IMG/VR virus record: IMGVR_UViG_3300044632_001218
Reading direction: 5' to 3' (one strand)
DNA length: 64,000 nucleotides
Origin: a virus
The translations under genes and the position numbers were made by a program. Numbering within the stretch: the stretch's first letter is position 1; every line of letters starts with the position of its first letter. The notes beneath the pieces are model-generated. The model was not told the DNA's origin, ran no database searches, and saw only the letters and a list, made by a program, of their open reading frames with translations. Positions 1-64,000 of the stretch are shown here, one piece after another.

Positions 1-2
1 GA

Positions 3-3000
3 CCTCAAGGTGCTCAAGGTGCTACAGGAGCTACAGGAGCACAAGGAGCACAAGGTTCTATAGGACCTCAAGGATCACAAGGAACTACAGGAGCACAAGG
101 TGCTCAAGGTACTGCAGGAGCACAGGGTGCTACAGGATCTACAGGTGCTCAAGGATCTGCAGGAGCACAGGGTGCTACAGGATCTACAGGTGCTCAAGGA
201 TCTGCAGGTGCTCAAGGTGCTACAGGAGCTACAGGAGCACAAGGAGCACAAGGTTCTATAGGACCTCAAGGATCACAAGGAACTACAGGAGCACAAGGTG
301 CACAAGGAGCTGCAGGTGCACAGGGAGCTACAGGATCTACAGGAGCTCAAGGTGCTACAGGATCTACAGGAGCTCAAGGTGCTACAGGATCTACAGGTGC
401 TCAAGGATCTGCAGGAGCACAGGGTGCTACAGGATCTACAGGTGCTCAAGGATCTGCAGGAGCACAGGGTGCTACAGGATCTACAGGTGCTCAAGGATCT
501 GCAGGTGCTCAAGGTGCTGCAGGAGCACAAGGAACTGCAGGTGCTCAAGGAGCTAGAGGACCTCAAGGACCACAAGGAGCACAAGGTTCTGCAGGTGCAC
601 AAGGAGCTGCAGGTGCACAGGGAGCTACAGGATCTACAGGAGCTCAAGGTGCTACAGGATCTACAGGAGCTCAAGGTGCTACAGGATCTACAGGAGCACA
701 GGGTGCTCAAGGAACTGCAGGAGCACAAGGTGCAAGTGATGGTGGATTTACTGTTTTCAATAATACTACTCAGAACTCTAATTGGTATGTTGGCATTCTT
801 TCTGTAACATCTGGAATTGCCAAAACTGCTCATGTTTCTTCAACAAAACTTCAATTCAATCCTTCTACTGGGGCACTTGGAATTGGTACTATTATTGATA
901 TCGTTCCTTATGATACTTTAAATTCAGGAACACTTTCTTGGGAAGGTTCTGCTGGACAACTCTTCAGTATTACAAATAATCTAACTACTGGATCTATCTT
1001 CTCAGTTAATGATGTTTCTGGTATTCCAAGTATTGATGTAGATGCTGACGGAACAATTGAACTTGGACCTTATGGTGGTAATATTGGAGTTGGAACCACA
1101 GGGCCAACACAAAAATTACATGTTCAAGGTAATGTAAGAATTACTGGTGGAATTTATGATTCAAGCAATAGTGTAGGTTCTGCAAGTTCAGTATTAAGTT
1201 CTACTGGAGTAGGATTGAGGTGGGTTACGCCAAACTCAGGACCTCAAGGTGCACAGGGTGCTGCAGGAGCACAAGGTGCTACAGGATCTACAGGTGCACA
1301 GGGAGCTACAGGATCTACAGGTGCACAAGGTGCTACAGGATCTACAGGCGCACAGGGATCTACAGGATCTACAGGAGCACAAGGATCTGCAGGAGCACAA
1401 GGATCTGCAGGAGCACAGGGATCTACAGGATCTACAGGAGCACAGGGTGCTGCAGGTGCACAGGGAGCCACAGGATCTACAGGTGCTCAAGGTGCTGCAG
1501 GTGCTCAAGGTGCTACAGGATCTACAGGTGCTCAAGGTGCTGCAGGAGCACAAGGAACTGCAGGTGCTCAAGGAGCTAGAGGACCTCAAGGACCTCAAGG
1601 AGCACAGGGTGCTACAGGATCTACAGGAGCACAGGGTGCTGCAGGTGCACAAGGTGCTACAGGATCTACAGGTGCACAAGGAGCTGCAGGAGCACAAGGT
1701 GCTACAGGATCTACAGGATCTACAGGAGCACAGGGTGCTGCAGGTGCACAGGGAGCCACAGGATCTACAGGTGCTCAAGGTACTGCAGGTGCTCAAGGTG
1801 CTACAGGATCTACAGGTGCTCAAGGTGCTACAGGATCTACAGGAGCACAGGGTGCTGCAGGTGCACAGGGAGCTACAGGATCTACAGGTGCTCAAGGAAC
1901 TGCAGGTGCACAGGGTGCTGCAGGAGCACAAGGATCTGCAGGTGCACAAGGTGCTGCAGGTGCTCAAGGTGCAAGAGGTGGTTCTGATTGGACACCAAAC
2001 CTAACAAACATCACTCAGTCCACAACAGATTCTTCAACATTCACCAAAACTGGTGGAGCTGCAAGTACTTGGGATTCTCAGGTATATTCATCTCAAGGTT
2101 ATGTGAGGGGAGCATTTGCATCTGCAAGAATATCCTCAACAACTGGATTTGCAATGTTTGGTCTCAATACAGACCCAACAACAAATGCAAGTTATGCTTC
2201 AATTGATTATGCTTTCTATTTTGATAGTGGAACAGTAAACATTTATGAGAGTAATGTTCCAATAGTAGGTTCTTATGGAACTTATACCACAGGTGATACT
2301 GCTTATGTCATTTATGATGGTGCAAATGTAAGGTACTATTTAAATGGAACTCTCTTGAGAACTGTTGCAAGAGCAATTGGAAGTGCTCTTTATCTTGATA
2401 GTTCCATTTATACATCCGGCCTTGCATTCAACCAACTCTCCTTTGGTCCTATGGGCGAGATTGGACCTCAAGGTGCACAAGGAGCTACAGGATCTACAGG
2501 AGCACAGGGTGCTGCAGGAGCACAAGGAACTGCAGGTGCACAGGGAGCTACAGGATCTACAGGAGCTCAAGGTGCTACAGGATCTACAGGAGCTCAAGGT
2601 GCTACAGGATCTACAGGTGCTCAAGGTGCTACAGGATCTACAGGTGCACAAGGTGCTGCAGGATCTACAGGTGCACAAGGTGCTGCAGGTGCACAGGGAG
2701 CTACAGGATCTACAGGTGCTCAAGGTACTGCAGGTGCTCAAGGTACTGCAGGTGCACAAGGTGCTACAGGATCTACAGGTGCACAAGGAACTGCAGGTGC
2801 TCAAGGAACTGCAGGTGCACAAGGTGCTACAGGATCTACAGGTGCACAAGGAACTGCAGGTGCTCAAGGAACTGCAGGTGCACAAGGAACTGTAGGAGCA
2901 CAAGGAACTGCAGGTGCACAAGGAGCTAGAGGACCTCAAGGACCACAAGGAGCACAGGGTGCTGCAGGTGCTCAAGGAACTGCAGGAGCACAAGGAACTG

Positions 3001-3225
3001 CAGGAGCACAAGGAACTGCAGGTGCACAAGGAGCTAGAGGACCTCAAGGACCACAAGGAGCACAGGGTGCTGCAGGTGCTCAAGGAACTGCAGGTGCACA
3101 AGGAACTGCAGGTGCACAAGGAGCTAGAGGACCTCAAGGTGCACAAGGATCTGCAGGAGCACAAGGTTCTGCAGGTGCTCAAGGTGCTCAAGGAACTCCA
3201 GGTGCACAGGGAGCTGCAGGACCAT
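3..3225 (+). repeat. Three tracts of 9-nt degenerate tandem repeats (collagen triplets), approx. 3-735, 1236-1980, 2460-3225
   Basis: Repeating ggtgcacaa/ggagctaca/ggatctaca units visible directly. Confidence 0.95.
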
Positions 3226-3680
3226 CAACTTTAATTAATGCTACAAACACAACAACAAATGCTACATTTTATCCAGTATTTGTTGCAGCAGCAGGTTCAA
3301 ACCAAACTGCAAGTGTTAGAACTACAGCAACTGCATTTACATTTAATGCAAGTACAGGTGACTTAACTGTTGGTGGAACTATAACTGCAAACTCTGATGA
3401 AAGATTAAAAACTAACATTCATACTATTGAAAATGCACTTGAAAAAGTTCTTAATCTTAGAGGTGTAGAATATGATCGTATTGATACTAAGGTTCATACT
3501 ATTGGTTTGATTGCACAAGAGTTAGAAACAGTATATCCAGAACTTGTTATAGAAAGTAATGGATACAAATCAGTTGCTTATGGAAACCTTGTTGGATTAC
3601 TCATAGAAGCAATTAAAGAGCAACAAGTTCAAATTGAAAATTTAAGCAACATTATAAATAATTCCAAATTGTTAGGATAA
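3..3680 (+). CDS. Collagen-like (Gly-X-Y) tail fibre with C-terminal Peptidase_S74-type intramolecular chaperone; 5'-truncated
   Basis: The frame is open from nt 3 through 1215 (the track's start at 1215 is an internal TTG) to TAA at 3680. Three [12 protein letters not shown] tracts separated by globular segments. C-terminal [27 protein letters not shown]...GLIAQELE motif. Confidence 0.9.
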
Positions 3681-3684
3681 AAAA

Positions 3685-3852
3685 ATGGCTGTTTTGGGTG
3701 CAAATGGTGGAAATTTTCTTGGTAGTGAACCAACTATTAGTGCAAACCAAACACTTACCACCACCTACAATTGGTTAACTGTGGGACCAACCACAATAAA
3801 TAGTGGAATCACAGTCACTATAAATACTGGTGCTCGTTGGGTTATTGTTTAA
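3685..3852 (+). CDS. Small tail-fibre-associated protein (55 aa)
   Basis: Manually translated MAVLGANGG...VTINTGARWVIV; below the ORF-track cutoff; follows the fibre directly. Confidence 0.7.
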   Translation: MAVLGANGGNFLGSEPTISANQTLTTTYNWLTVGPTTINSGITVTINTGARWVIV

Positions 3853-3862
3853 TTGAGGAATT

Positions 3863-4054
3863 ATGATTAATACAAGAATAATTTATCCAAATGATGAAGG
3901 TGGCGTTTCTGTAATAATTCCTACTATGGAATGTCTCTCACTTGAAAAATTAATTGAAAGTGTACCAGAAGGAAAACCATATCAAGTTGTTGATGTTTCG
4001 GAAATTCCTAATGATAGAACTTACAGAAATGCTTGGACTTATGAGGAGGTTTGA
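3863..4054 (+). CDS. Small fibre-assembly-associated protein
   Basis: GAGGA RBS; RIIYPNDEGGVSVIIP...IPNDRTYRNAW motif typical of genes next to phage fibres. Confidence 0.7.
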   Translation: MINTRIIYPNDEGGVSVIIPTMECLSLEKLIESVPEGKPYQVVDVSEIPNDRTYRNAWTYEEV

Positions 4055-4056
4055 AA

Positions 4057-4341
4057 ATGCCTATTGGAATTAATGTAGATAAAGCAAAAGAAATTCACAA
4101 AGATATAATTCGTGAAGTGAGAAATCCTTTACTTGAGCAAAAGGATGTAGAGTTTATGAAAGCACTTGAAGTAGGAGATTCTGCTAAAGTTGCAGAAGTT
4201 ACTACAGAAAAACAAGCACTCAGAGATGTGACTACTATTGTGAATAATGTAGAACCAACAGCAACTGATGTTCTTGGTGTAACTGCAGAACTCAAGCAAG
4301 TTTGGGATGAAAATGTTTTAGGTCCAAATCCACTGGTATAA
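4057..4341 (+). CDS. Putative tail fibre assembly chaperone-like protein
   Basis: GAGGAGG RBS; DKAKEIHKDIIREVRNPLL..DVEFMKALE..KQALRD helical motif. Confidence 0.6.
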   Translation: MPIGINVDKAKEIHKDIIREVRNPLLEQKDVEFMKALEVGDSAKVAEVTTEKQALRDVTTIVNNVEPTATDVLGVTAELKQVWDENVLGPNPLV

Positions 4342-4344
4342 ACT

Positions 4345-4728
4345 ATGAGTACTTTAAGTGTAGGTACAATTCAAAGTAACACTACTTCTCCACCAACTAT
4401 CAATAATAGTGCTGGAACTGCAATTGGAACTTTTTGCAGAGCCTGGGTGAACTTTAATGGTACTGGTACTGTTGCTATTCGTGCTTCTTTTAATGTAACT
4501 TCTATTACTGATAATAATACTGGTGATTATACTGTGAACTTTACGACTGCGATGCCTGATGCAAATTATGCAGTTGCTTGGTCTTTTGGGGGAACGGGAG
4601 GCCTGTTAACGGGCAGAACGTTGGATGATACAACTGCCAGAACTACATTATTGGTGAGGGTTGTAACAGCAAATCTTTCTGGTACTTCTACTGATGGTGC
4701 TCAAGTCAACATCACAGTTTTCCGTTAA
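4345..4728 (+). CDS. Tail-fibre-associated beta-rich protein
   Basis: RAWVNFNGTGTVAIRASFNVTSITDNNTGDYTVNFTTAMPDANY motif common in phage fibre modules. Confidence 0.7.
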   Translation: MSTLSVGTIQSNTTSPPTINNSAGTAIGTFCRAWVNFNGTGTVAIRASFNVTSITDNNTGDYTVNFTTAMPDANYAVAWSFGGTGGLLTGRTLDDTTARTTLLVRVVTANLSGTSTDGAQVNITVFR

Positions 4729-4806
4729 GAACCCCCCATAAAAGACATTATATACCTCACAAAATCTCCACATTTCCAGAAACAGTAATTTATCCACCAC
4801 CACAAA

Positions 4807-5622
4807 ATGGCAATCACAGTTTCAGGACCAACTATAATTTTTGATGATACTAGTGTTGCACAAGCAAGTCTTTATAATGAAACTTTTGGTACTGGAGTTT
4901 TTCCTGAAGGTGGCACAAGTCTCACTATTTCAGGAGGAACAGCATTTAAGTCAAGTGCTACTGGTGGTGCTGGGCATATAGCAACTGTTGTGGGAGTAAA
5001 AACAGATGCTTCTGTGATACTTGAAACACCTCAAAGTGGAAGTGTAACTGTAAATCCAATTGTATCTGGAGTTTATGTTTTTGCTATTGGAGGTGGAGGA
5101 GGTGGTGCTGGGACATCTCCTCTAGCTCGTACTGTTGGGTCAAATGGAACTCCATCATTTTTCTCAACTGTTATTGGAAATTCTGGAACTGGAGGTTCTC
5201 CAGGAGGAGGAACTGGTGGAGGAACTGGTGGAACTGCAACTGGAGGAACAACAAATACATCAGGAACTACAGCAGCATCTAGACCTGGAACTGGAAATGG
5301 TGGCAATGCTGGAGGATTTCCTGGTGTAGTATCAGGAGCAGGTGGGGCTGGTGCAGGACCTGGAAGTCCTGGAGCAACCCCATTTCCAGGGCCTGGTGTT
5401 GCTGGTGAACCTGCTGGTGGAGGAGGTGGAGGGTCATGGACTGGATTGACTGGTGGTGCTGGTGGAGGTGGAGGAGGACGTGCAATTCACACAAGACTTA
5501 CTATAACTGGAGGTTCTCCATATCCATATCAAGTTGGTGCTCCTGGTGCTGGGGGAGTTGGTCCTTCTGCTACAGGTGGTGCAGGAGGAAGGGGATATTT
5601 GAGATTTGTTTTATATGATTGA
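4807..5622 (+). CDS. Glycine-rich virion/fibre-associated protein
   Basis: AIGGGGGG ... GGGGG ... YQVGAPG..G..GYLRF glycine-rich domain. Confidence 0.75.
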   Translation: MAITVSGPTIIFDDTSVAQASLYNETFGTGVFPEGGTSLTISGGTAFKSSATGGAGHIATVVGVKTDASVILETPQSGSVTVNPIVSGVYVFAIGGGGGGAGTSPLARTVGSNGTPSFFSTVIGNSGTGGSPGGGTGGGTGGTATGGTTNTSGTTAASRPGTGNGGNAGGFPGVVSGAGGAGAGPGSPGATPFPGPGVAGEPAGGGGGGSWTGLTGGAGGGGGGRAIHTRLTITGGSPYPYQVGAPGAGGVGPSATGGAGGRGYLRFVLYD

Positions 5623-5628
5623 TTCAAA

Positions 5629-5635
5629 ATAAATA
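5629..5635 (+). promoter_or_regulatory. T4-like late promoter (ATAAATA)
   Basis: Intergenic ATAAATA upstream of the oxygenase pair. Confidence 0.5.
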
Positions 5636-5657
5636 GTTCAAATGACTTGATTTTTTT

Positions 5658-6284
5658 ATGGCATTTCAGACAGTATGGTATGATACTAATTTACCTCAAG
5701 ATATTATAAGTATTTTAGAAAAAGATTTAAAAGTTTTTGAAAATAATTTTGATGATTCTGCGGTTGGATATGGTGGACAGGGAGAAGTAAATAAGGACAT
5801 TAGAAATAGTAAAAATGTATGGATTCCTACTACACACTGGATTGGTGGGTTTCTTTGGCATTATGCTACAAGAGCAAATAGAGAAAATTTTCTTTATGAT
5901 TTAACTTGTATTGATGGTGAAAGTCTACAATATACAAGATACTCAGAAGGTGAATTTTATAATTGGCATACTGATTCAGGTATAGATGTTTGTTATAAAC
6001 CACAAAATATTACAACTTCTTGTGTTAATGACCCACAAGATTTTATTGCAACAAATGTAGAATATGTGAGAAAACTTTCTTTTACTTTACAACTTTCAAA
6101 TTTTGATGAATATACTGGAGGTGAAGTCCAGTTTCTTGATAGTTCTGGGAAACCTTATTTTATGCCAAAGCAAAAAGGGACTATTGCATTTTTTGATTCA
6201 AGAACTCCACATAGAGTAAAGAAAGTAAAATCTGGAGTAAGAAAATCTTTAGTTGGGTGGACAATTGGGCCTCGGTGGAAGTGA
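5658..6284 (+). CDS. 2OG-Fe(II) oxygenase (prolyl-hydroxylase-like)
   Basis: HTD...H...RKS facial triad and 2OG-binding motif; YTGGEVQF. Confidence 0.85.
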   Translation: MAFQTVWYDTNLPQDIISILEKDLKVFENNFDDSAVGYGGQGEVNKDIRNSKNVWIPTTHWIGGFLWHYATRANRENFLYDLTCIDGESLQYTRYSEGEFYNWHTDSGIDVCYKPQNITTSCVNDPQDFIATNVEYVRKLSFTLQLSNFDEYTGGEVQFLDSSGKPYFMPKQKGTIAFFDSRTPHRVKKVKSGVRKSLVGWTIGPRWK

Positions 6285-6934
6285 TGGAAAGAGAATATCC
6301 ACAAAAACAAACCTTACCAACCTATCAGATGACTAATCATCAGTCATTTGAAAAAAATGGATATCTTTTTGTTCCAGGTATGGTAACAAATCCAGAAATG
6401 ATTTTTTGCCCAGTTCCAAAAGAAAGAGGGCAAATTAATTATCTTGGAAAAAATAAATCTAATTATGAACCAGAAGAAAAACAAGTTCAAGGTTCATTAT
6501 CAAGATATAATTTTCCTCCATATAAAGAACTTCATTATCTTATCAAAAAAGAAGTAGAAGATACTTTAGGTATTGATTTATATTCTACTTATTATTTTGA
6601 TAGATTTTATTTTACTGGGCAAGGACTAAAAAGACATAGTGATAGACCTTCCTGTGAAGTGAGTGTTACTCTTCAAATCAGTACAAATAGAAAAGAACCT
6701 TGGCCTATTTGGTTTGAGACACCCAATAGTAATGAAAGCTTTGTAAATATGAAAAATGGTGATGCCGTGATTTATAAAGGATGTGAAAGAGAGCACTGGA
6801 GGTATCCTTTAGAATCAAAATATAATAGGATTCAAAGAGTGTTTAAAAAAGATGATACATATCATCATCAAATCTTTTTTCATTATGTGAATGCAAATGG
6901 ACCTTATCTTCCCTTTGCATTTGATAGAACTTGA
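6284..6934 (+). CDS. Second 2OG-Fe(II) oxygenase-like protein
   Basis: HSDRPSCEVSVT...GDAVIYKG..REHWR; ATG overlaps the previous stop codon. Confidence 0.8.
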   Translation: MEREYPQKQTLPTYQMTNHQSFEKNGYLFVPGMVTNPEMIFCPVPKERGQINYLGKNKSNYEPEEKQVQGSLSRYNFPPYKELHYLIKKEVEDTLGIDLYSTYYFDRFYFTGQGLKRHSDRPSCEVSVTLQISTNRKEPWPIWFETPNSNESFVNMKNGDAVIYKGCEREHWRYPLESKYNRIQRVFKKDDTYHHQIFFHYVNANGPYLPFAFDRT

Positions 6935-6940
6935 TAAATA
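6934..6940 (+). promoter_or_regulatory. T4-like late promoter (ATAAATA)
   Basis: ATAAATA between oxygenase stop and next ATG. Confidence 0.55.
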
Positions 6941-6960
6941 ACTAAAAAGATTATAAAGAT

Positions 6961-7509
6961 ATGAGTACTTTAGCTGTAAATAAAGCAACTGATGTAGTAG
7001 GGACTTCTTTTTATGAACTAATGAGACTTGAAGCAGTAAAATCTGCTACTGGCACCGCAGTTGAATTCACAAGCATCCCAAGTTGGGTAAAGAGAATTAC
7101 TTTTATGCTTAATGGTGTAAGTACAAACAGTACATCACCTATGCAAATACAACTTGGTGACTCTGGAGGATATGAGACTAGTGGTTACAATGGATCGAAT
7201 CATGTTTTTGTAGGTGGAATTGCTAGTGTAACATTGGCTTCAGCTTTTCTTTTAACCCTCAATACAAGTTACCAGGCTGCAGCTAACCTATATTCAGGTA
7301 GTTGCATCTTGACCTTGATAGATGCTAGCACAAACACTTGGTCTATGTTTGGTAGTATTAGCGGCCACACCAGCTCTATAGGATATCTAACCTCAGGGTC
7401 TAAATCTCTTTCTGCCACCCTCGACAGAATCCGCATCACCATGGCTAACGGAACTGATACATTTGATTTAGGAAGTGTCAGTGTCTTATTAGAAGGACAT
7501 AATGCATGA
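6961..7509 (+). CDS. Tail-fibre-associated protein
   Basis: FTSIPSWVKRITFMLNGVST...SKSLSATLDRIRIT..GTDTFDLG motif; N-terminus MSTL shared with 4345 gene. Confidence 0.7.
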   Translation: MSTLAVNKATDVVGTSFYELMRLEAVKSATGTAVEFTSIPSWVKRITFMLNGVSTNSTSPMQIQLGDSGGYETSGYNGSNHVFVGGIASVTLASAFLLTLNTSYQAAANLYSGSCILTLIDASTNTWSMFGSISGHTSSIGYLTSGSKSLSATLDRIRITMANGTDTFDLGSVSVLLEGHNA

Positions 7510-7584
7510 GTACTTGACAAGTATCTAAAATCTACCTATAATCACTCTGTTAGGGTTGAAGGATAGGTAATACTTAACTCCTAT

Positions 7585-7649
7585 AGGACACTTTGGGAAC
7601 TGGTCCATACAGACCTCCAGTTCCCTTTTTTTGTGCTATCCTATAAGGA
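7585..7649 (+). promoter_or_regulatory. Early promoter cassette P1
   Basis: AGGACACTTTGGGAACTGGTCC, 30 nt, TGC-TATCCT. Confidence 0.7.
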
Positions 7650-7666
7650 CAGTAAAGAAATCCCAC

Positions 7667-9805
7667 ATGTCAGTCAATCTTGAAGTTAAAGGTTCTCTTG
7701 CCAAATGTCTGGCAACTGAGAACCTTATCATTGAACACAAGAAAGTTCCTACTGCGTGCTTTGATGTTGATCGTAGGGTTCTTGTTCTTCCTTTATGGGA
7801 TAAAGCATCTGCAACTGTTTATGATCTTCTTGTAGGTCATGAAGTGGGACATGCACTCTTTACTGATAATATTGATTGGACAAAAGAGTATGCTGATGTT
7901 CCTAAGGACTTTATCAATGTAATTGAAGATGTTCGTGTAGAACGTTTGATGAAGAAAAAGTATCCTGGTCTTTCTAAGACATTTTACAATGGATATAATG
8001 AACTGAATAATGATGATTTCTTCTCAGTGAAGGATGAGAATCTTGATAATCTTACCTTTATTGATCGCATCAATATGTATTTTAAGATTGGTGCATTTCA
8101 CAATATTGCTTTCTCTGATGAAGAGAATGAGTTTGTGACTCGTATCAGTCAACTGGAAACTTTCCAAGAAGTTCTTGATATTGCTCGTGAGATTGTTCAG
8201 TTCTTGAACTACAAGAAAAAACAACTCACTGAGATGCCTGAAATTGTTCAAAATCAAGGACAAAGTGGAGAAGAAGTAGATCTTCCTGAGAATGCTGAAC
8301 AAAATACTCAAGATTCTATGGATATTGAACAAGAATCAGAGGAATCTTCTAAGTCTCAACAAGAATCACAGGGTGAAAATCCTATTACTATGGAGCAAGA
8401 AACTCCTGCTGGTGGTGGACGTGAACCCAGCAATGAGCATGGTGAGTTTGAATCCAAGACTTCACAATCCTTTGAGGAAAAGGCACAGGATTTGACCAAC
8501 AAGTATGGTCAAGAGACTAACTATGTGGAACTTCCTGAAATTATTCTTGAGAATGTGATTATTCCTAATGATTTCATTCATCAGAAAACTGAAGAATATT
8601 ATCAAAGTCATTCTGGTTGGATGAAGGATTGGTATCAGAATGTTCTGGTAGAATACAATTCTTACAAGAAATCTGCAGAGAAAGAAGTTTCTTATCTGGT
8701 TAAGGAGTTTGAATGTAAGAAATCAGCAGACCAATATGCTCGTTCTTCTACTGCACGTACTGGTGTACTTGACACATCCAAACTTCATACTTACAAATTC
8801 AATGAAGATTTGTTCAAAAAAGTGTCAGTAATTCCTGATGGTAAGAATCATGGTCTTATCTTTATTCTTGACTGGTCTGGTTCAATGTCCCATTGGATGT
8901 TGGATACTTGTAAGCAACTGTTTAATTTGATTTGGTTTTGTAAAAAGGTCAACATTCCCTTTGAAGTTTATGCTTTCACTGTGGATTGCAATGCTTATGT
9001 TGAATTGCAGCCAAATCATCCTCCTATCTACAAGAAAGTAGGAGGTGTTATTGCACCAGAACAGTCATTTAGACTGATGAACTTCTTTACCAGTAAGAGT
9101 AATTCTCGTGAATTGGATGCTCAAATGAAGCACATCTGGGCAGCATGTTGGGCATTTCAGAAAGGTAATGGTTGTGCTCCTCGTCATCTTGACTTGTCTG
9201 GTTCTCCTATTGGTGATACAATGCTTGCATTGCATTCGCTGATTCCTGACTTTCAAAAGAAAAACAAACTTCAAAAGGTGAATGTTGTTTTCCTGACTGA
9301 TGGTGAGGGTTATGTGAATGCAACTACCATCAAGAAAAAGAATAATAGTGGTGAGGAATATGTTAGCCTCACTAAAGCATTTAACACTACTGTTCGTAAC
9401 AGGACTAATGGTAGAATCTATTCTTCCTATAACTATGGAAACTTCCCACAGTATTCCAAAGTTCTTCTTTCTACTCTGAAAGATAGGTTTTCTACTGTAA
9501 ACTTCATCAACTTTAGGGTTGTTCCTGGTAGGGATTTCAAGACTTGCTATGATTGGTATGGCAAGGAATTTGGTGATTATGAGAAAGTAAAGTCAATTTA
9601 CAAGAAAGAACAATTCATCACATTCACTGGAACTGGTTATGATCAATTCCATGTAATTCCCACTACTTCACTTTCGCAAGATGAAAAGTTTGAAGTTGAG
9701 GAAGGTGCAACCAAAGCACAAATTAAATCAGCATTTGCTAAAATGTTGAATAAAAAGAAGACAAATAAGAAACTTTTGTCCTCTTTTGTTGATATGATTG
9801 CTTGA
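7667..9805 (+). CDS. CobT-like protein: N-terminal HExxH metallopeptidase-like domain, acidic linker, C-terminal vWA domain
   Basis: HEVGH; FILDWSGSM and FLTDGEG MIDAS-like motifs; ATG at 7667 preferred over TTG at 7631. Confidence 0.8.
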   Translation: MSVNLEVKGSLAKCLATENLIIEHKKVPTACFDVDRRVLVLPLWDKASATVYDLLVGHEVGHALFTDNIDWTKEYADVPKDFINVIEDVRVERLMKKKYPGLSKTFYNGYNELNNDDFFSVKDENLDNLTFIDRINMYFKIGAFHNIAFSDEENEFVTRISQLETFQEVLDIAREIVQFLNYKKKQLTEMPEIVQNQGQSGEEVDLPENAEQNTQDSMDIEQESEESSKSQQESQGENPITMEQETPAGGGREPSNEHGEFESKTSQSFEEKAQDLTNKYGQETNYVELPEIILENVIIPNDFIHQKTEEYYQSHSGWMKDWYQNVLVEYNSYKKSAEKEVSYLVKEFECKKSADQYARSSTARTGVLDTSKLHTYKFNEDLFKKVSVIPDGKNHGLIFILDWSGSMSHWMLDTCKQLFNLIWFCKKVNIPFEVYAFTVDCNAYVELQPNHPPIYKKVGGVIAPEQSFRLMNFFTSKSNSRELDAQMKHIWAACWAFQKGNGCAPRHLDLSGSPIGDTMLALHSLIPDFQKKNKLQKVNVVFLTDGEGYVNATTIKKKNNSGEEYVSLTKAFNTTVRNRTNGRIYSSYNYGNFPQYSKVLLSTLKDRFSTVNFINFRVVPGRDFKTCYDWYGKEFGDYEKVKSIYKKEQFITFTGTGYDQFHVIPTTSLSQDEKFEVEEGATKAQIKSAFAKMLNKKKTNKKLLSSFVDMIA

Positions 9806-9806
9806 T

Positions 9807-9875
9807 GTGCCAGTTTGGGAACTGTCTACTAAGTGGTTCCCAAACCTCAAATCCATGCTATCATTACAAAGTAAT
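9807..9875 (+). promoter_or_regulatory. Early promoter cassette P2
   Basis: GTGCCAGTTTGGGAACTGTCTA, 30 nt, TGC-TATCAT, ATTAC-AAA-GTAAT. Confidence 0.8.
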
Positions 9876-9887
9876 CAACCCAAGACC

Positions 9888-10985
9888 ATGCAGGAACAAC
9901 TTATTAGTTTGCTAAAGGAACAATTTGGTACTGAAATTGATGCTAATGCAGTCAAATCAGTGGCAAATCAAATGAACACTAGTTATGCTACAGCATCGAA
10001 GTATCTGCAAGCATATAAAACTAGTCGTGGTAAATGGAATCTGGAGGCAACAGTAAAAGAACTGGAAGACACCTATAACTCTCCTGCTGCAGAAGGAAAA
10101 GATACCATTTCTTCCCTTTTGTCAGTTGTCCAAAACCTCATTCCTAAGAAAGATGATACCTTCGTCAGCTTTGGTAACTTTAGTGATATTAAAAAAGTTG
10201 TTTCCTCTGGTCTATTCTATCCCACTTTTATTACTGGTCTTTCTGGTAATGGTAAAACCTTTGGTGTAGAGCAAACATGTGCACAGTTGGGTCGTGAACT
10301 GATTCGTGTCAATATTACTATTGAAACTGATGAGGATGACCTAATTGGTGGTTTTCGTCTTGTCAATGGCGAAACTGTATGGCACAATGGTCCTGTGGTT
10401 GAAGCAATGGAGCGTGGTGCAATTCTTCTTCTTGATGAGATTGACCTTGCTTCCAATAAAATCATGTGTCTTCAGTCAATTTTGGAGGGTAAGGGTGTCT
10501 TCCTGAAGAAAATTGGTAAGCATGTTACCCCTAAACAAGGGTTCAATGTGTTTGCTACTGCTAATACTAAAGGTAAAGGTTCTGATGATGGTAGGTTCAT
10601 TGGCACCAATGTGCTCAATGAGGCATTTCTTGAGAGGTTCCCTATTACCTTTGAGCAAGAGTATCCTACCATTAATGTTGAGACAAAAATCTTGACAAAA
10701 GTAGCAGAATCACTTAGTATTCCTATGGTTGGAGAGCACACTGATTTTATTAAACATCTGTGCACTTGGTCTGAGATTATTCGTAAGACCTTTGCAGATG
10801 GTGGTATTGATGAAGTCATTTCCACTCGTCGTCTTGTTCACATCATCAAAGCATATTCCATCTTTGGAAAAAAAGATAAGGCAATCAAAGTTTGTCTCAA
10901 TCGCTTTGATGATGAAACTAAAACAACTTTTGTTGAATTGTATGACAAGATTGATGCTGAGTTTCAGCAACAGGAAGGGGAGTAA
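9888..10985 (+). CDS. cobS: CobS-like MoxR-family AAA+ ATPase
   Basis: Walker A GLSGNGKT, Walker B LLLDEID, NEAFLERF; core gene of T4-like cyanophages. Confidence 0.9.
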   Translation: MQEQLISLLKEQFGTEIDANAVKSVANQMNTSYATASKYLQAYKTSRGKWNLEATVKELEDTYNSPAAEGKDTISSLLSVVQNLIPKKDDTFVSFGNFSDIKKVVSSGLFYPTFITGLSGNGKTFGVEQTCAQLGRELIRVNITIETDEDDLIGGFRLVNGETVWHNGPVVEAMERGAILLLDEIDLASNKIMCLQSILEGKGVFLKKIGKHVTPKQGFNVFATANTKGKGSDDGRFIGTNVLNEAFLERFPITFEQEYPTINVETKILTKVAESLSIPMVGEHTDFIKHLCTWSEIIRKTFADGGIDEVISTRRLVHIIKAYSIFGKKDKAIKVCLNRFDDETKTTFVELYDKIDAEFQQQEGE

Positions 10986-11031
10986 TCCCTTTCCTAAATA
11001 CATAACATCACCCCTATAATTATAAACTCCT

Positions 11032-11163
11032 ATGACTTCCCTTTTTCTCGAAAAAGATGCTGATACCATCTATGATGAATTAGAGGATAATAAATCAGAA
11101 GACATGGAAGATGAATATAGAGAGGATAGGATGGAACAAATGATTTCCAGATATGGTTATTGA
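11032..11163 (+). CDS. Small acidic hypothetical protein (43 aa)
   Basis: Manual ORF downstream of CTAAATA at 10994. Confidence 0.55.
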   Translation: MTSLFLEKDADTIYDELEDNKSEDMEDEYREDRMEQMISRYGY

Positions 11164-11174
11164 GGAGGTTTACT

Positions 11175-11315
11175 GTGATTCAAAACATAAAGGAAATCAT
11201 TTATACAGAGCATCATCAGGAGCTCAAAGAGTTTGCAGAATATCTTGGTGTTGATTACGAAGATTACTTAGAATTTCTGCATCCTGATGTTGACTTTGAT
11301 GATGTTTCAATGTAA
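11175..11315 (+). CDS. Small acidic protein (46 aa), paralog of 27912-28052
   Basis: GAGGAGG RBS, GTG start; EFAEYLGVDYEDY motif. Confidence 0.65.
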   Translation: MIQNIKEIIYTEHHQELKEFAEYLGVDYEDYLEFLHPDVDFDDVSM

Positions 11316-11342
11316 GATGTAGGGGTGGAAGGTTGCCCCACA

Positions 11343-11412
11343 GAGAGTGAAGCCAAAGGGTAAGGCACGTGGACAACACATTCAGTAGTTGGTTCGAATC
11401 CAACCACTCTCT
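11343..11412 (+). ncRNA. tRNA-like element with a collapsed anticodon arm
   Basis: 7-bp acceptor GAGAGTG/CACTCTC; T-arm GTTGG-TTCGAAT-CCAAC; D-arm GCC..GGC; no 5-bp/7-nt anticodon arm. Confidence 0.6.
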
Positions 11413-11495
11413 ACTTATGGGCATCAAAGGTCCAAACTTTGAATAAGTCCCACCCCCTCCATGCCTCTTAACAATGCACAAACAGGAGGGACTAT
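11413..11495 (+). ncRNA. Candidate structured RNA between the tRNA-like element and tRNA-Arg
   Basis: Stems ACTTAT/ATAAGT, TCAAAG/CTTTGA, CCCTCC/GGAGGG; alternative AGTCCC/GGGACT. Confidence 0.45.
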
Positions 11496-11568
11496 GCCCC
11501 GTTAGCTCAGGAGACAGAGCAATTCTCTTCTAAAGAATCGGTCGTGGGTGCAAATCCTACACGGGGTG
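11496..11568 (+). tRNA. trnR: tRNA-Arg(TCT)
   Basis: Cloverleaf; anticodon loop CTTCTAA; atypical T-loop TGCAAAT; no encoded CCA. Confidence 0.9.
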
Positions 11569-11579
11569 TTTGTTTTGAA

Positions 11580-11693
11580 CCTATTTCTTCATTTAGTGAT
11601 GATATAATGATAAGTGTGATAAACTCAAGAGAAAATCTAATGGCACTTTGTCCAAACTGCCATTGGGAATATGATCACAATTTACTAGATTAA
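11580..11693 (+). pseudogene. C-terminal remnant of an HNH endonuclease
   Basis: PISSFSDD...NSRENLMALCPNCHWEYDH; upstream the frame runs into the tRNA, so no N-terminus. Confidence 0.6.
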
Positions 11694-11695
11694 TT

Positions 11696-11854
11696 ATGAA
11701 ATCAAAAGATTGGTGGGTAAGTCAGAATGAAGAGTGGGCAGTAATTCCTTATTGTAATAAGTATATGTTGATATATAAAGGACAGCAAATATCAGTTCAC
11801 AATACAATAGAAACTGCCAAAAAAATTGCACTGAAGGAGTCTAAAAAGAAATGA
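11696..11854 (+). CDS. Hypothetical protein (52 aa)
   Basis: Manual ORF; ATGA overlap with next gene. Confidence 0.6.
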   Translation: MKSKDWWVSQNEEWAVIPYCNKYMLIYKGQQISVHNTIETAKKIALKESKKK

Positions 11855-12111
11855 GTATCTTGAGCATTGAAAGTATTAGTCTTGATGATGATGGATCTGT
11901 TTATGTAACTGCTGTAGTTGAAGATGCAGTTGAAACTTATGCGCCAACTTTCTATGATCCTGCTGAGTATGGTCCTGGATTGTGTGAGGCAAGTTTTACT
12001 TTTGAGGAAGAACAAACTTTTCCAGATAATGATGAAGAACTAATTAAACTTCTGGAAGAACTTGACTTAGAGTGGAATTTGGTGGATAATAGTGATTACT
12101 ACCTTGATTGA
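11851..12111 (+). CDS. Acidic hypothetical protein
   Basis: ORF track; very D/E-rich. Confidence 0.75.
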   Translation: MSILSIESISLDDDGSVYVTAVVEDAVETYAPTFYDPAEYGPGLCEASFTFEEEQTFPDNDEELIKLLEELDLEWNLVDNSDYYLD

Positions 12112-12113
12112 AT

Positions 12114-13142
12114 ATGACTAAAAGAGTTCTTATTACTGGTGGTGCAGGATTTATTGCTCACCACCTTATTGGATACATTCTCAAAGAAACTGACTGGGAT
12201 GTTGTAACTCTAGACAGACTTGACTATAGTGGAAATCTTAATAGATTGAATGACATTCTTTCTGATTTTACAGCAGATGATCGTAAACGTGTAAAAGTTG
12301 TATTCCATGACCTTAAAGCAGAACTCAATCCTCTCATTAAATCAGAAATTGGTAAAGTTGATTACATTCTTCATCTTGCTGCTGGTTCTCATGTAGATCG
12401 CAGTATTGAGTATCCTATGGAGTTTGTTCTTGATAATGTTGTGGCAACCTGTAACATTCTAGAGTTTGCAAGAACACAGAAAGACAACCTAGAAAGATTC
12501 ATTTACTTCAGCACTGATGAAGTATTTGGTCCTGCTCCAGATGGAATCAAATACAAAGAGAATGATAGATATAATTCTACTAACCCATACAGTGCAACCA
12601 AGGCAGGAGGTGAAGAACTTGCTGTAGCATATGAGAATACTTATGGACTTCCCATTTATATTACTCATACTATGAATGTATTTGGAGAGCGTCAGCATCC
12701 AGAGAAGTACATTCCTATGTGCATCAAGAAGTCTAGAGATGGTGAAAAAGTAACCATTCATAGTGACTCAACTTGTACAATTCCTGGGTCTAGACATTAC
12801 ATCCATGCTGAGGATGTTGCTAGTGCAATTCTATTCCTTCTGAACTATCAAGGTAGTCTTGAATATACCTATGGTGGTGCTAAGTGTCCTAAATTCAACA
12901 TTGTTGGTTCAGAAGAACTAAACAACCTTGAACTTGCACAAATCATTGCAGAGGCACAAGGCAAAGAACTTAATTATGAATTGATTGACTTCCATTCCTC
13001 ACGACCAGGACATGACCTTAGGTATGCACTTGATGGTGATAAGATGAGAGAAATGGGTTGGGAACCTGCCAAGTCAGTTAGAGAAAGAATTGCAGATGTA
13101 ACTAATTGGACCTTGGAAAATGAAAGGTGGATTACAATTTAA
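12114..13142 (+). CDS. rmlB: NAD-dependent nucleotide-sugar dehydratase, dTDP-glucose 4,6-dehydratase-like
   Basis: GGAGFIA Rossmann motif, HLAAGSHVDRS, STDEV, YSATK, RPGHDLRYALD. Confidence 0.85.
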   Translation: MTKRVLITGGAGFIAHHLIGYILKETDWDVVTLDRLDYSGNLNRLNDILSDFTADDRKRVKVVFHDLKAELNPLIKSEIGKVDYILHLAAGSHVDRSIEYPMEFVLDNVVATCNILEFARTQKDNLERFIYFSTDEVFGPAPDGIKYKENDRYNSTNPYSATKAGGEELAVAYENTYGLPIYITHTMNVFGERQHPEKYIPMCIKKSRDGEKVTIHSDSTCTIPGSRHYIHAEDVASAILFLLNYQGSLEYTYGGAKCPKFNIVGSEELNNLELAQIIAEAQGKELNYELIDFHSSRPGHDLRYALDGDKMREMGWEPAKSVRERIADVTNWTLENERWITI

Positions 13143-13170
13143 CTAGATAGTAAATAAATTTTGGAGGTGT

Positions 13171-13335
13171 ATGACTCCTCTATTTCTCACAACAATTATA
13201 TCTTGCACACAAGCAGTTGGAATAATACACAAACTTACAAATGTTGTGGGATTAACTGAAATTCAGAAAAAAGAAATTTTAGTTGAGATCAAAAAAATTA
13301 TTCCATCCTGTCCAGTAAAAATAGAAAATAAATGA
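13171..13335 (+). CDS. Hypothetical protein (54 aa)
   Basis: GGAGG RBS; manual ORF. Confidence 0.65.
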   Translation: MTPLFLTTIISCTQAVGIIHKLTNVVGLTEIQKKEILVEIKKIIPSCPVKIENK

Positions 13336-13592
13336 ACACCTACTATTACACACTATTCATAGCATTTACTGTTGTTGCAGTAATGATGATTGTAGATCAA
13401 AATGTAGGTGATTATCTTTTACTTGTTTTTAAAATTATTAAACTAAATTTTGAAAGGATGATCTGGATTATTAGATTTCATCCTTTCTGGATTAGTAATC
13501 CTATTGGCAAATGGTGGATGATGAGAAAATACATGAGGACAGTTGAGCAACTGGCACAACAACTTTCTCAAAAGCAGGATGATGCTGTATAA
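13332..13592 (+). CDS. Hypothetical membrane protein
   Basis: N-terminal hydrophobic helix. Confidence 0.7.
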   Translation: MNTYYYTLFIAFTVVAVMMIVDQNVGDYLLLVFKIIKLNFERMIWIIRFHPFWISNPIGKWWMMRKYMRTVEQLAQQLSQKQDDAV

Positions 13593-13616
13593 TAGAGCAT
13601 ATTCATCAACAGGTGC

Positions 13617-14153
13617 ATGACCTACACAGCAAAAATCACTCTTAAGTTTGATTCTATCTGGGATTTTAAAGGTGGAATCTATGATGATGAAATTCTTCCC
13701 GAGCAACATATTACTATGGAAGTTCCTGCAGAAGATCTAAACACTACACAGTTGTTTAAATTGTGGGAAAATTTTCTTCAAGCAATGGGACATAATGAAG
13801 TTGGCATTATGAAAGGTGCTTGTTATGTTGCTTTCAATGATATGCGCAGTGATGAAAACATGCGCAAGATTGCTAATGAGTTTGATATCAAAATGATGGA
13901 AGATCATTATGAAATTGTTGCTGAACTGCAAGAAGAAATTAGTAAACTTAAAGCAAAGATTTTTAAACTTGAGCAACCTGATAATGATACAGACATTTAT
14001 GATGAACAGTATGGTGTCTGGAATGGTTTAGTTCCTGGTACAGATGAAGCATATGCAAAAGGTTGCAAGTGTCCAATTCTTGACAATCAAGACATGCCTG
14101 CTAGTAAGAAATGGGTGAATGGTGATTGTCCTCTTCATGGTAAAGTAAAATGA
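13617..14153 (+). CDS. Hypothetical protein with C-terminal Cys/His module
   Basis: PGTDEAYAKGCKCP..DN...DCPLHG. Confidence 0.75.
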   Translation: MTYTAKITLKFDSIWDFKGGIYDDEILPEQHITMEVPAEDLNTTQLFKLWENFLQAMGHNEVGIMKGACYVAFNDMRSDENMRKIANEFDIKMMEDHYEIVAELQEEISKLKAKIFKLEQPDNDTDIYDEQYGVWNGLVPGTDEAYAKGCKCPILDNQDMPASKKWVNGDCPLHGKVK

Positions 14154-14404
14154 AAAAAACAACTAACACAGAAGATTCTACAACTTTTCCTCATACACAA
14201 TTTCCATTCAAAATTGTGCACATGGAGGGGAAAGATATGATGGACAAAAAGATTTGCTATTTTCAATCTCAAGATCATGCAGATAAGTACATAACAAAGT
14301 CAAAGTTTAAATCTAGAGATTATCAACTCTATATCAAACCTGGAACTGATGTAACTAGCACCAGTCATCCAATTAAAAAGAAAACAAGGAAAAGCACAAA
14401 GTGA
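14150..14404 (+). CDS. Hypothetical protein
   Basis: ORF track; coupled starts and stops. Confidence 0.7.
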   Translation: MKKTTNTEDSTTFPHTQFPFKIVHMEGKDMMDKKICYFQSQDHADKYITKSKFKSRDYQLYIKPGTDVTSTSHPIKKKTRKSTK

Positions 14405-14553
14405 ATAGTTATCATGTATTAGATCCAACAACTCCTTGGTATGAATGGTTATGTTATTGTGAGATCTGCTACCAATTAAATGTTCTCAATCAACCAAGTG
14501 TTGGTAGATTTATGAGATATAGAAATTATCTAAAAGAAATAGGAGTTTTGTAA
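14401..14553 (+). CDS. Hypothetical protein (50 aa)
   Basis: GTG start overlapping previous stop; DPTTPWYEWLCYCEIC. Confidence 0.6.
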   Translation: MNSYHVLDPTTPWYEWLCYCEICYQLNVLNQPSVGRFMRYRNYLKEIGVL

Positions 14554-14780
14554 TGAGTGACCCAAATTGGTTTCAAAAAAAATGGGGAACGCCAGAAGTA
14601 CCTACTGATATTTTATTCAGAAAAATTGAAGAACTTGAGCAAAGGATAATAAAGTTAGAAGAAGAAAATGTAGAAACTACAAACACTCTCTATGAAATTA
14701 TGCATTCAGTAGATGCAGTTGATGCTCGTATAGATATTGTTGCAGAGAATCCATGGAAGGAACAATTTGATAATGTATGA
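14553..14780 (+). CDS. Hypothetical coiled-coil protein
   Basis: ORF track. Confidence 0.7.
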   Translation: MSDPNWFQKKWGTPEVPTDILFRKIEELEQRIIKLEEENVETTNTLYEIMHSVDAVDARIDIVAENPWKEQFDNV

Positions 14781-14970
14781 AACCCTCACAGAATTCGAGA
14801 GAGCACTTGCCCGTTTTGGTGATAAAGTGGGTCTCATTGCAGGACTTGAAATTGCAGATAAGATCTCGCCAGAAGATGCTTATCAGCAAATCAAGGAACT
14901 TTACAAAGAACTTAAGAGCCTCCGTAAAAAAGAAAAATCTGAATGGGATGGAGACTATTACCCAAACTAG
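14773..14970 (+). CDS. Hypothetical protein
   Basis: MYETLTEFERALARFGDKV; in-frame ATG inside the track ORF. Confidence 0.7.
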   Translation: MYETLTEFERALARFGDKVGLIAGLEIADKISPEDAYQQIKELYKELKSLRKKEKSEWDGDYYPN

Positions 14971-15094
14971 GATTTGTTCTAAATGTAAAGAAGAAAAACC
15001 ACTTGACAAAGAACATTATCAGGTGGTAAAACAATTTAAATCTGGATTTTCTTATTACTGCAATGAATGTAACAAACCAAAACCAAAAGATTGA
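14948..15094 (+). CDS. Small zinc-finger protein (48 aa)
   Basis: CSKC...CNEC. Confidence 0.6.
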   Translation: METITQTRICSKCKEEKPLDKEHYQVVKQFKSGFSYYCNECNKPKPKD

Positions 15095-15254
15095 TGATGG
15101 TCTCAAAGTAATTGAAAATGCTGATGGTACATTTACTATAGAGTGGGATCCTTGTGACAGTAGATGGAGTGTCCTCAATGGACTGACATCAGAAGAGATT
15201 GGTGCTATGATTATGGAACAAGTCAAACTTTACTTGAAAGAACAAAATGCCTAG
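15063..15254 (+). CDS. Hypothetical protein
   Basis: ORF track. Confidence 0.6.
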   Translation: MNVTNQNQKIDDGLKVIENADGTFTIEWDPCDSRWSVLNGLTSEEIGAMIMEQVKLYLKEQNA

Positions 15255-15753
15255 CAAAATGTGGACAGCGATGAATGATGTTGATGCAGTAACATCTAAG
15301 ATTTGTTCTGCCCGTGAAATTCTTGATTGTGCAATAGATAGACTTCAAGAACATCAATATGATAAAGTTGAACAATTGATGTATGCTGTAGATGAGTTTC
15401 TTCAGTATTATCTTGCAGAGTTTGATGAGAAGTTCAAACTTGCTTGGCAAGAAACTGTAGTCAAACAGAAAGAAGAAGAGGAAGACCATTGTATGCCTCC
15501 TTGGGGACATAGTGATATGGAGTATCTCATTAAAAATAAGAAAGATAAAGTCATTAAGTGGCAACTTCCTGTTGATAAGATTGAAAATGGTGATACCGGA
15601 GAAGATGAATACTTCATCATATTCCCTGATGACCTATTGGAAGCAGCAAACCTAAAACCAGGAGATAATGTGGAATGGGTTGATAACAAGGATGGAACTT
15701 ATACTCTTCGTCATGTAACAATGACTAATACCCTCAAAAAGGCTGGGAGTTGA
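15247..15753 (+). CDS. Hypothetical protein with C-terminal AbrB/MazE-like swapped-hairpin domain
   Basis: YFIIFPDDLLEAANLKPGDNVEWVDNKDGTYTLR resembles the AbrB consensus. Confidence 0.6.
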   Translation: MPSKMWTAMNDVDAVTSKICSAREILDCAIDRLQEHQYDKVEQLMYAVDEFLQYYLAEFDEKFKLAWQETVVKQKEEEEDHCMPPWGHSDMEYLIKNKKDKVIKWQLPVDKIENGDTGEDEYFIIFPDDLLEAANLKPGDNVEWVDNKDGTYTLRHVTMTNTLKKAGS

Positions 15754-15935
15754 TGAGAACCATTCAAACCTGTGGGTCTTCTAATCCAGATGAAGATGAG
15801 TATTCGCTAACAATTGCATTTGAAAAGCAATCTATTACCTTAGATGGACTTTCTAGGGAAGATATGTTACGATTGCAATCGTGCATTGATTGTATGCTAA
15901 TGGAGGATGAAAATGGCATTGGGACAACAAGTTGA
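15753..15935 (+). CDS. Hypothetical protein
   Basis: ORF track. Confidence 0.6.
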   Translation: MRTIQTCGSSNPDEDEYSLTIAFEKQSITLDGLSREDMLRLQSCIDCMLMEDENGIGTTS

Positions 15936-16131
15936 AGAATCACTTAAAGAAGCAGAGTCAAACCTAAGAAATGCACTTGCTTATGCATCAAGAACTGAAC
16001 GTCCTATGGTAGTTTCTGTGATTGCAGATTTGATTAGTAGGATTGATAGTGTCATTCATACTGATGCTCTTTTGGATAAGTTAGAAAACAGAAAGGAGGG
16101 TGATCGTGGAATCTGGGGACCATTTGGATAA
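15913..16131 (+). CDS. Hypothetical protein
   Basis: MALGQQVEESLKEAESNLRNALAYA. Confidence 0.7.
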   Translation: MALGQQVEESLKEAESNLRNALAYASRTERPMVVSVIADLISRIDSVIHTDALLDKLENRKEGDRGIWGPFG

Positions 16132-16489
16132 ACAAACAAATGAATTTGGTAAGGCACTACAAGATTGGTGGGACTCTGATGCCTGTAAACAAATGCAAAA
16201 AGCAAATGAAGAAGCAAAGCACCGTGCTGTAGGAAAGTATTTTATGCTTTCTGAAGAAGATAAACTTGATATGGTTCAGGCAATCTGTTATATTATGTGT
16301 AAGGCAGAAAGTGAAGGAACATCTCATCGTGGTCTATTGAATGAACTGGGAATCTATCCTTCTGGTTTCTGGGTAGACCATCTTATGGAAGTTCACAATG
16401 CTCTGTGGTCTTATTATCATGATAAGAAACAAGAACAAGATCTCAAAGATGACTTAGATGCCCTTGATAATTTTATGAAGAAATCTTAA
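16100..16489 (+). CDS. Hypothetical protein (start uncertain)
   Basis: ORF track. Confidence 0.7.
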   Translation: MIVESGDHLDKQTNEFGKALQDWWDSDACKQMQKANEEAKHRAVGKYFMLSEEDKLDMVQAICYIMCKAESEGTSHRGLLNELGIYPSGFWVDHLMEVHNALWSYYHDKKQEQDLKDDLDALDNFMKKS

Positions 16490-16567
16490 GTGATTTCGAA
16501 GAAACCCTTAAGAAAACAATCATTGGATAGATAGTGTGTTAGGATTTGAAGATAATTGTAGAGAACT

Positions 16568-16753
16568 ATGACTCACTCAAGATCCACAGAAAAAGACCTT
16601 ACAATTGAAGAATGGAACGAAATGATAGCACTCAAAGATGCTATAAACATCAATCCTGCTACTGTCCATCCTGATAAAATGGAACTTTTTACATCATTGT
16701 TAGTTAAATCATTAGAAGGAAAAGGTGATGACCAACCCCCAAACATTCAGTGA
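16568..16753 (+). CDS. Hypothetical protein
   Basis: ORF track. Confidence 0.65.
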   Translation: MTHSRSTEKDLTIEEWNEMIALKDAININPATVHPDKMELFTSLLVKSLEGKGDDQPPNIQ

Positions 16754-16757
16754 GAAA

Positions 16758-16892
16758 ATGCTCATATCATATAAAAATATGGAGGGAAGAATTGTATTTG
16801 TGGATAATCAATATTTTACCTTCACTCCAAATGGTAGCAGTGCTCTCCTTTTAGTGTATAGACAAGATTGGAACACTGTGACAGTTCTGTAA
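16758..16892 (+). CDS. Hypothetical protein (44 aa)
   Basis: Manual ORF; stop lies inside the P3 palindrome. Confidence 0.45.
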   Translation: MLISYKNMEGRIVFVDNQYFTFTPNGSSALLLVYRQDWNTVTVL

Positions 16893-16946
16893 GTGGCACA
16901 AACCCCTTGACTTTCCTCCCCAAACCTGCTATTATTACTAGGTAAT
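16878..16946 (+). promoter_or_regulatory. Early promoter cassette P3 (with -35)
   Basis: GTGACAGTTCTGTAAGTGGCAC; TTGACT-17-TATTAT. Confidence 0.85.
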
Positions 16947-16959
16947 CAATCAAAAGCAC

Positions 16960-17190
16960 ATGTCTGTTACTGCTATTCTTGCTGTTGAATCTTCTGCTAT
17001 TTCTCAAGTTTCCTTTGACTATGATGAAATGCAAGTTGGAGTGACTTATAAGAGCAATCCTGATAAGTCTTATGTGTTCTCTTGCCAAAATCCTATTGAT
17101 GTTGAGGATCAAATTCGTACTGCTGAGAGTGTTGGTAAACTGATCTCACAACTGAAGAACAATAAAGTTCTTGTTCCTATTCAGATGTGA
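16960..17190 (+). CDS. KTSC-domain-like protein
   Basis: SSAISQVSFD...VGVTYKS...YVF...TAESVG pattern. Confidence 0.6.
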   Translation: MSVTAILAVESSAISQVSFDYDEMQVGVTYKSNPDKSYVFSCQNPIDVEDQIRTAESVGKLISQLKNNKVLVPIQM

Positions 17191-17200
17191 TACATAATTA

Positions 17201-17255
17201 GATAGAGGTTAAGTCCCTGTTATATCCTTATGAGGTATATCACACTTAACCCATC
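17201..17255 (+). ncRNA. Long imperfect hairpin upstream of tRNA-Ser
   Basis: GGTTAAGT/ACTTAACC plus inner ATA/TAT and CCT/AGG stems. Confidence 0.4.
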
Positions 17256-17258
17256 ATT

Positions 17259-17341
17259 GGAAGGAGTCCGGTTGGTCGAGGACACCGCCTTGAAAGCGGC
17301 TGGGTGTAAAAACTTCGCAGGTTCGATTCCTGTTCCTTCCG
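17259..17341 (+). tRNA. trnS: tRNA-Ser(TGA)
   Basis: GGAAGGA/TCCTTCC acceptor; loop CTTGAAA; long variable arm. Confidence 0.9.
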
Positions 17342-17565
17342 TTGATACTCGCTAGGCACATAGCCTAGAAGGAGATCAACCTTACTGAAAGTGTTATTGA
17401 TGCCTGTGGGGAGTCAATAACTTACTTCAGTATTGTACACCTTCTATCATAGCGCCTGGAGATAAACTTGTCTGCTTGATAGTCGTAAGGGGTACAACCA
17501 GGAAAGTTGTATTAAATAAAGAGTCCCCTAGGCCACATCGTAGATTATCGTAGGTGGACACTCTT
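17341..17565 (+). ncRNA. About 225-nt multi-stem structured RNA between tRNA-Ser and tRNA-Val
   Basis: Four stem domains and a CCTGG/CCAGG pseudoknot candidate; no + strand ORF. Confidence 0.65.
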
Positions 17566-17575
17566 GCCCCTTTTT

Positions 17576-17651
17576 GGGAGATTAACTCAGTGGTTAGAGT
17601 GTCTGCTTTACACGCAGAAAGTCCACAGTTCGAATCTGTGATTTCCCACCA
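17576..17651 (+). tRNA. trnV: tRNA-Val(TAC), CCA encoded
   Basis: Cloverleaf; loop TTTACAC. Confidence 0.95.
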
Positions 17652-17722
17652 CGGGGCGTAGTATAGTGGTAGAATGCTGCTTTTGGGAAGCAGAGGTGCA
17701 AGTTCGATTCTTGCCGCCCCGA
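17652..17722 (+). tRNA. trnP: tRNA-Pro(TGG)
   Basis: Cloverleaf; loop TTTGGGA; abuts tRNA-Val with no spacer. Confidence 0.95.
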
Positions 17723-17761
17723 TAGGAGAACTAAATATCTCCAACCAACTAAATTATTGTT

Positions 17762-17917
17762 ATGTCACTTATTTCACAACAAGATAGAAACCTTGCTATA
17801 GAAGCATTAGATTTCTATATCTTTAGTAAAGGTAATGACTTCACTGAAGCAAAGAGAGGAGAAGTAAATGCTCTTCTTAATTGGATTAAATTGGAACATC
17901 AGAAGCATGATAATTAA
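17762..17917 (+). CDS. Hypothetical protein (51 aa)
   Basis: Manual ORF after CTAAATA at 17731. Confidence 0.6.
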   Translation: MSLISQQDRNLAIEALDFYIFSKGNDFTEAKRGEVNALLNWIKLEHQKHDN

Positions 17918-18068
17918 TTTGTGGTATAATGCAGACATGAAACAATGGCGTTGGACTTTAACTGATCCTACACATTTTGATATGGAATCAGGTCAAAGAG
18001 AAAACCTTCGTGATGCTATGAATGATGTAGCAAATACTGTAGAGTATTTGTTGAACAAACAAACTTAA
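17907..18068 (+). CDS. Hypothetical protein
   Basis: MIINLWYNADMKQWRWTLTD. Confidence 0.65.
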   Translation: MIINLWYNADMKQWRWTLTDPTHFDMESGQRENLRDAMNDVANTVEYLLNKQT

Positions 18069-18073
18069 TTTAT

Positions 18074-18146
18074 TCCCCTATAGCTCAATGGTAGATGCGT
18101 CTGACTGTTAATCAGAATGTTCCTGGTTCGAGTCCAGGTGGGGGAG
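18074..18146 (+). tRNA. trnN: tRNA-Asn(GTT)
   Basis: Cloverleaf; loop CTGTTAA. Confidence 0.93.
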
Positions 18147-18149
18147 TTT

Positions 18150-18222
18150 GGGGGCATAGCTCAATTGGTAGAGCACTTGCTTTGCAAGCAAGATGTTTCG
18201 GGTTCGAGTCCCGATGCTTCCA
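18150..18222 (+). tRNA. trnA: tRNA-Ala(TGC)
   Basis: Cloverleaf; loop TTTGCAA. Confidence 0.95.
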
Positions 18223-18283
18223 TTAGATAGTTACACTGTTGTGAAAACTATCTAAACTACGTTGTTTTACGTTATTAATTACT

Positions 18284-19273
18284 ATGACTACATATAAAAA
18301 AATTGAAATCCCTTGTGGAGTTCCTGATCTAAATTGGTTTTCTGATTTAGAAGTTCCTACATTTAACACAGCAAAATTTGTAGGATTTGAAATTAGAGAC
18401 TGTGATAGTATCATTTACACTAATAATCTAGGTCAAGTTGTAAATGTTGTCAGAGCAACTGGAACTGATTATATAAATGCAGATAAAATTAAAAATAATA
18501 TTGAAGTAAAAGGTATTCAAATTGATAGCCTTCCCCCTGTTATTTTGGAAGATGGAACTTCCATTGATGGGTTTACTCGTGGATATGCTCTTAAATCTCT
18601 TGGGCAAAATAAGTGGGTATATACTGTTGTTAAACTTGAAGATGGGTATGAACTTGAAGATCTAAAAGATGAATTGGGTCTTGGTTGCAATGACCATCCT
18701 CCATCAAAAGCTGCAGATATTAAAGATTTTAAAGTTCGTCTTGCAAATTGGATTGATAGGTATCAGAAAAGAAATTCTGATAAACTTCCTACACTTGATC
18801 AATGTTTAGATTGGTGGTCTTCCATTCGACATTCTATTAAAGAAGAAAAAGTAAAGTCTGCTTGTGAAGATGTTCTCAACAAGATTAGAACCAAATCAAG
18901 CATGGTTCCTCTGAAAAAAGAGGAAGCAGAAAGTAAAGCAAGAAAAATGCTTGAATGTGATAATCAAACAGAAGTAATTGCAATTAATAATAAAAGAAGC
19001 ACTTACATTGAAAGAGCATTTATTCAAGCACTTAATGCTATTTCAAACAATAAAAATGTTAAGGTAGTTGGATTTTTGAGTGATGTTCCTGCCGAAGAGG
19101 CAAAAAAAGCAAGGCAACAATTAAAAAAAGATGTTCAAAAATTGAATAAAATGTTTAGAAATTATGCACAAAAGTATAATGACGATGTAATTAATGATTT
19201 GATTACTATAGAAGGATTTATTCCTCAAATTCTTGATGAAGAAGATACAACTGAATTAGTGAGAATTTCCTAA
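18284..19273 (+). CDS. ParB/Sulfiredoxin-like N-terminal domain protein
   Basis: LPPVILEDGTSIDGFTRGYALKSLG...NDHPP resembles the ParB PPxV..IDGxxR core. Confidence 0.55.
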   Translation: MTTYKKIEIPCGVPDLNWFSDLEVPTFNTAKFVGFEIRDCDSIIYTNNLGQVVNVVRATGTDYINADKIKNNIEVKGIQIDSLPPVILEDGTSIDGFTRGYALKSLGQNKWVYTVVKLEDGYELEDLKDELGLGCNDHPPSKAADIKDFKVRLANWIDRYQKRNSDKLPTLDQCLDWWSSIRHSIKEEKVKSACEDVLNKIRTKSSMVPLKKEEAESKARKMLECDNQTEVIAINNKRSTYIERAFIQALNAISNNKNVKVVGFLSDVPAEEAKKARQQLKKDVQKLNKMFRNYAQKYNDDVINDLITIEGFIPQILDEEDTTELVRIS

Positions 19274-19278
19274 TAATT

Positions 19279-19304
19279 AGAGGGTCATTTTGACCCTCTT
19301 TTTT
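19279..19304 (+). terminator. Rho-independent terminator
   Basis: AGAGGGTCA-TTT-TGACCCTCT followed by a T-run. Confidence 0.85.
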
Positions 19305-19311
19305 ATTGTCC

Positions 19312-19381
19312 ATGCCACCTGTACAACTGGCACAATAGACCACTAAAACCATTAAGAATGTGCTATAATTACTTTGTAATT
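19312..19381 (+). promoter_or_regulatory. Early promoter cassette P4
   Basis: ATGCCACCTGTACAACTGGCAC, 30 nt, TGC-TATAAT, AATTAC-TTT-GTAATT. Confidence 0.85.
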
Positions 19382-19391
19382 GATGTGAACC

Positions 19392-19535
19392 ATGTCTACT
19401 GCATTTCTCGATGACATTCAAATTGATGAGTTTGATTGTATCATTCCAAATGAATCCATGTTTGATCTCTTTGATGATAACTGGGAGTCTGTGACTGAAA
19501 GTGACATGGAAGATTGGATTTTGATTGAGGATTGA
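19392..19535 (+). CDS. Very acidic small protein (47 aa)
   Basis: Manual ORF MSTAFLDDIQIDEFD...WILIED. Confidence 0.65.
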   Translation: MSTAFLDDIQIDEFDCIIPNESMFDLFDDNWESVTESDMEDWILIED

Positions 19536-19579
19536 CTAATAAATTAATTAATACTAAAATTCATTTATTTCATATCCCC

Positions 19580-20236
19580 ATGCATACTGAACTAGAAAAA
19601 GTATTAGAGTCTGATTACTATAAAAAAATTCAAACAGTACTAGAAAATATAAATGATATAGGACTAATTGAACGTGGTGTGGGATTTTGTTTTAGTATGA
19701 GTGATATGATACTAAAACTCTTATATAAAAATGGAATTGAATGTGAATTAATTGAGTGCAGCCTTATGGTTGTGATGAAAAATCCTCCAGCTTTACATTT
19801 GGTTGGATATCCAGGAACTTTCAAAATTCCAACTAAGACACAAATGGAAACCCACGTTGTATGTCTTACAAAAACTCCTGTTCCTATTTTGGTTGATTGT
19901 AGTATAAGGCATATTGACCCAACGATTCCTTTTGTTTGTATGCCAGTTATGAATCATTTTAATCATACAAATTTTGTGGAGTATGATTTTGAAAATAGTG
20001 TATGGACATATCAGCAAAAGAAAGATAGTTTGATTCCAAAACTTCACCAAGAAAGTATTTTGGATAGAATTAGGAAAGATGCAAACACAGACAAAGAAAT
20101 CAAATTTATCAAGTTCTTTATGTTTGTGTTATTTGCCGTGAGTTCTCTTAACTTTGGTAGGGGTATGGTTGACTTTTATTATACTGTTCTTCATCCAGAA
20201 CAACACCCAACCAGAGACCTGAGAATTAAAAAATGA
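19580..20236 (+). CDS. Putative papain/transglutaminase-fold protein with C-terminal TM helix
   Basis: GFCFSMS ... THVV ... ILVDCS (Cys-His-Asp order); hydrophobic FFMFVLFAVSSL. Confidence 0.5.
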   Translation: MHTELEKVLESDYYKKIQTVLENINDIGLIERGVGFCFSMSDMILKLLYKNGIECELIECSLMVVMKNPPALHLVGYPGTFKIPTKTQMETHVVCLTKTPVPILVDCSIRHIDPTIPFVCMPVMNHFNHTNFVEYDFENSVWTYQQKKDSLIPKLHQESILDRIRKDANTDKEIKFIKFFMFVLFAVSSLNFGRGMVDFYYTVLHPEQHPTRDLRIKK

Positions 20237-20415
20237 AACCTAAATTTCGTAATGTACTTGAAATGGCACTGGAAGAAGGTGTTAGGTTTGGATGGAATCG
20301 TGCTCACAAACATGTAGAAGGCACACCACACATTGATGCTGCTGCTGATGCTATTGTGAATGAGATTATGAACTCTCTTGATACATGGTTTGACTTTGAG
20401 GATGACAATGACTGA
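20233..20415 (+). CDS. Hypothetical protein
   Basis: ORF track. Confidence 0.7.
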   Translation: MKPKFRNVLEMALEEGVRFGWNRAHKHVEGTPHIDAAADAIVNEIMNSLDTWFDFEDDND

Positions 20416-20713
20416 TGGTAAGTTGAGAGTCTATGATAAAGGAAAAGAAACTCTCACCATTGATGATAGTTCTTGGGGAAAAATCCAAACACCAGAAATG
20501 AAATTAGAGGTCAAAGAAATGACTCACGAAGAAATGCTTGAAGAAGCAGAGAGAATAGAACTAGCAAACAAATCATTTGAGGAACTTACCAAAGACCAAA
20601 GAATTCAATTGGCATTAGAAGAAATTGATTGGATTGTGATTGGCGGACAGGATGGTGAGGAGTTTTATGGTTCTATACAGTTTCTCCGAAAAGTATTGAA
20701 AAGTTTGGCATAA
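20408..20713 (+). CDS. Hypothetical protein
   Basis: In-frame ATG within the track ORF. Confidence 0.65.
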   Translation: MTDGKLRVYDKGKETLTIDDSSWGKIQTPEMKLEVKEMTHEEMLEEAERIELANKSFEELTKDQRIQLALEEIDWIVIGGQDGEEFYGSIQFLRKVLKSLA

Positions 20714-20731
20714 TATCAGGATTCTGAATAA

Positions 20732-20941
20732 ATGCCATTTATCAGGAAAACAACTAAAATGACAAGATTTGTAAAGAACCCAGATGAGATTGTTCTAGAA
20801 GATGTAAAGATGGTGCATTATGAAGTAATGGAACCAAACAAAGCAGTATGGTTAGGAATCTATCTAAACAATGGTAAGATGTATCACCTGAACATTGGTG
20901 GTGATAATTTATGGATTAATTATAGTGATGAAACATTATGA
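20732..20941 (+). CDS. Hypothetical protein
   Basis: ORF track. Confidence 0.65.
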   Translation: MPFIRKTTKMTRFVKNPDEIVLEDVKMVHYEVMEPNKAVWLGIYLNNGKMYHLNIGGDNLWINYSDETL

Positions 20942-21201
20942 AACTCTTTGATTATGAAACCTATCAGGACTATGGAAAGGAATGGTTCTTCCAAGTTCTT
21001 ACATCCCCAAAGTTTGCTCTGTTGGATATTACAGTCCAGTGGGATGAGTTTCCTGCCACTGAAATATTCCCTTTGTTGATTATGAGTATTGGGAGCACTC
21101 AGTTGTTTGGATTTACATTTCGTTGGAAGTGGTTTGAGATTAGTATGGATGTGATTGATACAAAACCACGCAACTTTGAATGGTATAGGAGAAACAAATG
21201 A
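20938..21201 (+). CDS. Hypothetical protein
   Basis: ORF track; ATGA overlaps. Confidence 0.7.
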   Translation: MKLFDYETYQDYGKEWFFQVLTSPKFALLDITVQWDEFPATEIFPLLIMSIGSTQLFGFTFRWKWFEISMDVIDTKPRNFEWYRRNK

Positions 21202-21422
21202 CTGAAGAACAAGAAATTCCTTATGTGAATATTTCAACCGATAATACATTTTTTATTCACCAACCAAAACAATCTAACTACAAGTGCTACTTATTTGGTA
21301 ATCGTCCTGATGTGAATACTGGTATTGTTTATATACCAGCAGAAGGAAGAGTGCCTAATCGTTTTGTGAGGTGGATGATGTATTTGTGTTTTGATTCGGT
21401 TTGGGTGAAAGAAAATGACTAA
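21198..21422 (+). CDS. Hypothetical protein
   Basis: ORF track. Confidence 0.7.
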   Translation: MTEEQEIPYVNISTDNTFFIHQPKQSNYKCYLFGNRPDVNTGIVYIPAEGRVPNRFVRWMMYLCFDSVWVKEND

Positions 21423-21618
21423 ACTATCAGCAGCAGACCTTATGGTAATTCATAACACTCTTTATAAAAGTTTGAATGTTGTTGGAAACAGCATTTGGAC
21501 ACAAGAAACCAGAGAAAGAGTTATGGATAAGGTGTCTATTATTATGGAACAAATGAACGCAGAAGTTGTCTGTGGTGATGTAGAACCTATTGTAGTGAGT
21601 GGAGATTTGGGAGGATGA
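21415..21618 (+). CDS. Hypothetical protein
   Basis: ORF track. Confidence 0.7.
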   Translation: MTKLSAADLMVIHNTLYKSLNVVGNSIWTQETRERVMDKVSIIMEQMNAEVVCGDVEPIVVSGDLGG

Positions 21619-21758
21619 CGGAAAACAAACAACTCACAGAATACATCAAAGAAGTTCTCAATCCTCCTGATAATGTAGAACTCTCTGTTTATGATGAAGA
21701 TAATAATGAAAAAGATTTATCTAATGGTATTGTAAATGTTTGGGTAGAAAAGAAATGA
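21615..21758 (+). CDS. Hypothetical protein (47 aa)
   Basis: Manual ORF, ATGA-coupled at both ends. Confidence 0.6.
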   Translation: MTENKQLTEYIKEVLNPPDNVELSVYDEDNNEKDLSNGIVNVWVEKK

Positions 21759-21955
21759 ACGATGATAATTTGATTGGGGGACTTCTACTTGCTGTTCTCG
21801 CATCTATTGGTGTGACTTTCCTTTTAGGTGCTCGTTTTGGTTATGATGATGGTGTCGCAGATGGAAAGAATGGGGGTATTGTGTATTGTATGGAACAACT
21901 AAAGAATTGTAAGACCACTTATGATTACTTGAAACTTCAGGAGAAACAAAAATGA
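21755..21955 (+). CDS. Small membrane protein
   Basis: LIGGLLLAVLASIGVTFLLG TM helix. Confidence 0.65.
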   Translation: MNDDNLIGGLLLAVLASIGVTFLLGARFGYDDGVADGKNGGIVYCMEQLKNCKTTYDYLKLQEKQK

Positions 21956-22059
21956 CTCACCCATCTTATTGTTGCCCTAAATGTGGAGCACAGATAGGAT
22001 GGACTGGAAGGTTCTTTCAGTTTCTTCGTATTCCATTACATCGGTGTAAGGACACTTGA
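21952..22059 (+). CDS. Small Cys-containing peptide (35 aa)
   Basis: CCPKCG; ATGA-coupled. Confidence 0.45.
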   Translation: MTHPSYCCPKCGAQIGWTGRFFQFLRIPLHRCKDT

Positions 22060-22107
22060 AGAACTGGCACAGCAGGGCACCCAAAGTGGTCTGTGATGCC
22101 CTATAAT
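22049..22107 (+). promoter_or_regulatory. Early promoter cassette P5
   Basis: AGGACACTTGAAGAACTGGCAC, 31 nt, TATAAT. Confidence 0.7.
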
Positions 22108-22129
22108 ACTCTCATAAGCAACCAAACCG

Positions 22130-22339
22130 ATGACTAATCCAATCATTCCCAAAGTCGCATACATTCCTCTGGAATACCATATGTCTGTTGAAGATTTCTT
22201 GGAAGTTTGGAAGGATATGGAAATGGAAGATGAACCAACCCAAGAAGATTATGATACTGCTGTTCTTGATAGAGCACAATCGTATTTTTATGATATGAGA
22301 GGATTATTTGAAAAGTACATTCGTTTGGAGGATGCCTGA
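22130..22339 (+). CDS. Acidic hypothetical protein
   Basis: ORF track. Confidence 0.7.
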   Translation: MTNPIIPKVAYIPLEYHMSVEDFLEVWKDMEMEDEPTQEDYDTAVLDRAQSYFYDMRGLFEKYIRLEDA

Positions 22340-22545
22340 TGAAAGACGAAGAAATCCTAAAACTTGCTAACACCTATGGGTTTGATAGACACATATGTAA
22401 AACAACACACGACATTTACTGGGAATGTGATGAAAAAGACTTCTTGAAGTTTGTCCAAAAAATCTATCAAATGGGTTATGATGATGGTTGCTACGAAACA
22501 TCTTATTCCACTGGATACACTGGACTTTTTGGAGAACCACAATGA
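22339..22545 (+). CDS. Hypothetical protein, paralog of 22751-22924
   Basis: DEEILKL...KFVQKIYQMGY. Confidence 0.7.
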   Translation: MKDEEILKLANTYGFDRHICKTTHDIYWECDEKDFLKFVQKIYQMGYDDGCYETSYSTGYTGLFGEPQ

Positions 22546-22751
22546 TGACTAACACAGCATACCAAATCTGGGAAACATTCAAAGCAGAATTGATTGTAGA
22601 ACCCACAGATGATATGAAAGAAGCATTAGCATCTTCTATTCGTGTGATTTCTTCTCTCATTCATAGAGATGGAGTGCTATCAAATGAACCTTGGCTTACT
22701 CATACTGCTCAAGAACTGAATGAGATTGCTGATGATGTGGAGGCACTCTAA
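22542..22751 (+). CDS. Hypothetical protein
   Basis: In-frame ATG within the track ORF. Confidence 0.65.
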   Translation: MMTNTAYQIWETFKAELIVEPTDDMKEALASSIRVISSLIHRDGVLSNEPWLTHTAQELNEIADDVEAL

Positions 22752-22924
22752 TGATTTTAGATGAAGAAATCCTAAAACTTGTGAAAGAACACTTTGAAGA
22801 AGATTGGGATGAGAATGATGGTTGGGAGTATTCTGGAAACTTTGATGCCTTTGTGAAGTTTGCCCAAGAAATCTTTCAAATGGGTTATAATGAAGGTAGT
22901 TATGATATGTCCTACTATGAGTGA
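22751..22924 (+). CDS. Hypothetical protein (57 aa), paralog of 22339-22545
   Basis: DEEILKL...KFAQEIFQMGY; manual ORF. Confidence 0.7.
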   Translation: MILDEEILKLVKEHFEEDWDENDGWEYSGNFDAFVKFAQEIFQMGYNEGSYDMSYYE

Positions 22925-22929
22925 TAAAG

Positions 22930-23076
22930 ATGACTTACGAAGTTCAAACTTGGGATGACGCAGATGAAACTGTGTATTATGAAACCGTAAAGGATGCTGT
23001 TGATTATGAGAATGCTCGTGATATAATTGTAGAGAAGTATCCAAATCGTAAAGTAATTGCTGTGATTAGAAAATGA
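22930..23076 (+). CDS. Hypothetical protein (48 aa)
   Basis: Manual ORF MTYEVQTWDD...KYPNRKVIAVIRK. Confidence 0.6.
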   Translation: MTYEVQTWDDADETVYYETVKDAVDYENARDIIVEKYPNRKVIAVIRK

Positions 23077-23798
23077 CTGAATTTCAACCAAAACCACAAA
23101 CACCAGAACAAGTGGATCAAGGGCTTCGTGATGCCTTTAGACAAGCAATCAAAGATGGTGTGATGGATGCTACTCCTTATTTTAAACAAACGACTTACAA
23201 GAACGATATTGAAATAACAGAAGCAGAAATCAAAGTGCTTCAAAAGAAACTTGAACTCCTCAAAGAGATTGAGACACATAAATCTCAACCCAGAATGGAG
23301 TTTGATTTTGGTGGGAAGTTTGAGATTGTCTCTTATAATGATGAAGAATATCTTCGTCTTGAATTTGCTGATGAAAGTCATGGTTGGTATAAGAGAAAGC
23401 ATACTGTTGATGGTGTGGTAATGGTTGCTATTACTGATGGTGAAACTCATCGTCTCCTTGAAGGTGTGTGGTTCAACGATGTAAAGAAGGGGAAGTATGA
23501 TGATGTAGTTGATGAACCTTATAGGAATGTGAGAGCATATTGGGATGAGAAAGATAATCCAAAACCTATGGATGAGGTTGTGAATAGGTTAATTAAAAAA
23601 CACCAAGCACAAAAACTTTTTAATAGATTGGTAGATGAACTTGGTTATGATTTTGATGCCTGTAATGATATTGTAGATTTGGTGGAGAGTTGGTTGCCGA
23701 AAGAACAATCAGCAGCAGGAAGTCAAAATGTAAATACTGAATTGCTTGTGGATGGATTTAATCATTGTCTTGAAAAAATTAAAGGAATGCTACGATGA
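23073..23798 (+). CDS. Hypothetical protein
   Basis: ORF track, 241 aa. Confidence 0.75.
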   Translation: MTEFQPKPQTPEQVDQGLRDAFRQAIKDGVMDATPYFKQTTYKNDIEITEAEIKVLQKKLELLKEIETHKSQPRMEFDFGGKFEIVSYNDEEYLRLEFADESHGWYKRKHTVDGVVMVAITDGETHRLLEGVWFNDVKKGKYDDVVDEPYRNVRAYWDEKDNPKPMDEVVNRLIKKHQAQKLFNRLVDELGYDFDACNDIVDLVESWLPKEQSAAGSQNVNTELLVDGFNHCLEKIKGMLR

Positions 23799-23950
23799 CT
23801 GAGAGAACCGACGACTGGCGAACAATCTTTGGAGACCTCACAGATGCTGGAGTTTATGATATGGGAGAAGTCAACCTGTATAAACTCACATCACACCTTG
23901 AGGAACTCTACCTGAAAATTGCCGAACTGGAGGCAAAGGTAAATGACTGA
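23795..23950 (+). CDS. Hypothetical protein (51 aa)
   Basis: Manual ORF with coupled ends. Confidence 0.55.
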   Translation: MTERTDDWRTIFGDLTDAGVYDMGEVNLYKLTSHLEELYLKIAELEAKVND

Positions 23951-24134
23951 AAAAACAATCCAAATGAACCTCACAGAAGAGCAATTCAATATGATTTGGA
24001 ATGCTCTGGTATTGAGTGAGAATGAAATGGTAGATGATGGGGATGAGAAAGTTCGTTGTGACCTTTTGAATAGAATGGAGGTTATTGTGGAAGAACTTGG
24101 ACTTGAAGTATTTGGAGACCCTGATGATGACTGA
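23943..24134 (+). CDS. Acidic hypothetical protein
   Basis: ORF track. Confidence 0.7.
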   Translation: MTEKTIQMNLTEEQFNMIWNALVLSENEMVDDGDEKVRCDLLNRMEVIVEELGLEVFGDPDDD

Positions 24135-24276
24135 AGAATACGGTCACATTCCTGATGGTTTTCTACTCAATCCAGAGGAAATAGAAGAACTCCGCAAACA
24201 AAAATACGAAATTACTGAATACGCAAAAGAGAAACTGAGGAAACTTATAGAAAAACAGGAGGCACAAAATGATTAA
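24127..24276 (+). CDS. Hypothetical protein
   Basis: In-frame ATG within the track ORF. Confidence 0.6.
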   Translation: MTEEYGHIPDGFLLNPEEIEELRKQKYEITEYAKEKLRKLIEKQEAQND

Positions 24277-24580
24277 CCTACTCAACAAATTACTTGCCCG
24301 ATTTGGGTTTCAGTTAGTATCCATCAAACCCGATATGAGTTTGGTAGAAGCAACTGTGAAGTTTATGAACAATCATCCAAAACAATTTACGGGTAGTCTT
24401 GATTGTGACGACTATATTGGAGACATCAACTATGTAAAAGAAAAAGTAGAAGGTGAGTTTCCACAAGTCTCTGGGAAAACTTATTACGAACATCAAGTTC
24501 TTGGAAAAGATAGAACCTTTTTCAATTTTGATGGAGAAAAATACACCGCACAAGAACTTGCGGAGAAACTGAATGACTGA
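24269..24580 (+). CDS. Hypothetical protein
   Basis: ORF track. Confidence 0.7.
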   Translation: MINLLNKLLARFGFQLVSIKPDMSLVEATVKFMNNHPKQFTGSLDCDDYIGDINYVKEKVEGEFPQVSGKTYYEHQVLGKDRTFFNFDGEKYTAQELAEKLND

Positions 24581-24992
24581 AACCGACATCTCAAAAGTTC
24601 TCATAGAAGGAGAATACGCAACCATTATGGGTGTGAAGTATAAGAGAGTGGAAGAACCAACGAAATTAGAACTTTTCCTTGATGGATTTCGTAATGTTCT
24701 GTATATCTTGGATTGTTATGATGATGGTGATGTATGGGGATATGATGAGTTTTGGGAAAGTTTGAATATTGGTTGGATGCAAGAATACATTTATCCTTAT
24801 GATGACCCTTACAATCTCACTATCAGTCCAGAACGTAAGTTGAGATTGTCTCAAAAACCTGAAACAATTGTACTACCAAAAGAAGATTTTGATACACTTG
24901 TAGAAAGGTTGAATGAACCACCAGACCCAGAAGTACAGAAGAGATTTCGTGAAATACTAAACAAAAAAGCACCTTGGGATGTAGAAGAATGA
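24573..24992 (+). CDS. Hypothetical protein with a DUF1778-like C-terminal segment
   Basis: IVLPKEDFDTLVERLNEPPDP...KKAPWD. Confidence 0.65.
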   Translation: MTETDISKVLIEGEYATIMGVKYKRVEEPTKLELFLDGFRNVLYILDCYDDGDVWGYDEFWESLNIGWMQEYIYPYDDPYNLTISPERKLRLSQKPETIVLPKEDFDTLVERLNEPPDPEVQKRFREILNKKAPWDVEE

Positions 24993-25004
24993 AATGAAGA
25001 CTCT

Positions 25005-25074
25005 GTGCCAGATGATGAAGTGGCACACAAACCCCCCAAATGCCTTGACAGTATGCTATGATTACTTTGTAATC
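25005..25074 (+). promoter_or_regulatory. Early promoter cassette P6
   Basis: GTGCCAGATGATGAAGTGGCAC, 29 nt, TGC-TATGAT, TGATTAC-TTT-GTAATCA. Confidence 0.8.
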
Positions 25075-25084
25075 AGTAAAACAC

Positions 25085-25495
25085 ATGGGAACTCGCAGTT
25101 TCATTACAATCAAACACAAAGACAATACTTATTCTGGTGTATATTGTCACTGGGATGGTAGTGTTGAGCACAATGGTAAGATTCTCAAAGAAGATTATCA
25201 AGCACGCAGTAAGGTTGTTGATCTTATTGATGGTGGTGATATGTCATCTCTAAAGACAAATACTACTTGGGAATCTACTTTCAAGCAAGATGCTTATACT
25301 AATACTCGTGAAGAACAACCTCTTTACTATTATGAAAGGGGAGACACTGATAAAGATTCAATCTATCCTAAACACTTCAAAAATCATCAGCAAATGTATA
25401 AGTATGCTAAAAATTGTGGATGTGAGTACATCTACACATTTGATGATACTGTAGGTGAAGATCAACCTTGGTGGTCTTTTTGTGGAGTAAATTGA
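25085..25495 (+). CDS. Conserved phage hypothetical protein
   Basis: MGTRS...VYCHWDG motif. Confidence 0.75.
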   Translation: MGTRSFITIKHKDNTYSGVYCHWDGSVEHNGKILKEDYQARSKVVDLIDGGDMSSLKTNTTWESTFKQDAYTNTREEQPLYYYERGDTDKDSIYPKHFKNHQQMYKYAKNCGCEYIYTFDDTVGEDQPWWSFCGVN

Positions 25496-25698
25496 TGCAA
25501 ACTAAAGTGAAACGTAAAATGGTAAATGTTCAACCTATTTCCAATAAAGCAAAGAATAGGTTTGCAAATATAATGGATAAACTACATGGTTGTCATGTAG
25601 AACAAGAGACAGATACCAAATTGTTTCTTGCATCTATCAACAAACAATACTTCTTTTGGATAGATAAGATTAACGATCCAAATTGGAAACTAATCTAA
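25495..25698 (+). CDS. Hypothetical protein
   Basis: In-frame ATG within the track ORF. Confidence 0.7.
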   Translation: MQTKVKRKMVNVQPISNKAKNRFANIMDKLHGCHVEQETDTKLFLASINKQYFFWIDKINDPNWKLI

Positions 25699-26057
25699 TG
25701 AGTAAAAAACTAAATTGGTGGGAGTATTGGATTGGTCACTGTTGGATGACAGGATGGCAAAACATTCGTGGGTCATTTAGAATCTGGAGTGACCTAATGA
25801 CAGGAAACTATAAAGATTATGCCCTGATGTGGTATGATGAACCCTATGAAGAATGTTATAGTTGGTTCTGGCAATATCTTGGTGATGATGATACTTTACC
25901 CAAAGAGTTTCTTGAACATTTGATGCAGATGGCAGAAGATGTGAGAACAGGTAAAGAAAAAGTGATTCCATTAGATGAAGATTTCTTTGATAGATTGAAA
26001 GACCTTACTGATGGTATTGAAGTGAACTTAAATGAGGAATTAAAGGACAATGGATGA
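25698..26057 (+). CDS. Trp-rich hypothetical protein
   Basis: WWEYWIGHCWMTGW. Confidence 0.7.
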   Translation: MSKKLNWWEYWIGHCWMTGWQNIRGSFRIWSDLMTGNYKDYALMWYDEPYEECYSWFWQYLGDDDTLPKEFLEHLMQMAEDVRTGKEKVIPLDEDFFDRLKDLTDGIEVNLNEELKDNG

Positions 26058-26238
26058 AGATTTTGTACGTTTGAACCTTGATGAGTTGGATGCACTGAAG
26101 ACTGCCCTACAGTTGCTGTCAAAGAAAGAGCAGAAGATTATGGAAGGTAGTGGTAAAGTATCCCTCAGTGCCCTGTATAACAAACTGCAAAGCACTGTAG
26201 AGGACATCGAGAGGACACTTGTACAAGTGGCACAGTAA
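26050..26238 (+). CDS. Hypothetical protein
   Basis: ORF track; 3' end overlaps the P7 palindrome. Confidence 0.7.
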   Translation: MDEDFVRLNLDELDALKTALQLLSKKEQKIMEGSGKVSLSALYNKLQSTVEDIERTLVQVAQ

Positions 26239-26279
26239 ATCCCCACAGTGCCCTTTTGTGTGCTATCATACTTGTATGA
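26212..26279 (+). promoter_or_regulatory. Early promoter cassette P7 (leaderless type)
   Basis: AGGACACTTGTACAAGTGGCAC, 30 nt, TATCAT-6-ATG. Confidence 0.85.
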
Positions 26280-26572
26280 ATGAATCACAGATGACTTACT
26301 CCTTCACTACTTCTAATCTTTCCAAGATTAAACCTAAACTTCGCACAAGTGGCAGGGTTTCTGGTAACTTTGGTAAGAACAAAGTAAAAGCAGGTTCTCC
26401 TATTTCTGGTCTTGGAGTTACTAATGCAAAAGTAGTCAAAGTTACAACTCAAGATGAGTATTTGAACAAAATGTATTATGTTCTGGATAATGCTGCTGAC
26501 AGGCAGATTCAACAGTTTGCTTACAATGAAATTCGTAAAATTTTGATTCAAAGAGGTATGTGGAATTTCTAA
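26276..26572 (+). CDS. Basic hypothetical protein
   Basis: ATG at predicted +1. Confidence 0.7.
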   Translation: MNESQMTYSFTTSNLSKIKPKLRTSGRVSGNFGKNKVKAGSPISGLGVTNAKVVKVTTQDEYLNKMYYVLDNAADRQIQQFAYNEIRKILIQRGMWNF

Positions 26573-27021
26573 TTTTTTGAATTTCTTTTATTTCTTTGTT
26601 GTTGACTTCTTGTTGCCCATCTAACATTTCCTGGTTCATAATGACCATTGTTGTCTATTCTGTCTAATGAATAATCTGATGATGGTCTTTCTCCCAAATT
26701 ATTGATAATGTATTCTTTGAATGATTCATAGGTATCCCATTTTTCATGTAATTTAATACCTCTTCCACCATAATCTTTGTAATTTATTTTATTAGGATTA
26801 TTGCATCTTTGATTTATTTGATGATAACAGTCATACAAATAACTTTTCCAATCTCCATGTTTTGTATTTTTACTTTTCCTTGACTGATTGGCACAATCAT
26901 TACATTTATTTTGCTTTCTTAAACAATCTCTTCTAATAATAAATTGATTTCCACAATCACAAATTACATTGTCATAGTATTTGTTTCCAATTCTATGACT
27001 AAAATCTAAAACTTTTAACAT
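26569..27021 (-). CDS. HNH homing endonuclease
   Basis: CDCG..C..C Zn module; DYGGRGI...SLDRIDNNGHYEPGNVRWAT; only convincing minus-strand protein gene. Confidence 0.85.
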   Translation of the reverse strand: MLKVLDFSHRIGNKYYDNVICDCGNQFIIRRDCLRKQNKCNDCANQSRKSKNTKHGDWKSYLYDCYHQINQRCNNPNKINYKDYGGRGIKLHEKWDTYESFKEYIINNLGERPSSDYSLDRIDNNGHYEPGNVRWATRSQQQRNKRNSKN

Positions 27022-27043
27022 TTAACACAACAGGTAACTGTTT

Positions 27044-27050
27044 TATTTAT
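27044..27050 (-). promoter_or_regulatory. T4-like late promoter for the HNH gene
   Basis: ATAAATA on the minus strand 22 nt upstream of the ATG. Confidence 0.6.
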
Positions 27051-27080
27051 CAAAGAGGACAGTGGGTATAAAGTTATCTT

Positions 27081-27149
27081 GTGACACTTGTGCAACTGTC
27101 CACTATGCCTTGACTTTTGACCTTAAATCTGTTATCATTACAAAGTAAT
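27081..27149 (+). promoter_or_regulatory. Early promoter cassette P8 (with -35)
   Basis: GTGACACTTGTGCAACTGTCCA; TTGACT-17-TATCAT. Confidence 0.85.
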
Positions 27150-27159
27150 CTAAAAACAA

Positions 27160-27285
27160 ATGCCTACTACTTACAATTTCACTGGTGATGCTATTACCTT
27201 CCTTGGTCTGGTTGGTGTCATTAGCACTTCCATTATTGTTATTACTGTCTTTCGTCGTTATTTCAATAGTCCCTACATCAAATGA
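27160..27285 (+). CDS. Single-pass membrane peptide (41 aa)
   Basis: TFLGLVGVISTSIIVITVF followed by RRY. Confidence 0.65.
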   Translation: MPTTYNFTGDAITFLGLVGVISTSIIVITVFRRYFNSPYIK

Positions 27286-27491
27286 AAAGCATCCAAGAGT
27301 ACGAAAAAGACCTCAAAGAAGCAAAGAAGAGGTATGATAAACTGACTAAACAGATTAGGAATTGTAAGTCTGAATATCAGTATGAAATCATGTGTGAAGA
27401 CCTTGAAGATTGTAGGCAAGATGTATTTGAACTGCAACTTATCATCAAAGACTTACGACAACAGAAAAAACTTGCTGAAATTGATGTATAG
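27282..27491 (+). CDS. Coiled-coil hypothetical protein
   Basis: ORF track. Confidence 0.7.
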   Translation: MKSIQEYEKDLKEAKKRYDKLTKQIRNCKSEYQYEIMCEDLEDCRQDVFELQLIIKDLRQQKKLAEIDV

Positions 27492-27494
27492 CAT

Positions 27495-27562
27495 GTGACA
27501 CTTGTAAAACTGGCACTGTAAATGAGCACAGTGCCAGTTTTTATGCTATCATGTATTCATGA
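27495..27562 (+). promoter_or_regulatory. Early promoter cassette P9 (leaderless type)
   Basis: GTGACACTTGTAAAACTGGCAC, 30 nt, TATCAT-6-ATG. Confidence 0.85.
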
Positions 27563-27744
27563 CAAACAAACAAATGAACTTTCAAGATTATTCTGTTAGC
27601 AAACCCAGTAATGAATGGTTTGAGGATAGTTGTAGAGTGTGGGCAGAATATTATAGTTTCTTGCTTGGACTTAGCATCTGGGATGATGCAGAAAAAGCAT
27701 GGTTTGAGGATCAATTTAATTTCAACAAAATCTACGATGTCTAA
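27559..27744 (+). CDS. Hypothetical protein
   Basis: ORF track. Confidence 0.7.
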   Translation: MTNKQMNFQDYSVSKPSNEWFEDSCRVWAEYYSFLLGLSIWDDAEKAWFEDQFNFNKIYDV

Positions 27745-27871
27745 TAAAGTTTGGAAAGGTGTCTGCCTGTGCGTTATCCTGCTTGTGGGAGATCCTTTCA
27801 TTAACTTGCCACAGGTTAATGCTATGCCTGTGACACAAGTTGAAGTGGCACATAACACTCCCAAAACCTAA
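27737..27871 (+). CDS. Small hydrophobic protein
   Basis: In-frame ATG; 3' end encodes the P10 palindrome. Confidence 0.5.
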   Translation: MSNKVWKGVCLCVILLVGDPFINLPQVNAMPVTQVEVAHNTPKT

Positions 27872-27897
27872 GTTTATGTGCTATGATGATTACATCA
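27830..27897 (+). promoter_or_regulatory. Early promoter cassette P10
   Basis: GTGACACAAGTTGAAGTGGCAC, 30 nt, TGC-TATGAT, TGATG-ATTA-CATCA. Confidence 0.8.
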
Positions 27898-27911
27898 ACA
27901 GTTGAGGAAAC

Positions 27912-28052
27912 ATGATTGACACTTGTAGATTGCATGATGATTTAGAGGGTTTTGCATCCTATTTGGGTGTTGATTATGATGATTATTATCAACTCATTTA
28001 TCATCTTCCTGATGAGGATGAGTCTGATTTAGAAGTAGAACTCACTGCTTGA
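27912..28052 (+). CDS. Small acidic protein (46 aa), paralog of 11175-11315
   Basis: GAGGA RBS; GFASYLGVDYDDY. Confidence 0.7.
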   Translation: MIDTCRLHDDLEGFASYLGVDYDDYYQLIYHLPDEDESDLEVELTA

Positions 28053-28113
28053 TTTATAGGAATGTGTTTGCCTTAAAGTTACACAACTTTGTTCACTTAC
28101 CACTTTCTTTATT

Positions 28114-28284
28114 ATGTCTATCAATCTGATGTCTCTTGCTGCTGATCTTGCTGATACCAATTTCGCTGCTTCTCAACTCATTATGAGTCTGCAAAGTGCA
28201 CAAAATGGTGCTGAACTTGTTGAAGCACTTGATGCTTATGACAGCACAGTTATTGATAGTGTGACTGAACCTGTTGCTGCTTGA
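28114..28284 (+). CDS. Small acidic protein (56 aa), paralog of 33229-33408
   Basis: AQNGAELVEALDA. Confidence 0.65.
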   Translation: MSINLMSLAADLADTNFAASQLIMSLQSAQNGAELVEALDAYDSTVIDSVTEPVAA

Positions 28285-28292
28285 TAATAAAT

Positions 28293-28312
28293 AGGGGCAC
28301 AATGCCCCTTTC
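28293..28312 (+). terminator. Putative terminator overlapping a late promoter (ATAAATA 28287-28293)
   Basis: AGGGGCA-CAA-TGCCCCT followed by T-rich tail. Confidence 0.55.
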
Positions 28313-28335
28313 CTTTTCTATACACTTCTAAGACA

Positions 28336-28458
28336 ATGACTCCCAACTGGATACACAATTCAGGCAAGAAAAAGAATCCCAGAGGTGTGTCCAAAGGGAA
28401 GATTAAAGCACGTAAACAAGTATTGCAATCAATAAAGGCAAAGTATAAAGTATCATGA
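28336..28458 (+). CDS. Basic peptide (40 aa)
   Basis: MTPNWIHNSGKKKNPRG...; K/R-rich. Confidence 0.6.
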   Translation: MTPNWIHNSGKKKNPRGVSKGKIKARKQVLQSIKAKYKVS

Positions 28459-28664
28459 TCCACAAGCATACTCTACAAACAGCAGCAGCATTTGATAGAA
28501 TTGATGATGCTTTGCTTGGTAAAACTGATGATAGTTTGAGTGAACTAATTGAAGATCTTGAGCATTTATTGTATAGGGCAAAAGAGATTTATAACACAGC
28601 AGCAGCATTTAGTGATGGATCTGATTATGAAATAGTGACACAATGTGACCTTCCTAAAGTATAG
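28455..28664 (+). CDS. Hypothetical protein
   Basis: ORF track. Confidence 0.65.
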   Translation: MIHKHTLQTAAAFDRIDDALLGKTDDSLSELIEDLEHLLYRAKEIYNTAAAFSDGSDYEIVTQCDLPKV

Positions 28665-28668
28665 TGAT

Positions 28669-28737
28669 GTGCCAGTTGTGGAACTGGTCGCTATAATCCC
28701 CAAAACTCCTGAAACTGTGCTATCATACACAGTATGA
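28669..28737 (+). promoter_or_regulatory. Early promoter cassette P11 (leaderless type)
   Basis: GTGCCAGTTGTGGAACTGGTCG, 30 nt, TATCAT-7-ATG. Confidence 0.85.
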
Positions 28738-29150
28738 ACAAACAAACCACTCTCATGACTGAAAAAGTTATTGATAAGATTGAAGAAATGTGTCAAGTTC
28801 TTCGTACTAACTACCAGTCTTATTCTATTGCAAGGCACAGAGATTACATTGCCAAAGGTGATAGTGTAGAATGGCATCAACAGCAGATTGATAAACTCTG
28901 TGAAGGTGAAGGTGTTGATGAATACACTTACACCAAAGGCAGAAAGTATGCCAAGATTATTCATGTTACCAATGACAGTAAGCAACGCAGTGCTCATGCA
29001 TTTGTGAACCTGAATACTGGTGATGTATACAAATCTGCAACTTGGTCTGCACCTGCATTGAATGGTGTAAGGTATAATCTTCTTGATGACAAATCTCGTG
29101 AAGAGATGTATCAACGTGCTGATTGGGCAGGTTCTTATTTGTATAAATGA
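28734..29150 (+). CDS. Conserved phage early hypothetical protein
   Basis: GRKYAKI...AHAFVNLNTGDVYKSATWSAPA..VRYNL. Confidence 0.75.
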   Translation: MNKQTTLMTEKVIDKIEEMCQVLRTNYQSYSIARHRDYIAKGDSVEWHQQQIDKLCEGEGVDEYTYTKGRKYAKIIHVTNDSKQRSAHAFVNLNTGDVYKSATWSAPALNGVRYNLLDDKSREEMYQRADWAGSYLYK

Positions 29151-29317
29151 ATTATCTTTGTTTGGTTGATGGTGTTGTTGAGTATGGCAGCACCAGTTTG
29201 AGTGACTTTGTTCACTATCAGTTGGTGTATGCTGAAGAACACAAGTATGCTAATGTAGAGTATCTTACTCTCACTGATAAAGAGTATGCTAACCTGTTTC
29301 CTGTTGAAGAAGAATGA
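29147..29317 (+). CDS. Hypothetical protein (56 aa)
   Basis: Manual ORF, ATGA-coupled. Confidence 0.65.
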   Translation: MNYLCLVDGVVEYGSTSLSDFVHYQLVYAEEHKYANVEYLTLTDKEYANLFPVEEE

Positions 29318-29433
29318 AATCTGCACTGTTTTGTATCACTTGCCTTGCAATCTTGAACATTGTTAATGCTTTTGCTGACCAACAAATGAAACATGATACA
29401 CAAAAAATGATTCACCAAAGTTCTACAATGTGA
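29314..29433 (+). CDS. Small protein with signal-like N-terminus (39 aa)
   Basis: Manual ORF, ATGA-coupled. Confidence 0.5.
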   Translation: MKSALFCITCLAILNIVNAFADQQMKHDTQKMIHQSSTM

Positions 29434-29496
29434 CAGTTGTAGAACTGGTCGCTATTTTTACCAAAACCCCTGAAAACGTGCTACCATACATGTATG
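29430..29496 (+). promoter_or_regulatory. Early promoter cassette P12 (leaderless type)
   Basis: GTGACAGTTGTAGAACTGGTCG, 30 nt, TACCAT-6-ATG. Confidence 0.85.
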
Positions 29497-29652
29497 ATAA
29501 ATCAAAACGACATGAAAGTGTTTAAGATTGTTGATGTTTGGTCTAATCGAACTCACACAGTTAATGCACAGAATCAAGAAATTGCAATTAGGAAAGTTGC
29601 AGATCAAGTTAATCACTTTGGTCTGCTAGTTGTGAGCATGAATCTACTCTGA
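29494..29652 (+). CDS. Hypothetical protein (52 aa)
   Basis: Manual ORF from the +1 ATG. Confidence 0.6.
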   Translation: MINQNDMKVFKIVDVWSNRTHTVNAQNQEIAIRKVADQVNHFGLLVVSMNLL

Positions 29653-29720
29653 GTGACACTTGTAGAACTGTCCACTTATGCTTGACTTTTTGGTGAATCT
29701 ATGGTATCATACATGTATGA
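29653..29720 (+). promoter_or_regulatory. Early promoter cassette P13 (-35, leaderless)
   Basis: GTGACACTTGTAGAACTGTCCA; TTGACT-17-TATCAT-6-ATG. Confidence 0.88.
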
Positions 29721-29866
29721 AAGATAAGTTTATGACTGATTCCACTCTTGATCTCTTCTGTGATCATGCAGATACACAAATGGCAGAAGAGTATGCTATG
29801 GAACTTGAAGCAAAAGCAGCAGAACTAGAAATAACTGTTGACTATTATATTGCTGAGTTCCTTTGA
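29717..29866 (+). CDS. Small acidic protein
   Basis: MEEAKAAELEITVDYYIAEFL-type acidic helix; starts at the +1 ATG. Confidence 0.7.
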   Translation: MKDKFMTDSTLDLFCDHADTQMAEEYAMELEAKAAELEITVDYYIAEFL

Positions 29867-29883
29867 TTATTAACAACAACATT

Positions 29884-30558
29884 ATGCAAACCCAAACTAA
29901 GTTTAATCACCTCAATCTGCCTATTCTTGCAGATATTCCCACTGAAACTGTGGATGGTTCACGTCGTTATGTTGTGAATGGTAAACTGTTGCCTTCTGTC
30001 ACTACAGTTACTTCCTATCAGAATCGCAAATCTATTGCAGAGTGGAGGGAACGTGTAGGTGTTGATGTAGCAAATCAAATTAGTCAATTTGCATCAAACA
30101 ATGGCACTAAGTTCCACAAAATTGTGGAAGATTATGTCAACAATCTTGATGTAGATTATGATACTGAGAAGTATGAAGTTGCACTGAAATTGTTCAATCA
30201 ATTCAAGGCACTTCTTGATGATGTGAATAACATTCACTATCAGGAATGTGCCCTGTATTCTGAACAACTTGGAATTGCAGGTCGTGTAGATTGTATTGCA
30301 GAATACAATGGTAAACTGTCTGTAATTGACTTCAAGAGTTCTTCTAAACCAAAGTATGAAAATCAGATTCAAAACTATTTTGTTCAGGAGACTGGTTATG
30401 CTATGATGTATGAGGAAATGACTGGTCAAAAAGTAGAACAAATTGTGACCTTGATTTCTTGTCATTCAGGTGAAACGCAAGTTTTTATTAAGAACCCTGA
30501 TGATTATGTTGATACTCTCAAGCAATACATTCAGGAATACAATAACAAAGGTAACTGA
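29884..30558 (+). CDS. PD-(D/E)xK (Cas4/RecB-like) exonuclease
   Basis: PSVTTV...GTKFH...ECALYS..IAGRVDCI...IDFKSS...YFVQETGYA. Confidence 0.85.
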   Translation: MQTQTKFNHLNLPILADIPTETVDGSRRYVVNGKLLPSVTTVTSYQNRKSIAEWRERVGVDVANQISQFASNNGTKFHKIVEDYVNNLDVDYDTEKYEVALKLFNQFKALLDDVNNIHYQECALYSEQLGIAGRVDCIAEYNGKLSVIDFKSSSKPKYENQIQNYFVQETGYAMMYEEMTGQKVEQIVTLISCHSGETQVFIKNPDDYVDTLKQYIQEYNNKGN

Positions 30559-30561
30559 GTT

Positions 30562-30885
30562 ATGATTTATGAAGTGGAAGTTCGTCCAGGTCCTAACACT
30601 GAGTTCTTTCAATACTACACAGAAACTGTAGAGGCACCTACCTCACATGATGCTGTTGCAAGAGTTCAACGTGCAAATCCTGGTTGTGTTGTGAGAACAA
30701 CTAACTCATGGAGTGAGTATAGTGATAATGAATCTGAATCTAGTTCATCATCAGAAATTAGTGGAGGTTTAGTACTCATTGGTCTTGTAGTGATGTTGTT
30801 AATCTATGCCTGGAAGTGGATTCTACTTATTGGTGCAATTTCATTGGTAATTTGGTTCATCATTCAATTTGTAAATGATAACTAA
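30562..30885 (+). CDS. Membrane-anchored hypothetical protein
   Basis: Small N-terminal domain, Ser-rich linker, C-terminal hydrophobic helices. Confidence 0.7.
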   Translation: MIYEVEVRPGPNTEFFQYYTETVEAPTSHDAVARVQRANPGCVVRTTNSWSEYSDNESESSSSSEISGGLVLIGLVVMLLIYAWKWILLIGAISLVIWFIIQFVNDN

Positions 30886-30896
30886 ATAACTTTTTT

Positions 30897-30968
30897 GCTA
30901 GTGTAGCACAGTGGTAGTGCAATGGTTTTGTAAACCATAGGTCGCAAGTTCAAATCTTGTCACTAGCT
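30897..30968 (+). tRNA. trnT: tRNA-Thr(TGT)
   Basis: Cloverleaf; loop TTTGTAA; preceded by CTAAATA at 30882. Confidence 0.93.
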
Positions 30969-31005
30969 TTTATTCCACAAATGTGTGGCATTTGGATGAT
31001 ACCAT

Positions 31006-31073
31006 GTGCCAGTTGTAGAACTGTCACACGAAATGAGCACATCCCCCAAAAGTGTGCTATCATACATGTATGA
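31006..31073 (+). promoter_or_regulatory. Early promoter cassette P14 (leaderless type)
   Basis: GTGCCAGTTGTAGAACTGTCAC, 30 nt, TATCAT-6-ATG. Confidence 0.88.
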
Positions 31074-31306
31074 AAAATCAAATTGCATCTGAAATCTTCC
31101 ACTATCACACTAACTGGAAGGAAGGTAAAGTGAATCAAATGTGGATTCAAGAAATTGAAGAATCCCATGATGTTTATAAGTATGTTGCTATTGCTTTCAA
31201 TCCTGAGAAGAATGTGAGTATGGTGATGTCCAATCCTCGTGGATATTATGATACTCTGCTGTGGGTGCGCAAGTGGTGCGGAACTTTCTCTATTCTCCCT
31301 GTTTGA
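31070..31306 (+). CDS. Hypothetical protein
   Basis: Starts at the +1 ATG. Confidence 0.7.
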   Translation: MKNQIASEIFHYHTNWKEGKVNQMWIQEIEESHDVYKYVAIAFNPEKNVSMVMSNPRGYYDTLLWVRKWCGTFSILPV

Positions 31307-31315
31307 TTATATCAT

Positions 31316-31383
31316 GTGCCAGTTGTAGAACTGGTCGCTATATTTACCGAAACCACTGAAACTGTGCTACCATACTAGTATGG
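31316..31383 (+). promoter_or_regulatory. Early promoter cassette P15 (leaderless type)
   Basis: GTGCCAGTTGTAGAACTGGTCG, 30 nt, TACCAT-6-ATG. Confidence 0.88.
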
Positions 31384-31655
31384 AAAAACAAATGACTGAC
31401 TTCCCCACAATTAAATCTAAAGATGGCACAATGGTAGTGTCATTTTATCCTGTCAAAACACCTTTTGGTGATATATCTGAAACCTGGACACTTAAGGTGC
31501 TTGAGTGGAAAGGAATTGAGACAATTTCCAAGAAGTTCATTAACAAAGTTGAGAAGAAAGTTCAACTGCGTGAGTATGCTGGTTTTGGTTACATTGTGAC
31601 CAAAGATAACAGCAACCTTCCGCAACTTGGTAATCCTATGGCAGGTGCTTGCTGA
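31380..31655 (+). CDS. Hypothetical protein
   Basis: ORF track. Confidence 0.7.
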   Translation: MEKQMTDFPTIKSKDGTMVVSFYPVKTPFGDISETWTLKVLEWKGIETISKKFINKVEKKVQLREYAGFGYIVTKDNSNLPQLGNPMAGAC

Positions 31656-31849
31656 TGAATGAAACTGTGCAACTGAAACTGAATAGAATTATGAGTGATC
31701 TTGAGCAGGCAATCTATGAATCAGAGACTGCAATCAATGATCCTGAGAAAGGTTATCCCTATGCTGCTGGGTATAGTAGAGCAGCAATGAAATCTGTTTT
31801 AGATGATGTTCAACTCCTTAAATCTTACCTTGAAAATGAATCAGACTGA
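31655..31849 (+). CDS. Hypothetical protein
   Basis: KGYPYAAGYSRAAM motif. Confidence 0.7.
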   Translation: MNETVQLKLNRIMSDLEQAIYESETAINDPEKGYPYAAGYSRAAMKSVLDDVQLLKSYLENESD

Positions 31850-32021
31850 TGTGATGGATGCTATTAACAAAGCATTTGCAAAGTTATCCTCAAATCAGAT
31901 GATTTATGATTTCTGGTTATCTGAACTGTATTATCCTAGTGGTGATTTTAACTTGGATAATTGGAATGAACATAGTCTCAAACTCATGCAAAAAGATGTA
32001 TCATCAATGATCGACGAGTGA
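31836..32021 (+). CDS. Hypothetical protein
   Basis: In-frame ATG within the track ORF. Confidence 0.6.
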   Translation: MNQTDVMDAINKAFAKLSSNQMIYDFWLSELYYPSGDFNLDNWNEHSLKLMQKDVSSMIDE

Positions 32022-32031
32022 GTGATACCAT

Positions 32032-32098
32032 GTGCCACTTGTACTAGTGTCACAATACACTTGACAAATCCCTAAAAACGTGCTATCATACAGGTATG
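32032..32098 (+). promoter_or_regulatory. Early promoter cassette P16 (-35, leaderless)
   Basis: GTGCCACTTGTACTAGTGTCAC; TTGACA-17-TATCAT-6-ATG. Confidence 0.9.
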
Positions 32099-32569
32099 GA
32101 AAAAAACAAAACATTCTCAAAACTAATTTACAACATCTCAAACCCTAAGTGTGTTGTATTTGATCTAGATGCAACTTTGTGTCATCATGGTGATCAATCA
32201 GGGTTTGAAGAATGTGATCAATTCCCTGCTATTGATGCAGTTGTAGATGTTGCAAAGCACTGCAAATCTATGGGATTTGATCTAGTCATTGCTACTGCCA
32301 GACCTGATACATTTGCAGATGGTACAGCATATTGGTTGCAGGAACATTTGCCTGAGTTTGATGCACTCTACATGAAAAATGCAGATGATGATGCAACTGG
32401 TTCCACTGCTAAAGGTCATCAACTGATGGATATTCTTCGCTTTTGGGATGACATTCAATTCTGGGTTGATGATAGTCCTTTCAATGCAAAAGTCATTGAG
32501 GATCATGCTGTAACCTGTATTCGTCCTTCCCACAATGATGCTTTCTGGGCAGATTATGGTGACCAATGA
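32096..32569 (+). CDS. HAD-family phosphatase resembling the PseT (T4 PNK) 3'-phosphatase domain
   Basis: VVFDLDATL, VIATAR, LYMK..DD....K, WVDDSP. Confidence 0.75.
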   Translation: MEKNKTFSKLIYNISNPKCVVFDLDATLCHHGDQSGFEECDQFPAIDAVVDVAKHCKSMGFDLVIATARPDTFADGTAYWLQEHLPEFDALYMKNADDDATGSTAKGHQLMDILRFWDDIQFWVDDSPFNAKVIEDHAVTCIRPSHNDAFWADYGDQ

Positions 32570-32645
32570 TCCTAAAATGCTAGGCAATGTTCTGGCATTT
32601 ATGATTATCCAAATGCACAATGTTGTCTGCCTCCTTTATACTGAT

Positions 32646-32713
32646 GTGCCAGTTGTAGAACCGTCACACGAAATGAGCACAGACCCCAAAAATGTGCTAC
32701 CATACTAGTATGG
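32646..32713 (+). promoter_or_regulatory. Early promoter cassette P17 (leaderless type)
   Basis: GTGCCAGTTGTAGAACCGTCAC, 30 nt, TACCAT-6-ATG. Confidence 0.88.
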
Positions 32714-33186
32714 AAAAACAAAACAACACTCAAACCAACCAAATGATTGCTCTTCAAACTAACATTCAACCTGTTGCCCTTACTGTTGACAACTATCTGA
32801 CTGAGGTTAGTGATACTCTGCGCAGTAAGATTGAAGAATTGATGGAAGATTCTTTCCATCTTGATGATATGCTGGACTTCATCAATGAGCATGGCGATGA
32901 TAATTTCATCAACTATTATGATGATTATGTTCGCTTTGGTGAGGACAATTCCTATGCTGCTGTTGATGCTTTCATTGAAGAGTTTGGTATTCATGAAGTA
33001 GAAAGGTTTGAGGATGCCTATCATGGAGAATGGGAAACTCCTGAGATCTTTGCTGAAGTCTACTGTGATGACATGGGATATAAAGTTCCTGAGTTTGTTG
33101 TGGTAGATTGGGAAGCAACCTGGGAACAAAATCTCCAATATAATTATGCTTTCAACAATGGATTCGTGTTCATCAAGAACTACTGA
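32710..33186 (+). CDS. ardA: ArdA-like antirestriction (DNA-mimic) protein
   Basis: Highly acidic; FEDAYHGEWETPEIFAEVY...VPEFVVVDWEATW...Y...NGFVF resembles the ArdA C-terminal domain. Confidence 0.6.
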   Translation: MEKQNNTQTNQMIALQTNIQPVALTVDNYLTEVSDTLRSKIEELMEDSFHLDDMLDFINEHGDDNFINYYDDYVRFGEDNSYAAVDAFIEEFGIHEVERFEDAYHGEWETPEIFAEVYCDDMGYKVPEFVVVDWEATWEQNLQYNYAFNNGFVFIKNY

Positions 33187-33228
33187 ATCACACTCTTTCA
33201 CTAACACTTTTTCACTCCAATTAACATC

Positions 33229-33408
33229 ATGACTGCTACTCTGAACCTGCCTAAAACTGCTGCTATGGTGATGCTTGCAAAGGCACAAACTGGTGATGAT
33301 CTTCTCACTGTACTGGATGCAGTTGTAGATACTCAAGAGGATCAAGTTCCTGTGCCTGATGATGCCTACATCATGGAGAATGATTATGATGATACCATTG
33401 ATTTCTGA
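33229..33408 (+). CDS. Small acidic protein (59 aa), paralog of 28114-28284
   Basis: AQTGDDLLTVLDA. Confidence 0.65.
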   Translation: MTATLNLPKTAAMVMLAKAQTGDDLLTVLDAVVDTQEDQVPVPDDAYIMENDYDDTIDF

Positions 33409-33424
33409 TCCTGGGTGATACCAT

Positions 33425-33493
33425 GTGCCACTAATTAAAGTGGCACAAACATTTACCAAAACCCCTGAATCCGTGCTATCATACATGTATGAT
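33425..33493 (+). promoter_or_regulatory. Early promoter cassette P18 (leaderless type)
   Basis: GTGCCACTAATTAAAGTGGCAC, 30 nt, TATCAT-6-ATG. Confidence 0.9.
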
Positions 33494-33698
33494 GAATGAG
33501 AAAAGCAACCAAATGCAAGTTTATGTGGTGATCGGTGGGCATGATTATGAAGGAGAATCTTTTGATTCTCTGAAAATGTTTGATTGCAAGTCTGCTGCTG
33601 AAGCATACAAGAATCACCTGGAAGTTGAGTGGAGTTATGATTATGTTCTGATGCGTGAGCAAGATGTAATCATGGAGTCTGCTATTGCTGCTGCCTAA
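33489..33698 (+). CDS. Hypothetical protein
   Basis: ORF track. Confidence 0.7.
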   Translation: MMNEKSNQMQVYVVIGGHDYEGESFDSLKMFDCKSAAEAYKNHLEVEWSYDYVLMREQDVIMESAIAAA

Positions 33699-33708
33699 AT
33701 GATACCAT

Positions 33709-33777
33709 GTGCCACTTGTAGAACTGGCACAAACATTTACCGAAAACCCTGAATCCGTGCTATCATACATGTATGAT
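33709..33777 (+). promoter_or_regulatory. Early promoter cassette P19 (leaderless type)
   Basis: GTGCCACTTGTAGAACTGGCAC, 30 nt, TATCAT-6-ATG. Confidence 0.9.
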
Positions 33778-34066
33778 GAATGAAACCAAAGCAATGACCC
33801 AGCAAACTTATAATGGTTGGGCAAATTATGAAACCTGGAATGTATCTCTGTGGATGCAGAATAATGCCTTCCTGTATAACACTGCTGTTGCATGTGTAGA
33901 GTATCACAATGTTAATGAAGAATCACCTTACATCAAGTTCATTAGGTGCATGGACAATTGTGATAAGATTGCCACTGCTGATGATGTTAGGTGGGATTCT
34001 TTGGCAGTAGATCATGATGAGATCAATGCAATGATGTTTGAGATTCATGAAGGAGGAGAAGTTTGA
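33773..34066 (+). CDS. Conserved phage hypothetical protein
   Basis: YNGWANYETWNVSLW motif. Confidence 0.75.
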   Translation: MMNETKAMTQQTYNGWANYETWNVSLWMQNNAFLYNTAVACVEYHNVNEESPYIKFIRCMDNCDKIATADDVRWDSLAVDHDEINAMMFEIHEGGEV

Positions 34067-34191
34067 TGACCATTAAATACACGTTCGACATTCAAACCAA
34101 ACAACCTGTGTATGCTGTCTTCAGGCAAGATGTTTGTATTCTCCTGACCACATCTATCACCACTGCTATCAATAAGATCCAACAAAAATGA
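34066..34191 (+). CDS. Hypothetical protein (41 aa)
   Basis: Manual ORF with coupled ends. Confidence 0.55.
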   Translation: MTIKYTFDIQTKQPVYAVFRQDVCILLTTSITTAINKIQQK

Positions 34192-34385
34192 AGTACAAAG
34201 TTACACAAATTGAGTTTGATTTTGATGATGATGAAGAGTTCACGCAGCATCATTATGATAACATCACTGCTGATACATTGAGTACAGTATGGGATGCAGA
34301 TGATGAAGATGATCTAGTTGAAGAGATTACATGTGCAACTGGTTGGTGTATTAAATCCATTGATTATGTTCATGTCCTGAATTAG
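34188..34385 (+). CDS. Acidic hypothetical protein
   Basis: ORF track. Confidence 0.7.
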   Translation: MKYKVTQIEFDFDDDEEFTQHHYDNITADTLSTVWDADDEDDLVEEITCATGWCIKSIDYVHVLN

Positions 34386-34389
34386 AATT

Positions 34390-34542
34390 ATGTTGGAAAC
34401 AAAGACCTGGGTTGTTAAGTTGGAGATCATGATTGATGCTAACAGTCATCCTAGAAAGTTCATTCCTGAAACTATTAGTGAAGCACTGAACTTTGAGATG
34501 GGTGAAGATCTGACACACTATGAGTTTATCTGTTTAGATTAG
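34390..34542 (+). CDS. Hypothetical protein (50 aa)
   Basis: Manual ORF. Confidence 0.55.
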   Translation: MLETKTWVVKLEIMIDANSHPRKFIPETISEALNFEMGEDLTHYEFICLD

Positions 34543-34543
34543 A

Positions 34544-34774
34544 ATGAAGGAGAACAAAGTGTTTCAACTTGAGTTATGCCAAGAGGATGCTAATCGTATT
34601 CTCAAAGGTGTATGGGAGTTGCGGATACATGAGTATAACAAAGCAAGGCAAGAAGATCCCAATGGTGAACAGGAAAGTGCCTGGATTGAGTATGATTATG
34701 TGACAGCACTGTGGGGAGAGTTAGATGAGAAGTTTTCCACAGTTTATGATAGTTTTCCACAGAAAGTGTGTTGA
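34544..34774 (+). CDS. Hypothetical protein
   Basis: ORF track; 3' end carries two TTTTCCACA boxes. Confidence 0.6.
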   Translation: MKENKVFQLELCQEDANRILKGVWELRIHEYNKARQEDPNGEQESAWIEYDYVTALWGELDEKFSTVYDSFPQKVC

Positions 34775-35115
34775 TTTGTGGATAAATTAAATGTGTTAAT
34801 AAATGTAATAGTGTGATGTGTATTGTTTGTGTTAATTAGTGTATGTACCTGTAAATGTGTCTAGTTGTTGTGATCTTGGCCTCCAGTGTATCACAAACTC
34901 TCTGAAAAGTCAAGCACCCCCAGTCACTCCTAGGACTGGCACATGACCCCTTGACAGTATAGTTTTCCACAGGTCTTAAGTGTGAATCAGTGAGAACACA
35001 GTGCACCACTGGAGTTATAACAAATGACAGTCAATTTGCCTGTGGAAAACTATAGTCAAACCTGTGGAAAACCCTGTGGAAAACTATACAAATTGTGGAA
35101 AAATAGTTTTCCACA
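34733..35115. repeat. Cluster of 9 DnaA-box-type 9-mers (8 x TTTTCCACA, 1 x TTATCCACA, both strands)
   Basis: Boxes at 34733, 34753, 34777, 34963, 35041, 35063, 35075, 35094, 35107. Confidence 0.85.
34885..34942 (-). promoter_or_regulatory. Inverted early promoter cassette P20 (antisense to the early array)
   Basis: Minus strand: GTGCCAGTCCTAGGAGTGACTG, 7 nt, TTGACT-17-TACACT; same 30-nt spacing. Confidence 0.75.
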
Positions 35116-35162
35116 GGTTATAATATAGTGTGAGAATGTGTGAGAATGGCAGTGTATGTAAC

Positions 35163-35191
35163 TTGACAGTATTTGTGATGTGTGTTATAGT
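35163..35191 (+). promoter_or_regulatory. Sigma70-type promoter in the non-coding region
   Basis: TTGACA-17-TATAGT with extended TG. Confidence 0.7.
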
Positions 35192-35434
35192 GAATTGGCA
35201 GTTATTTGTGCCCTTGAGGGTTGGTGGGGGGGTGTAATGCGAAAAACCACAACTACCCTAACCTACAGAGGTGACAAACAGCGAGAGCGATATCAAGATG
35301 AATAAAAAAAATTTTCCCCAGGTAAAAAATTTCCTAGACTTTTTTGAGGAATTAGAGTATATTGTGCTTTGCCTGTGTGCCACTCTAAGTATTATTGGAA
35401 CCCATTATATAAAAAAATTTTCCCAGTATAAAAA

Positions 35435-35596
35435 ATGACATATAGGTTGATTGCAAGAGACAGGGTGTTTTGTGAGGGCACCTTATCAGAATGCCAGAAA
35501 ACACTCACAGGTATATCCCAGATGATTAGTGCAGGTGTTTCTACTGATTTTCAGGTAGAAGAGTTTCTTATAGTAATTGACAATGAAAAAGAATAA
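35435..35596 (+). CDS. Hypothetical protein (53 aa)
   Basis: Manual ORF. Confidence 0.55.
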   Translation: MTYRLIARDRVFCEGTLSECQKTLTGISQMISAGVSTDFQVEEFLIVIDNEKE

Positions 35597-35801
35597 GAAG
35601 ACCCTGTGGAGGATTGTGGCAAAGTCCTTGGGGGAAAAGAGTGGAAGTACAGACAAAGAAGCAGACCAAGTTGCTATAGTTCGTTTGGTTATGTTTCTGT
35701 GTATTTTCATAACTAATGCATTTATTGTATACAATGCTCTTAGGACGCACCATTTCCCAAACTATGAAATACAATGTAAGAGGTATCACAATGGAAATTA
35801 A
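35583..35801 (+). CDS. Small membrane protein
   Basis: WRIVAKSLGEK...VAIVRLVMFLCIFITNAFIV. Confidence 0.7.
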   Translation: MKKNKKTLWRIVAKSLGEKSGSTDKEADQVAIVRLVMFLCIFITNAFIVYNALRTHHFPNYEIQCKRYHNGN

Positions 35802-35937
35802 TGAATTATTGGCAAAGGATCAATTGGAGAATGTTACAAAACTTTTAGGTGGCAAACTGACATACTTAGTTTGCAGCGATAAGTATACAGAACACAGGAA
35901 AATTGTAATTGAATATGATGCTAAAAAGAAGCGATAA
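35791..35937 (+). CDS. Hypothetical protein
   Basis: In-frame ATG within the track ORF. Confidence 0.6.
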   Translation: MEINELLAKDQLENVTKLLGGKLTYLVCSDKYTEHRKIVIEYDAKKKR

Positions 35938-36115
35938 GATCATTGAGGCCCGTTTATACTCTCCCCATAAGTGTGAGTATATTTGTGAACGCGAGGATGG
36001 AACCCATTATGCTTATAGAAAATTAGGTGAAGATGAATATTATGAATTACATCCAAATCCTACAGGAGAAACAAGATGGGTGTGGGGACAGAAAATAGAA
36101 TTATTGGAGAATTAA
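35915..36115 (+). CDS. Hypothetical protein
   Basis: ORF track. Confidence 0.6.
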   Translation: MMLKRSDKIIEARLYSPHKCEYICEREDGTHYAYRKLGEDEYYELHPNPTGETRWVWGQKIELLEN

Positions 36116-36117
36116 AA

Positions 36118-36261
36118 ATGAAGTGTAAAGTACAATTGTATGTGGCAGGTAAGATCTTCTATGAGGAAGTCTATGCAAGAGATTATAAAGATGCAAAGGA
36201 AACTGCCCAGGCACGAAATCCAAAGGCAAAGATTATCAGTGTAACTGCAGTATTTGACTAA
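36118..36261 (+). CDS. Hypothetical protein
   Basis: MKCKVQLYVAGKIFYEEVYARDY..A...NPKA. Confidence 0.65.
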   Translation: MKCKVQLYVAGKIFYEEVYARDYKDAKETAQARNPKAKIISVTAVFD

Positions 36262-36319
36262 TAATAAATAATGCAGTATCATTGAGTTGATACGTATCAT
36301 CATAACATTTGATAATTTT

Positions 36320-37075
36320 ATGGCAAAAGGATTTACTGTAAAAGCAAAAGCACCTTCAGAAGAACAACAACCCCTGTTTAATAGAGAAGAGTGTTTAGAA
36401 AAGATTAGGGGTAAGACTATTGTATTCTGTCTTCCAGGTCGGGGCGTATCATATATTTTCCTGAAGAACTTCGTGCAACTGTGCTTTGATTTAGTACAGG
36501 CAGGAGCATCTATTCAGATTTCACAAGATTATTCATCAATGGTAAACTTTGCACGTTGTAAAGTTCTTGGTGCTAATGTTCTTGCAGGTCCTGATCAATT
36601 ACCTTGGCAGGGTAAACTTCAATACGACTACCAGTTGTGGATTGATTCTGATATTGTTTTCAACACTGATGCATTCTGGGCATTGGTTCAGATGGACAAG
36701 GATATTGCTGCAGGTTGGTATGCCACAGAGGATGGCAGAACTACCTCAGTTGCACATTGGTTAGAAGAAGAAGACTTTGCCAAGAATGGTGGCGTCATGA
36801 ACCATGAGATGGTAGACACCATTTCCAACAGAAAGAAACCATTCACTGTGGATTACACAGGCTTTGGTTGGGTTCTGGTTAAGCATGGTGTATTTGAGCA
36901 CCCAGACATGAAGTACCCTTGGTTTGCCCCTCAGATGCAGGTCTTTGAGTCTGGCGATGTTCAGGATATGTGTGGTGAGGATGTTTCCTTCTGCTTAGAG
37001 GCAAAGAAGGCAGGTTTTGAAATCTGGTGCAATCCACAGATTCGTGTAGGTCATGAAAAAACAAGAATCATTTAG
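36320..37075 (+). CDS. GT-A-fold glycosyltransferase-like protein
   Basis: LWIDSD (DxD), GFGWVLVK..VFE, GEDVSFC...VGHEK; late promoter ATAAATA at 36264. Confidence 0.7.
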   Translation: MAKGFTVKAKAPSEEQQPLFNREECLEKIRGKTIVFCLPGRGVSYIFLKNFVQLCFDLVQAGASIQISQDYSSMVNFARCKVLGANVLAGPDQLPWQGKLQYDYQLWIDSDIVFNTDAFWALVQMDKDIAAGWYATEDGRTTSVAHWLEEEDFAKNGGVMNHEMVDTISNRKKPFTVDYTGFGWVLVKHGVFEHPDMKYPWFAPQMQVFESGDVQDMCGEDVSFCLEAKKAGFEIWCNPQIRVGHEKTRII

Positions 37076-37229
37076 AATTCTTTGTGATGGGAGGGTGCTG
37101 TACCAGTATCTCTCTCAAGAAGAGTTGTGGGAAATTATGGAAGACCTGTCTCAACAGTTTTATGAGACAGGGGTTCCCAATCCAGAGGATCTTGTGGTAG
37201 AATGTGTAGGTGATCTAGAGGAAAATTAA
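37053..37229 (+). CDS. Hypothetical protein (58 aa)
   Basis: Manual ORF overlapping the GT stop. Confidence 0.6.
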   Translation: MKKQESFRILCDGRVLYQYLSQEELWEIMEDLSQQFYETGVPNPEDLVVECVGDLEEN

Positions 37230-37231
37230 TT

Positions 37232-37375
37232 ATGGCAAAGCGTCCTTCACTGACTAATAAAGTTGTTATTGAGTCAAAACCTAAGAAGACTCGTCAGGGT
37301 TGTTCTCAAAATACCAAACTCTCTGCCACATCAAGGAATGGTAGGAAGAAGCGTTATAGGGGTCAAGGTAATTGA
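37232..37375 (+). CDS. Highly basic peptide (47 aa)
   Basis: GAGG RBS; KPKKTRQG...RNGRKKRYRGQG. Confidence 0.7.
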   Translation: MAKRPSLTNKVVIESKPKKTRQGCSQNTKLSATSRNGRKKRYRGQGN

Positions 37376-37385
37376 TATAGATAGA

Positions 37386-37409
37386 GCAGGAGGAAACTCC
37401 TGCTTTTTT
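37386..37409 (+). terminator. Rho-independent terminator
   Basis: GCAGGAG-GAAA-CTCCTGC-TTTTTT. Confidence 0.85.
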
Positions 37410-37420
37410 ATTAGGTGTTT

Positions 37421-38053
37421 ATGTCATATCTGAATCACAATCTTCCTACATTTACATGTTATATAAGAAATGAGTTTCTCTACAATCATAAGGAAGGGCA
37501 TGGTGAGGTAACATTATGTGATGTTCACTCAGTGGCATCTTTGGAGAAGCATGTGCCCCTCTTTGAAGCATTTTTAGAGAATGGCGTTAACTGGACTAGA
37601 AGACCAATTCATGCATTTTGCTGGAAACCTGATGCTCCAGTGCCAAAATTAGAGGAGTGTATGTGGTGGGATTGCTTTTCGCCTTATATTGATGTTCAAG
37701 TAAGGTCTAGACTTGCTGGATTGCGTGCAGAATTGATTAATTACAAGGGCGAAAAGAATGAAGGGGTCTATTTGTTCACCCTAGATTGGTCTTGGGAATC
37801 AAAATCAACCTTGAATACCAATTTCAGTGAGACTCCAGAGCATAAATGTGCACATTTTTTCAAAATGGACAATGGAAATTACTATGCATACCCAAATAAT
37901 AAGATTTTGTGGTATGATGATGCCTGGATTCGCAACAGAATTACAAAAAATCCTGGTTATGAAATAGATTTGACTGAATATTCAGTTGAAAATAAAAGAA
38001 AAATTGAAACTTCTGATGATTTTATGTACGAAATAGGGATGGCAACCCCTTAA
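37421..38053 (+). CDS. Conserved phage hypothetical protein
   Basis: MSYLNHNLP...RRPIHAFCW...PEHKCAH...YAYPNN. Confidence 0.8.
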   Translation: MSYLNHNLPTFTCYIRNEFLYNHKEGHGEVTLCDVHSVASLEKHVPLFEAFLENGVNWTRRPIHAFCWKPDAPVPKLEECMWWDCFSPYIDVQVRSRLAGLRAELINYKGEKNEGVYLFTLDWSWESKSTLNTNFSETPEHKCAHFFKMDNGNYYAYPNNKILWYDDAWIRNRITKNPGYEIDLTEYSVENKRKIETSDDFMYEIGMATP

Positions 38054-38084
38054 AAAGTTCTAATTCACTCGAATTAGGAGCACA

Positions 38085-38330
38085 ATGGCAAACTTACCTG
38101 TAGATAGAGACAAAAATTACATGTATCAAATGTGGGGGACTACAAATTTAGTCACTGATTATGATACAAAATTTGATAAAAGAACAATTCAAGAAATTAT
38201 GCATGATGATGTTCCAAGAAATAAGCATTTATTAAAGGAACAAGCAGAAATTCATGAAACAATTCGTAATGATGAAGACTATGATGATTGGGAATATGGA
38301 ACTGAACCAACCTATGGGAAACCTCAATAA
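38085..38330 (+). CDS. Hypothetical protein
   Basis: AGGAG RBS; ORF track. Confidence 0.75.
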   Translation: MANLPVDRDKNYMYQMWGTTNLVTDYDTKFDKRTIQEIMHDDVPRNKHLLKEQAEIHETIRNDEDYDDWEYGTEPTYGKPQ

Positions 38331-38333
38331 ATA
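38327..38333 (+). promoter_or_regulatory. T4-like late promoter of the baseplate operon
   Basis: ATAAATA upstream of gp25. Confidence 0.65.
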
Positions 38334-38358
38334 AAAGTATCTTATTACGTAGTTGCAG

Positions 38359-38763
38359 GTGCCTTTAGAGAATATTTCAAGAGGATTTAAAGATATCAGC
38401 TTGTCTTTCTTAAGGCACCCTGTAACAAATGACATCGGAACATTAACAAATGAAGATGCAATTAAGCGTTCTGTTGTTAATTTAGTTAGAACAAGAATAG
38501 GTGAAAGGTTTTTTAACTCACTGTTAGGGTCTAATGTAGAAAATTACTTCTTTGAACTTGCAGATAGTGGACTTGTAGACCCAATTCAAGAAGAAATTAG
38601 AACACTTCTTTCTAACTTTGAACCAAGAGTTACAGTCAGACGTGTAGATGTTGGAATTTTTCCAGAAGATAATGAGTTAGATATTACAATTGTTTATGAT
38701 ATTGTTGGACTTCCTCTTCCAACGCAGGCAATTAACTTCATATTACAACCAACTAGGTACTAA
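38359..38763 (+). CDS. gp25: Baseplate wedge subunit gp25
   Basis: FKDISLSF..HPVTND...AIKRSVVNL...NFEPRV; GTG start. Confidence 0.9.
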   Translation: MPLENISRGFKDISLSFLRHPVTNDIGTLTNEDAIKRSVVNLVRTRIGERFFNSLLGSNVENYFFELADSGLVDPIQEEIRTLLSNFEPRVTVRRVDVGIFPEDNELDITIVYDIVGLPLPTQAINFILQPTRY

Positions 38764-40643
38764 TGGCTTTTACAGATTTCACTAATCTGGATTTCGATCA
38801 GATTAGAACCTCCATTAAAGATTACTTAAGGTCAAATTCAACCTTTACTGACTTTGATTTTGAAGGTTCTAACTTTTCTATTCTGATTGATGTACTTGCC
38901 TATAACACTTATCTGACTGCCTACAACACCAATATGGTGGCAAATGAGGCATTCCTTGACAGTGCAACCCTTAGAGAGAATGTAGTCTCTCTTGCAAGGA
39001 ACATAGGGTTTGTTCCATTGTCACGAAGAGCAGCAAAAGCAAACATTTCCTTTATAGTAAACAATATTAACACTTCGGTCAAAACAGTTACCCTCAAAGC
39101 AGGTATAGTTTGTACAGGGTCATTGGACAATACGAGTTATATTTTTTCAATTCCAGAAGATATTACTGTTGGGGTAGAAAATAGTGAAGCAATTTTCTCA
39201 GAAATTGACATTTATGAAGGAACATATCTCACAAAAACTTTCACAGTAAATACTTCACAACCAAATCAGAAGTATATTTTACCAAATCCTTACATTGACA
39301 CTTCAACAATTAGGATAAATGTCAAAAATACTGCTCAAGATACCACTACAGAGCAGTATAATTATATTGACAATATTGTTGGAATTAATTCAGAGTCACA
39401 AATCTTTTTAATTCAAGAAATTTCTGATGAAAAATATGAAATTTTCTTTGGTGATGGCATTTTTGGCAAAAAATTAAACAATAATAATCAAATTAATGCC
39501 TCTTACATCACTACAAATGGTTCTGCAGGCAATGGAGCATCTAATTTTAGTTTCTCTGGCACCATAAGAGACAATAATGATGCTATTTTAAATGCAACAA
39601 TAGGTCCTGTAATCACAAATACTGTCTCTCAGAATGGCGATAACATTCAATCCCTAGAATCAGTAAGGTATTATTCCCCAAGATTGTATGCATCACAGTA
39701 CAGAGCAGTCACTGCTGGGGATTATGAGGCACTGATACCATCAATCTACCCAAACATTGAATCAGTTACTGCATATGGTGGCGAAGAATTGACTCCACCA
39801 GAATATGGTAAAGTATTCATTGCAGCAAAACCAAAGAATTCAGATTACTTATCTGAATCTACTAAAGAATCTATTTTGAATTCTTTGAGACAATATTCTG
39901 TGGCAGGCATCAAACCAGAATTTGTCAATATTAATGTTCTTTATGTGGAATTGGATTCCACAGTTTATTATAATTCAAACTTTGTTGGTTCAGTTAGTGA
40001 TTTGAGAACACAAGTAACAAATTCACTGAATGCTTACTCTAACTCTACAGACTTGAATAAGTTTGGTGGAAGATTTAAATATAGCAAAGCATTACGTATA
40101 ATTGATGCTACTAATACTTCAATTACATCTAACATCACAAAAGTTAGAATTAGGAGAAATGTTGGAACTTTAATCAATGATCCAACAAACTATTTGGTGT
40201 GTTTTGAAAATAGATTTTATGTTGATAAGGAAGGATACAATATTCGTTCTACTGGATTTAATATTCAAAATAATCCAAATGTTCTTTACATTTCAGACAA
40301 ACCAAATGATGATATGCAGACTGGAAAATTATTCCTTTTTTACCTGACTGGAACTGTAGTAAATGAGGTTTCAGAAATTGGAACAGTCAATTATGTCACT
40401 GGAATTTTAAATATAGATAATATAAATGTATCTTCAACATTGAGACCAAATAACATTATAGAAATTGAAGCAACCCCATACTCAAATGATATCATTGCCA
40501 AAAAGTCCATTTATTTAAAGTTGGATGTTGGTAGAAGTGATATTACTATGTTAAAAGATACTATCTCTTCAGGAGAAAATGCCTCTGGTAGTATGTTCAC
40601 ACCTGAATCAAGTTACTTATCTGGAATTAAAATAAGAAATTAA
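38763..40643 (+). CDS. gp6: Baseplate wedge subunit gp6
   Basis: LDFDQIRTSIKDYLRS...DFDFEGSN...RAVTAGDYE...GKVFIA. Confidence 0.92.
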   Translation: MAFTDFTNLDFDQIRTSIKDYLRSNSTFTDFDFEGSNFSILIDVLAYNTYLTAYNTNMVANEAFLDSATLRENVVSLARNIGFVPLSRRAAKANISFIVNNINTSVKTVTLKAGIVCTGSLDNTSYIFSIPEDITVGVENSEAIFSEIDIYEGTYLTKTFTVNTSQPNQKYILPNPYIDTSTIRINVKNTAQDTTTEQYNYIDNIVGINSESQIFLIQEISDEKYEIFFGDGIFGKKLNNNNQINASYITTNGSAGNGASNFSFSGTIRDNNDAILNATIGPVITNTVSQNGDNIQSLESVRYYSPRLYASQYRAVTAGDYEALIPSIYPNIESVTAYGGEELTPPEYGKVFIAAKPKNSDYLSESTKESILNSLRQYSVAGIKPEFVNINVLYVELDSTVYYNSNFVGSVSDLRTQVTNSLNAYSNSTDLNKFGGRFKYSKALRIIDATNTSITSNITKVRIRRNVGTLINDPTNYLVCFENRFYVDKEGYNIRSTGFNIQNNPNVLYISDKPNDDMQTGKLFLFYLTGTVVNEVSEIGTVNYVTGILNIDNINVSSTLRPNNIIEIEATPYSNDIIAKKSIYLKLDVGRSDITMLKDTISSGENASGSMFTPESSYLSGIKIRN

Positions 40644-40644
40644 G

Positions 40645-43600
40645 ATGAATCAAGAAAATAAAGTAGTCAAGGTTAGTGACGTAGTTCAAAACCAAATACC
40701 AGAGTTTATTCTTACAGAGAACCCAAACTTTGTAGAATTTTTAAAACAATATTATATTTCACAGGAATTTCAAGGTTCCACAATAGACATTGCTGAAAAT
40801 TTAATTTCTTATAAAAACCTTGATAGTTTTGACAGTAAAAATTTAATAGCAGAAACCACTTTATCATCAGATGTAGAATTTTTTGATGATGTTATCAATG
40901 TGGAATCTACTCATGGTTGGCCACAGGAATATGGTCTTCTAAAAGTTGATAATGAAATTATTACCTACACTGGAATTACTTCAACATCATTTACTGGATG
41001 TATTAGAGGATTTAGTGGAATATCTTCGCTGACTCAAGAAAATAATCCAGAATTTTTAGTATTTTCTCAATCAGAAGCATCAGAACACACAGAAGATAGT
41101 ACAGTCCATAATTTAAGTAATCTTTTTCTAAAAGAATTTTTTGAAAAAATTAAGTATCAATTTACACCAGGATTTGAAAACAGGGATTTTGCTCCCCAAA
41201 TTAATCCACAAAATTTTATTAGCAAAGCAAAAACATTTTATCAGTCAAAGGGAACTGATGAAGCCTTTAAGATTCTTTTCAAAGTATTATATGCAGAAAA
41301 TGTAAAAATCATTAAACCAGATGATTATTGCTTTACTCCATCAGATGGCAAATGGAGAATTGTAGAAACTTTTGTTTGTGAATTAGTTGATGGAGATCCA
41401 TTTAAAATTAATGGACAAACATTATATCAAGACAAGTTTTCTCAATATAACATTGAAACTGCAAATGGTTCTATCTATAATGTAGAATCATTCAAATCTA
41501 GAGGAGAAACTTTTTACAAATTACAAATTTTTTCTGGATACTCTAATAATTTAAACCCCAGAGGAAGCATTGAGGGGACCTTCGTGACCACTCCAAAAAC
41601 ATTTGTAGTAGAAGATACTGCTGTGGATTCAACAATCCTCACAGTTGATTCTACAATAGGATTTTCAAATAGTGGGATCTTAGAAATAAATGGTCAAATA
41701 GTTACCTACACAGATAAAACTAATAATCAATTTTTAAACTGCTCTGGAATTAATACTTCAATTTCCAAAAAAACTAAAGTATTTTCAGATCATTTCATTT
41801 ATGCAATAGAAGAAAATAGTTCAGCAGTAGTTAAGTTTAAACTTTGTAATGTTTTGTCAAAGTTAGACCTTTCAAATACTGATGTTGTTTTAGCATATGA
41901 CGAAGACCCAATTGAAATAACTCAAGTTGGTTCTTCGGAATCATCTATATTTTTAAACTCTTTGGTTTATAATCATGCTATCAGCGTTTCTCCTGGAAAT
42001 GTAGTTAATGAATTAACCACACAAATTAGAAATAATCAAAAGGAAGGATTTTCTATTTCTGGTGGAGTTGCACTTTGCAAATTTCCACATTATTTAAAGG
42101 CTGGTGATGTTGTTGATTTATATTTTGAAAACACTAATGCTACAATTGCAACAAATCTTGCAGTAAACTTTATTAACTCTAAAGAATTTTCCGTATCAAC
42201 AACAGTAATTTCTCAACAATATGGAAATTTAAATTCACTTTTAGGGAAAAGAATTTTATTTAGAAGACGTATTGAAAAATCTCCAAACTTAAATTTAACT
42301 GCAAATATTCAAGATTCTTTTGTAGACAATGATTCATATTATTTGACCACAAATGGTTTACCAGAATATCAAGTAAGTCCTTTAACTCTTGATAAATCTT
42401 TTTCTGTGGTAAATATTGATACCTTAAGTGATGATACAAATCATTATTTTAATACTGGTGATGAAGTTACTGTTGTAAGTTTTACTGCATCTCAAGGTTT
42501 TAAAAATGAAATAGGAATTTCTACTGGCATTTCATATTATGTAACTAAAGTTAACGATGCTCAAATTAGATTATCGCAATCAAGAGAAAATATAGAAATA
42601 TTATCTCATGTTCTTTTCTTTGAATACAATCAATTCAATATTGAGTCTGGAAGAGTTAATAATATAACACTAGTACCAACTGCTCAATATGGAAATTCAT
42701 TTACATCAACTAAATTATTTAAAAAAATACCAAAAACCCCACAATTATCATTAACTAAAGAAAATACTTCTCCAGGAAATTTGGGTGTTTTTGTTAATGG
42801 AGTAGAATTACGAAATTATAAATCTTTTAATAAAATTTATTATGGTCCTGTAGAATCAGTCTCAGTTCTTAATTCTGGTTCTAATTATAATTTATCAAAT
42901 CCACCAAGATTTGAGGTGTTTTTCAATAATGCAAAATATCCAAATAGTAAAATAATTCCACAATTAAAAGGGAAATTAGCAAAACTTTCTGTAACTGATC
43001 CTGGATTTGATTATGTTGAAGTTCCAACAGTGGAAATTTTGGGAGGAAATAATCCTACCATTGTAACTGAAGTAAAAATAAAAAATACAAATAATGAAAT
43101 TGAATTCAATTCAACATCAAAGGACAATGTAGTTGATACAGTAAACAATATATTTGTATTTTCAGATAAACACAGGTTTATTACTGGAGAACCTATTCTC
43201 TATAAAACATTCAATACTACGTCTATTGGTATTGGAACTCAAGTCTCTGATGGATTTTTAACAAATAATTCAATTTACTATGTTGTAAATGTTGGTGCAG
43301 GAACTTCCATGGCTCTTGCATTCAATCAAAAAGATGCTTATGAAGGAACAAATTTAATTAATCTGAGAACTTTTGGAGGAGGACTTCAAAGTTTTATTTC
43401 TACTTTACCCAAAAAAATTATTGATGAAGTAAATATCATTCAAAATGAAAGTGAATTTGAATATAAAAAAGTATCTTTTATTGCAGAAGACATAAATCTT
43501 CAAGATGATATTATTACAGTAGAAAATCATGGGTTTTCTACTGGAGAAGAAGTTGTTTATAGTTGGGAACCAGCTCCAGGATTCAATGGAAACACTATTG

Positions 43601-46600
43601 GTGGATTAGACACAAATCTTTATTATTACATAGTAAAAATTGACGATAATAGATTTAAACTAACATATACCAAAAATGGAACTGATTATGTAGATCTACT
43701 TTCAAAGGAAAATTTTAGCACATACTTTATTGAATATTCTCCAATTAGAGTTAGCATTTTAGGTGCAGTTTCTACTACAGGAGTTTCCACTTTTATTGGA
43801 TATGATGCTACAATTGTTCCAATTGTTGAGGGTTCTGTTGTTGGAGCATCTTTACAAAGAAATCCTCAGTTGATAGTAGATACTTTTGGAAGAACTGATA
43901 TCATTGATTATGAAAAATCCCCAGAAATAAGAATAGTAGAGGGTAGTGGAGCTTCTTTACAACCAATTATAGTAGATGGAAAAATTAAAGAAGTTGTAGT
44001 CAAAACTTCTGGTTCTGGTTATTTCAATTCTTTCGATCTTGTTGTTAATGGTAATGGATTTGGTGCTAAACTTGTACCAACTATTATCCAAGGAACAATA
44101 ATTGATGTTAAAGTTGTTAATGGTGGAGTTGGGTATGCATCAACAAACACTACCATTAACATAATTCCTCTTGGAAGTGATGTCAAATTAAAAGCAAATA
44201 TCAAGTCTTGGAATATAGATGATATTTCAAGATATGGAATTAATAATATTCAAGATGGATTATTGTTTGGAAAAAATTATTCTTTAATTGGCAATACTTA
44301 TGGTACATTTTTCTTAAATCAAAATTTAAGACAGTTTTTCAACATTCCAAGTTCACCTTCAACACACTCTCCAATCATTGGTTGGGCATATGATGGGTGT
44401 CCAATTTATGGACCATATGCTTATACAAATATAGATGGCAGTGGTGGAATAATTAGAATGAGAAGTGGATATTCTTATTCTAATCCTATTGGTAGTTTTT
44501 GTAGATTAGTTGAAGAATATGTGTTTACTAATTCTGGTACTTTAGATGAGTACAATGGAAGATTTTGCGTTACTCCAGAGTATCCAAATGGAGTTTATGC
44601 ATATTTTTGCACTTTAGATGAAAATAATACTCCAGAATTTCCATATGTAGTGGGTCCAAAATACAACTATTCTCCTATTGAAGAAAATTTTGATTTGAAT
44701 AAAAATCAAACACTCAATTTCAACAATTTAAACATTATCAAATGGACAAGTCCATATAGAATTTCTGATCAAGACTACAAGTATGAGTATTTTGAATTAT
44801 TCAAAAATAGTAACGGTAAAGATGTTATTATTGAAAAATCATCTGTTGGAGTCATTGATTCTATTAATGTTATAGATTCTGGTATTGACTATCAAGTAGG
44901 AGATTCTGTAATATTTGATAATAGTAATGCTTCTGGATTTGGCGCAATAGCAAAAGTATCTGAAGTTTCTGGAGTTTCTGTAACATCAATATCTTCAGAA
45001 ACTAAATCTTTCTCCAATGTAACATTTATTTCTGATGGCACATCTGTAACTGGAATAGCATCAACATACCATTCACTAAAAACTAATTCCTTTATAAACA
45101 TATCAGGAATTTCAACAAGTTCTTATGAATCTTTAGAGGGATTTGAAAAGATTATTGTGCCATCTATTGTTACAACTTTAGCATCAAATCTTGGACCATC
45201 ATCAATTACTGGAATAGTCACATCAATTCAAGTTAATGAATCCATTAGAACTTTTGATGTTGATTCATACTTGACTATTAGTAATGAAATAGTCAAAGTT
45301 GTAGGAGCAGATTATCAAAATAACTTATTGAACATTTTGAGACCCCCAAGTGCTCCAGCACATGCAGCATTAGAAACTATTACATTACTCCAAAATAAGT
45401 TCCAATATGTATCATCAGAGTTTACTCCAGTAATTTCAGAAGTAGATCAAAATTATTATTTTGATTCATCAAACGCAGTTTCTACTGGGACAAATACTTC
45501 ACCTGGAATTGGAAATACTTTAACCATCTACCCTCTTGGAGTTGGAATTCCTTATGTAAAATATGTTCAAACTGGTGGAATATATCTTCCCAATAATAAG
45601 TTCAGCACTGGAGATAAGTTAAATTATACAGAAGATACAGCAACTATTGTAACCAATTATGGTGACTTAAATGCATTTTCTGAATTGTATGTTTTAAAAT
45701 TAGAAAATGATGTTGTTGGACTTGTAACTAGCAAAACAGATATTTCAAATCCAAGTAGAATTCTAACATATACCTCAGTTGGTTCAGGAAATCTTCACAA
45801 ATTTAAAACAGAAAAAAATATTGTTACTGGGACAATTACTCAAAATGATTGTGTAGTTTCAACAGCATCTACTCATGGGTTATCTGTTGGGAGTTTAATT
45901 AAATTTAATGTTAAATCTGGAATAACTACAACTTTTGATGTAACTTACTCAAATAATAGAGTCTTGATTGACTCTGACACTAATCCAAAAATTGATGTCT
46001 ATACCAATGACACAGTAGTATTTGATTTATCAGATGTTTCATTGTCTGGTAAAACATTTAATTTATATACTGATGAGGACTTTTTAAACCTATATGTAGG
46101 AAATATTGATAATGGAATTGAAGTTGAAAGAACTACCACCCAGTTAACATTAAATGTTAGTGACTATACTCCAAAAACTTTATTTTACAATTTGTCAGAT
46201 TCAATTACTGACATTACAGTAGAAAACTTTAATCAATTATCCATCAATGCTAGCGAATATAACATAGAGTCAATTATCACAGAATCTACTAGTAATCAGT
46301 TTAAGTTTAATCTAAGTTCTACCCCAGAAAGGTCTTCTTATACTAATCCCTCAACTTTATCATATTCAGTATTATCTGAGGGAATTTTAGGTCCAATATC
46401 AAATATTGAAATAATTTCTAAAGGATCCCAATACAAAAAGTTACCAATTATTTCATCTGTTGATAGTGAATTTGGAAGTGGGTGTAATTTATTTGCTAAG
46501 AGCAATTCTATAGGTAAGATTGAAAGGTCTAGAGTAAACAACTCACAATTAATTTGTCCTTTTGATAAAACATTAACGCCACAATCAAATATTTTCTCAA

Positions 46601-48894
46601 TCTTAAAATTAACTGATAATTATACTGTAGATTCTTTAATTGTAAATTCTACAGGACAAAATTATTTGTTCTCGCCAAAAATAAAACTGTACAGTGAAAG
46701 TGATAATTCTATCATATCACAATTTTCTGCTTCTGCAACTTTAAAAAATAATTCTATAGATGACATTAAAATTTTAAATCCTGGATTTGGATTAAAATCT
46801 AATGATAATAAAATTATTGTTATTGATAATAGCAATGGGTTCAATATTATTAATGCATCAGTAACTGGATCTGGACCTTACACAATTACCCTGACCTTAA
46901 AAACTCCCACATCAGGATTTACCACTTCAAATCCATTACCTATTTCAATTGGTGATGAAATATTTGTAGAAAAAATTGTTTCCACTGGAGGTGATGGATT
47001 CAACTCAAGTGATTATAACTATAATCCATTCACTGTGACCTTCGTAGACCCTGCATTTGGGTCTCAGGATGCTGCGATAGTTAGATATCAAACAACACAA
47101 AATCCAGGTTCTTACAGCAGCACCTTGACCTATGATGCAAATGTAATTCCATATTCTTATTTACCTCAAATAGAACCTGTTTTGAAACAAAATGTTTTTT
47201 ATAATGAAGAGTTTGTAAATGATTTGAGAATTATAAAAAATCAAAAAAATAATCCAATAACCAATTTATTAAAAGTCAAACAATCTGAAAATATTCAAAT
47301 AAATGATATTGTTACTGGAAAATCATCAAATTCTAAAGGTAAAGTTGTAGAAATTAATAATTTCAAATCTTCATTTATTTCTGACTACAGTGTTTCTGAA
47401 ATATTAGGAGGACAAGAAAATAGGGGATATCTTTCATCAAATATACAAAAACTTTCTGATAATGATTATTATCAGAAGTTTTCATATTCTTTGAAGAGTA
47501 ATAAATCTTTCTCTGATTGGGAGTCTCCAGTATCTGACATAACTCATACATCTGGATATAAAAAGTTCAGTGACTTATCTGTAGAATCTGTTGGTATTGG
47601 AACTACTCAATCAATTAAAACAGATTCAACATCAACTTTAAATGTTATTTTAGATTCTTATGTTGATGTAAATTCAATTAGCGATTATGACTTGGTAAAT
47701 GAAATTGATATTGAGGACACTGACTATGAATATTCTCAATATTTGAAGTTTAGTAGATTAAAATTAGGACAAAGTTTAAAATCAGTAGACAATAGAGTTT
47801 TATCAATAGATGACATATCAAACTTGTTTAATGTTGAGCCCACTGTTCCTGAAGTTGCAATAGATTCTACATTTAGCACTGACTCAATAGCATTGAAGTA
47901 TACATTTTATCTGACTGCTTCTGAAGGATTTTTAGGTGACTTCGTTTACCCTGAAGTTTTTGAATTGTTGGTAGTCAGAAATGCAAATGACGTAGATTTA
48001 ACATCATATGCTTCTTATTTTGATGCAGAAAATTTGGGAGCAAATGCTGTTTTGGGAAGATTCACTGCTGAAATAAATCCATCAAATGATAATGAATTAG
48101 TTTTATCATTTAGACCAACAAATCCATTTATATCAATAGATATAAAATCAATTAAAGAAACTACTCCCAGCACGGTTGGAGTTGCAACAACTGCTTTTGG
48201 ATATGTAAAAAATGTAGAATTGACTCAACAATATAATACATCTGGAGTTTCTACATTTTATTCTATTCCATTGTCAGATTGCAAGTCTGGAACTTTGATT
48301 GTGGGAATATCTTCTACAAAAAATAGTATCAACAAATCTTTAGAACTTTCATTTACCAATACTTCAAATGATTTGTTTATTAGTAAATATGCAGAAAATG
48401 ATTTGGTTAATTATGGCAACATAAACATAATTGCAAATGGTTCAAATCTTGAATTTAATTTTGACAATACAACTGGAATTGGAGTTACTTTATATGCAAA
48501 CCTAAAACTTCTGACAAATACTTATGCTGGATATGATAGTATTAACAAAACTTTTTCAAAAATTTCAAGTTCAGAAATAACAACAAATTCATTATCTACT
48601 GGAATTTCAACTGTATCTGGAATATATGGGTTTACCAAATATATTATGGAGATATCTCAAGATACTGGAATTACAACTTACAGGTCAATAGTACAATTAA
48701 ATTCAGTTCATTCTGGTGACTACTTAAATAATATTGTATATGATATTAATGGTGATATTGAGTTGACTGACATAGTTTTTGAAACCAATTATAGTTTAGC
48801 ACAAAATGAATACACTTTGTCTTTCAACCCTGTAACCTCTGCAAATTATACCATTAAAATTTATGAAGCAAACATTCTATCTCCAAATCAATAA
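40645..48894 (+). CDS. gp7: Large baseplate wedge initiator gp7-like protein (2749 aa)
   Basis: Position after gp6; NQIPEFI..ENPNFVEFLKQYY, YQSKGT..FKILFKVLY, HSPIIGWAYDGCPIYGP, YYQKFSYSLKS. Confidence 0.75.
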   Translation: MNQENKVVKVSDVVQNQIPEFILTENPNFVEFLKQYYISQEFQGSTIDIAENLISYKNLDSFDSKNLIAETTLSSDVEFFDDVINVESTHGWPQEYGLLKVDNEIITYTGITSTSFTGCIRGFSGISSLTQENNPEFLVFSQSEASEHTEDSTVHNLSNLFLKEFFEKIKYQFTPGFENRDFAPQINPQNFISKAKTFYQSKGTDEAFKILFKVLYAENVKIIKPDDYCFTPSDGKWRIVETFVCELVDGDPFKINGQTLYQDKFSQYNIETANGSIYNVESFKSRGETFYKLQIFSGYSNNLNPRGSIEGTFVTTPKTFVVEDTAVDSTILTVDSTIGFSNSGILEINGQIVTYTDKTNNQFLNCSGINTSISKKTKVFSDHFIYAIEENSSAVVKFKLCNVLSKLDLSNTDVVLAYDEDPIEITQVGSSESSIFLNSLVYNHAISVSPGNVVNELTTQIRNNQKEGFSISGGVALCKFPHYLKAGDVVDLYFENTNATIATNLAVNFINSKEFSVSTTVISQQYGNLNSLLGKRILFRRRIEKSPNLNLTANIQDSFVDNDSYYLTTNGLPEYQVSPLTLDKSFSVVNIDTLSDDTNHYFNTGDEVTVVSFTASQGFKNEIGISTGISYYVTKVNDAQIRLSQSRENIEILSHVLFFEYNQFNIESGRVNNITLVPTAQYGNSFTSTKLFKKIPKTPQLSLTKENTSPGNLGVFVNGVELRNYKSFNKIYYGPVESVSVLNSGSNYNLSNPPRFEVFFNNAKYPNSKIIPQLKGKLAKLSVTDPGFDYVEVPTVEILGGNNPTIVTEVKIKNTNNEIEFNSTSKDNVVDTVNNIFVFSDKHRFITGEPILYKTFNTTSIGIGTQVSDGFLTNNSIYYVVNVGAGTSMALAFNQKDAYEGTNLINLRTFGGGLQSFISTLPKKIIDEVNIIQNESEFEYKKVSFIAEDINLQDDIITVENHGFSTGEEVVYSWEPAPGFNGNTIGGLDTNLYYYIVKIDDNRFKLTYTKNGTDYVDLLSKENFSTYFIEYSPIRVSILGAVSTTGVSTFIGYDATIVPIVEGSVVGASLQRNPQLIVDTFGRTDIIDYEKSPEIRIVEGSGASLQPIIVDGKIKEVVVKTSGSGYFNSFDLVVNGNGFGAKLVPTIIQGTIIDVKVVNGGVGYASTNTTINIIPLGSDVKLKANIKSWNIDDISRYGINNIQDGLLFGKNYSLIGNTYGTFFLNQNLRQFFNIPSSPSTHSPIIGWAYDGCPIYGPYAYTNIDGSGGIIRMRSGYSYSNPIGSFCRLVEEYVFTNSGTLDEYNGRFCVTPEYPNGVYAYFCTLDENNTPEFPYVVGPKYNYSPIEENFDLNKNQTLNFNNLNIIKWTSPYRISDQDYKYEYFELFKNSNGKDVIIEKSSVGVIDSINVIDSGIDYQVGDSVIFDNSNASGFGAIAKVSEVSGVSVTSISSETKSFSNVTFISDGTSVTGIASTYHSLKTNSFINISGISTSSYESLEGFEKIIVPSIVTTLASNLGPSSITGIVTSIQVNESIRTFDVDSYLTISNEIVKVVGADYQNNLLNILRPPSAPAHAALETITLLQNKFQYVSSEFTPVISEVDQNYYFDSSNAVSTGTNTSPGIGNTLTIYPLGVGIPYVKYVQTGGIYLPNNKFSTGDKLNYTEDTATIVTNYGDLNAFSELYVLKLENDVVGLVTSKTDISNPSRILTYTSVGSGNLHKFKTEKNIVTGTITQNDCVVSTASTHGLSVGSLIKFNVKSGITTTFDVTYSNNRVLIDSDTNPKIDVYTNDTVVFDLSDVSLSGKTFNLYTDEDFLNLYVGNIDNGIEVERTTTQLTLNVSDYTPKTLFYNLSDSITDITVENFNQLSINASEYNIESIITESTSNQFKFNLSSTPERSSYTNPSTLSYSVLSEGILGPISNIEIISKGSQYKKLPIISSVDSEFGSGCNLFAKSNSIGKIERSRVNNSQLICPFDKTLTPQSNIFSILKLTDNYTVDSLIVNSTGQNYLFSPKIKLYSESDNSIISQFSASATLKNNSIDDIKILNPGFGLKSNDNKIIVIDNSNGFNIINASVTGSGPYTITLTLKTPTSGFTTSNPLPISIGDEIFVEKIVSTGGDGFNSSDYNYNPFTVTFVDPAFGSQDAAIVRYQTTQNPGSYSSTLTYDANVIPYSYLPQIEPVLKQNVFYNEEFVNDLRIIKNQKNNPITNLLKVKQSENIQINDIVTGKSSNSKGKVVEINNFKSSFISDYSVSEILGGQENRGYLSSNIQKLSDNDYYQKFSYSLKSNKSFSDWESPVSDITHTSGYKKFSDLSVESVGIGTTQSIKTDSTSTLNVILDSYVDVNSISDYDLVNEIDIEDTDYEYSQYLKFSRLKLGQSLKSVDNRVLSIDDISNLFNVEPTVPEVAIDSTFSTDSIALKYTFYLTASEGFLGDFVYPEVFELLVVRNANDVDLTSYASYFDAENLGANAVLGRFTAEINPSNDNELVLSFRPTNPFISIDIKSIKETTPSTVGVATTAFGYVKNVELTQQYNTSGVSTFYSIPLSDCKSGTLIVGISSTKNSINKSLELSFTNTSNDLFISKYAENDLVNYGNINIIANGSNLEFNFDNTTGIGVTLYANLKLLTNTYAGYDSINKTFSKISSSEITTNSLSTGISTVSGIYGFTKYIMEISQDTGITTYRSIVQLNSVHSGDYLNNIVYDINGDIELTDIVFETNYSLAQNEYTLSFNPVTSANYTIKIYEANILSPNQ

Positions 48895-48909
48895 TAAATA
48901 TTCATAAAA

Positions 48910-51345
48910 ATGCCCATTAACGAAGTAGGAACAATATACACACCATCAATATATGGGAGAACTTCTTTTCCATTAAAGCATAAAACGTCTGCTATTTTTT
49001 ATAAAATTTTTAATTCAGAAGATTCTAGTACTGTAAACATAGTTCAAGATACAATCAATATTCCAAATCATTTTTTCAAAACAGGAGAACCATTAGCATA
49101 CAATGTTAATGATTCAAATACTGATACACCAATAGGAATTTCAACTTTAAGTCCTGGAGCTGGTGGAACAATTTCACAGTTTCCAAATATTGTTTATCCC
49201 ATAGTTATAGATAAAAATAATATTAGAGTGGCATTGGGAAGCACTTATGCATTAGCAAATGAGTATGTTAATATATCTTCTCTAGGAATAGGAACTGAAC
49301 ATTCACTTGAAGCATTTAAACAAAACTCAAAATGTCTAGTCTCAATTAATAATATCATCCAATCTCCAATATCAGTTGGTTCTACAGTTCAAGTATTGTC
49401 ATATACCCCCTCAAGTTTAGTATTAGAAAGTTTACGAAATATAAAATTAGGCACTTGTTTAAAAATTAATGATGAAATTGTTAGAATTTCTTCTGTAAAT
49501 TATGACACAAAAGAAGTATCTTTATCTAGAGGTCCTCAAGTTCTAGGAACAAATACTAATTTGTTCACAAATTCACTTGTTGGAAGTTATATTGACGTTT
49601 TGTCTGGCAATTATAATATTATAAAAGACATCATTTATTTTGATGAACCTCCTTTAGAAGGTAGAAAAATAAATTACAGAATCCCATCTTCAGACATTGT
49701 TTATAGTAATTACAGTTTCAATTTACTTACTGATATTTTACAGACTGGGAGTCAAGTTTTAGTAATTTGGTCAAATCCTCCACAAGAAATTCCTACACAA
49801 AAGTTTTATTATTTAATTAAGAATAGTGAAAATAACTTTAGTTTTGCAGAAAATTTTGCCAATGCTATTAATGATGTAAAAGTTACATTTTCAAATATTT
49901 CTGATAATGAATTTCCAGTAAGTAATTTTGAAGTTGTTTTCTTTTATCCAAGTGAAGAAAATAGTTTTAATGGAAGAGTTTTTCTAAGGTCAAATTACGA
50001 TGCAAATAACGTATTTGATGATGTTTCTGAACAATTTACAGGAATTTCCAGCTCTTTTGAATTGAAAATTTCTGGAATTAGTACAGTTGGCATATCAAGT
50101 GATAATGGTATTTTATTAGTAAATAATATTTTCCAATATCCAGGTTCTAATGAAGCATTTTCTTTTTCTGAAACTGCATCAGAAACATTTGTAAATTTTG
50201 TTGGGTTTGGAACAACAGGATTCACTGGAAAAGATTATGATGTAAATGTTAAAGGATATCCAAGAGGTGGAATTATTGTTTCTTATGGGACAACCTCAGG
50301 AGGCAGTTATCAACTTTCTACTTCTTACTATAATGTTCCAGTAACTGGTTCAATTTCTGGAATAGGTGCATCAGTATCATTTAACACTGACGAATATGGA
50401 AATGTAAAAGAATTTAAGTTTACCAATCGAGGATACAATTACAAAGTTGGTGAAATTTTAATTCCCACAAATGCTACTGGACTTGGAACTCAAACTTCAA
50501 ATGATAAAATTCACATTACAATCAATGAAGTTACCAAAGATACATTTAATGCTTGGAATATTGGAATATTAGAAAAATTAGATGATTTGAGTGATAAGGT
50601 AAATGGTGTCAGAAGAACTTTTGACATTACAAAAAATAGTCAAAGAATTAGCTTAGATACTGAATCTGAATCTGAAGTAGAACTTCAATATAATCTATTA
50701 ATCTTTGTCAATGATGTTCTTCAAATTCCAAATTCTTCATACATTTTCAATAGTGGTTCAATTATTACATTTACAGAACCTATCCCTACAGGAAGTAATG
50801 TAAAGGTTTATTTTTATAGAGGGTATACAAATGACTCTTTCAATTCTGATGATGCATCTAAATTAAAAGAAGGCGATTCACTTGTTCTTCTTCAGGACAT
50901 TTACAATCCACCACCACTTGAACAAAATGATAGAATTATTAAACAATTTGTTAGTGCTGATGTTTTAAGAACTAATATTTACTCTGATCTTGGATTGTCT
51001 GAAAATTCTTCCCAACTTAGGTCTATAACATGGACACCACAAAAGAAAGATTTAATTATTGACGGAACTTTTGTAAGTAAGTCTAGAGATGAACAAAATT
51101 CTGGAATAACATCTTTTACTAAAATTGCAACATATGTGGGCACATTTTCTGGAGTTAGCACTAATACAATTGGCGTTACTACAACCAGCATTTTAATTGG
51201 AGACTATGTAGAGGGTACTTATGTTGGAACAGGGGTTTCAATTGTATCAATTGGATCATCTATTATTGGGATAGGTTCTACAAGTTATTCATCTTCTCCA
51301 GTTGGAGTTAATACATCATTACTCTCATTCTACAGAAAATCATAA
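48910..51345 (+). CDS. Virion structural protein (gp7 C-terminal-like, 811 aa)
   Basis: Repeats the HFF.TGE.L.Y...PIGI module of gp7; own late promoter ATAAATA at 48894. Confidence 0.7.
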   Translation: MPINEVGTIYTPSIYGRTSFPLKHKTSAIFYKIFNSEDSSTVNIVQDTINIPNHFFKTGEPLAYNVNDSNTDTPIGISTLSPGAGGTISQFPNIVYPIVIDKNNIRVALGSTYALANEYVNISSLGIGTEHSLEAFKQNSKCLVSINNIIQSPISVGSTVQVLSYTPSSLVLESLRNIKLGTCLKINDEIVRISSVNYDTKEVSLSRGPQVLGTNTNLFTNSLVGSYIDVLSGNYNIIKDIIYFDEPPLEGRKINYRIPSSDIVYSNYSFNLLTDILQTGSQVLVIWSNPPQEIPTQKFYYLIKNSENNFSFAENFANAINDVKVTFSNISDNEFPVSNFEVVFFYPSEENSFNGRVFLRSNYDANNVFDDVSEQFTGISSSFELKISGISTVGISSDNGILLVNNIFQYPGSNEAFSFSETASETFVNFVGFGTTGFTGKDYDVNVKGYPRGGIIVSYGTTSGGSYQLSTSYYNVPVTGSISGIGASVSFNTDEYGNVKEFKFTNRGYNYKVGEILIPTNATGLGTQTSNDKIHITINEVTKDTFNAWNIGILEKLDDLSDKVNGVRRTFDITKNSQRISLDTESESEVELQYNLLIFVNDVLQIPNSSYIFNSGSIITFTEPIPTGSNVKVYFYRGYTNDSFNSDDASKLKEGDSLVLLQDIYNPPPLEQNDRIIKQFVSADVLRTNIYSDLGLSENSSQLRSITWTPQKKDLIIDGTFVSKSRDEQNSGITSFTKIATYVGTFSGVSTNTIGVTTTSILIGDYVEGTYVGTGVSIVSIGSSIIGIGSTSYSSSPVGVNTSLLSFYRKS

Positions 51346-51370
51346 TAAATAACATAAAATACAGATTCAA

Positions 51371-52912
51371 ATGGCAGTAATAACTGACAAATTAAGGATA
51401 ATAAATTGCTCTAATTTTGTAAGTGATATTGGGAATGGTAACTACTATACATTCATTGGATTTCCAAACGCAGATTCTCTTTATCCAAGTTGGGATTCTT
51501 CTAGACCAAATCCAACTGACAATTACTTATATTTAAATTCTTATAGAGATAATATTTTAGGTGTCAAAAAAATAACCTCATCTGATGTTATTAGAGTAAT
51601 TCCAAAAATTGTTTGGTCAAGTGGTAAAAAATATGAGATGTATAGGCATGATTATAGTGTTTATAATACATCACCAGTAACGTCTTCTACAAGACTGTAT
51701 GATTCTTCTTATTATGTAATGAATAGAGATTATAGAGTTTACATCTGTATCAACAATAATTCTTTACCATCTAACAATAACACTGGTGCTATCTCTACTC
51801 AAGAACCATTACATACTGATTTGACACCAAGATTAGAGTCTGATGGGTACATGTGGAAATATTTGTATACATTGTCTCCAGCAGATGTTTTGAAATTTGA
51901 CTCTACCAATTATATAAGTGTTCCAAATAATTGGGAAACTGAAGGTCTCAATGCTGAAATTGATAGAATTAGAGATAACTCAGTAGATGGAAAAATTGAA
52001 ACAGTTTTAGTAGAATATAATGCAGTAAATTATCCATTCTTTGGCACATTATCTAATGTTCCCATCAGGGGGGATGGAACTGGAGCAACAGCTTCTGTAG
52101 TTTTTGATGAACAAGGAAAACCTATTAATGTAATTGTGACTAATGGTGGTAGTGGTTATACATTTGCAACCTTAGACTTAGATTCTATTTTAGCACCAAT
52201 TGGAGCACAAAAAGCAATTTTTAATGTAATAATTTCCCCACCAGGAGGTCATGGTGCAAACATTTATAATGAACTTGGTGCTTTTAGGGCATTGGTTTAT
52301 AGTAGAATTGAAAATGATACAATAAATCCAGATTTTATTATTGGAAATCAATTTTCAAGAGTTGGAATTATAAAGGATGTAAAATTAAATGGGAGTAATG
52401 AGGTGTTTACCCCAAACACAGGTTCTGGTGTTTATGCCTTTAGAATAAATGAAGATGCTTCTGCAGAAACATATGATTCTATAATTACTCAAACAAACAC
52501 AGGAGCTATTGGAAATTTAGTTAGTTTTGATAACACAACTAAAGTATTGAGATATATTCAACCCAGAAATAATAATATTGACACTTACTCTGTCCCTCCA
52601 AATATTCAAATTGATTATCATTTTGCAGATAGTGTATCTGGAATTCAAACTGCAACACAATATGCATTAAATGATTTTGATAATAGTACATTAACTATTG
52701 GAGGAAATTCATATACAATAAACACAGGGTACACTGGAAATGAAGTTGATATTGGAGGAACAATATATTATCTTGGACAATCATTCAATGGAGGTCTATC
52801 AAATCCAGACATAAATATAAAGAGTGGTGATGTTGTTTATGTTGATAATAGGGCTTCAGTAACTCGATCATCACAACAACGAGAAGATATTAAAATCATT
52901 TTAGAATTCTAA
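51371..52912 (+). CDS. gp8: Baseplate wedge subunit gp8
   Basis: YEMYRHDY...YYVMNRDYRVYICI..DGYMWKYLY...GDVVYVDNR. Confidence 0.88.
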   Translation: MAVITDKLRIINCSNFVSDIGNGNYYTFIGFPNADSLYPSWDSSRPNPTDNYLYLNSYRDNILGVKKITSSDVIRVIPKIVWSSGKKYEMYRHDYSVYNTSPVTSSTRLYDSSYYVMNRDYRVYICINNNSLPSNNNTGAISTQEPLHTDLTPRLESDGYMWKYLYTLSPADVLKFDSTNYISVPNNWETEGLNAEIDRIRDNSVDGKIETVLVEYNAVNYPFFGTLSNVPIRGDGTGATASVVFDEQGKPINVIVTNGGSGYTFATLDLDSILAPIGAQKAIFNVIISPPGGHGANIYNELGAFRALVYSRIENDTINPDFIIGNQFSRVGIIKDVKLNGSNEVFTPNTGSGVYAFRINEDASAETYDSIITQTNTGAIGNLVSFDNTTKVLRYIQPRNNNIDTYSVPPNIQIDYHFADSVSGIQTATQYALNDFDNSTLTIGGNSYTINTGYTGNEVDIGGTIYYLGQSFNGGLSNPDINIKSGDVVYVDNRASVTRSSQQREDIKIILEF

Positions 52913-52916
52913 AAAA

Positions 52917-55900
52917 ATGCCCCAAAGTACTAATTTAAATAAAAATCCTTATTATGATGATTTTAGCGACTCTAAGAACTTTTATAAAGTTCTTTTTAAG
53001 CCTGGAGTCACTGTACAAACAAGAGAATTAACTACTCTCCAATCTATTTTACAAAATCAAGTTGAAAAACTTGGAAGTGCATTTTTTAAGAAAAACACTG
53101 TAGTTGTTCCTGGTGGATTTGCATATGACTCTACATTTTATTCTGTAGAAATTGAAGGTTCTTACAAAGGAATTGATGTAGAAAATTATTTTAGCAAACT
53201 TGTAGGAACAACTCTTACTGGAAGAACTTCAAACGTAACTGCTAAAGTAGAAAAAGTTCTTTCTAGACAAGATTCTATTAGAAACAACACAACACTGTAT
53301 ATAAAATATCAATCTTCATCATCTGAAAATTTTACTTCTAATATTTTTTCAGATGGAGAAGAATTAACAATAAATCAAAATATTACTTTTGATAGTGGTT
53401 CTATTTTAAGTGGGTCTTCAGTAGCCAAAACTATTGCACCAACAAACAGAAAATCTACTTCAATAGCATCAGCAGCAAAAATAGACTCTGGAGTTTATTT
53501 CGTAAGAGGATATTTTGTTAATGTTTCTACGGATACTCTTGTTTTAGACCAATATTCAAATACCCCCTCTTATAGAGTAGGATTAAATATTAGCGAAGAA
53601 ATTATAAATGCTAATCAGGATTCTTCTTTATATGATAATGCTCAAGGTTTTTCAAACTTTGCTGCTCCTGGTGCAGATAGGTTAAAAATATCTTTAAGTT
53701 TATCTAAAAAATCATTAACTGATTTTAATGACGAAAATTTCATAGAACTCTTTAGAGTTGTAAATGGAAATTTACGTAAAATAAAAAATGAAACAGATAG
53801 TTCATATATTACTGACATTTTAGCAAGAAGAACTTTTGATGAATCTGGAAATTATTATGTCAACCCATTTAATGTAGAATCTATAGATTCTTTAAATGAT
53901 AATTTAGGTAATGGTGGATTGTATTCTGAAGGAGAATCAACAGAAAATGGAATAATTCCAGCAGAAGAAACTGGGATCATCAAAGTTTCTGCTGGTAAAG
54001 CTTATGTTCAAGGATATGAAATTCCAACCACTACTGAAGTTTTATCTTTCCCCAAACCAAGAACAACTGCTCATGTAGAATCATCATCAGCAGTATTTTC
54101 TACTGGAAATCTTTTGAGGGTCAATAATGTAAAAAATATTCCAAACATTGGATTAACAACAGATTTTACTATTTCATTATATGATCAAAGACTTTCTGCT
54201 AATGTTGCTTCTGGGACAACAATTGGAGTAGCAAGAGTTTATGATTTCTCATCTTATATAACTTCATACGAAAATCAAGCAAGTCAATTTAATTTACATG
54301 CATTTGATATTCAAGTTTACAGCAAAATTGACACAGACTCACCCCTAACATCAATTGTTGTAGGCGATTATATCAAGGGAAATAATAGTGGTTCAACAGG
54401 ATTTGTTAAGACTAATTCTGGACAAACACTAACACTATATCAAGTTTCTGGACAATTCATTCAAAATGAATCTTTAATAGTCAATGGTATTGGTTCTACA
54501 GTTGCAGTTGGAACATTTACTAATTATTCTGTAGATGACATTAAAGCAGTATCAAATGGAACTTTTGTTGCTGATTCTTTACTTTCCAAAGAAGTAGTTT
54601 TAACTGGACCATTTTCTCTTTCTGTTGATGCTGGTGTTGGTACAATTAGATCAAACAACGGTTCATCATTTGCATCAAATTTAAAAGTAGCAGATATAGT
54701 CAAATATCCTCAAGTTGGTGTTGGTTCTGATATTTTTGCAAAAATTACATCAATTAATGCAACAAAAAATCAAATTGTTTTAGCAACTACATCAACTGTT
54801 CCTAATGTTTGTTCTGGCGATCTTGGAATCAGCACTTCTCTTCAAACAGTTTCTGTAATCAAATCCCAACTAATACAAACAGACGACCCTTCATTAACAA
54901 CTAATTTAAACAACAACAATATTGCTAATGTAGATTTCTTAAATTCAAATATTTACACCAAAGTTTCATATAACTCAGTAACAAAATCATCTACTACATT
55001 AACATTACCAAGTCTTTCTGGAACTGATTATGTGTATTCTACATTTAATCCAGAAAGATATATTGTAGTTAATGTAGATGGTTCAATAGAAAATTTAACC
55101 ACTGCAACTTTTACAATAACTGGTGGTGGCAAAAATGCAGAGTTTACAAATCTTTCTGCAACTGCAGGTCCATGCAAAGTCATTACGACACAAATTAAAT
55201 CTAATGTAAGTCAAAAGTCTAAAAAACTTACAAGATGTGCTTCATTAACTATTAATAAAACAAAATACACTACACCCCCAAATGCTGGTCTTGCTCAAAC
55301 TAGTGTTTATGGAACAAGAGTTGAAGATGATCAAATAAGTTTGAATACTTCTGATATTATCCAAGTTCATGGTGTCTTTGAATCTTCTTCCACTTCCAAT
55401 CCAACTCTTTCTTGGCTTGAACTTTCAGGATTGAATAGCACAAACAGTAGTGTTGATGATTTGATTGTAGGAGAACTAGTTATTGGTGCCACATCTGGAG
55501 CAGTAGCATTATATGCTCAAAAGAAATCTGCAGCTAGAATTGATATCATTTACAAAAATGATTCTGTCTTTGCTTTAGGCGAAACTGTTACTTTTTCAGA
55601 AAGTGGTTATACTGCAACCACTGCATCAATTAATGCTGGGGATAAAAATATTGTCAATGAATTTATATTAGATAATGGACAAAGAACTCACTTTTATGAT
55701 TTTGGTAGATTAATTAGAAAAGAATCATCAAAAGAACCATCTGGAAGATTGACAATTTTCTTTGATCAATTTACTTACAATACTAATGACTATGGGGATT
55801 TAGTAGCAGTTAATAGCTATCCAACAACTCTTACTAAAAAATTAATCCCAGAGTTTGATGGATTAAGAAATACTGATGTTTTAGATGTTAGACCAAGAGT

Positions 55901-58900
55901 TACAAATTACTCTTCGTCTACTATAAGTCCTTTTGATTTTGCTTCAAGAACTTTTACAACTTCATCAAATAACCCAACACAAATTTTATCACCAAATGAA
56001 AGTTTTGTATTCGATTATGATTTTTACTTACCAAGAATTGATAAACTAACTCTTTCCAAAAATGGTGATTTTAATTTAGTTCTTGGAGATCCAAGCGAAG
56101 TCCCAATTCAACCACCAATATCATCTGATGTTTTAGATTTAGCAACAATAGTTAGTGATGCATATGTTTATAACATTAGTGAAGATGTAGACATAATTCT
56201 TTCTGATCACAGAAGATTTACTATGTCTGATATCAGAGACATTGAAAATAGAGTATCTAATTTAGAATTTTATACTACTCTCTCTTTGTTAGAATCTTCC
56301 ACACAAAACTTACTTGTTGTTGATGGGAATGGATTAAATAGATTTAAATCTGGATTTTTTGTAGATGAGTTTAATAATTATGATACTTCAGATGCTGATG
56401 ACTTAAACTTTGATGCATTGATTGAAAATAAAACTTTAAGTGCTACTACAAACGAAGAAAGAATTGATTTATCTTTGTTTAGCACAGATGATTATACTGC
56501 AATTTCAAATATAAATCTCAACAATACTAACTGTAGTAATTTAAGATTGACAGGAACAAAATTATCCTTAAATTATTCTGAAGTAGAATCATCAAAGCAA
56601 CCATTTGCAAGTAAAGTTGTAAATGTAAACCCATTTAATATTGTTACTTGGTCTGGAATTTTAGAATTAAGTCCAAATACTGACACTTGGTCAATTGTTG
56701 TAAACAGAACCAGAAGGGTAAGAGGACGTTTTGGTGGAATATCTATTAGAATTATTAACACCTTTCCATTCATAAGAATAGAAAGAAACAGAGGGGGAGT
56801 TGAAACTACTGTCACTTCAATCCCATTCATAAGAACCAGAAATATTAATTTCACTGCTGCGAAATTAAAACCAAACACAAGATTTAAACTCCTTTTTGAT
56901 AAGAGAGATTTAACTACAAATACTTCAAAATCTGCAGTATTTCCAAAATTCATTGAAATAACTAATATTTCTGGAACTTTCCAAATTGGAGAAACTGTAA
57001 AATGTATTAATTCTAAAGGAACCACAGATTGTTCTTTTAGAATTTGTACACCAAATCACAAGTCAGGTCCTATAGATTCTCCATCAACAACATTTACATC
57101 TAACCCATATAACCCATCAGTTGGCATTTCAACTCAATATGGAGTTCAATCAACATTCTTGAATGTAGATACATCAACTTTATCAAGACAAGAAGTAAGT
57201 GAATTTTGGGGCAAAATCAATAAAGGAAATAAACTTGTAGGTTCTACAAGTAAAGCAAATGCTACTGTATCTGATGTTAGATTAATTACTGACAATGAAG
57301 GTGTTTTACTTGGAAGTATTTGGATTGATGAAAGTGATGAATTTAAAACTGGCCAAAGTTTAGTTGAAGTTGTTCCAAATACAACAACACAAAACCTTCC
57401 AGGAGAGTCTGTAGTTAATTCTGCATCTACATTATTTACATCTCAGGGTCAAAAAATAGACAACCTAACAGTGACATATTATGACCCATTGGCACAAACA
57501 TTCTTGGTAGAAGAAGAAAATGGGATTATCCCAACATCAGTTGATGTTTACTTTGCATCTAAAGATGATAATCTCCCAATTACATTAGAAATTAGAGAAG
57601 TGTCATTTGGAACTCCTGGAGGAACAGATAAGGTTGTTCCTGGATTGAGGAAAGTTTTATCTGCTTCACAAGTAAACATAAGCACTAATGCAAGTGTTGC
57701 AACTACATTTACATTTGATACTTTAACAAATCTTTCAGCAGGAGAATATTCAATAGTTCTTCTTTCAGATTCTTTAGAATATAATGTTTGGGTGTCTGAA
57801 CTTGGCGCAGAAGATATTTCTACTGTAAATCTCCCAACAGTAAATAAAATCTTTATCAGCAAACAACCATCTTTAGGAACCTTATTCAAATCTCAAAATG
57901 GAACTACTTGGGTTCCAAGTCCATTAGAAGATTTGAAATTCACTCTCAAAAAAGCAGAGTTTATAACCAGCGGAGGAACTGCAAGATTATATAATTCTAC
58001 AGTTTCATTGACAAGTCCAGAAAATAAACTTGCTGATAATCCAATAGTTGCAATTTCAACTGCTGGTCAAGTTGTGGGTGATGGTAGACATATTTTAGTA
58101 TTCCATCCAAATCATGGAATGCATTCTTCTTCAAATAAAGTTCAAATCACTGGCGTTCAGTCTGATGTTCTTCCAGAAAAACTAACAGTTTCCTATGCAA
58201 CCACAGACAGTGGTGCCATTTCAGTTGCAAGCACTGCTATCTTTACAACTTTTGAAGGAACTGCAGTCAGTGTAGCAAATCCAGGTTATGTTCAAATTTC
58301 AAATGAAATTATCAAATATGAAGATGTGGGAATTGACCAATTATTGAATGTTACAAGAGGTTTTTATGGAACAACTTTACAAAACCACAATATCAATGAT
58401 TTAGTTTATAAGTATGAATTCAATAATGTTTCCTTGAATAGAATCAATACAGAACACACCTTAATATCCAATCCAAATCCAACATTAAACAATTATTATA
58501 TTCAAGTTAGTGCAGGGTCTTCATTCACCCAAACAAAACTTGGTGGTGGAGAAAATGTCTATGCAACTAAGAATAAGCAATTTAGCGAACTTACTTTCAA
58601 TGATAGATTTATTGAAAGATTTAACAATACACAAGTATCAGCATCTGTAAGAACTATCACATCTACAAGTGTTGATGGTAGTGAAGTGTCATTTATTGAT
58701 AGTGGTTCTCAAACTGTAGGAATTAGTAGTATCAATAATTTAGAAACTCCAAGAATGGTTGCATCTAGAGTAAATGAAACCACTTACCTAAATGCCACAA
58801 ACTTTGCTGGTAGTAGATCATTTACTTTAGAGTTGAATCTTAGCACAAATGACCAAAATGTTTCTCCACTGATAGATTTAACACAAAACTTTGCAATTGG

Positions 58901-59375
58901 TAAAATTTATAATATTAATCAACCAGTTGGTCTGTCATCTTATGCATCTGACAATAGAGCAAACTCAAATACAGATGATTCTCATGATTTTGCATATGTG
59001 TCAAACAGGGTGAACTTAGAGCAAAGTGCAGATTCTCTCAAAGTTCTGTTCTCTGCTTATAGACACTCATCATCTGATGTAAGAGTTCTTTATAAGATTT
59101 TTACAAATGATACTCCAGATAATGAACAAATTTGGAATTTGTTCCCAGGCTATGATAATTTGGATGTTAATGGAAATGTAATTAATTCTGATAATAATGA
59201 TGGAAGGTCTGATTTAAATGTTAGAAGTAGTTTGAATGGTGAATATTTAGATTATACTTTTACAATTGACAACTTACCATCATTTACTGGATTCCAAATT
59301 AAAATTCTTGGAACTGGAACAAATCAAGCATACTCACCATTAATTAGAGAATTGAGAGCAATTGCATTGAGATGA
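52917..59375 (+). CDS. DUF4815/VrlC-like large virion protein (2152 aa)
   Basis: NLNKNPYYDDF..KNFYKVLFKPG..VQTRELTTLQSILQNQ; ARRTFDESGNY; NRFKSGFFVD. Confidence 0.8.
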   Translation: MPQSTNLNKNPYYDDFSDSKNFYKVLFKPGVTVQTRELTTLQSILQNQVEKLGSAFFKKNTVVVPGGFAYDSTFYSVEIEGSYKGIDVENYFSKLVGTTLTGRTSNVTAKVEKVLSRQDSIRNNTTLYIKYQSSSSENFTSNIFSDGEELTINQNITFDSGSILSGSSVAKTIAPTNRKSTSIASAAKIDSGVYFVRGYFVNVSTDTLVLDQYSNTPSYRVGLNISEEIINANQDSSLYDNAQGFSNFAAPGADRLKISLSLSKKSLTDFNDENFIELFRVVNGNLRKIKNETDSSYITDILARRTFDESGNYYVNPFNVESIDSLNDNLGNGGLYSEGESTENGIIPAEETGIIKVSAGKAYVQGYEIPTTTEVLSFPKPRTTAHVESSSAVFSTGNLLRVNNVKNIPNIGLTTDFTISLYDQRLSANVASGTTIGVARVYDFSSYITSYENQASQFNLHAFDIQVYSKIDTDSPLTSIVVGDYIKGNNSGSTGFVKTNSGQTLTLYQVSGQFIQNESLIVNGIGSTVAVGTFTNYSVDDIKAVSNGTFVADSLLSKEVVLTGPFSLSVDAGVGTIRSNNGSSFASNLKVADIVKYPQVGVGSDIFAKITSINATKNQIVLATTSTVPNVCSGDLGISTSLQTVSVIKSQLIQTDDPSLTTNLNNNNIANVDFLNSNIYTKVSYNSVTKSSTTLTLPSLSGTDYVYSTFNPERYIVVNVDGSIENLTTATFTITGGGKNAEFTNLSATAGPCKVITTQIKSNVSQKSKKLTRCASLTINKTKYTTPPNAGLAQTSVYGTRVEDDQISLNTSDIIQVHGVFESSSTSNPTLSWLELSGLNSTNSSVDDLIVGELVIGATSGAVALYAQKKSAARIDIIYKNDSVFALGETVTFSESGYTATTASINAGDKNIVNEFILDNGQRTHFYDFGRLIRKESSKEPSGRLTIFFDQFTYNTNDYGDLVAVNSYPTTLTKKLIPEFDGLRNTDVLDVRPRVTNYSSSTISPFDFASRTFTTSSNNPTQILSPNESFVFDYDFYLPRIDKLTLSKNGDFNLVLGDPSEVPIQPPISSDVLDLATIVSDAYVYNISEDVDIILSDHRRFTMSDIRDIENRVSNLEFYTTLSLLESSTQNLLVVDGNGLNRFKSGFFVDEFNNYDTSDADDLNFDALIENKTLSATTNEERIDLSLFSTDDYTAISNINLNNTNCSNLRLTGTKLSLNYSEVESSKQPFASKVVNVNPFNIVTWSGILELSPNTDTWSIVVNRTRRVRGRFGGISIRIINTFPFIRIERNRGGVETTVTSIPFIRTRNINFTAAKLKPNTRFKLLFDKRDLTTNTSKSAVFPKFIEITNISGTFQIGETVKCINSKGTTDCSFRICTPNHKSGPIDSPSTTFTSNPYNPSVGISTQYGVQSTFLNVDTSTLSRQEVSEFWGKINKGNKLVGSTSKANATVSDVRLITDNEGVLLGSIWIDESDEFKTGQSLVEVVPNTTTQNLPGESVVNSASTLFTSQGQKIDNLTVTYYDPLAQTFLVEEENGIIPTSVDVYFASKDDNLPITLEIREVSFGTPGGTDKVVPGLRKVLSASQVNISTNASVATTFTFDTLTNLSAGEYSIVLLSDSLEYNVWVSELGAEDISTVNLPTVNKIFISKQPSLGTLFKSQNGTTWVPSPLEDLKFTLKKAEFITSGGTARLYNSTVSLTSPENKLADNPIVAISTAGQVVGDGRHILVFHPNHGMHSSSNKVQITGVQSDVLPEKLTVSYATTDSGAISVASTAIFTTFEGTAVSVANPGYVQISNEIIKYEDVGIDQLLNVTRGFYGTTLQNHNINDLVYKYEFNNVSLNRINTEHTLISNPNPTLNNYYIQVSAGSSFTQTKLGGGENVYATKNKQFSELTFNDRFIERFNNTQVSASVRTITSTSVDGSEVSFIDSGSQTVGISSINNLETPRMVASRVNETTYLNATNFAGSRSFTLELNLSTNDQNVSPLIDLTQNFAIGKIYNINQPVGLSSYASDNRANSNTDDSHDFAYVSNRVNLEQSADSLKVLFSAYRHSSSDVRVLYKIFTNDTPDNEQIWNLFPGYDNLDVNGNVINSDNNDGRSDLNVRSSLNGEYLDYTFTIDNLPSFTGFQIKILGTGTNQAYSPLIRELRAIALR

Positions 59376-59605
59376 TAAAAAAATACGCTAAGGTTGAAGG
59401 ACATCCCAATCTTTTGAGGGATTTGTCTACAAATGCAATAGTTAATACAGATAAAATTGGATTTGATAATTATACTTTAGCAAAAAGAAAAAGACAAGAT
59501 GAGCAAAAAAGAATTGATAATATTGAAGAATCTATATCTGAACTTAAATCTTCACTTGAAGATATTAAACAATTATTGAGGAAAGTTGCAAATGAATCCC
59601 AATGA
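59372..59605 (+). CDS. Conserved hypothetical protein
   Basis: KVEGHPNLLRD..TNAIVN followed by coiled coil. Confidence 0.75.
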   Translation: MIKKYAKVEGHPNLLRDLSTNAIVNTDKIGFDNYTLAKRKRQDEQKRIDNIEESISELKSSLEDIKQLLRKVANESQ

Positions 59606-59777
59606 ACTTAATCTAGAAACTGTTTCAAAACTTTTTGAATTTGAAAAAATTTCCAGAGAAATAGATTCTTGCACTAATATTGATTTGCTCAAAAATCTTT
59701 GCAAATGTTATGTAAAACTTTATATGAAACAAGAAGAAGTTGTATCTTCTTTAGGATTACCAAATCTAAATAACTAA
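59592..59777 (+). CDS. Hypothetical protein
   Basis: ORF track. Confidence 0.65.
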   Translation: MNPNELNLETVSKLFEFEKISREIDSCTNIDLLKNLCKCYVKLYMKQEEVVSSLGLPNLNN

Positions 59778-59790
59778 AAAGAGCACAATA

Positions 59791-60621
59791 ATGGCTAAAC
59801 CAGCATCAAGACAAGAACTTATTGATTATGCCTTAAGGCAACTTGGTGCCCCTGTATTGGAAATCAATGTTTCTGAAGAGCAAATTGATGACAGATTAGA
59901 TGATGCTTTGCAGTATTTTAATGAGAGGCATTTTGATGGTGTTGAAAAAATGTTTCTTAAGTATAAAATTACTCAAGATGATATTGATAGGGGAAGGTCT
60001 AGAGGTGGTAGTAAAAATGTAGGTATAGTTACAACTACAGTTACAACTGGACTGGGGTCATTTAATTGGGAAGAAAACTCAAATTATATTCCAGTTCCTG
60101 ATACAATTGTTGGTATAGAAAGAATCTTTAAGTTAGATAACAGAACAATCACATCTAATTTATTCAATGTAAACTATCAGTTATTTTTAAATGATATTTA
60201 CTGGTTTAGCTCTACTGAACTTTTGAATTATTATGTAACAAAAAGATATCTTGAAGATATTGATTGGATTGTAAATCCACAAAGACAAATTAGATTTAAT
60301 AAGAGACAGAACAGATTATACTTGGATATGAGTTGGGATGCTGTTACTGTAAATAATTATCTTATAATGGAATGTTATAGAATATTGGACCCCAATAATT
60401 ATATAAAAGTTTATAATGATTCTTTCTTGAAACTTTATTTTACTGCATTACTCAAAAGGCAATGGGGTCAAAATTTAATTAAATTCAATGGCGTAAAACT
60501 TCCTGGTGGAATTGAACTGAATGGAAGACAAATCTATGATGATGCAGTGAAGGAACTGGAAGACATTAGAATGAGAATGCTTAGTGAGTTTGAGACTGCA
60601 CCCTTTGACCTTATTGGTTAA
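59791..60621 (+). CDS. gp13: Neck protein gp13
   Basis: MAKPASRQELIDYALRQLGAPVLEINV; KRQWGQNLIKF.GVKLPGG; late promoter CTAAATA at 59766. Confidence 0.92.
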   Translation: MAKPASRQELIDYALRQLGAPVLEINVSEEQIDDRLDDALQYFNERHFDGVEKMFLKYKITQDDIDRGRSRGGSKNVGIVTTTVTTGLGSFNWEENSNYIPVPDTIVGIERIFKLDNRTITSNLFNVNYQLFLNDIYWFSSTELLNYYVTKRYLEDIDWIVNPQRQIRFNKRQNRLYLDMSWDAVTVNNYLIMECYRILDPNNYIKVYNDSFLKLYFTALLKRQWGQNLIKFNGVKLPGGIELNGRQIYDDAVKELEDIRMRMLSEFETAPFDLIG

Positions 60622-60625
60622 TATT

Positions 60626-61177
60626 ATGCAATACTACACATATGCTTATTTAAGAGAAAATAAAACTCCTTACTATATTGGTAAAGGAAAAGGAGATAGA
60701 GCATATCATAAAAATGGACATAAATCTCATGGAATTAATTTGCCCCCAATTGAAAGAATTATTATTTTAAAAAATAATCTAACAGAAATTGAAGCATTGC
60801 AACATGAAAAATATATGATTTCAATTTTTGGAAGAAAAGATTTGGGTTCTGGGATTTTATATAATAAAACTGATGGTGGAGACAATCCACCAAAAGCAAA
60901 ACCAAATCAAATTAATAGAATAAAAGCAATACAAAATTTTTGGGACAATTTATCCCAAACTGAAAGAAAAACAAGAGGGAATAAAATTTCAAAAACTAAA
61001 AAAGGAAATGGAAATCATTTACCAACATGCAAAGTTGTTATAAATGAATTAAATATTGAATTTAATTCAATAAAAGAATGTGCTCAATATATTAATGGGG
61101 ATCCTTCTACAATTGTAAAATGTTTGAACGGAAGAAGGCAGAATAGTCATAAAGGATATACTTTTAGTAGGTCATAG
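60626..61177 (+). CDS. GIY-YIG-family free-standing homing endonuclease with NUMOD-type HTH tail
   Basis: YYTYAYLRE..TPYYIGKG; LYNKTDGGD; FNSIKECAQYI...IVKCL...HKGYTF. Confidence 0.8.
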   Translation: MQYYTYAYLRENKTPYYIGKGKGDRAYHKNGHKSHGINLPPIERIIILKNNLTEIEALQHEKYMISIFGRKDLGSGILYNKTDGGDNPPKAKPNQINRIKAIQNFWDNLSQTERKTRGNKISKTKKGNGNHLPTCKVVINELNIEFNSIKECAQYINGDPSTIVKCLNGRRQNSHKGYTFSRS

Positions 61178-61179
61178 AT

Positions 61180-62556
61180 ATGTTAAATCCATTTTTCATA
61201 CAGGGAACATCAGGGGAACAAGGTCTTGTACAAGACCTGATAAATGAACAATTAAAAATGTATGGCATAGAAATTTACTATATGCCAAGAGAATTCGTGT
61301 CTGAAGGAAAAGTTATAAAAGAAGTTTTATATTCAAAATTTACTAAAGCATTTCCAATAGAAGCATACTTGGTAAATTATGAAGGTTTTGACCCAAATAG
61401 TATTTTGATGAGTAAATTTGGAGTAAGAGTTACTGATGAAATGACTCTTATCATTTCATCAGAAAGATTTGAGACATATATTGGCGAATTGATGAAAGAT
61501 ATTACCTTAGTAAAAAATGCTACAAGACCTAATGAAGGTGATTTACTTTATATTCCATTGAGCGATAGCTTTATGGAAATTAAGTATGTTGAAAATAGAA
61601 AACCATTCTATCAACTTCAAAAGAACTATGTTTATGAATTGAGATGTGAAGTATATGAAATAGAAGATGATGAAATAAAAACAACAATTGATTCTATTGA
61701 TAAGTCATTGAAAGATGTAGGATATGAATCCACATTGAATATGTCAGGAATTGGAGTAACTGCAACTGCAACTACAACACTTGTTACTGGTGGGGTTCAA
61801 ACTACAGAAATAATTAGTGGTGGATACAGATATACTTCTATTCCAACATTTAATGTTTCTTCTCCCATTTCTGGCACTAAAGCAACGCTTGTTGGTGTAG
61901 TAACCAGTAAAATGGGATTACTATCATCAAAGAGTTTAAGTGATGTATACATTCAGAATCCAGGATCTGGATACAATCCAAGCAAACCCCCAATAGTGGA
62001 TGTTTCTGGGGGTGGTGGTTATGGTGCTCAAGTTAGAGTTGGAATTGCAACCTCTGGTAGCATAGGACCCATTCAGATAAACAATTCTGGACAGGGTTAT
62101 GTGCTTGAACCAGTAGTAACAATATCAAGTCCAGTTGGAGGAGGAGTAACTGCTGTTGCTAAAGCTTTCTTGAATAATGTTGGAGGTATTTCATCTATTA
62201 GAATTGTCAATGCAGGATATGGTTACACACAAACTCCAACAATCACTGTTTCTGCTGGAACCACTGTTTCTACTGGCAACTTTGTCTTTAATGAAACAGT
62301 AACTGGTTCAATATCCAATGCAGTTGGAACTGTTAAAAATTGGGATTCAGAAACCAGAGAATTGAAGGTGACAGGATTTGGAACTAACTTTATAGTTGGT
62401 GATATTGTAGTTGGTGCAGCATCAAGTGCAATTTACATAGTTTCAAATAGAGAAGAATTTGAAACAACATCTGCATATGATAATTCTGACATTATTGAAG
62501 AAGAAGCAGATAATATTTTAGATTTTAGTGAAATTAATCCTTTTGGAGAAGTTTGA
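61180..62556 (+). CDS. gp14: Neck protein gp14
   Basis: MLNPFF.QG...EQGLVQDLINEQLKMYG.EIYYMPR; RPNEGDL.Y.P; FSEINPFG. Confidence 0.92.
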   Translation: MLNPFFIQGTSGEQGLVQDLINEQLKMYGIEIYYMPREFVSEGKVIKEVLYSKFTKAFPIEAYLVNYEGFDPNSILMSKFGVRVTDEMTLIISSERFETYIGELMKDITLVKNATRPNEGDLLYIPLSDSFMEIKYVENRKPFYQLQKNYVYELRCEVYEIEDDEIKTTIDSIDKSLKDVGYESTLNMSGIGVTATATTTLVTGGVQTTEIISGGYRYTSIPTFNVSSPISGTKATLVGVVTSKMGLLSSKSLSDVYIQNPGSGYNPSKPPIVDVSGGGGYGAQVRVGIATSGSIGPIQINNSGQGYVLEPVVTISSPVGGGVTAVAKAFLNNVGGISSIRIVNAGYGYTQTPTITVSAGTTVSTGNFVFNETVTGSISNAVGTVKNWDSETRELKVTGFGTNFIVGDIVVGAASSAIYIVSNREEFETTSAYDNSDIIEEEADNILDFSEINPFGEV

Positions 62557-62587
62557 CTAAATACTAAATAATGTGAAAAAATAAAAA

Positions 62588-63439
62588 ATGTTTGGTAGGT
62601 ATTTTTATCATAAGTCAATACAAAAGACAGTAACTGCTTTTGGAACTTTATTTAATAATATACAGATCAGAAGATTTGATGAGAATGGAAATGCTTTATC
62701 TGTATTAAAAGTTCCTTTTGCTTATGGTCCAACTCAAAAGTTTTTAGCAAGAATAGAGCAACAACCACAAGGAGATAGAAAAGTTGCTCTAACTCTTCCA
62801 AGAATGTCTTTTGAGATGACTACTATTGATTATGATGCCCAGAGGAAATCGTCAGTTATTCAAACATTCTCTGCTCCAAGATCTGACACTGGAAAGGCTG
62901 CAAAAGTATATTCCCCAACTCCATATAATATTGGATTTGAATTAAATATTATGAGCAAAATACAAGATGATGCTCTGCAAATTATAGAACAAATTTTACC
63001 ATTCTTTCAACCATCATTTAACATATCTGTTAGAATGATCCCAGAAATTAATGAAGTTAGGGATATTCCTGTAATTTTAAATAGAGTTGGGTTTAGAGAT
63101 GATTATGAGGGAGACTATACCACAAGAAGGATTATCATTTATACCTTAAACTTTACTGCAAAAACTTATCTGTTTAGTGAAATTCCTTCAGATGATCAAG
63201 GACTTATCAAAAAAGTTCAAGTTGATTATGCTACAGATGCTATCTTAAATGCAAGAAGGGAAGTTAGATATACATCTACTCCTAAAGCACTTGAAGACTA
63301 CAATGGAGATAATGTTATCAATACTGCTGATGACCCACTTATTCCATATGGGGATGATTTTGGATTTAACGAACAAATCATAGATTTCCAAGATTTCAAA
63401 GATTACAGTAGCAGTCAAGGAATTGATGTTGATATATAG
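62588..63439 (+). CDS. gp15: Tail terminator / sheath stabiliser gp15
   Basis: YFYHKSIQK...FGTLFNNI...KVP.AYGP.QKFLARI; tandem CTAAATA at 62557/62564. Confidence 0.92.
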   Translation: MFGRYFYHKSIQKTVTAFGTLFNNIQIRRFDENGNALSVLKVPFAYGPTQKFLARIEQQPQGDRKVALTLPRMSFEMTTIDYDAQRKSSVIQTFSAPRSDTGKAAKVYSPTPYNIGFELNIMSKIQDDALQIIEQILPFFQPSFNISVRMIPEINEVRDIPVILNRVGFRDDYEGDYTTRRIIIYTLNFTAKTYLFSEIPSDDQGLIKKVQVDYATDAILNARREVRYTSTPKALEDYNGDNVINTADDPLIPYGDDFGFNEQIIDFQDFKDYSSSQGIDVDI

Positions 63440-63442
63440 TGT

Positions 63443-63859
63443 ATGGATAAAAAATTTTCAAAGTTAGAAAAATCTTTAGATATAGAAACTACTTTAGTTC
63501 CTATATCTAAAGAAGTTATTGATATCAAATCTACTGATGTTCCTAATGATCCACAAAAAGATTATGAATATAGTAGAGGTCAACTCTATAGTTTAATCTC
63601 AAAAGGACAAGAAGCAGTTGATGGTATATTGGAGATAGCTCAAGAATCTGGTCATCCAAGAGCATTTGAAGTTGCTGGTCAATTAATTAAATCTGTTGCA
63701 GATACTACAGATAAATTAATTGACCTTCAAAAGAAAATGAGAGACTTGGATGCACCTCAAAAAGGACCTACAACAGTCAACAATTCACTTTTTGTAGGTT
63801 CTACTGCAGAACTATCTAAACTTATAAAACAAGGTCTTCTAAATAATGAAGAAGAATAA
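63443..63859 (+). CDS. gp16: Terminase small subunit gp16
   Basis: DYEYSRGQLY.LI.KGQEA...HPRAFEVAGQLIK...NNSLFVGSTAEL. Confidence 0.9.
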   Translation: MDKKFSKLEKSLDIETTLVPISKEVIDIKSTDVPNDPQKDYEYSRGQLYSLISKGQEAVDGILEIAQESGHPRAFEVAGQLIKSVADTTDKLIDLQKKMRDLDAPQKGPTTVNNSLFVGSTAELSKLIKQGLLNNEEE

Positions 63860-63869
63860 TATTCTATAA

Positions 63870-64000
63870 ATGAAAGACCCAAAAGGACCTGTAAAATCAT
63901 ATAAGACTCCAGAAGAAATTGCCCAAAAGCATAAAGTTTCTTTGGATAAAATTATTCAACAGGTAAAAATGGGAACCAAAGTTGAGGGTGAGCACACCAC
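63870..64000 (+). CDS. Hypothetical protein (DUF5661-like), 3'-truncated
   Basis: KTPEEIAQKH...KMGTKVEGEHT; late promoter CTAAATA at 63839. Confidence 0.55.
   Translation, partial: MKDPKGPVKSYKTPEEIAQKHKVSLDKIIQQVKMGTKVEGEHT

Follow-up and report, generated by a model that had tools for sequence, protein, structure and literature searches.

The question raised by this locus is why, at one start site after another, the DNA that a polymerase would open is complementary to itself. The locus lies on a 64,000-nucleotide stretch of viral DNA (IMGVR_UViG_3300044632_001218), the whole of which is here called the window. Its carrier is a T4-like cyanophage, i.e., with CobS 68-69% and gp23 approximately 70% identical to those of Kyanoviridae, along with a gp55-type sigma factor and a T4-type polymerase. 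The largest proteins of the window are baseplate, tail, or unnamed ones, and repeats across the window as a whole are dominated by collagen-like tail genes. Between positions 7585 and 33777 a sigma70-like promoter recurs in 19 plus-strand cassettes, found before small genes of a variable region. The layout is that of a 22-bp dyad (-64 to -43), then 27 nt, then a TG-extended -10, with +1 seven bases past that -10. In the following, ‘repeat’ means an inverted repeat across the -10 and the start site.

7585-7649, plus strand: cassette before a peptidase gene; dyad 7585-7606; terminator-like hairpin and T-run 7595-7633; -10 at 7637; 4-bp repeat 7639-7649 (-10 to +1).
9807-9875, plus strand: cassette before cobS; dyad 9807-9828; -10 at 9859; 5-bp repeat 9863-9875 (-8 to +5, 3-nt loop).
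16878-16946, plus strand: cassette with -35 box; -10 at 16930; 5-bp repeat 16934-16946.
19312-19381, plus strand: cassette; -10 at 19364; 6-bp repeat 19367-19381.
22049-22120, plus strand: exception cassette, matching those of S-SRM01; dyad; consensus -10 at 22102; TG extension and repeat both absent.
25005-25075, plus strand: cassette; -10 at 25057; 7-bp repeat 25059-25075 (-10 to +7), the window's strongest.
26212-26279, plus strand: cassette; -10 at 26264; repeat 26266-26279 (-10 to +4); in-frame ATG at +1 (26276).
27081-27149, plus strand: cassette with -35 box; -10 at 27133; 5-bp repeat 27137-27149.
27495-27562, plus strand: cassette; strong terminator-like hairpin (-21.3 kcal/mol) directly before the -10 at 27547; repeat 27549-27562; ATG at +1 (27559).
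27830-27897, plus strand: cassette; -10 at 27882, its G at -9 pairing with C at +3 in the repeat 27884-27897; stem without start codon.
28669-28737, plus strand: cassette; -10 at 28721; 6-bp repeat 28723-28737; ATG at +2.
29430-29496, plus strand: cassette; -10 at 29482; repeat 29485-29496, with a mismatch in the outer pair; ATG at +1.
29653-29720, plus strand: cassette with -35 box; -10 at 29705; repeat 29707-29720; ATG at +1.
31006-31073, plus strand: cassette; -10 at 31058; repeat 31060-31073; ATG at +1 (31070) opening a 78-aa frame, next Met at residue 24.
31316-31383, plus strand: cassette; -10 at 31368; repeat 31370-31383, in which C at -10 pairs with G at +4; ATG at +1.
32032-32098, plus strand: cassette with -35 box; -10 at 32084; repeat 32087-32098; ATG at +1 (32096) starting a 157-aa gene, HAD phosphatase-like, with no second Met before residue 59.
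32646-32713, plus strand: cassette; -10 at 32698; repeat 32700-32713; ATG at +1.
33425-33493, plus strand: cassette; -10 at 33477; repeat 33478-33493 (-11 to +5); ATG at +1.
33709-33777, plus strand: cassette; -10 at 33761; repeat 33762-33777 (-11 to +5); ATG at +1.

A first-pass annotation of this DNA had claimed such a repeat for almost every cassette, and each repeat that it quoted is present where it was placed: 18 of the 19 cassettes, copies which are not independent (about six types, with eight of nearly one sequence), possess a perfect stem, 4 bp or longer and centred between -5 and -2, and in 15 it reaches 5 bp or more around a loop of 3-6 nt. These repeats are 4-7 bp in length and lie between the -10 box and about +7. 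They also exceed what shuffled discriminators give, the comparison named in the annotation: shuffles of -6 to +10 average only 3.3 cassettes at 4 bp or more and 1.0 at 5 bp or more, with maxima in 3,000 shuffles of 10 and 6, respectively (averages of 4.4 and 1.3 when the -1, +1, and +2 bases are held fixed). Eleven window cassettes share the -7:+1 register, and among these 95.5% of cells are paired versus 12-44% with slid partners, for a covariation score of 0.282 that was matched by 1 of 500 shuffles. The annotation's sole exception, P5, is borne out as well: the 22102 cassette lacks both repeat and TG extension, and from -12 to +18 it is identical to two cassettes of S-SRM01, a phage whose cassettes are without the repeat. 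Cassettes appear to be exchanged between phages. A 20th dyad-like site, at 15154, has a -10 overlapping the end of an open reading frame and no repeat.

By sequence, the cassette is the early-promoter type shared with phages Syn9 and P-TIM40, in whose small-gene regions the dyad, the approximately 27-nt spacer, and the -10 are those of the window, a match judged on genomes rather than on published motif text. The window's cassettes presumably are active promoters, starting at the predicted +1. Doron et al. 2016 (ISME J 10:1437) reportedly treat the type as an early-gene regulatory element of T4-like cyanophages (Syn9, P-TIM40), and are said to note, for Syn9, another short inverted repeat where early transcription starts. 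A few of the Syn9 and P-TIM40 copies show a weak repeat of 4-6 bp close to the start site, in some cases dependent on G-T pairs, and the repeat there is sporadic, whereas in the window it is perfect, covarying, TG-linked, and present in 18 of 19 copies. To our knowledge the second repeat of the early element has neither a covariation analysis nor a mechanism, and those papers citing Doron et al. that were consulted give no description of it.

The further claim, that sequence changes while pairing is kept, is confirmed among 1,216 cassettes from related phages. There the sequence and register of the repeat vary and its pairs covary (-9:+3, 45/83 versus 16.9 expected; -6:-1, 37/49 versus 21.2), as they do in another register (-4:+3, 23/30 versus 9.9); all-pairs complementarity, when pooled, is diluted by this mixing of registers. 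Cassettes before one gene family change arms and register yet keep a stem, and the cobS cassette repeat (9863-9875) is present also in the orthologous cassettes of closest relatives. Purifying selection acts upon the stems: within discriminators, stem positions change at 3.8% versus 9.9% for loops (p=4e-4) and 10.7% for the spacer, though against the same positions in hairpin-less cassettes (7.1%, p=0.09) they are not clearly more conserved, with no difference over +3 to +8. Selection on structure, rather than on one protein-read sequence, thus is supported insofar as arms and centre differ, pairs covary in each of two registers, and stems change less than the loops beside them.

That protein-read sequence might be a two-fold symmetric operator, at which a repressor would cover the -10/+1 region and shut early promoters off. 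Operators often overlap the -10/+1, the ATTAC-N3-GTAAT type has a nearly invariant core (constant over 5 bp, with outer pairs that do not covary: -9:+6, 25/76 versus 24.5 expected), and its right arm is conserved even where there is no left arm. Within the window's one genome, however, arms are unrelated and their spacings are 2, 3, and 4 nt, there are 47 arm/register classes across relatives (some by chance), and types switch within a gene family. One dimer could not read them all, and this explanation seems quite improbable.

Alternatively, the repeats could be by-products, i.e., palindromes made by template-switch mutation in an often-open bubble and then spread, as a few types, by cassette recombination, with little or no function. 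Two types do cover most families, many cyanophages are without the repeat, cassettes appear to be exchanged (the 22102 and S-SRM01 case), and template-switch repair would also reduce apparent change in stems. Nevertheless, the ratio of single to simultaneous double changes among close relatives is 36 to 1, pairing halts at -10 (extension to -11 in 0/27 and 0/6 family votes for two registers), and dyad-less sigma70-like sites of the same loci show the repeat near background (18% versus 12%). We consider such an origin improbable.

The repeat is restricted by lineage. It is missing or weak in the cassettes of seven cultured cyanophages (Syn9, P-TIM40, ACG-2014f, S-SRM01, S-CRM01, S-PM2, and DSL-LC02) and therefore is dispensable in general. 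Among loci selected by protein, which provide a fair lineage test (a split into repeat-rich and repeat-poor loci being circular for the cassettes themselves), stems of at least 5 bp occur in 10/22 where CobS identity is at least 75% and in 2/71 below that, with shuffles at 5%. Its association with the TG extension (194/242 versus 17/55) is confounded by lineage and locus selection. Of 36 hits in a scan of prokaryote genomes, five were cyanobacterial and none of the five has the repeat, a number too small to make a strong control, and no Rfam matches lie next to five host sites of identical dyad geometry. In some uncultured cyanobacterial viruses, the lineage of the window phage and at least one more distant lineage among them, selection keeps the DNA opened at early-gene starts self-complementary.

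Where along the promoter the stems fall is informative as well. They start mostly at -10 or -8 and end at +4 to +7, registers differing, with A-11/T-12 rarely included in the main registers, an extent that matches the melted and scrunched region. A first scan, blind past position -10, found stems in 47/98 (4 bp) and 35/98 (5 bp); later scans had part of the left arm fixed, and stem-type frequencies in these are not prevalences.

It had been suggested that nothing like this was described for sigma70-type phage promoters, which is too strong, as -10-overlapping stem-loops are already known, as terminators, in coliphage PeSL cassettes, where they overlap the -10 or just precede the start site (PMC2839356). 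The promoter type is known as well. PeSLs, from T4-type coliphages and vibriophages (Arbiol 2010, PMC2839356; Comeau 2014, PMC4122927), resemble the window's cassettes in being sigma70-like and before small variable-region genes, in their possible -10 overlap, and in apparent cassette exchange. Recombination between cassettes may shuffle genes here as in PeSLs: different cassette types precede one gene family, and a single RNA contig, of depth 2, joins 32054 to 32671, two dyads. PeSL stems, however, are stable, often polyG/polyC, variable in position, and act as terminators, one having terminated in a reporter (PMC2839356), whereas the window repeat is 4-7 bp, A+T-rich, locked to -10 to +7, and without a U-run, with a terminator-like hairpin separate in some cassettes. 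It is, by prediction, not a stable terminator or attenuator stem-loop. PeSLs also end in a Shine-Dalgarno sequence, whereas many of the window's cassette genes appear to be leaderless.

The annotation also had drawn an analogy with the phage N4 virion polymerase promoters, and this fails on position and strand and probably on enzyme. What is shared with N4 P1-P3 (PMC4496689) is a short stem, a 3-nt loop, stem bases that may be any so long as they pair, and, in some relatives, GNA loops. The N4 hairpin, though, has its centre at -11, lies entirely upstream of +1, and is read on the template strand by a phage virion polymerase (PMC4496689); the repeat here instead straddles +1, with centres at -5 to -1, accompanies sigma70 promoter elements, and has GNA loops (in relatives) mostly on the non-template strand. 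A search for PF00940, as a test for an N4-type polymerase, matched nothing in the 51%-complete contig or two complete relatives, with a control also silent and the result hence uninformative. An N4-like cruciform, i.e., extrusion from supercoiled duplex before polymerase binding so as to pre-open or block the promoter, is given little probability. Similarly sized N4 hairpins do extrude at physiological supercoiling with Mg2+ (PMC4496689), and C-GNA-G loops exist in some relatives, yet N4 extrusion needs a G+C-rich core plus a special loop, window stems are A+T-rich and GNA-free, and extrusion of the -10 presumably would deprive sigma of the duplex to which it first binds. As for the upstream dyad, CGRE1, of PlmA-bound yfr2 promoters, is a 21-22 nt palindrome that begins at -55 to -57 and has GTTG or GTTA flanks (PMC6191309); the window dyad, at -64 to -43, has other ends.

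The reading that we prefer, at roughly 45%, is that non-template-strand DNA folds into a transient hairpin while the bubble is opened or scrunched, and so helps host RNA polymerase to initiate or to escape. Each cassette would serve as an early promoter for the host's sigma70-type enzyme, the upstream dyad (-64 to -43) serving a putative host activator. The non-template strand, from about -10 to +4 to +7, would fold once polymerase has opened the promoter and started to pull in downstream DNA, not before; the mini-hairpin may then keep newly unwound +1 to +7 bases open, compete with sigma for the -10/discriminator strand, and so make very strong promoters easier to leave quickly. Promoter escape is known to be limited by melting downstream of +1 (PMC3632114), and within the bubble of an RNA polymerase the non-template strand is able to form a hairpin, as with RfaH and ops (PMC5995543). 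The likeness to ops is in that small hairpin; ops however involves a paused elongation complex, fixed sequence, and known reader (PMC5995543), versus an initiation bubble, variable sequence, and no known reader here. A more specific version, that scrunching folds the strand and thereby strips the -10/discriminator from sigma, i.e., a sequence-independent cis-acting switch, is somewhat unlikely; no description of a cis-acting DNA-hairpin escape switch was found for any sigma70 promoter. Weak stems would have to compete with sigma and core contacts on the same strand.

DNA is probably the likelier folding molecule, as the annotation had it, though its argument, that the repeat lies mostly upstream of +1, is incomplete, since transcription from upstream promoters runs on through tandem cassettes and makes an RNA hairpin possible. 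The main rival, and an unlikely one, accordingly is a hairpin in read-through transcripts that would mask the start codon, cause attenuation, or mark a site of cutting, the promoter's own leaderless transcript starting inside the stem. T4 genes e, soc, and 49 are gated by an RNA hairpin whose left arm is lacking from the own transcript. Cassettes are tandem on one strand, and some RNA contigs span several (library DNA could contribute), meaning that read-through RNA may contain the repeat. In 11 window cassettes the right arm is the in-frame ATG, a further point for this rival. PeSL stem-loops over the -10 have, in addition, been read as terminators or attenuators of upstream transcripts (PMC2839356). 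Set against this, the repeat is retained in 8/9 cassettes directly behind a terminator-like hairpin (in the window, 7637 and 27547), RNA folding averages only -2.7 kcal/mol with the transcribed strand no better than the other, and start codons lie inside only 80/248 stems of at least 5 bp (38/116 gene families). The repeats also have no following U-run, none being called terminator-like by prediction, no G-U excess among mismatches (8/52, G-T in DNA), and no GNRA or UUCG loops. As a separate matter, nascent RNA pairing with the non-template strand is ruled out as sole cause, since -6:-1 pairs, wholly upstream of +1, covary.

As single-stranded DNA the window stems are weak (-0.3 to -3.9 kcal/mol), and folding does not usefully separate non-template (-2.33 kcal/mol) from template (-2.24), with parameters that gave no GNA bonus. 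GNA triloops produce unusually stable DNA mini-hairpins (PMC13037366). The window's triloops hold no GNA or other conserved loop. In relatives, by counts that derive from a few related lineages, a GNA loop is seen in 33/78 family votes with the left arm versus 5/33 without, G at -2 in 14/19 stems versus 82/272 controls, and, for -2/-1 registers, GNA on the non-template strand in 41 family votes versus 4 on the template, one -5 type being on the template.

The way in which the stretch between the -10 and the earliest bases of the transcript tunes escape is commonly discussed in terms of base-specific contacts. Hundreds of natural variants here keep pairing rather than sequence, alongside related phages without it, and are ready wild-type, broken, and compensated templates for study of non-template folding and escape. 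They may show how a phage without its own polymerase builds very strong yet fast-clearing promoters, and bear on cyanobacterial promoter design. The escape switch, if true, would often use a leaderless mRNA's start codon as one arm. An ATG at the predicted +1 opens at least 40 codons in 74/86 cassettes, versus 4/55 at -4/-2 and 2/24 at +5 to +8, which places the start site and thereby the left arm outside of the promoter's own RNA. As weak evidence for the same +1, nine of the listed assembled RNA contigs start 14-40 nt past a predicted +1. Of these 74 ATG-start cassettes, 53 have a non-consensus C at -9, pairing with the G of the ATG. In the window, cassettes without ATG at +1/+2 have their first ATG after 8-19 nt, while in the other 11 of 19, as had earlier been overlooked, an in-frame ATG at +1/+2 forms the right arm, most with a second Met 5-12 codons on.

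The window includes 19 plus-strand cassettes, i.e., candidate early promoters, with a fixed layout consisting of a 22-bp dyad at −64 to −43, a 27-nt spacer (28 nt in cassette 22102, the cassettes being numbered by −10 position), TG, one base, the −10 hexamer, and then a gene. A TTGAC −35 box is found as well, 17 nt 5′ of the −10, in 4 of the 19. The virus contig that contains the window is 107.8 kb in length and about 51% complete. It encodes a late sigma factor and a T4-type DNA polymerase, along with a CobS and a major capsid protein that are 68–69% and about 70% identical, respectively, to those of cultured T4-like cyanophages. The RNA runs showing the region most clearly come from one estuary sample and one freshwater sample. 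Features of this region are as follows:

7585–33777, plus strand: the 19 cassettes
11455–11491: match to abiF RNA (Rfam, 50.6 bits, cut-off 37), immediately 5′ of a tRNA gene
15154–15220: a twentieth dyad-like site, conserved in relatives, with its −10 overlapping the end of an ORF and without the repeat
26569–27021, minus strand: ORF of 150 aa with no match in Pfam, between two cassettes and opposed to the early-region direction
34733–35115: end of the early region, with clustered TTTTCCACA-type 9-mers
36254–36293: dyad-less promoter (−35, 17 nt, −10) with its own 6-bp inverted repeat (about −13 to +5, 6-nt spacer), conserved in several relatives, which could be an operator

The inverted repeats which the first-pass annotation had described between the −10 box and the +1 region were all found again where it had placed them, and the repeat is real. 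That is, 18 of the 19 cassettes contain a perfect stem of 4 bp or longer, where 3,000 shuffles lead one to expect 3.3 and never exceed 10. As the 19 copies group into about six types, the 18 cannot be taken as so many separate events. With scanning across the whole cassette, stem centres accumulate only between −5 and −1. The exception is cassette 22102, which has neither TG nor repeat and which matches two cassettes of phage S-SRM01, and which therefore is probably an import from a repeat-less lineage.

The claim that the two arms covary is borne out across related phages, based on 1,216 distinct cassettes (759 distinct −12 to +8 words) from five scans of viral contigs plus three cultured phage regions. 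Stems occur in alternative alignments, or registers. In the register pairing −7 with +1, 45 of 83 words have −9 and +3 paired where 16.9 would be expected, with C opposite G and G opposite C, and −6 pairs with −1 in 37 of 49 (21.2 expected), while the register centred on −1 supplies two more covarying pairs (23/30 versus 9.9 and 21/30 versus 10.5), all of these counts being drawn from related sequences and so overstating independence. The outer pairs of the register centred on −2 show no covariation. Cassettes found in front of gene families 0, 7, and 9 change both arms and register, with the stem kept. That the repeat is an operator seems improbable.

Selection also appears to act on the repeat. 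The rate of change among close relatives is 3.8% for stem positions of the discriminator versus 9.9% for its loop positions (p = 4e-4), with 10.7% seen for the spacer. The gap is smaller relative to hairpin-less cassettes (7.1%, p = 0.09), and single changes outnumber simultaneous double changes 36 to 1. We consider it rather unlikely that such repeats are simply a mutational by-product.

Where these stems lie relative to transcription depends upon the placing of +1. In relatives, counting from the end of the −10, position seven usually holds a purine and position eight a T. An ATG at the predicted +1 opens at least 40 codons in 74 of 86 cases, versus 6 of 79 for ATGs at −4, −2, or +5 to +8. 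In the window 11 cassettes (26276–33773) have such an ATG, ten at +1 and one at +2, with all 11 opening frames of 49–158 codons. Most of these genes possess a second Met 5–12 codons on, and those at 31070 and 32096 have no further early Met. Many early genes thus look like sources of leaderless mRNAs. These in-frame counts place the predicted +1, and thereby the left arm and inner pairs upstream of it. Nine RNA contigs, among those listed, begin 14–40 nt after a predicted +1, in weak agreement.

In the main registers the stem starts at −10 or −8 and ends at +4 to +7, usually leaving A-11 and T-12 outside, a span that coincides with the strand that is first melted by polymerase and later lengthened through scrunching. 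Promoter escape is limited by DNA opening downstream of +1 (PMC3632114), and the non-template strand of a bubble can form a hairpin (PMC5995543). Our tentative reading, with a probability of about 0.45, is of a transient non-template-strand DNA hairpin. Host polymerase would open the promoter, with scrunching lengthening the free non-template strand, and the hairpin would then fold transiently during initial transcription, keeping newly unwound bases open and competing with sigma. The repeat is linked to the TG extension (80% versus 31%, confounded by lineage), which fits strong promoters needing help to clear. A cruciform forming free of polymerase is improbable.

Somewhat less remote, but still unlikely, is that the repeat folds in RNA, transcripts from upstream cassettes crossing the next one. 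Upstream cassettes can read through into following ones and some cassette-bridging RNA contigs exist, so position by itself cannot dismiss RNA. The repeat nevertheless is retained right behind terminator-like hairpins (7637 and 27547, and 8 of 9 in relatives), the start codon is absent from two thirds of stems, RNA stability is low with the transcribed strand no better than the other, and G-T pairs show no preference. Enrichment of GNA triloops on the non-template strand among relatives is counted in favour of DNA, as evidence to which few lineages contribute and with the window's own loops not being GNA. Four-base loops are mostly C-N-N-G, which also fold well in DNA. GNA triloops give rise to unusually stable DNA mini-hairpins (PMC13037366).

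Among loci picked by CobS similarity alone, stems of at least 5 bp occur in 10 of 22 cassette words at CobS identities of at least 75% and in 2 of 71 below 75%, versus 5% in shuffles. A second group of large phages (74% capsid identity, no CobS hit) has the repeat as well, often with GGA loops. Genomes G006 (284 kb, 100% complete) and G008 (171 kb, 89% complete), loci L097 and L025, are large T4-like phages that possess cassette and repeat but have no CobS match. Phages Syn9, P-TIM40, ACG-2014f, S-SRM01, S-CRM01, S-PM2, and DSL-LC02 possess the cassette, with the repeat sporadic or weak only. At sigma70-like sites of these loci that lack a dyad, stems are near background. With the cassette widespread and the repeat confined to certain lineages, comparison indicates that the repeat is a lineage-specific addition.

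Near-perfect dyads followed by 27 nt and a TG-extended −10 are found also in cyanobacterial chromosomes (loci L477–L479, L481, and L484; Hormoscilla, Microcystis, Mojavia, and Synechococcus lacustris), in one or two copies each, which makes a host activator the probable reader of the phage dyad. Both Mojavia copies are 5′ of paralogous long genes. The repeat is absent from such same-geometry sites (one or two per chromosome) in five cyanobacterial chromosomes, and no Rfam RNA adjoins the host sites.

Doron et al. in 2016 reportedly described an early element in Syn9 and P-TIM40, perhaps mentioning as well a short second repeat. That element is matched by the cassette of the window, which is thus a known one, with the repeat a variation upon it that has a putative DNA-structure role. 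The proposed likeness to N4 promoters fails, as these differ in position, strand, and enzyme. The suggestion that such a repeat is undescribed for sigma70-type phage promoters survives in narrower form: The PeSL cassettes of T4-type phages, as described by Arbiol et al. (2010, PMC2839356), can have stem-loops which overlap the −10 or sit just before the start site and are stable terminators. The literature searched yielded no description of a sigma70 promoter at which a covarying hairpin spanning −10/+1 works in DNA.

A single low-depth RNA contig (32054–32671) joins the dyad at 32032 to the cassette whose dyad begins at 32646, as recombinational deletion between cassettes would. At 28073, intergenic and before a small gene, RNA contigs of three runs carry a 23-nt insertion, with similar sequence forming a loose end at 17437, and this possibly is a variable small element.

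Follow-up and report, generated by a model that had tools for sequence, protein, structure and literature searches.

How does a T4-like phage of cyanobacteria come to carry a tight cluster of host-type DnaA boxes, and what might this cluster do there? Phages of the T4 type are held to start replication by R-loops and then by recombination, without host initiators. Cyanomyoviruses are among the most abundant viruses of the ocean, and to our knowledge no origin has been mapped in any of them. The cluster lies in the IMG/VR virus record IMGVR_UViG_3300044632_001218, of which a stretch of 64,000 nucleotides (hereafter “the window”) was analysed; some searches were extended to the whole contig of 107,814 nt. 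An earlier note on this DNA proposed three identities for the cluster: an oriC mimic, a DnaA sponge, or a set of phage iterons.

The source is a T4-like cyanomyovirus carrying cobS, 2OG-Fe(II) oxygenases, a tRNA cluster, and gp6 and gp7-like baseplate genes. The record covers about half a genome, and it holds no psbA through which it could be linked with host genomes. Two other features of the window deserve mention. An Rfam match to the abiF RNA (RF03085, 11455-11491, forward strand, 50.6 bits, gathering score 37) lies directly upstream of the phage tRNA-Arg(TCT) at 11495-11569. At 1-3680 (forward strand), a long open frame with about 50% GC in a phage of 36% GC is built of GGN-NNN-NNN repeats (collagen-like Gly-X-Y), and its product is probably a structural fibre protein.

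The box array

The DnaA box consensus is TTWTNCACA and its cyanobacterial form is TTTTCCACA, as used in the Ori-Finder and DoriC papers. The sites of the window are given below with reference to alignment A1, which comprises the window and six relatives (seven phages) at a mean column identity of 66%, and to the backward promoter P_L, described in the section on the hub.

34733-34741, forward strand: DnaA box TTTTCCACA, an extra left box in a window-specific insertion (A1 columns 23-70, gapped in the relatives)
34753-34785: left convergent pair, TTTTCCACA at 34753 (forward) and TTATCCACA at 34777 (reverse), 24 nt start to start
34963-34971, forward strand: DnaA box whose sequence, flanks included (AGTTTTCCACAGG), is the same in all seven aligned phages; lies at roughly -85 to -93 relative to the P_L start
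35041-35102, reverse strand: right array of four DnaA boxes in the same orientation, starting at 35041, 35063, 35075 and 35094
35107-35115, forward strand: DnaA box forming a palindrome with box 35094 across a 4-nt gap; window-specific insertion
35096-35124: weak promoter-like site TGGAAA-17-TATAAT, overlapped by box 35107
35312-35320, forward strand: one-mismatch box TTTTCCCCA with a GG flank, within the small ORF 35298-35438

The nine boxes reported earlier, eight TTTTCCACA and one TTATCCACA, are all recovered by exact search, each with its position and strand correct. When the whole contig is searched, the exact form TTTTCCACA occurs in eight copies, all of them in 34733-35115. For an exact 9-mer, 1.9 copies are expected per 64 kb, and eight were reached in none of 100 shuffles. 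The relaxed consensus TTWTNCACA is found 14 times in the whole window against 15.4 expected, and since it is not enriched overall, the signal is a local cluster of the perfect form. The 11-mer GTTTTCCACAG was counted seven times in the contig, in agreement with the claim that seven boxes have a common longer flank, and several copies are identical across 14-17 nt (TATAGTTTTCCACAGG).

Spacing within the right array is 22, 12 and 19 nt in the window and 21-22, 11 and 21-22 nt in the relatives, and equivalents of the left pair are found at 23-24 nt in the relatives, in Syn9 and in P-SSM7. One relative (L053:374-450, A1 columns 444-466) differs from the others by an extra 22-nt unit, a box plus 13 nt, equal to two helical turns; as read from the alignment, the right array expands through duplication of this 22-nt unit. 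The 7C variant, to which the one-mismatch box TTTTCCCCA belongs, is the commonest in cyanobacterial clusters too. This box is included in the first copy (35305-35330) of a 26-nt direct repeat, AAAAAAATTTTCCC(C)AG(G)TA..AAAAAT, whose second copy, 85% identical, lies at 35411-35436, the two flanking ORF 35298-35438.

The stretch between the boxes had been described as AT-rich and gene-free, which stands in part. It is AT-rich at 34786-34850, but the remaining gap is of ordinary composition and holds promoters. Boxes 34733 and 34753 fall inside the called 3' end of ORF 34544-34774, although the equivalent pair is intergenic in relatives. On the other side, the gap probably ends at 35297, since the 46-codon ORF 35298-35438 has homologues in seven related loci.

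Boxes of the cyanobacterial type

As a cellular reference, one genome per prokaryote species was scanned for three closely spaced direct boxes, which yielded 120 loci, 42 of them from named cyanobacteria. On the viral side, a 14-mer scan of viral contigs returned 117 loci, many with four to eight exact boxes in 500 nt; the phage flank logo was computed after removal of the copies that had seeded the search. The two sets have nearly the same flanks. G stands at -1 in 65% of cases in phage clusters and 64% in the 42 cyanobacterial loci, and G or A at +1 in 67 and 28% against 71 and 24%, with C and T nearly excluded; at +2, G reaches 57% in phages and 41% in cyanobacteria. In one cyanobacterial MAG, the phage 14-mer TAGTTTTCCACAGG occurs four times, twice within a box cluster that also holds a box followed by four CTA trios, the hallmark of a true origin.

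The tolerated variants agree as well. Among 19 one-mismatch sites of phage clusters, positions 4, 6, 8 and 9 are never changed, and the substitutions 7C, 3A, 1G/A and 5T are common to the phage and cyanobacterial clusters (19 and 28 sites), whereas mismatches outside clusters are evenly spread over positions. In both sets, neighbours of the same orientation are most often 11-12 or 20-22 nt apart. Because flank, variants and phasing match those of cellular clusters, the extended motif is the ordinary context of a cyanobacterial DnaA box; the earlier assignment to the cyanobacterial type is thus borne out in flank profile, variant spectrum and helical phasing by the 42 cyanobacterial genome clusters. 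These likenesses make host DnaA the best candidate binder, and it very probably binds the array.

Similar clusters were seen in other viruses. Multi-box TTTTCCACA-like clusters occur in MZ089777.1 (Microvirus mar31, eight places), in MG945484.1, in Microbacterium and Arthrobacter phages, and in two IMG/VR contigs, L099 (GC 57%, six direct boxes) and L062. Their carriers are gokushovirus-type microviruses, actinobacteriophages and high-GC viral contigs, and phage DnaA-box arrays may therefore extend beyond cyanophages.

The promoter hub

The gap around the boxes holds a second set of features:

34786-34850: TG/AT-rich block, 77% AT, a local stability minimum at the 96th percentile of instability in the window
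34868-34896: inverted repeat TTGTGAT-N15-ATCACAA, spanning the P_L -10 element and start site; invariant columns in A1
34885-34913, reverse strand: predicted backward promoter P_L of the extended -10 (TG) type, TTGACT-17-TACACT; consensus match, conserved in relatives
34990-35003: non-box block GTGAGAACACAGTG, invariant, between convergent boxes
35163-35191, forward strand: predicted strong forward promoter P_R of the extended -10 (TG) type, TTGACA-17-TATAGT; 11/12, conserved in relatives
35198-35297, forward strand: leader downstream of P_R, with conserved blocks GGGGTAATGCGAAAAA and CCCTAACCTACAGAGGTGACAAA

P_L scores 9/12 plus the TG in the window, and 11/12 for the consensus of the relatives (TTGACA-17-TACAAT). 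It opposes every neighbouring gene, and as these all run rightward, it is left without a gene to express. Its predicted transcript is G-poor with zero predicted structure, and it would enter the AT-rich block, which extends from +30 to +90 downstream. The layout of T4 oriF and oriG is a promoter with an A+T-rich downstream element (PMC3016281). In form, P_L (34913-34885) and the 77% AT block match this layout, a likeness given by consensus matches only and by an instability that is moderate. The inverted repeat at 34868-34896, which is also kept in the box-less phage S-SCSM2R, looks like an operator for some dimeric factor.

Downstream of P_R the DNA is GC-rich, and a conserved leader of about 100 nt is followed by small genes. 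A structured RNA in this leader was considered and dropped: folding gave a z of -0.7 against shuffles, none of eight consensus pairs covaries, and Rfam has no match in the gap, neither at gathering thresholds nor at E<=1. The cores of P_L and P_R are free of boxes, the only overlap being that of the window-specific box 35107 with the weak promoter-like site. The left pair is located about 95-145 nt downstream of P_L, and the phased right array 83-157 nt upstream of P_R.

Conservation and distribution

Megablast of the region against named phages gave no match. Of the loci examined, 49 have at least two exact boxes in 500 nt together with homologues of the window's neighbouring proteins (four of the 49 are named isolates). 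All have a single orientation and lie a few kb upstream of the baseplate genes gp25 and gp6. At the syntenic site, seven boxes are found in DSL-LC03, four in P-SSM7, three each in S-PM2, Syn1 and S-MbCM6, and two in S-CAM1, while Syn9 has a box pair plus a near-box. No cluster was found anywhere in the genomes of P-SSM2, S-SSM7, P-SSM4, P-HM1, P-HM2 and P-RSM4. In S-PM2 (NC_006820.1 19177-19333), the three boxes at 19231-19264 lie under an annotated tRNA-Asn and tRNA-Leu; several tRNA and CDS annotations overlap in this interval, and some may be spurious.

For an unbiased estimate, the best relatives were collected through the neighbouring gene 36287-37075, giving 35 loci in which 2.5 kb or more of DNA is available upstream. 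The array is present in three of the 35, which are the three closest (86-91% protein identity), and 30 have no exact box at all. The relatives S-SCSM2R and L272 keep the P_L region with no box. The search for conservation in related phages, which the earlier note had suggested, is thus answered in two ways: arrays recur at the syntenic site in cyanomyoviruses, but they are absent from most of the nearest relatives. Since only 3/35 of these have it, the array is an accessory, dispensable module. This status weighs against an indispensable origin, and is compatible with both initiation and titration.

Where the array is present, it is conserved. In the seven-phage alignment, boxes and flanks are invariant against the 66% mean. 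In the distant isolates S-PM2, Syn1, S-CAM1, S-MbCM6, Syn9 and DSL-LC03, the boxes persist while the remaining hub sequence is unrecognisable. The layout recurs all the same: two or three packed boxes lead into an AT-rich stretch of 40-70 nt and a semi-conserved block, and in Syn9, S-MbCM6 and S-CAM1, three of five isolates inspected, a near-consensus sigma-70 promoter directed toward the baseplate genes comes next. A link with host genus was also considered and dropped: Synechococcus phages seem to carry arrays more often, but the positives came from a similarity search, and the Prochlorococcus phage P-SSM7 has an array. In the full-text literature, no paper on DnaA boxes in cyanomyoviruses was found; the main comparative-genomics paper confined its search to sigma-70, late, Pho and NtcA sites (PMC3037559).

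A proposed docking site for host DnaA

The explanation that we favour, if only tentatively, is that the array is a DnaA docking site in a phage promoter hub, where it would modulate either transcription from the hub or initiation primed by a transcript. The module would then be an accessory input, as opposed to an oriC-type origin unwound by DnaA. Shortly after DNA entry, host DnaA would occupy the high-affinity sites. The phased right array would then nucleate a short DnaA oligomer that modulates P_R, and the left pair would block or anchor the gene-less P_L transcript on its way into the AT-rich block. If this transcript primes DNA synthesis (cf. T4 oriF and oriG), both the place and the time of this start would depend on DnaA occupancy. 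In this way, the module would couple early transcription or transcript-primed initiation to the status of host DnaA.

Several findings count against such a docking hub. P_L matches the consensus at only 9/12 positions in the window, the AT-rich block reaches only the 96th percentile, and since the P_L RNA is G-poor, stable R-loops are not favoured. Array and hub occur together in only three of the 35 nearest relatives, and S-SCSM2R and L272 have hubs that are box-less. The variant spectrum, in addition, comes from only 19 phage sites.

A possible decoy for host DnaA

Among the other explanations, the next in rank, though unlikely, is that the array serves as a decoy or remodeller. It would soak up host DnaA, as datA and the Bacillus clusters do, or reset its nucleotide state through head-to-head pairs, in the manner of DARS, so that host initiation and DnaA-regulated genes are shut off or reprogrammed. 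The density of sites speaks for this: eight exact boxes are packed within 383 nt of the window. Five small cyanobacterial genomes (1.6-2.3 Mb) have 15-31 exact boxes each, a count that does not exceed a reversed-pattern control, with at most three at any single site. Given these numbers, a single phage copy brings in roughly half as many perfect sites as a host genome contains, and the number grows with phage replication. The dnaN-side origins of Prochlorococcus-like genomes hold degenerate boxes only, which also suits a decoy, as does the patchy distribution, fitting for an optional weapon.

The arrangement of the boxes points the same way. Tightly packed inverted pairs, their boxes 4 nt apart, characterise phage clusters (23 cases), and the divergent form, that of the palindrome 35094/35107, is found in none of 151 cyanobacterial genomes. 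A head-to-tail filament could not be extended by inverted pairs, and these resemble DARS boxes I and II (PMC6868365). On the other hand, most cultured relatives have two to four boxes, too few for titration; a sponge needs no fixed place among conserved promoters; and the benefit to a lytic phage is unclear.

Some box arrangements in cellular genomes are worth recording here. We know of no cyanobacterial equivalents of datA or DARS. In one genome of 60% GC and 2.2 Mb (L256, G064:C4), nine perfect TTATCCACA, not TTTTCCACA, lie upstream of dnaN in two mirror-image arrays with spacings of 11, 21 and 54 nt. Two Prochlorococcus-like genomes of 30% GC and 1.65 Mb share two exact boxes in convergent orientation at a distance of 44 nt (loci L247 and L248, G131:C1:1423956-1424008 and G120:C1:1354585-1354637). 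The pair lies between DUF1818 and EVE-domain genes, far from dnaN, and could serve for titration or belong to a promoter under DnaA control. The host exact-box pairs found away from dnaN adjoin unrelated genes.

An oriC-type origin as an alternative

It is improbable that the locus is an oriC-like origin, at which host DnaA would melt the adjacent AT-rich block and recruit the helicase for a theta-type first round. Boxes, AT-rich block and promoters are the classic ingredients of an origin, and the helical phasing of the boxes is that of oriC arrays. According to a passage in a review (PMC2984593), a single theta origin is predicted for Syn9, and this phage has the syntenic box pair. The basal unwinding system, however, consists of a box, a spacer of 0-16 nt and at least three NAN trios, preferably 3'-GAT-5' (PMC8287927), and here the phage locus departs from it. 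In five host-like genomes (1.6-2.3 Mb, GC 29-60%, thrC-dnaN arrangement), the dnaN-side origins all show a box, a spacer and (CTA)3-5, four by score and the fifth by eye. Their DnaA-trio scores are 12-20, whereas the best score in the window is 6, equal to background. Among the phage clusters, one of 49 passes the trio score against three of 49 in the mirror control, and neither (CTA)3 nor (TAG)3 occurs anywhere in the contig.

The orientation of the boxes is a second obstacle. On the gene strand, the box beside the AT-rich block has the sequence TGTGGA(A/T)AA, in the window as in five isolates; it thus faces away from the block, whereas a box of the unwinding system points toward it. The block itself reaches only the 96th percentile of instability. 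Over the 107.8 kb of the contig, the cumulative GC skew rises monotonically with no turn, a weakly informative result in a phage with all its genes in one direction. With no DnaA-trios, a reversed box orientation and a skew without a turn, “oriC mimic” in its strict sense is not supported, and the absence of the array from most relatives argues in the same direction.

Phage iterons as an alternative

Highly improbable is the idea that a phage-encoded protein, instead of DnaA, binds repeats of 11-16 nt as an initiator or repressor. It draws on the identity of several copies over 14-17 nt, on the palindromic pairs, which would suit dimeric regulators, and on the many adjacent small ORFs without known function. 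The earlier note had taken the shared flank CTGTGGAAAAC as a pointer to such an initiator, but the same flank is normal in cellular boxes: the extra positions are those of cellular DnaA-box clusters, and across distant phages only the 9-mer plus a G...G flank is kept. The search for a binder also came back empty. By profile search, DnaA domain IV (PF08299) is absent from the contig, and the ten flanking small ORFs have no DNA-binding domain in Pfam or PHROGs. The mixed orientation and the uneven spacing of 12-22 nt, with no initiator or DNA-binding domain found nearby, are not those of an iteron origin, be it of a plasmid or of T4 oriE (PMC3016281).

Finally, a recent local duplication leaving functionless repeats is scarcely credible: the extra 22-nt unit in L053 and the window-specific insertions with boxes 34733 and 35107 are what it would produce, but the boxes are kept syntenically across Kyanoviridae genera while their surroundings diverge, and the variant spectrum is non-random.

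Significance

Taken further, the docking reading would mean that in one lineage of T4-like lytic phages the host initiator has become part of the phage's own start-up, with DnaA either licensing a transcript-primed origin or gating early transcription and replication on the replication or energy state of the host. This larger proposal is doubtful, but it would be the first host-initiator-dependent step known for a T4-type phage, and would supply a mechanism to which the dependence of cyanophage replication on light and the cell cycle could be tied. Were the array a decoy, it would be a new phage route to disabling the replication control of the host. The array offers a concrete, mutable handle on the start and timing of replication and early transcription, and as S-PM2, Syn9 and Syn1 carry the module, it is testable with existing host-phage pairs.

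Comparison with known systems

Known systems share features with the phage locus, and each differs from it in its own way. With the cyanobacterial oriC, the array has in common the 9-mer TTTTCCACA (and its variant TTATCCACA), the flank preferences, the tolerated variants and the 11- and 21-nt phasing. It differs in having no DnaA-trios, no dnaN or dnaA neighbour, and boxes in the opposite orientation to the AT-rich block. Phage clusters also have many tightly packed inverted pairs, and the phage array holds more perfect boxes than any single place in the five small cyanobacterial genomes.

The extrachromosomal replicons P1 oriR, pSC101 and F also carry host DnaA boxes. They add iterons for their own Rep proteins and replicate as plasmids, whereas the lytic T4-like phage shows neither Rep nor iterons.

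The likeness to T4 oriF and oriG lies in the T4-like phage itself, in P_L, predicted to fire into a gene-less AT-rich block, and in the site within a gene-free gap. The T4 origins are MotA-dependent and have no DnaA boxes, whereas a predicted sigma-70-type promoter is flanked here by sites for a host initiator. T4 oriE has 12-nt direct repeats of undefined role beside an early promoter (PMC3016281). The window resembles it in that repeats are clustered close to a promoter of the early type in a T4-type phage, and in that relatives keep the cluster at the syntenic site. The repeats of the window, however, match a known host-protein site and are of mixed orientation and uneven spacing, and no repE-like gene was found.

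datA, DARS1 and DARS2 are non-origin DnaA-box clusters that inactivate or reactivate DnaA, and in the DARS of E. coli the inverted boxes I and II, with a 5-bp gap, promote ADP release (PMC6868365). The phage array is likewise a non-origin cluster of high-affinity-type boxes, and its inverted neighbours have a 4-nt gap against the 5 bp of the DARS core. A DARS-like triad is seen in S-PM2: a box, 4 nt, an inverted box, 3 nt and a direct box. In the window, the nearest direct neighbour of the palindrome 35094/35107 is 19 nt off, and unlike datA and DARS, the whole array sits on a lytic phage.
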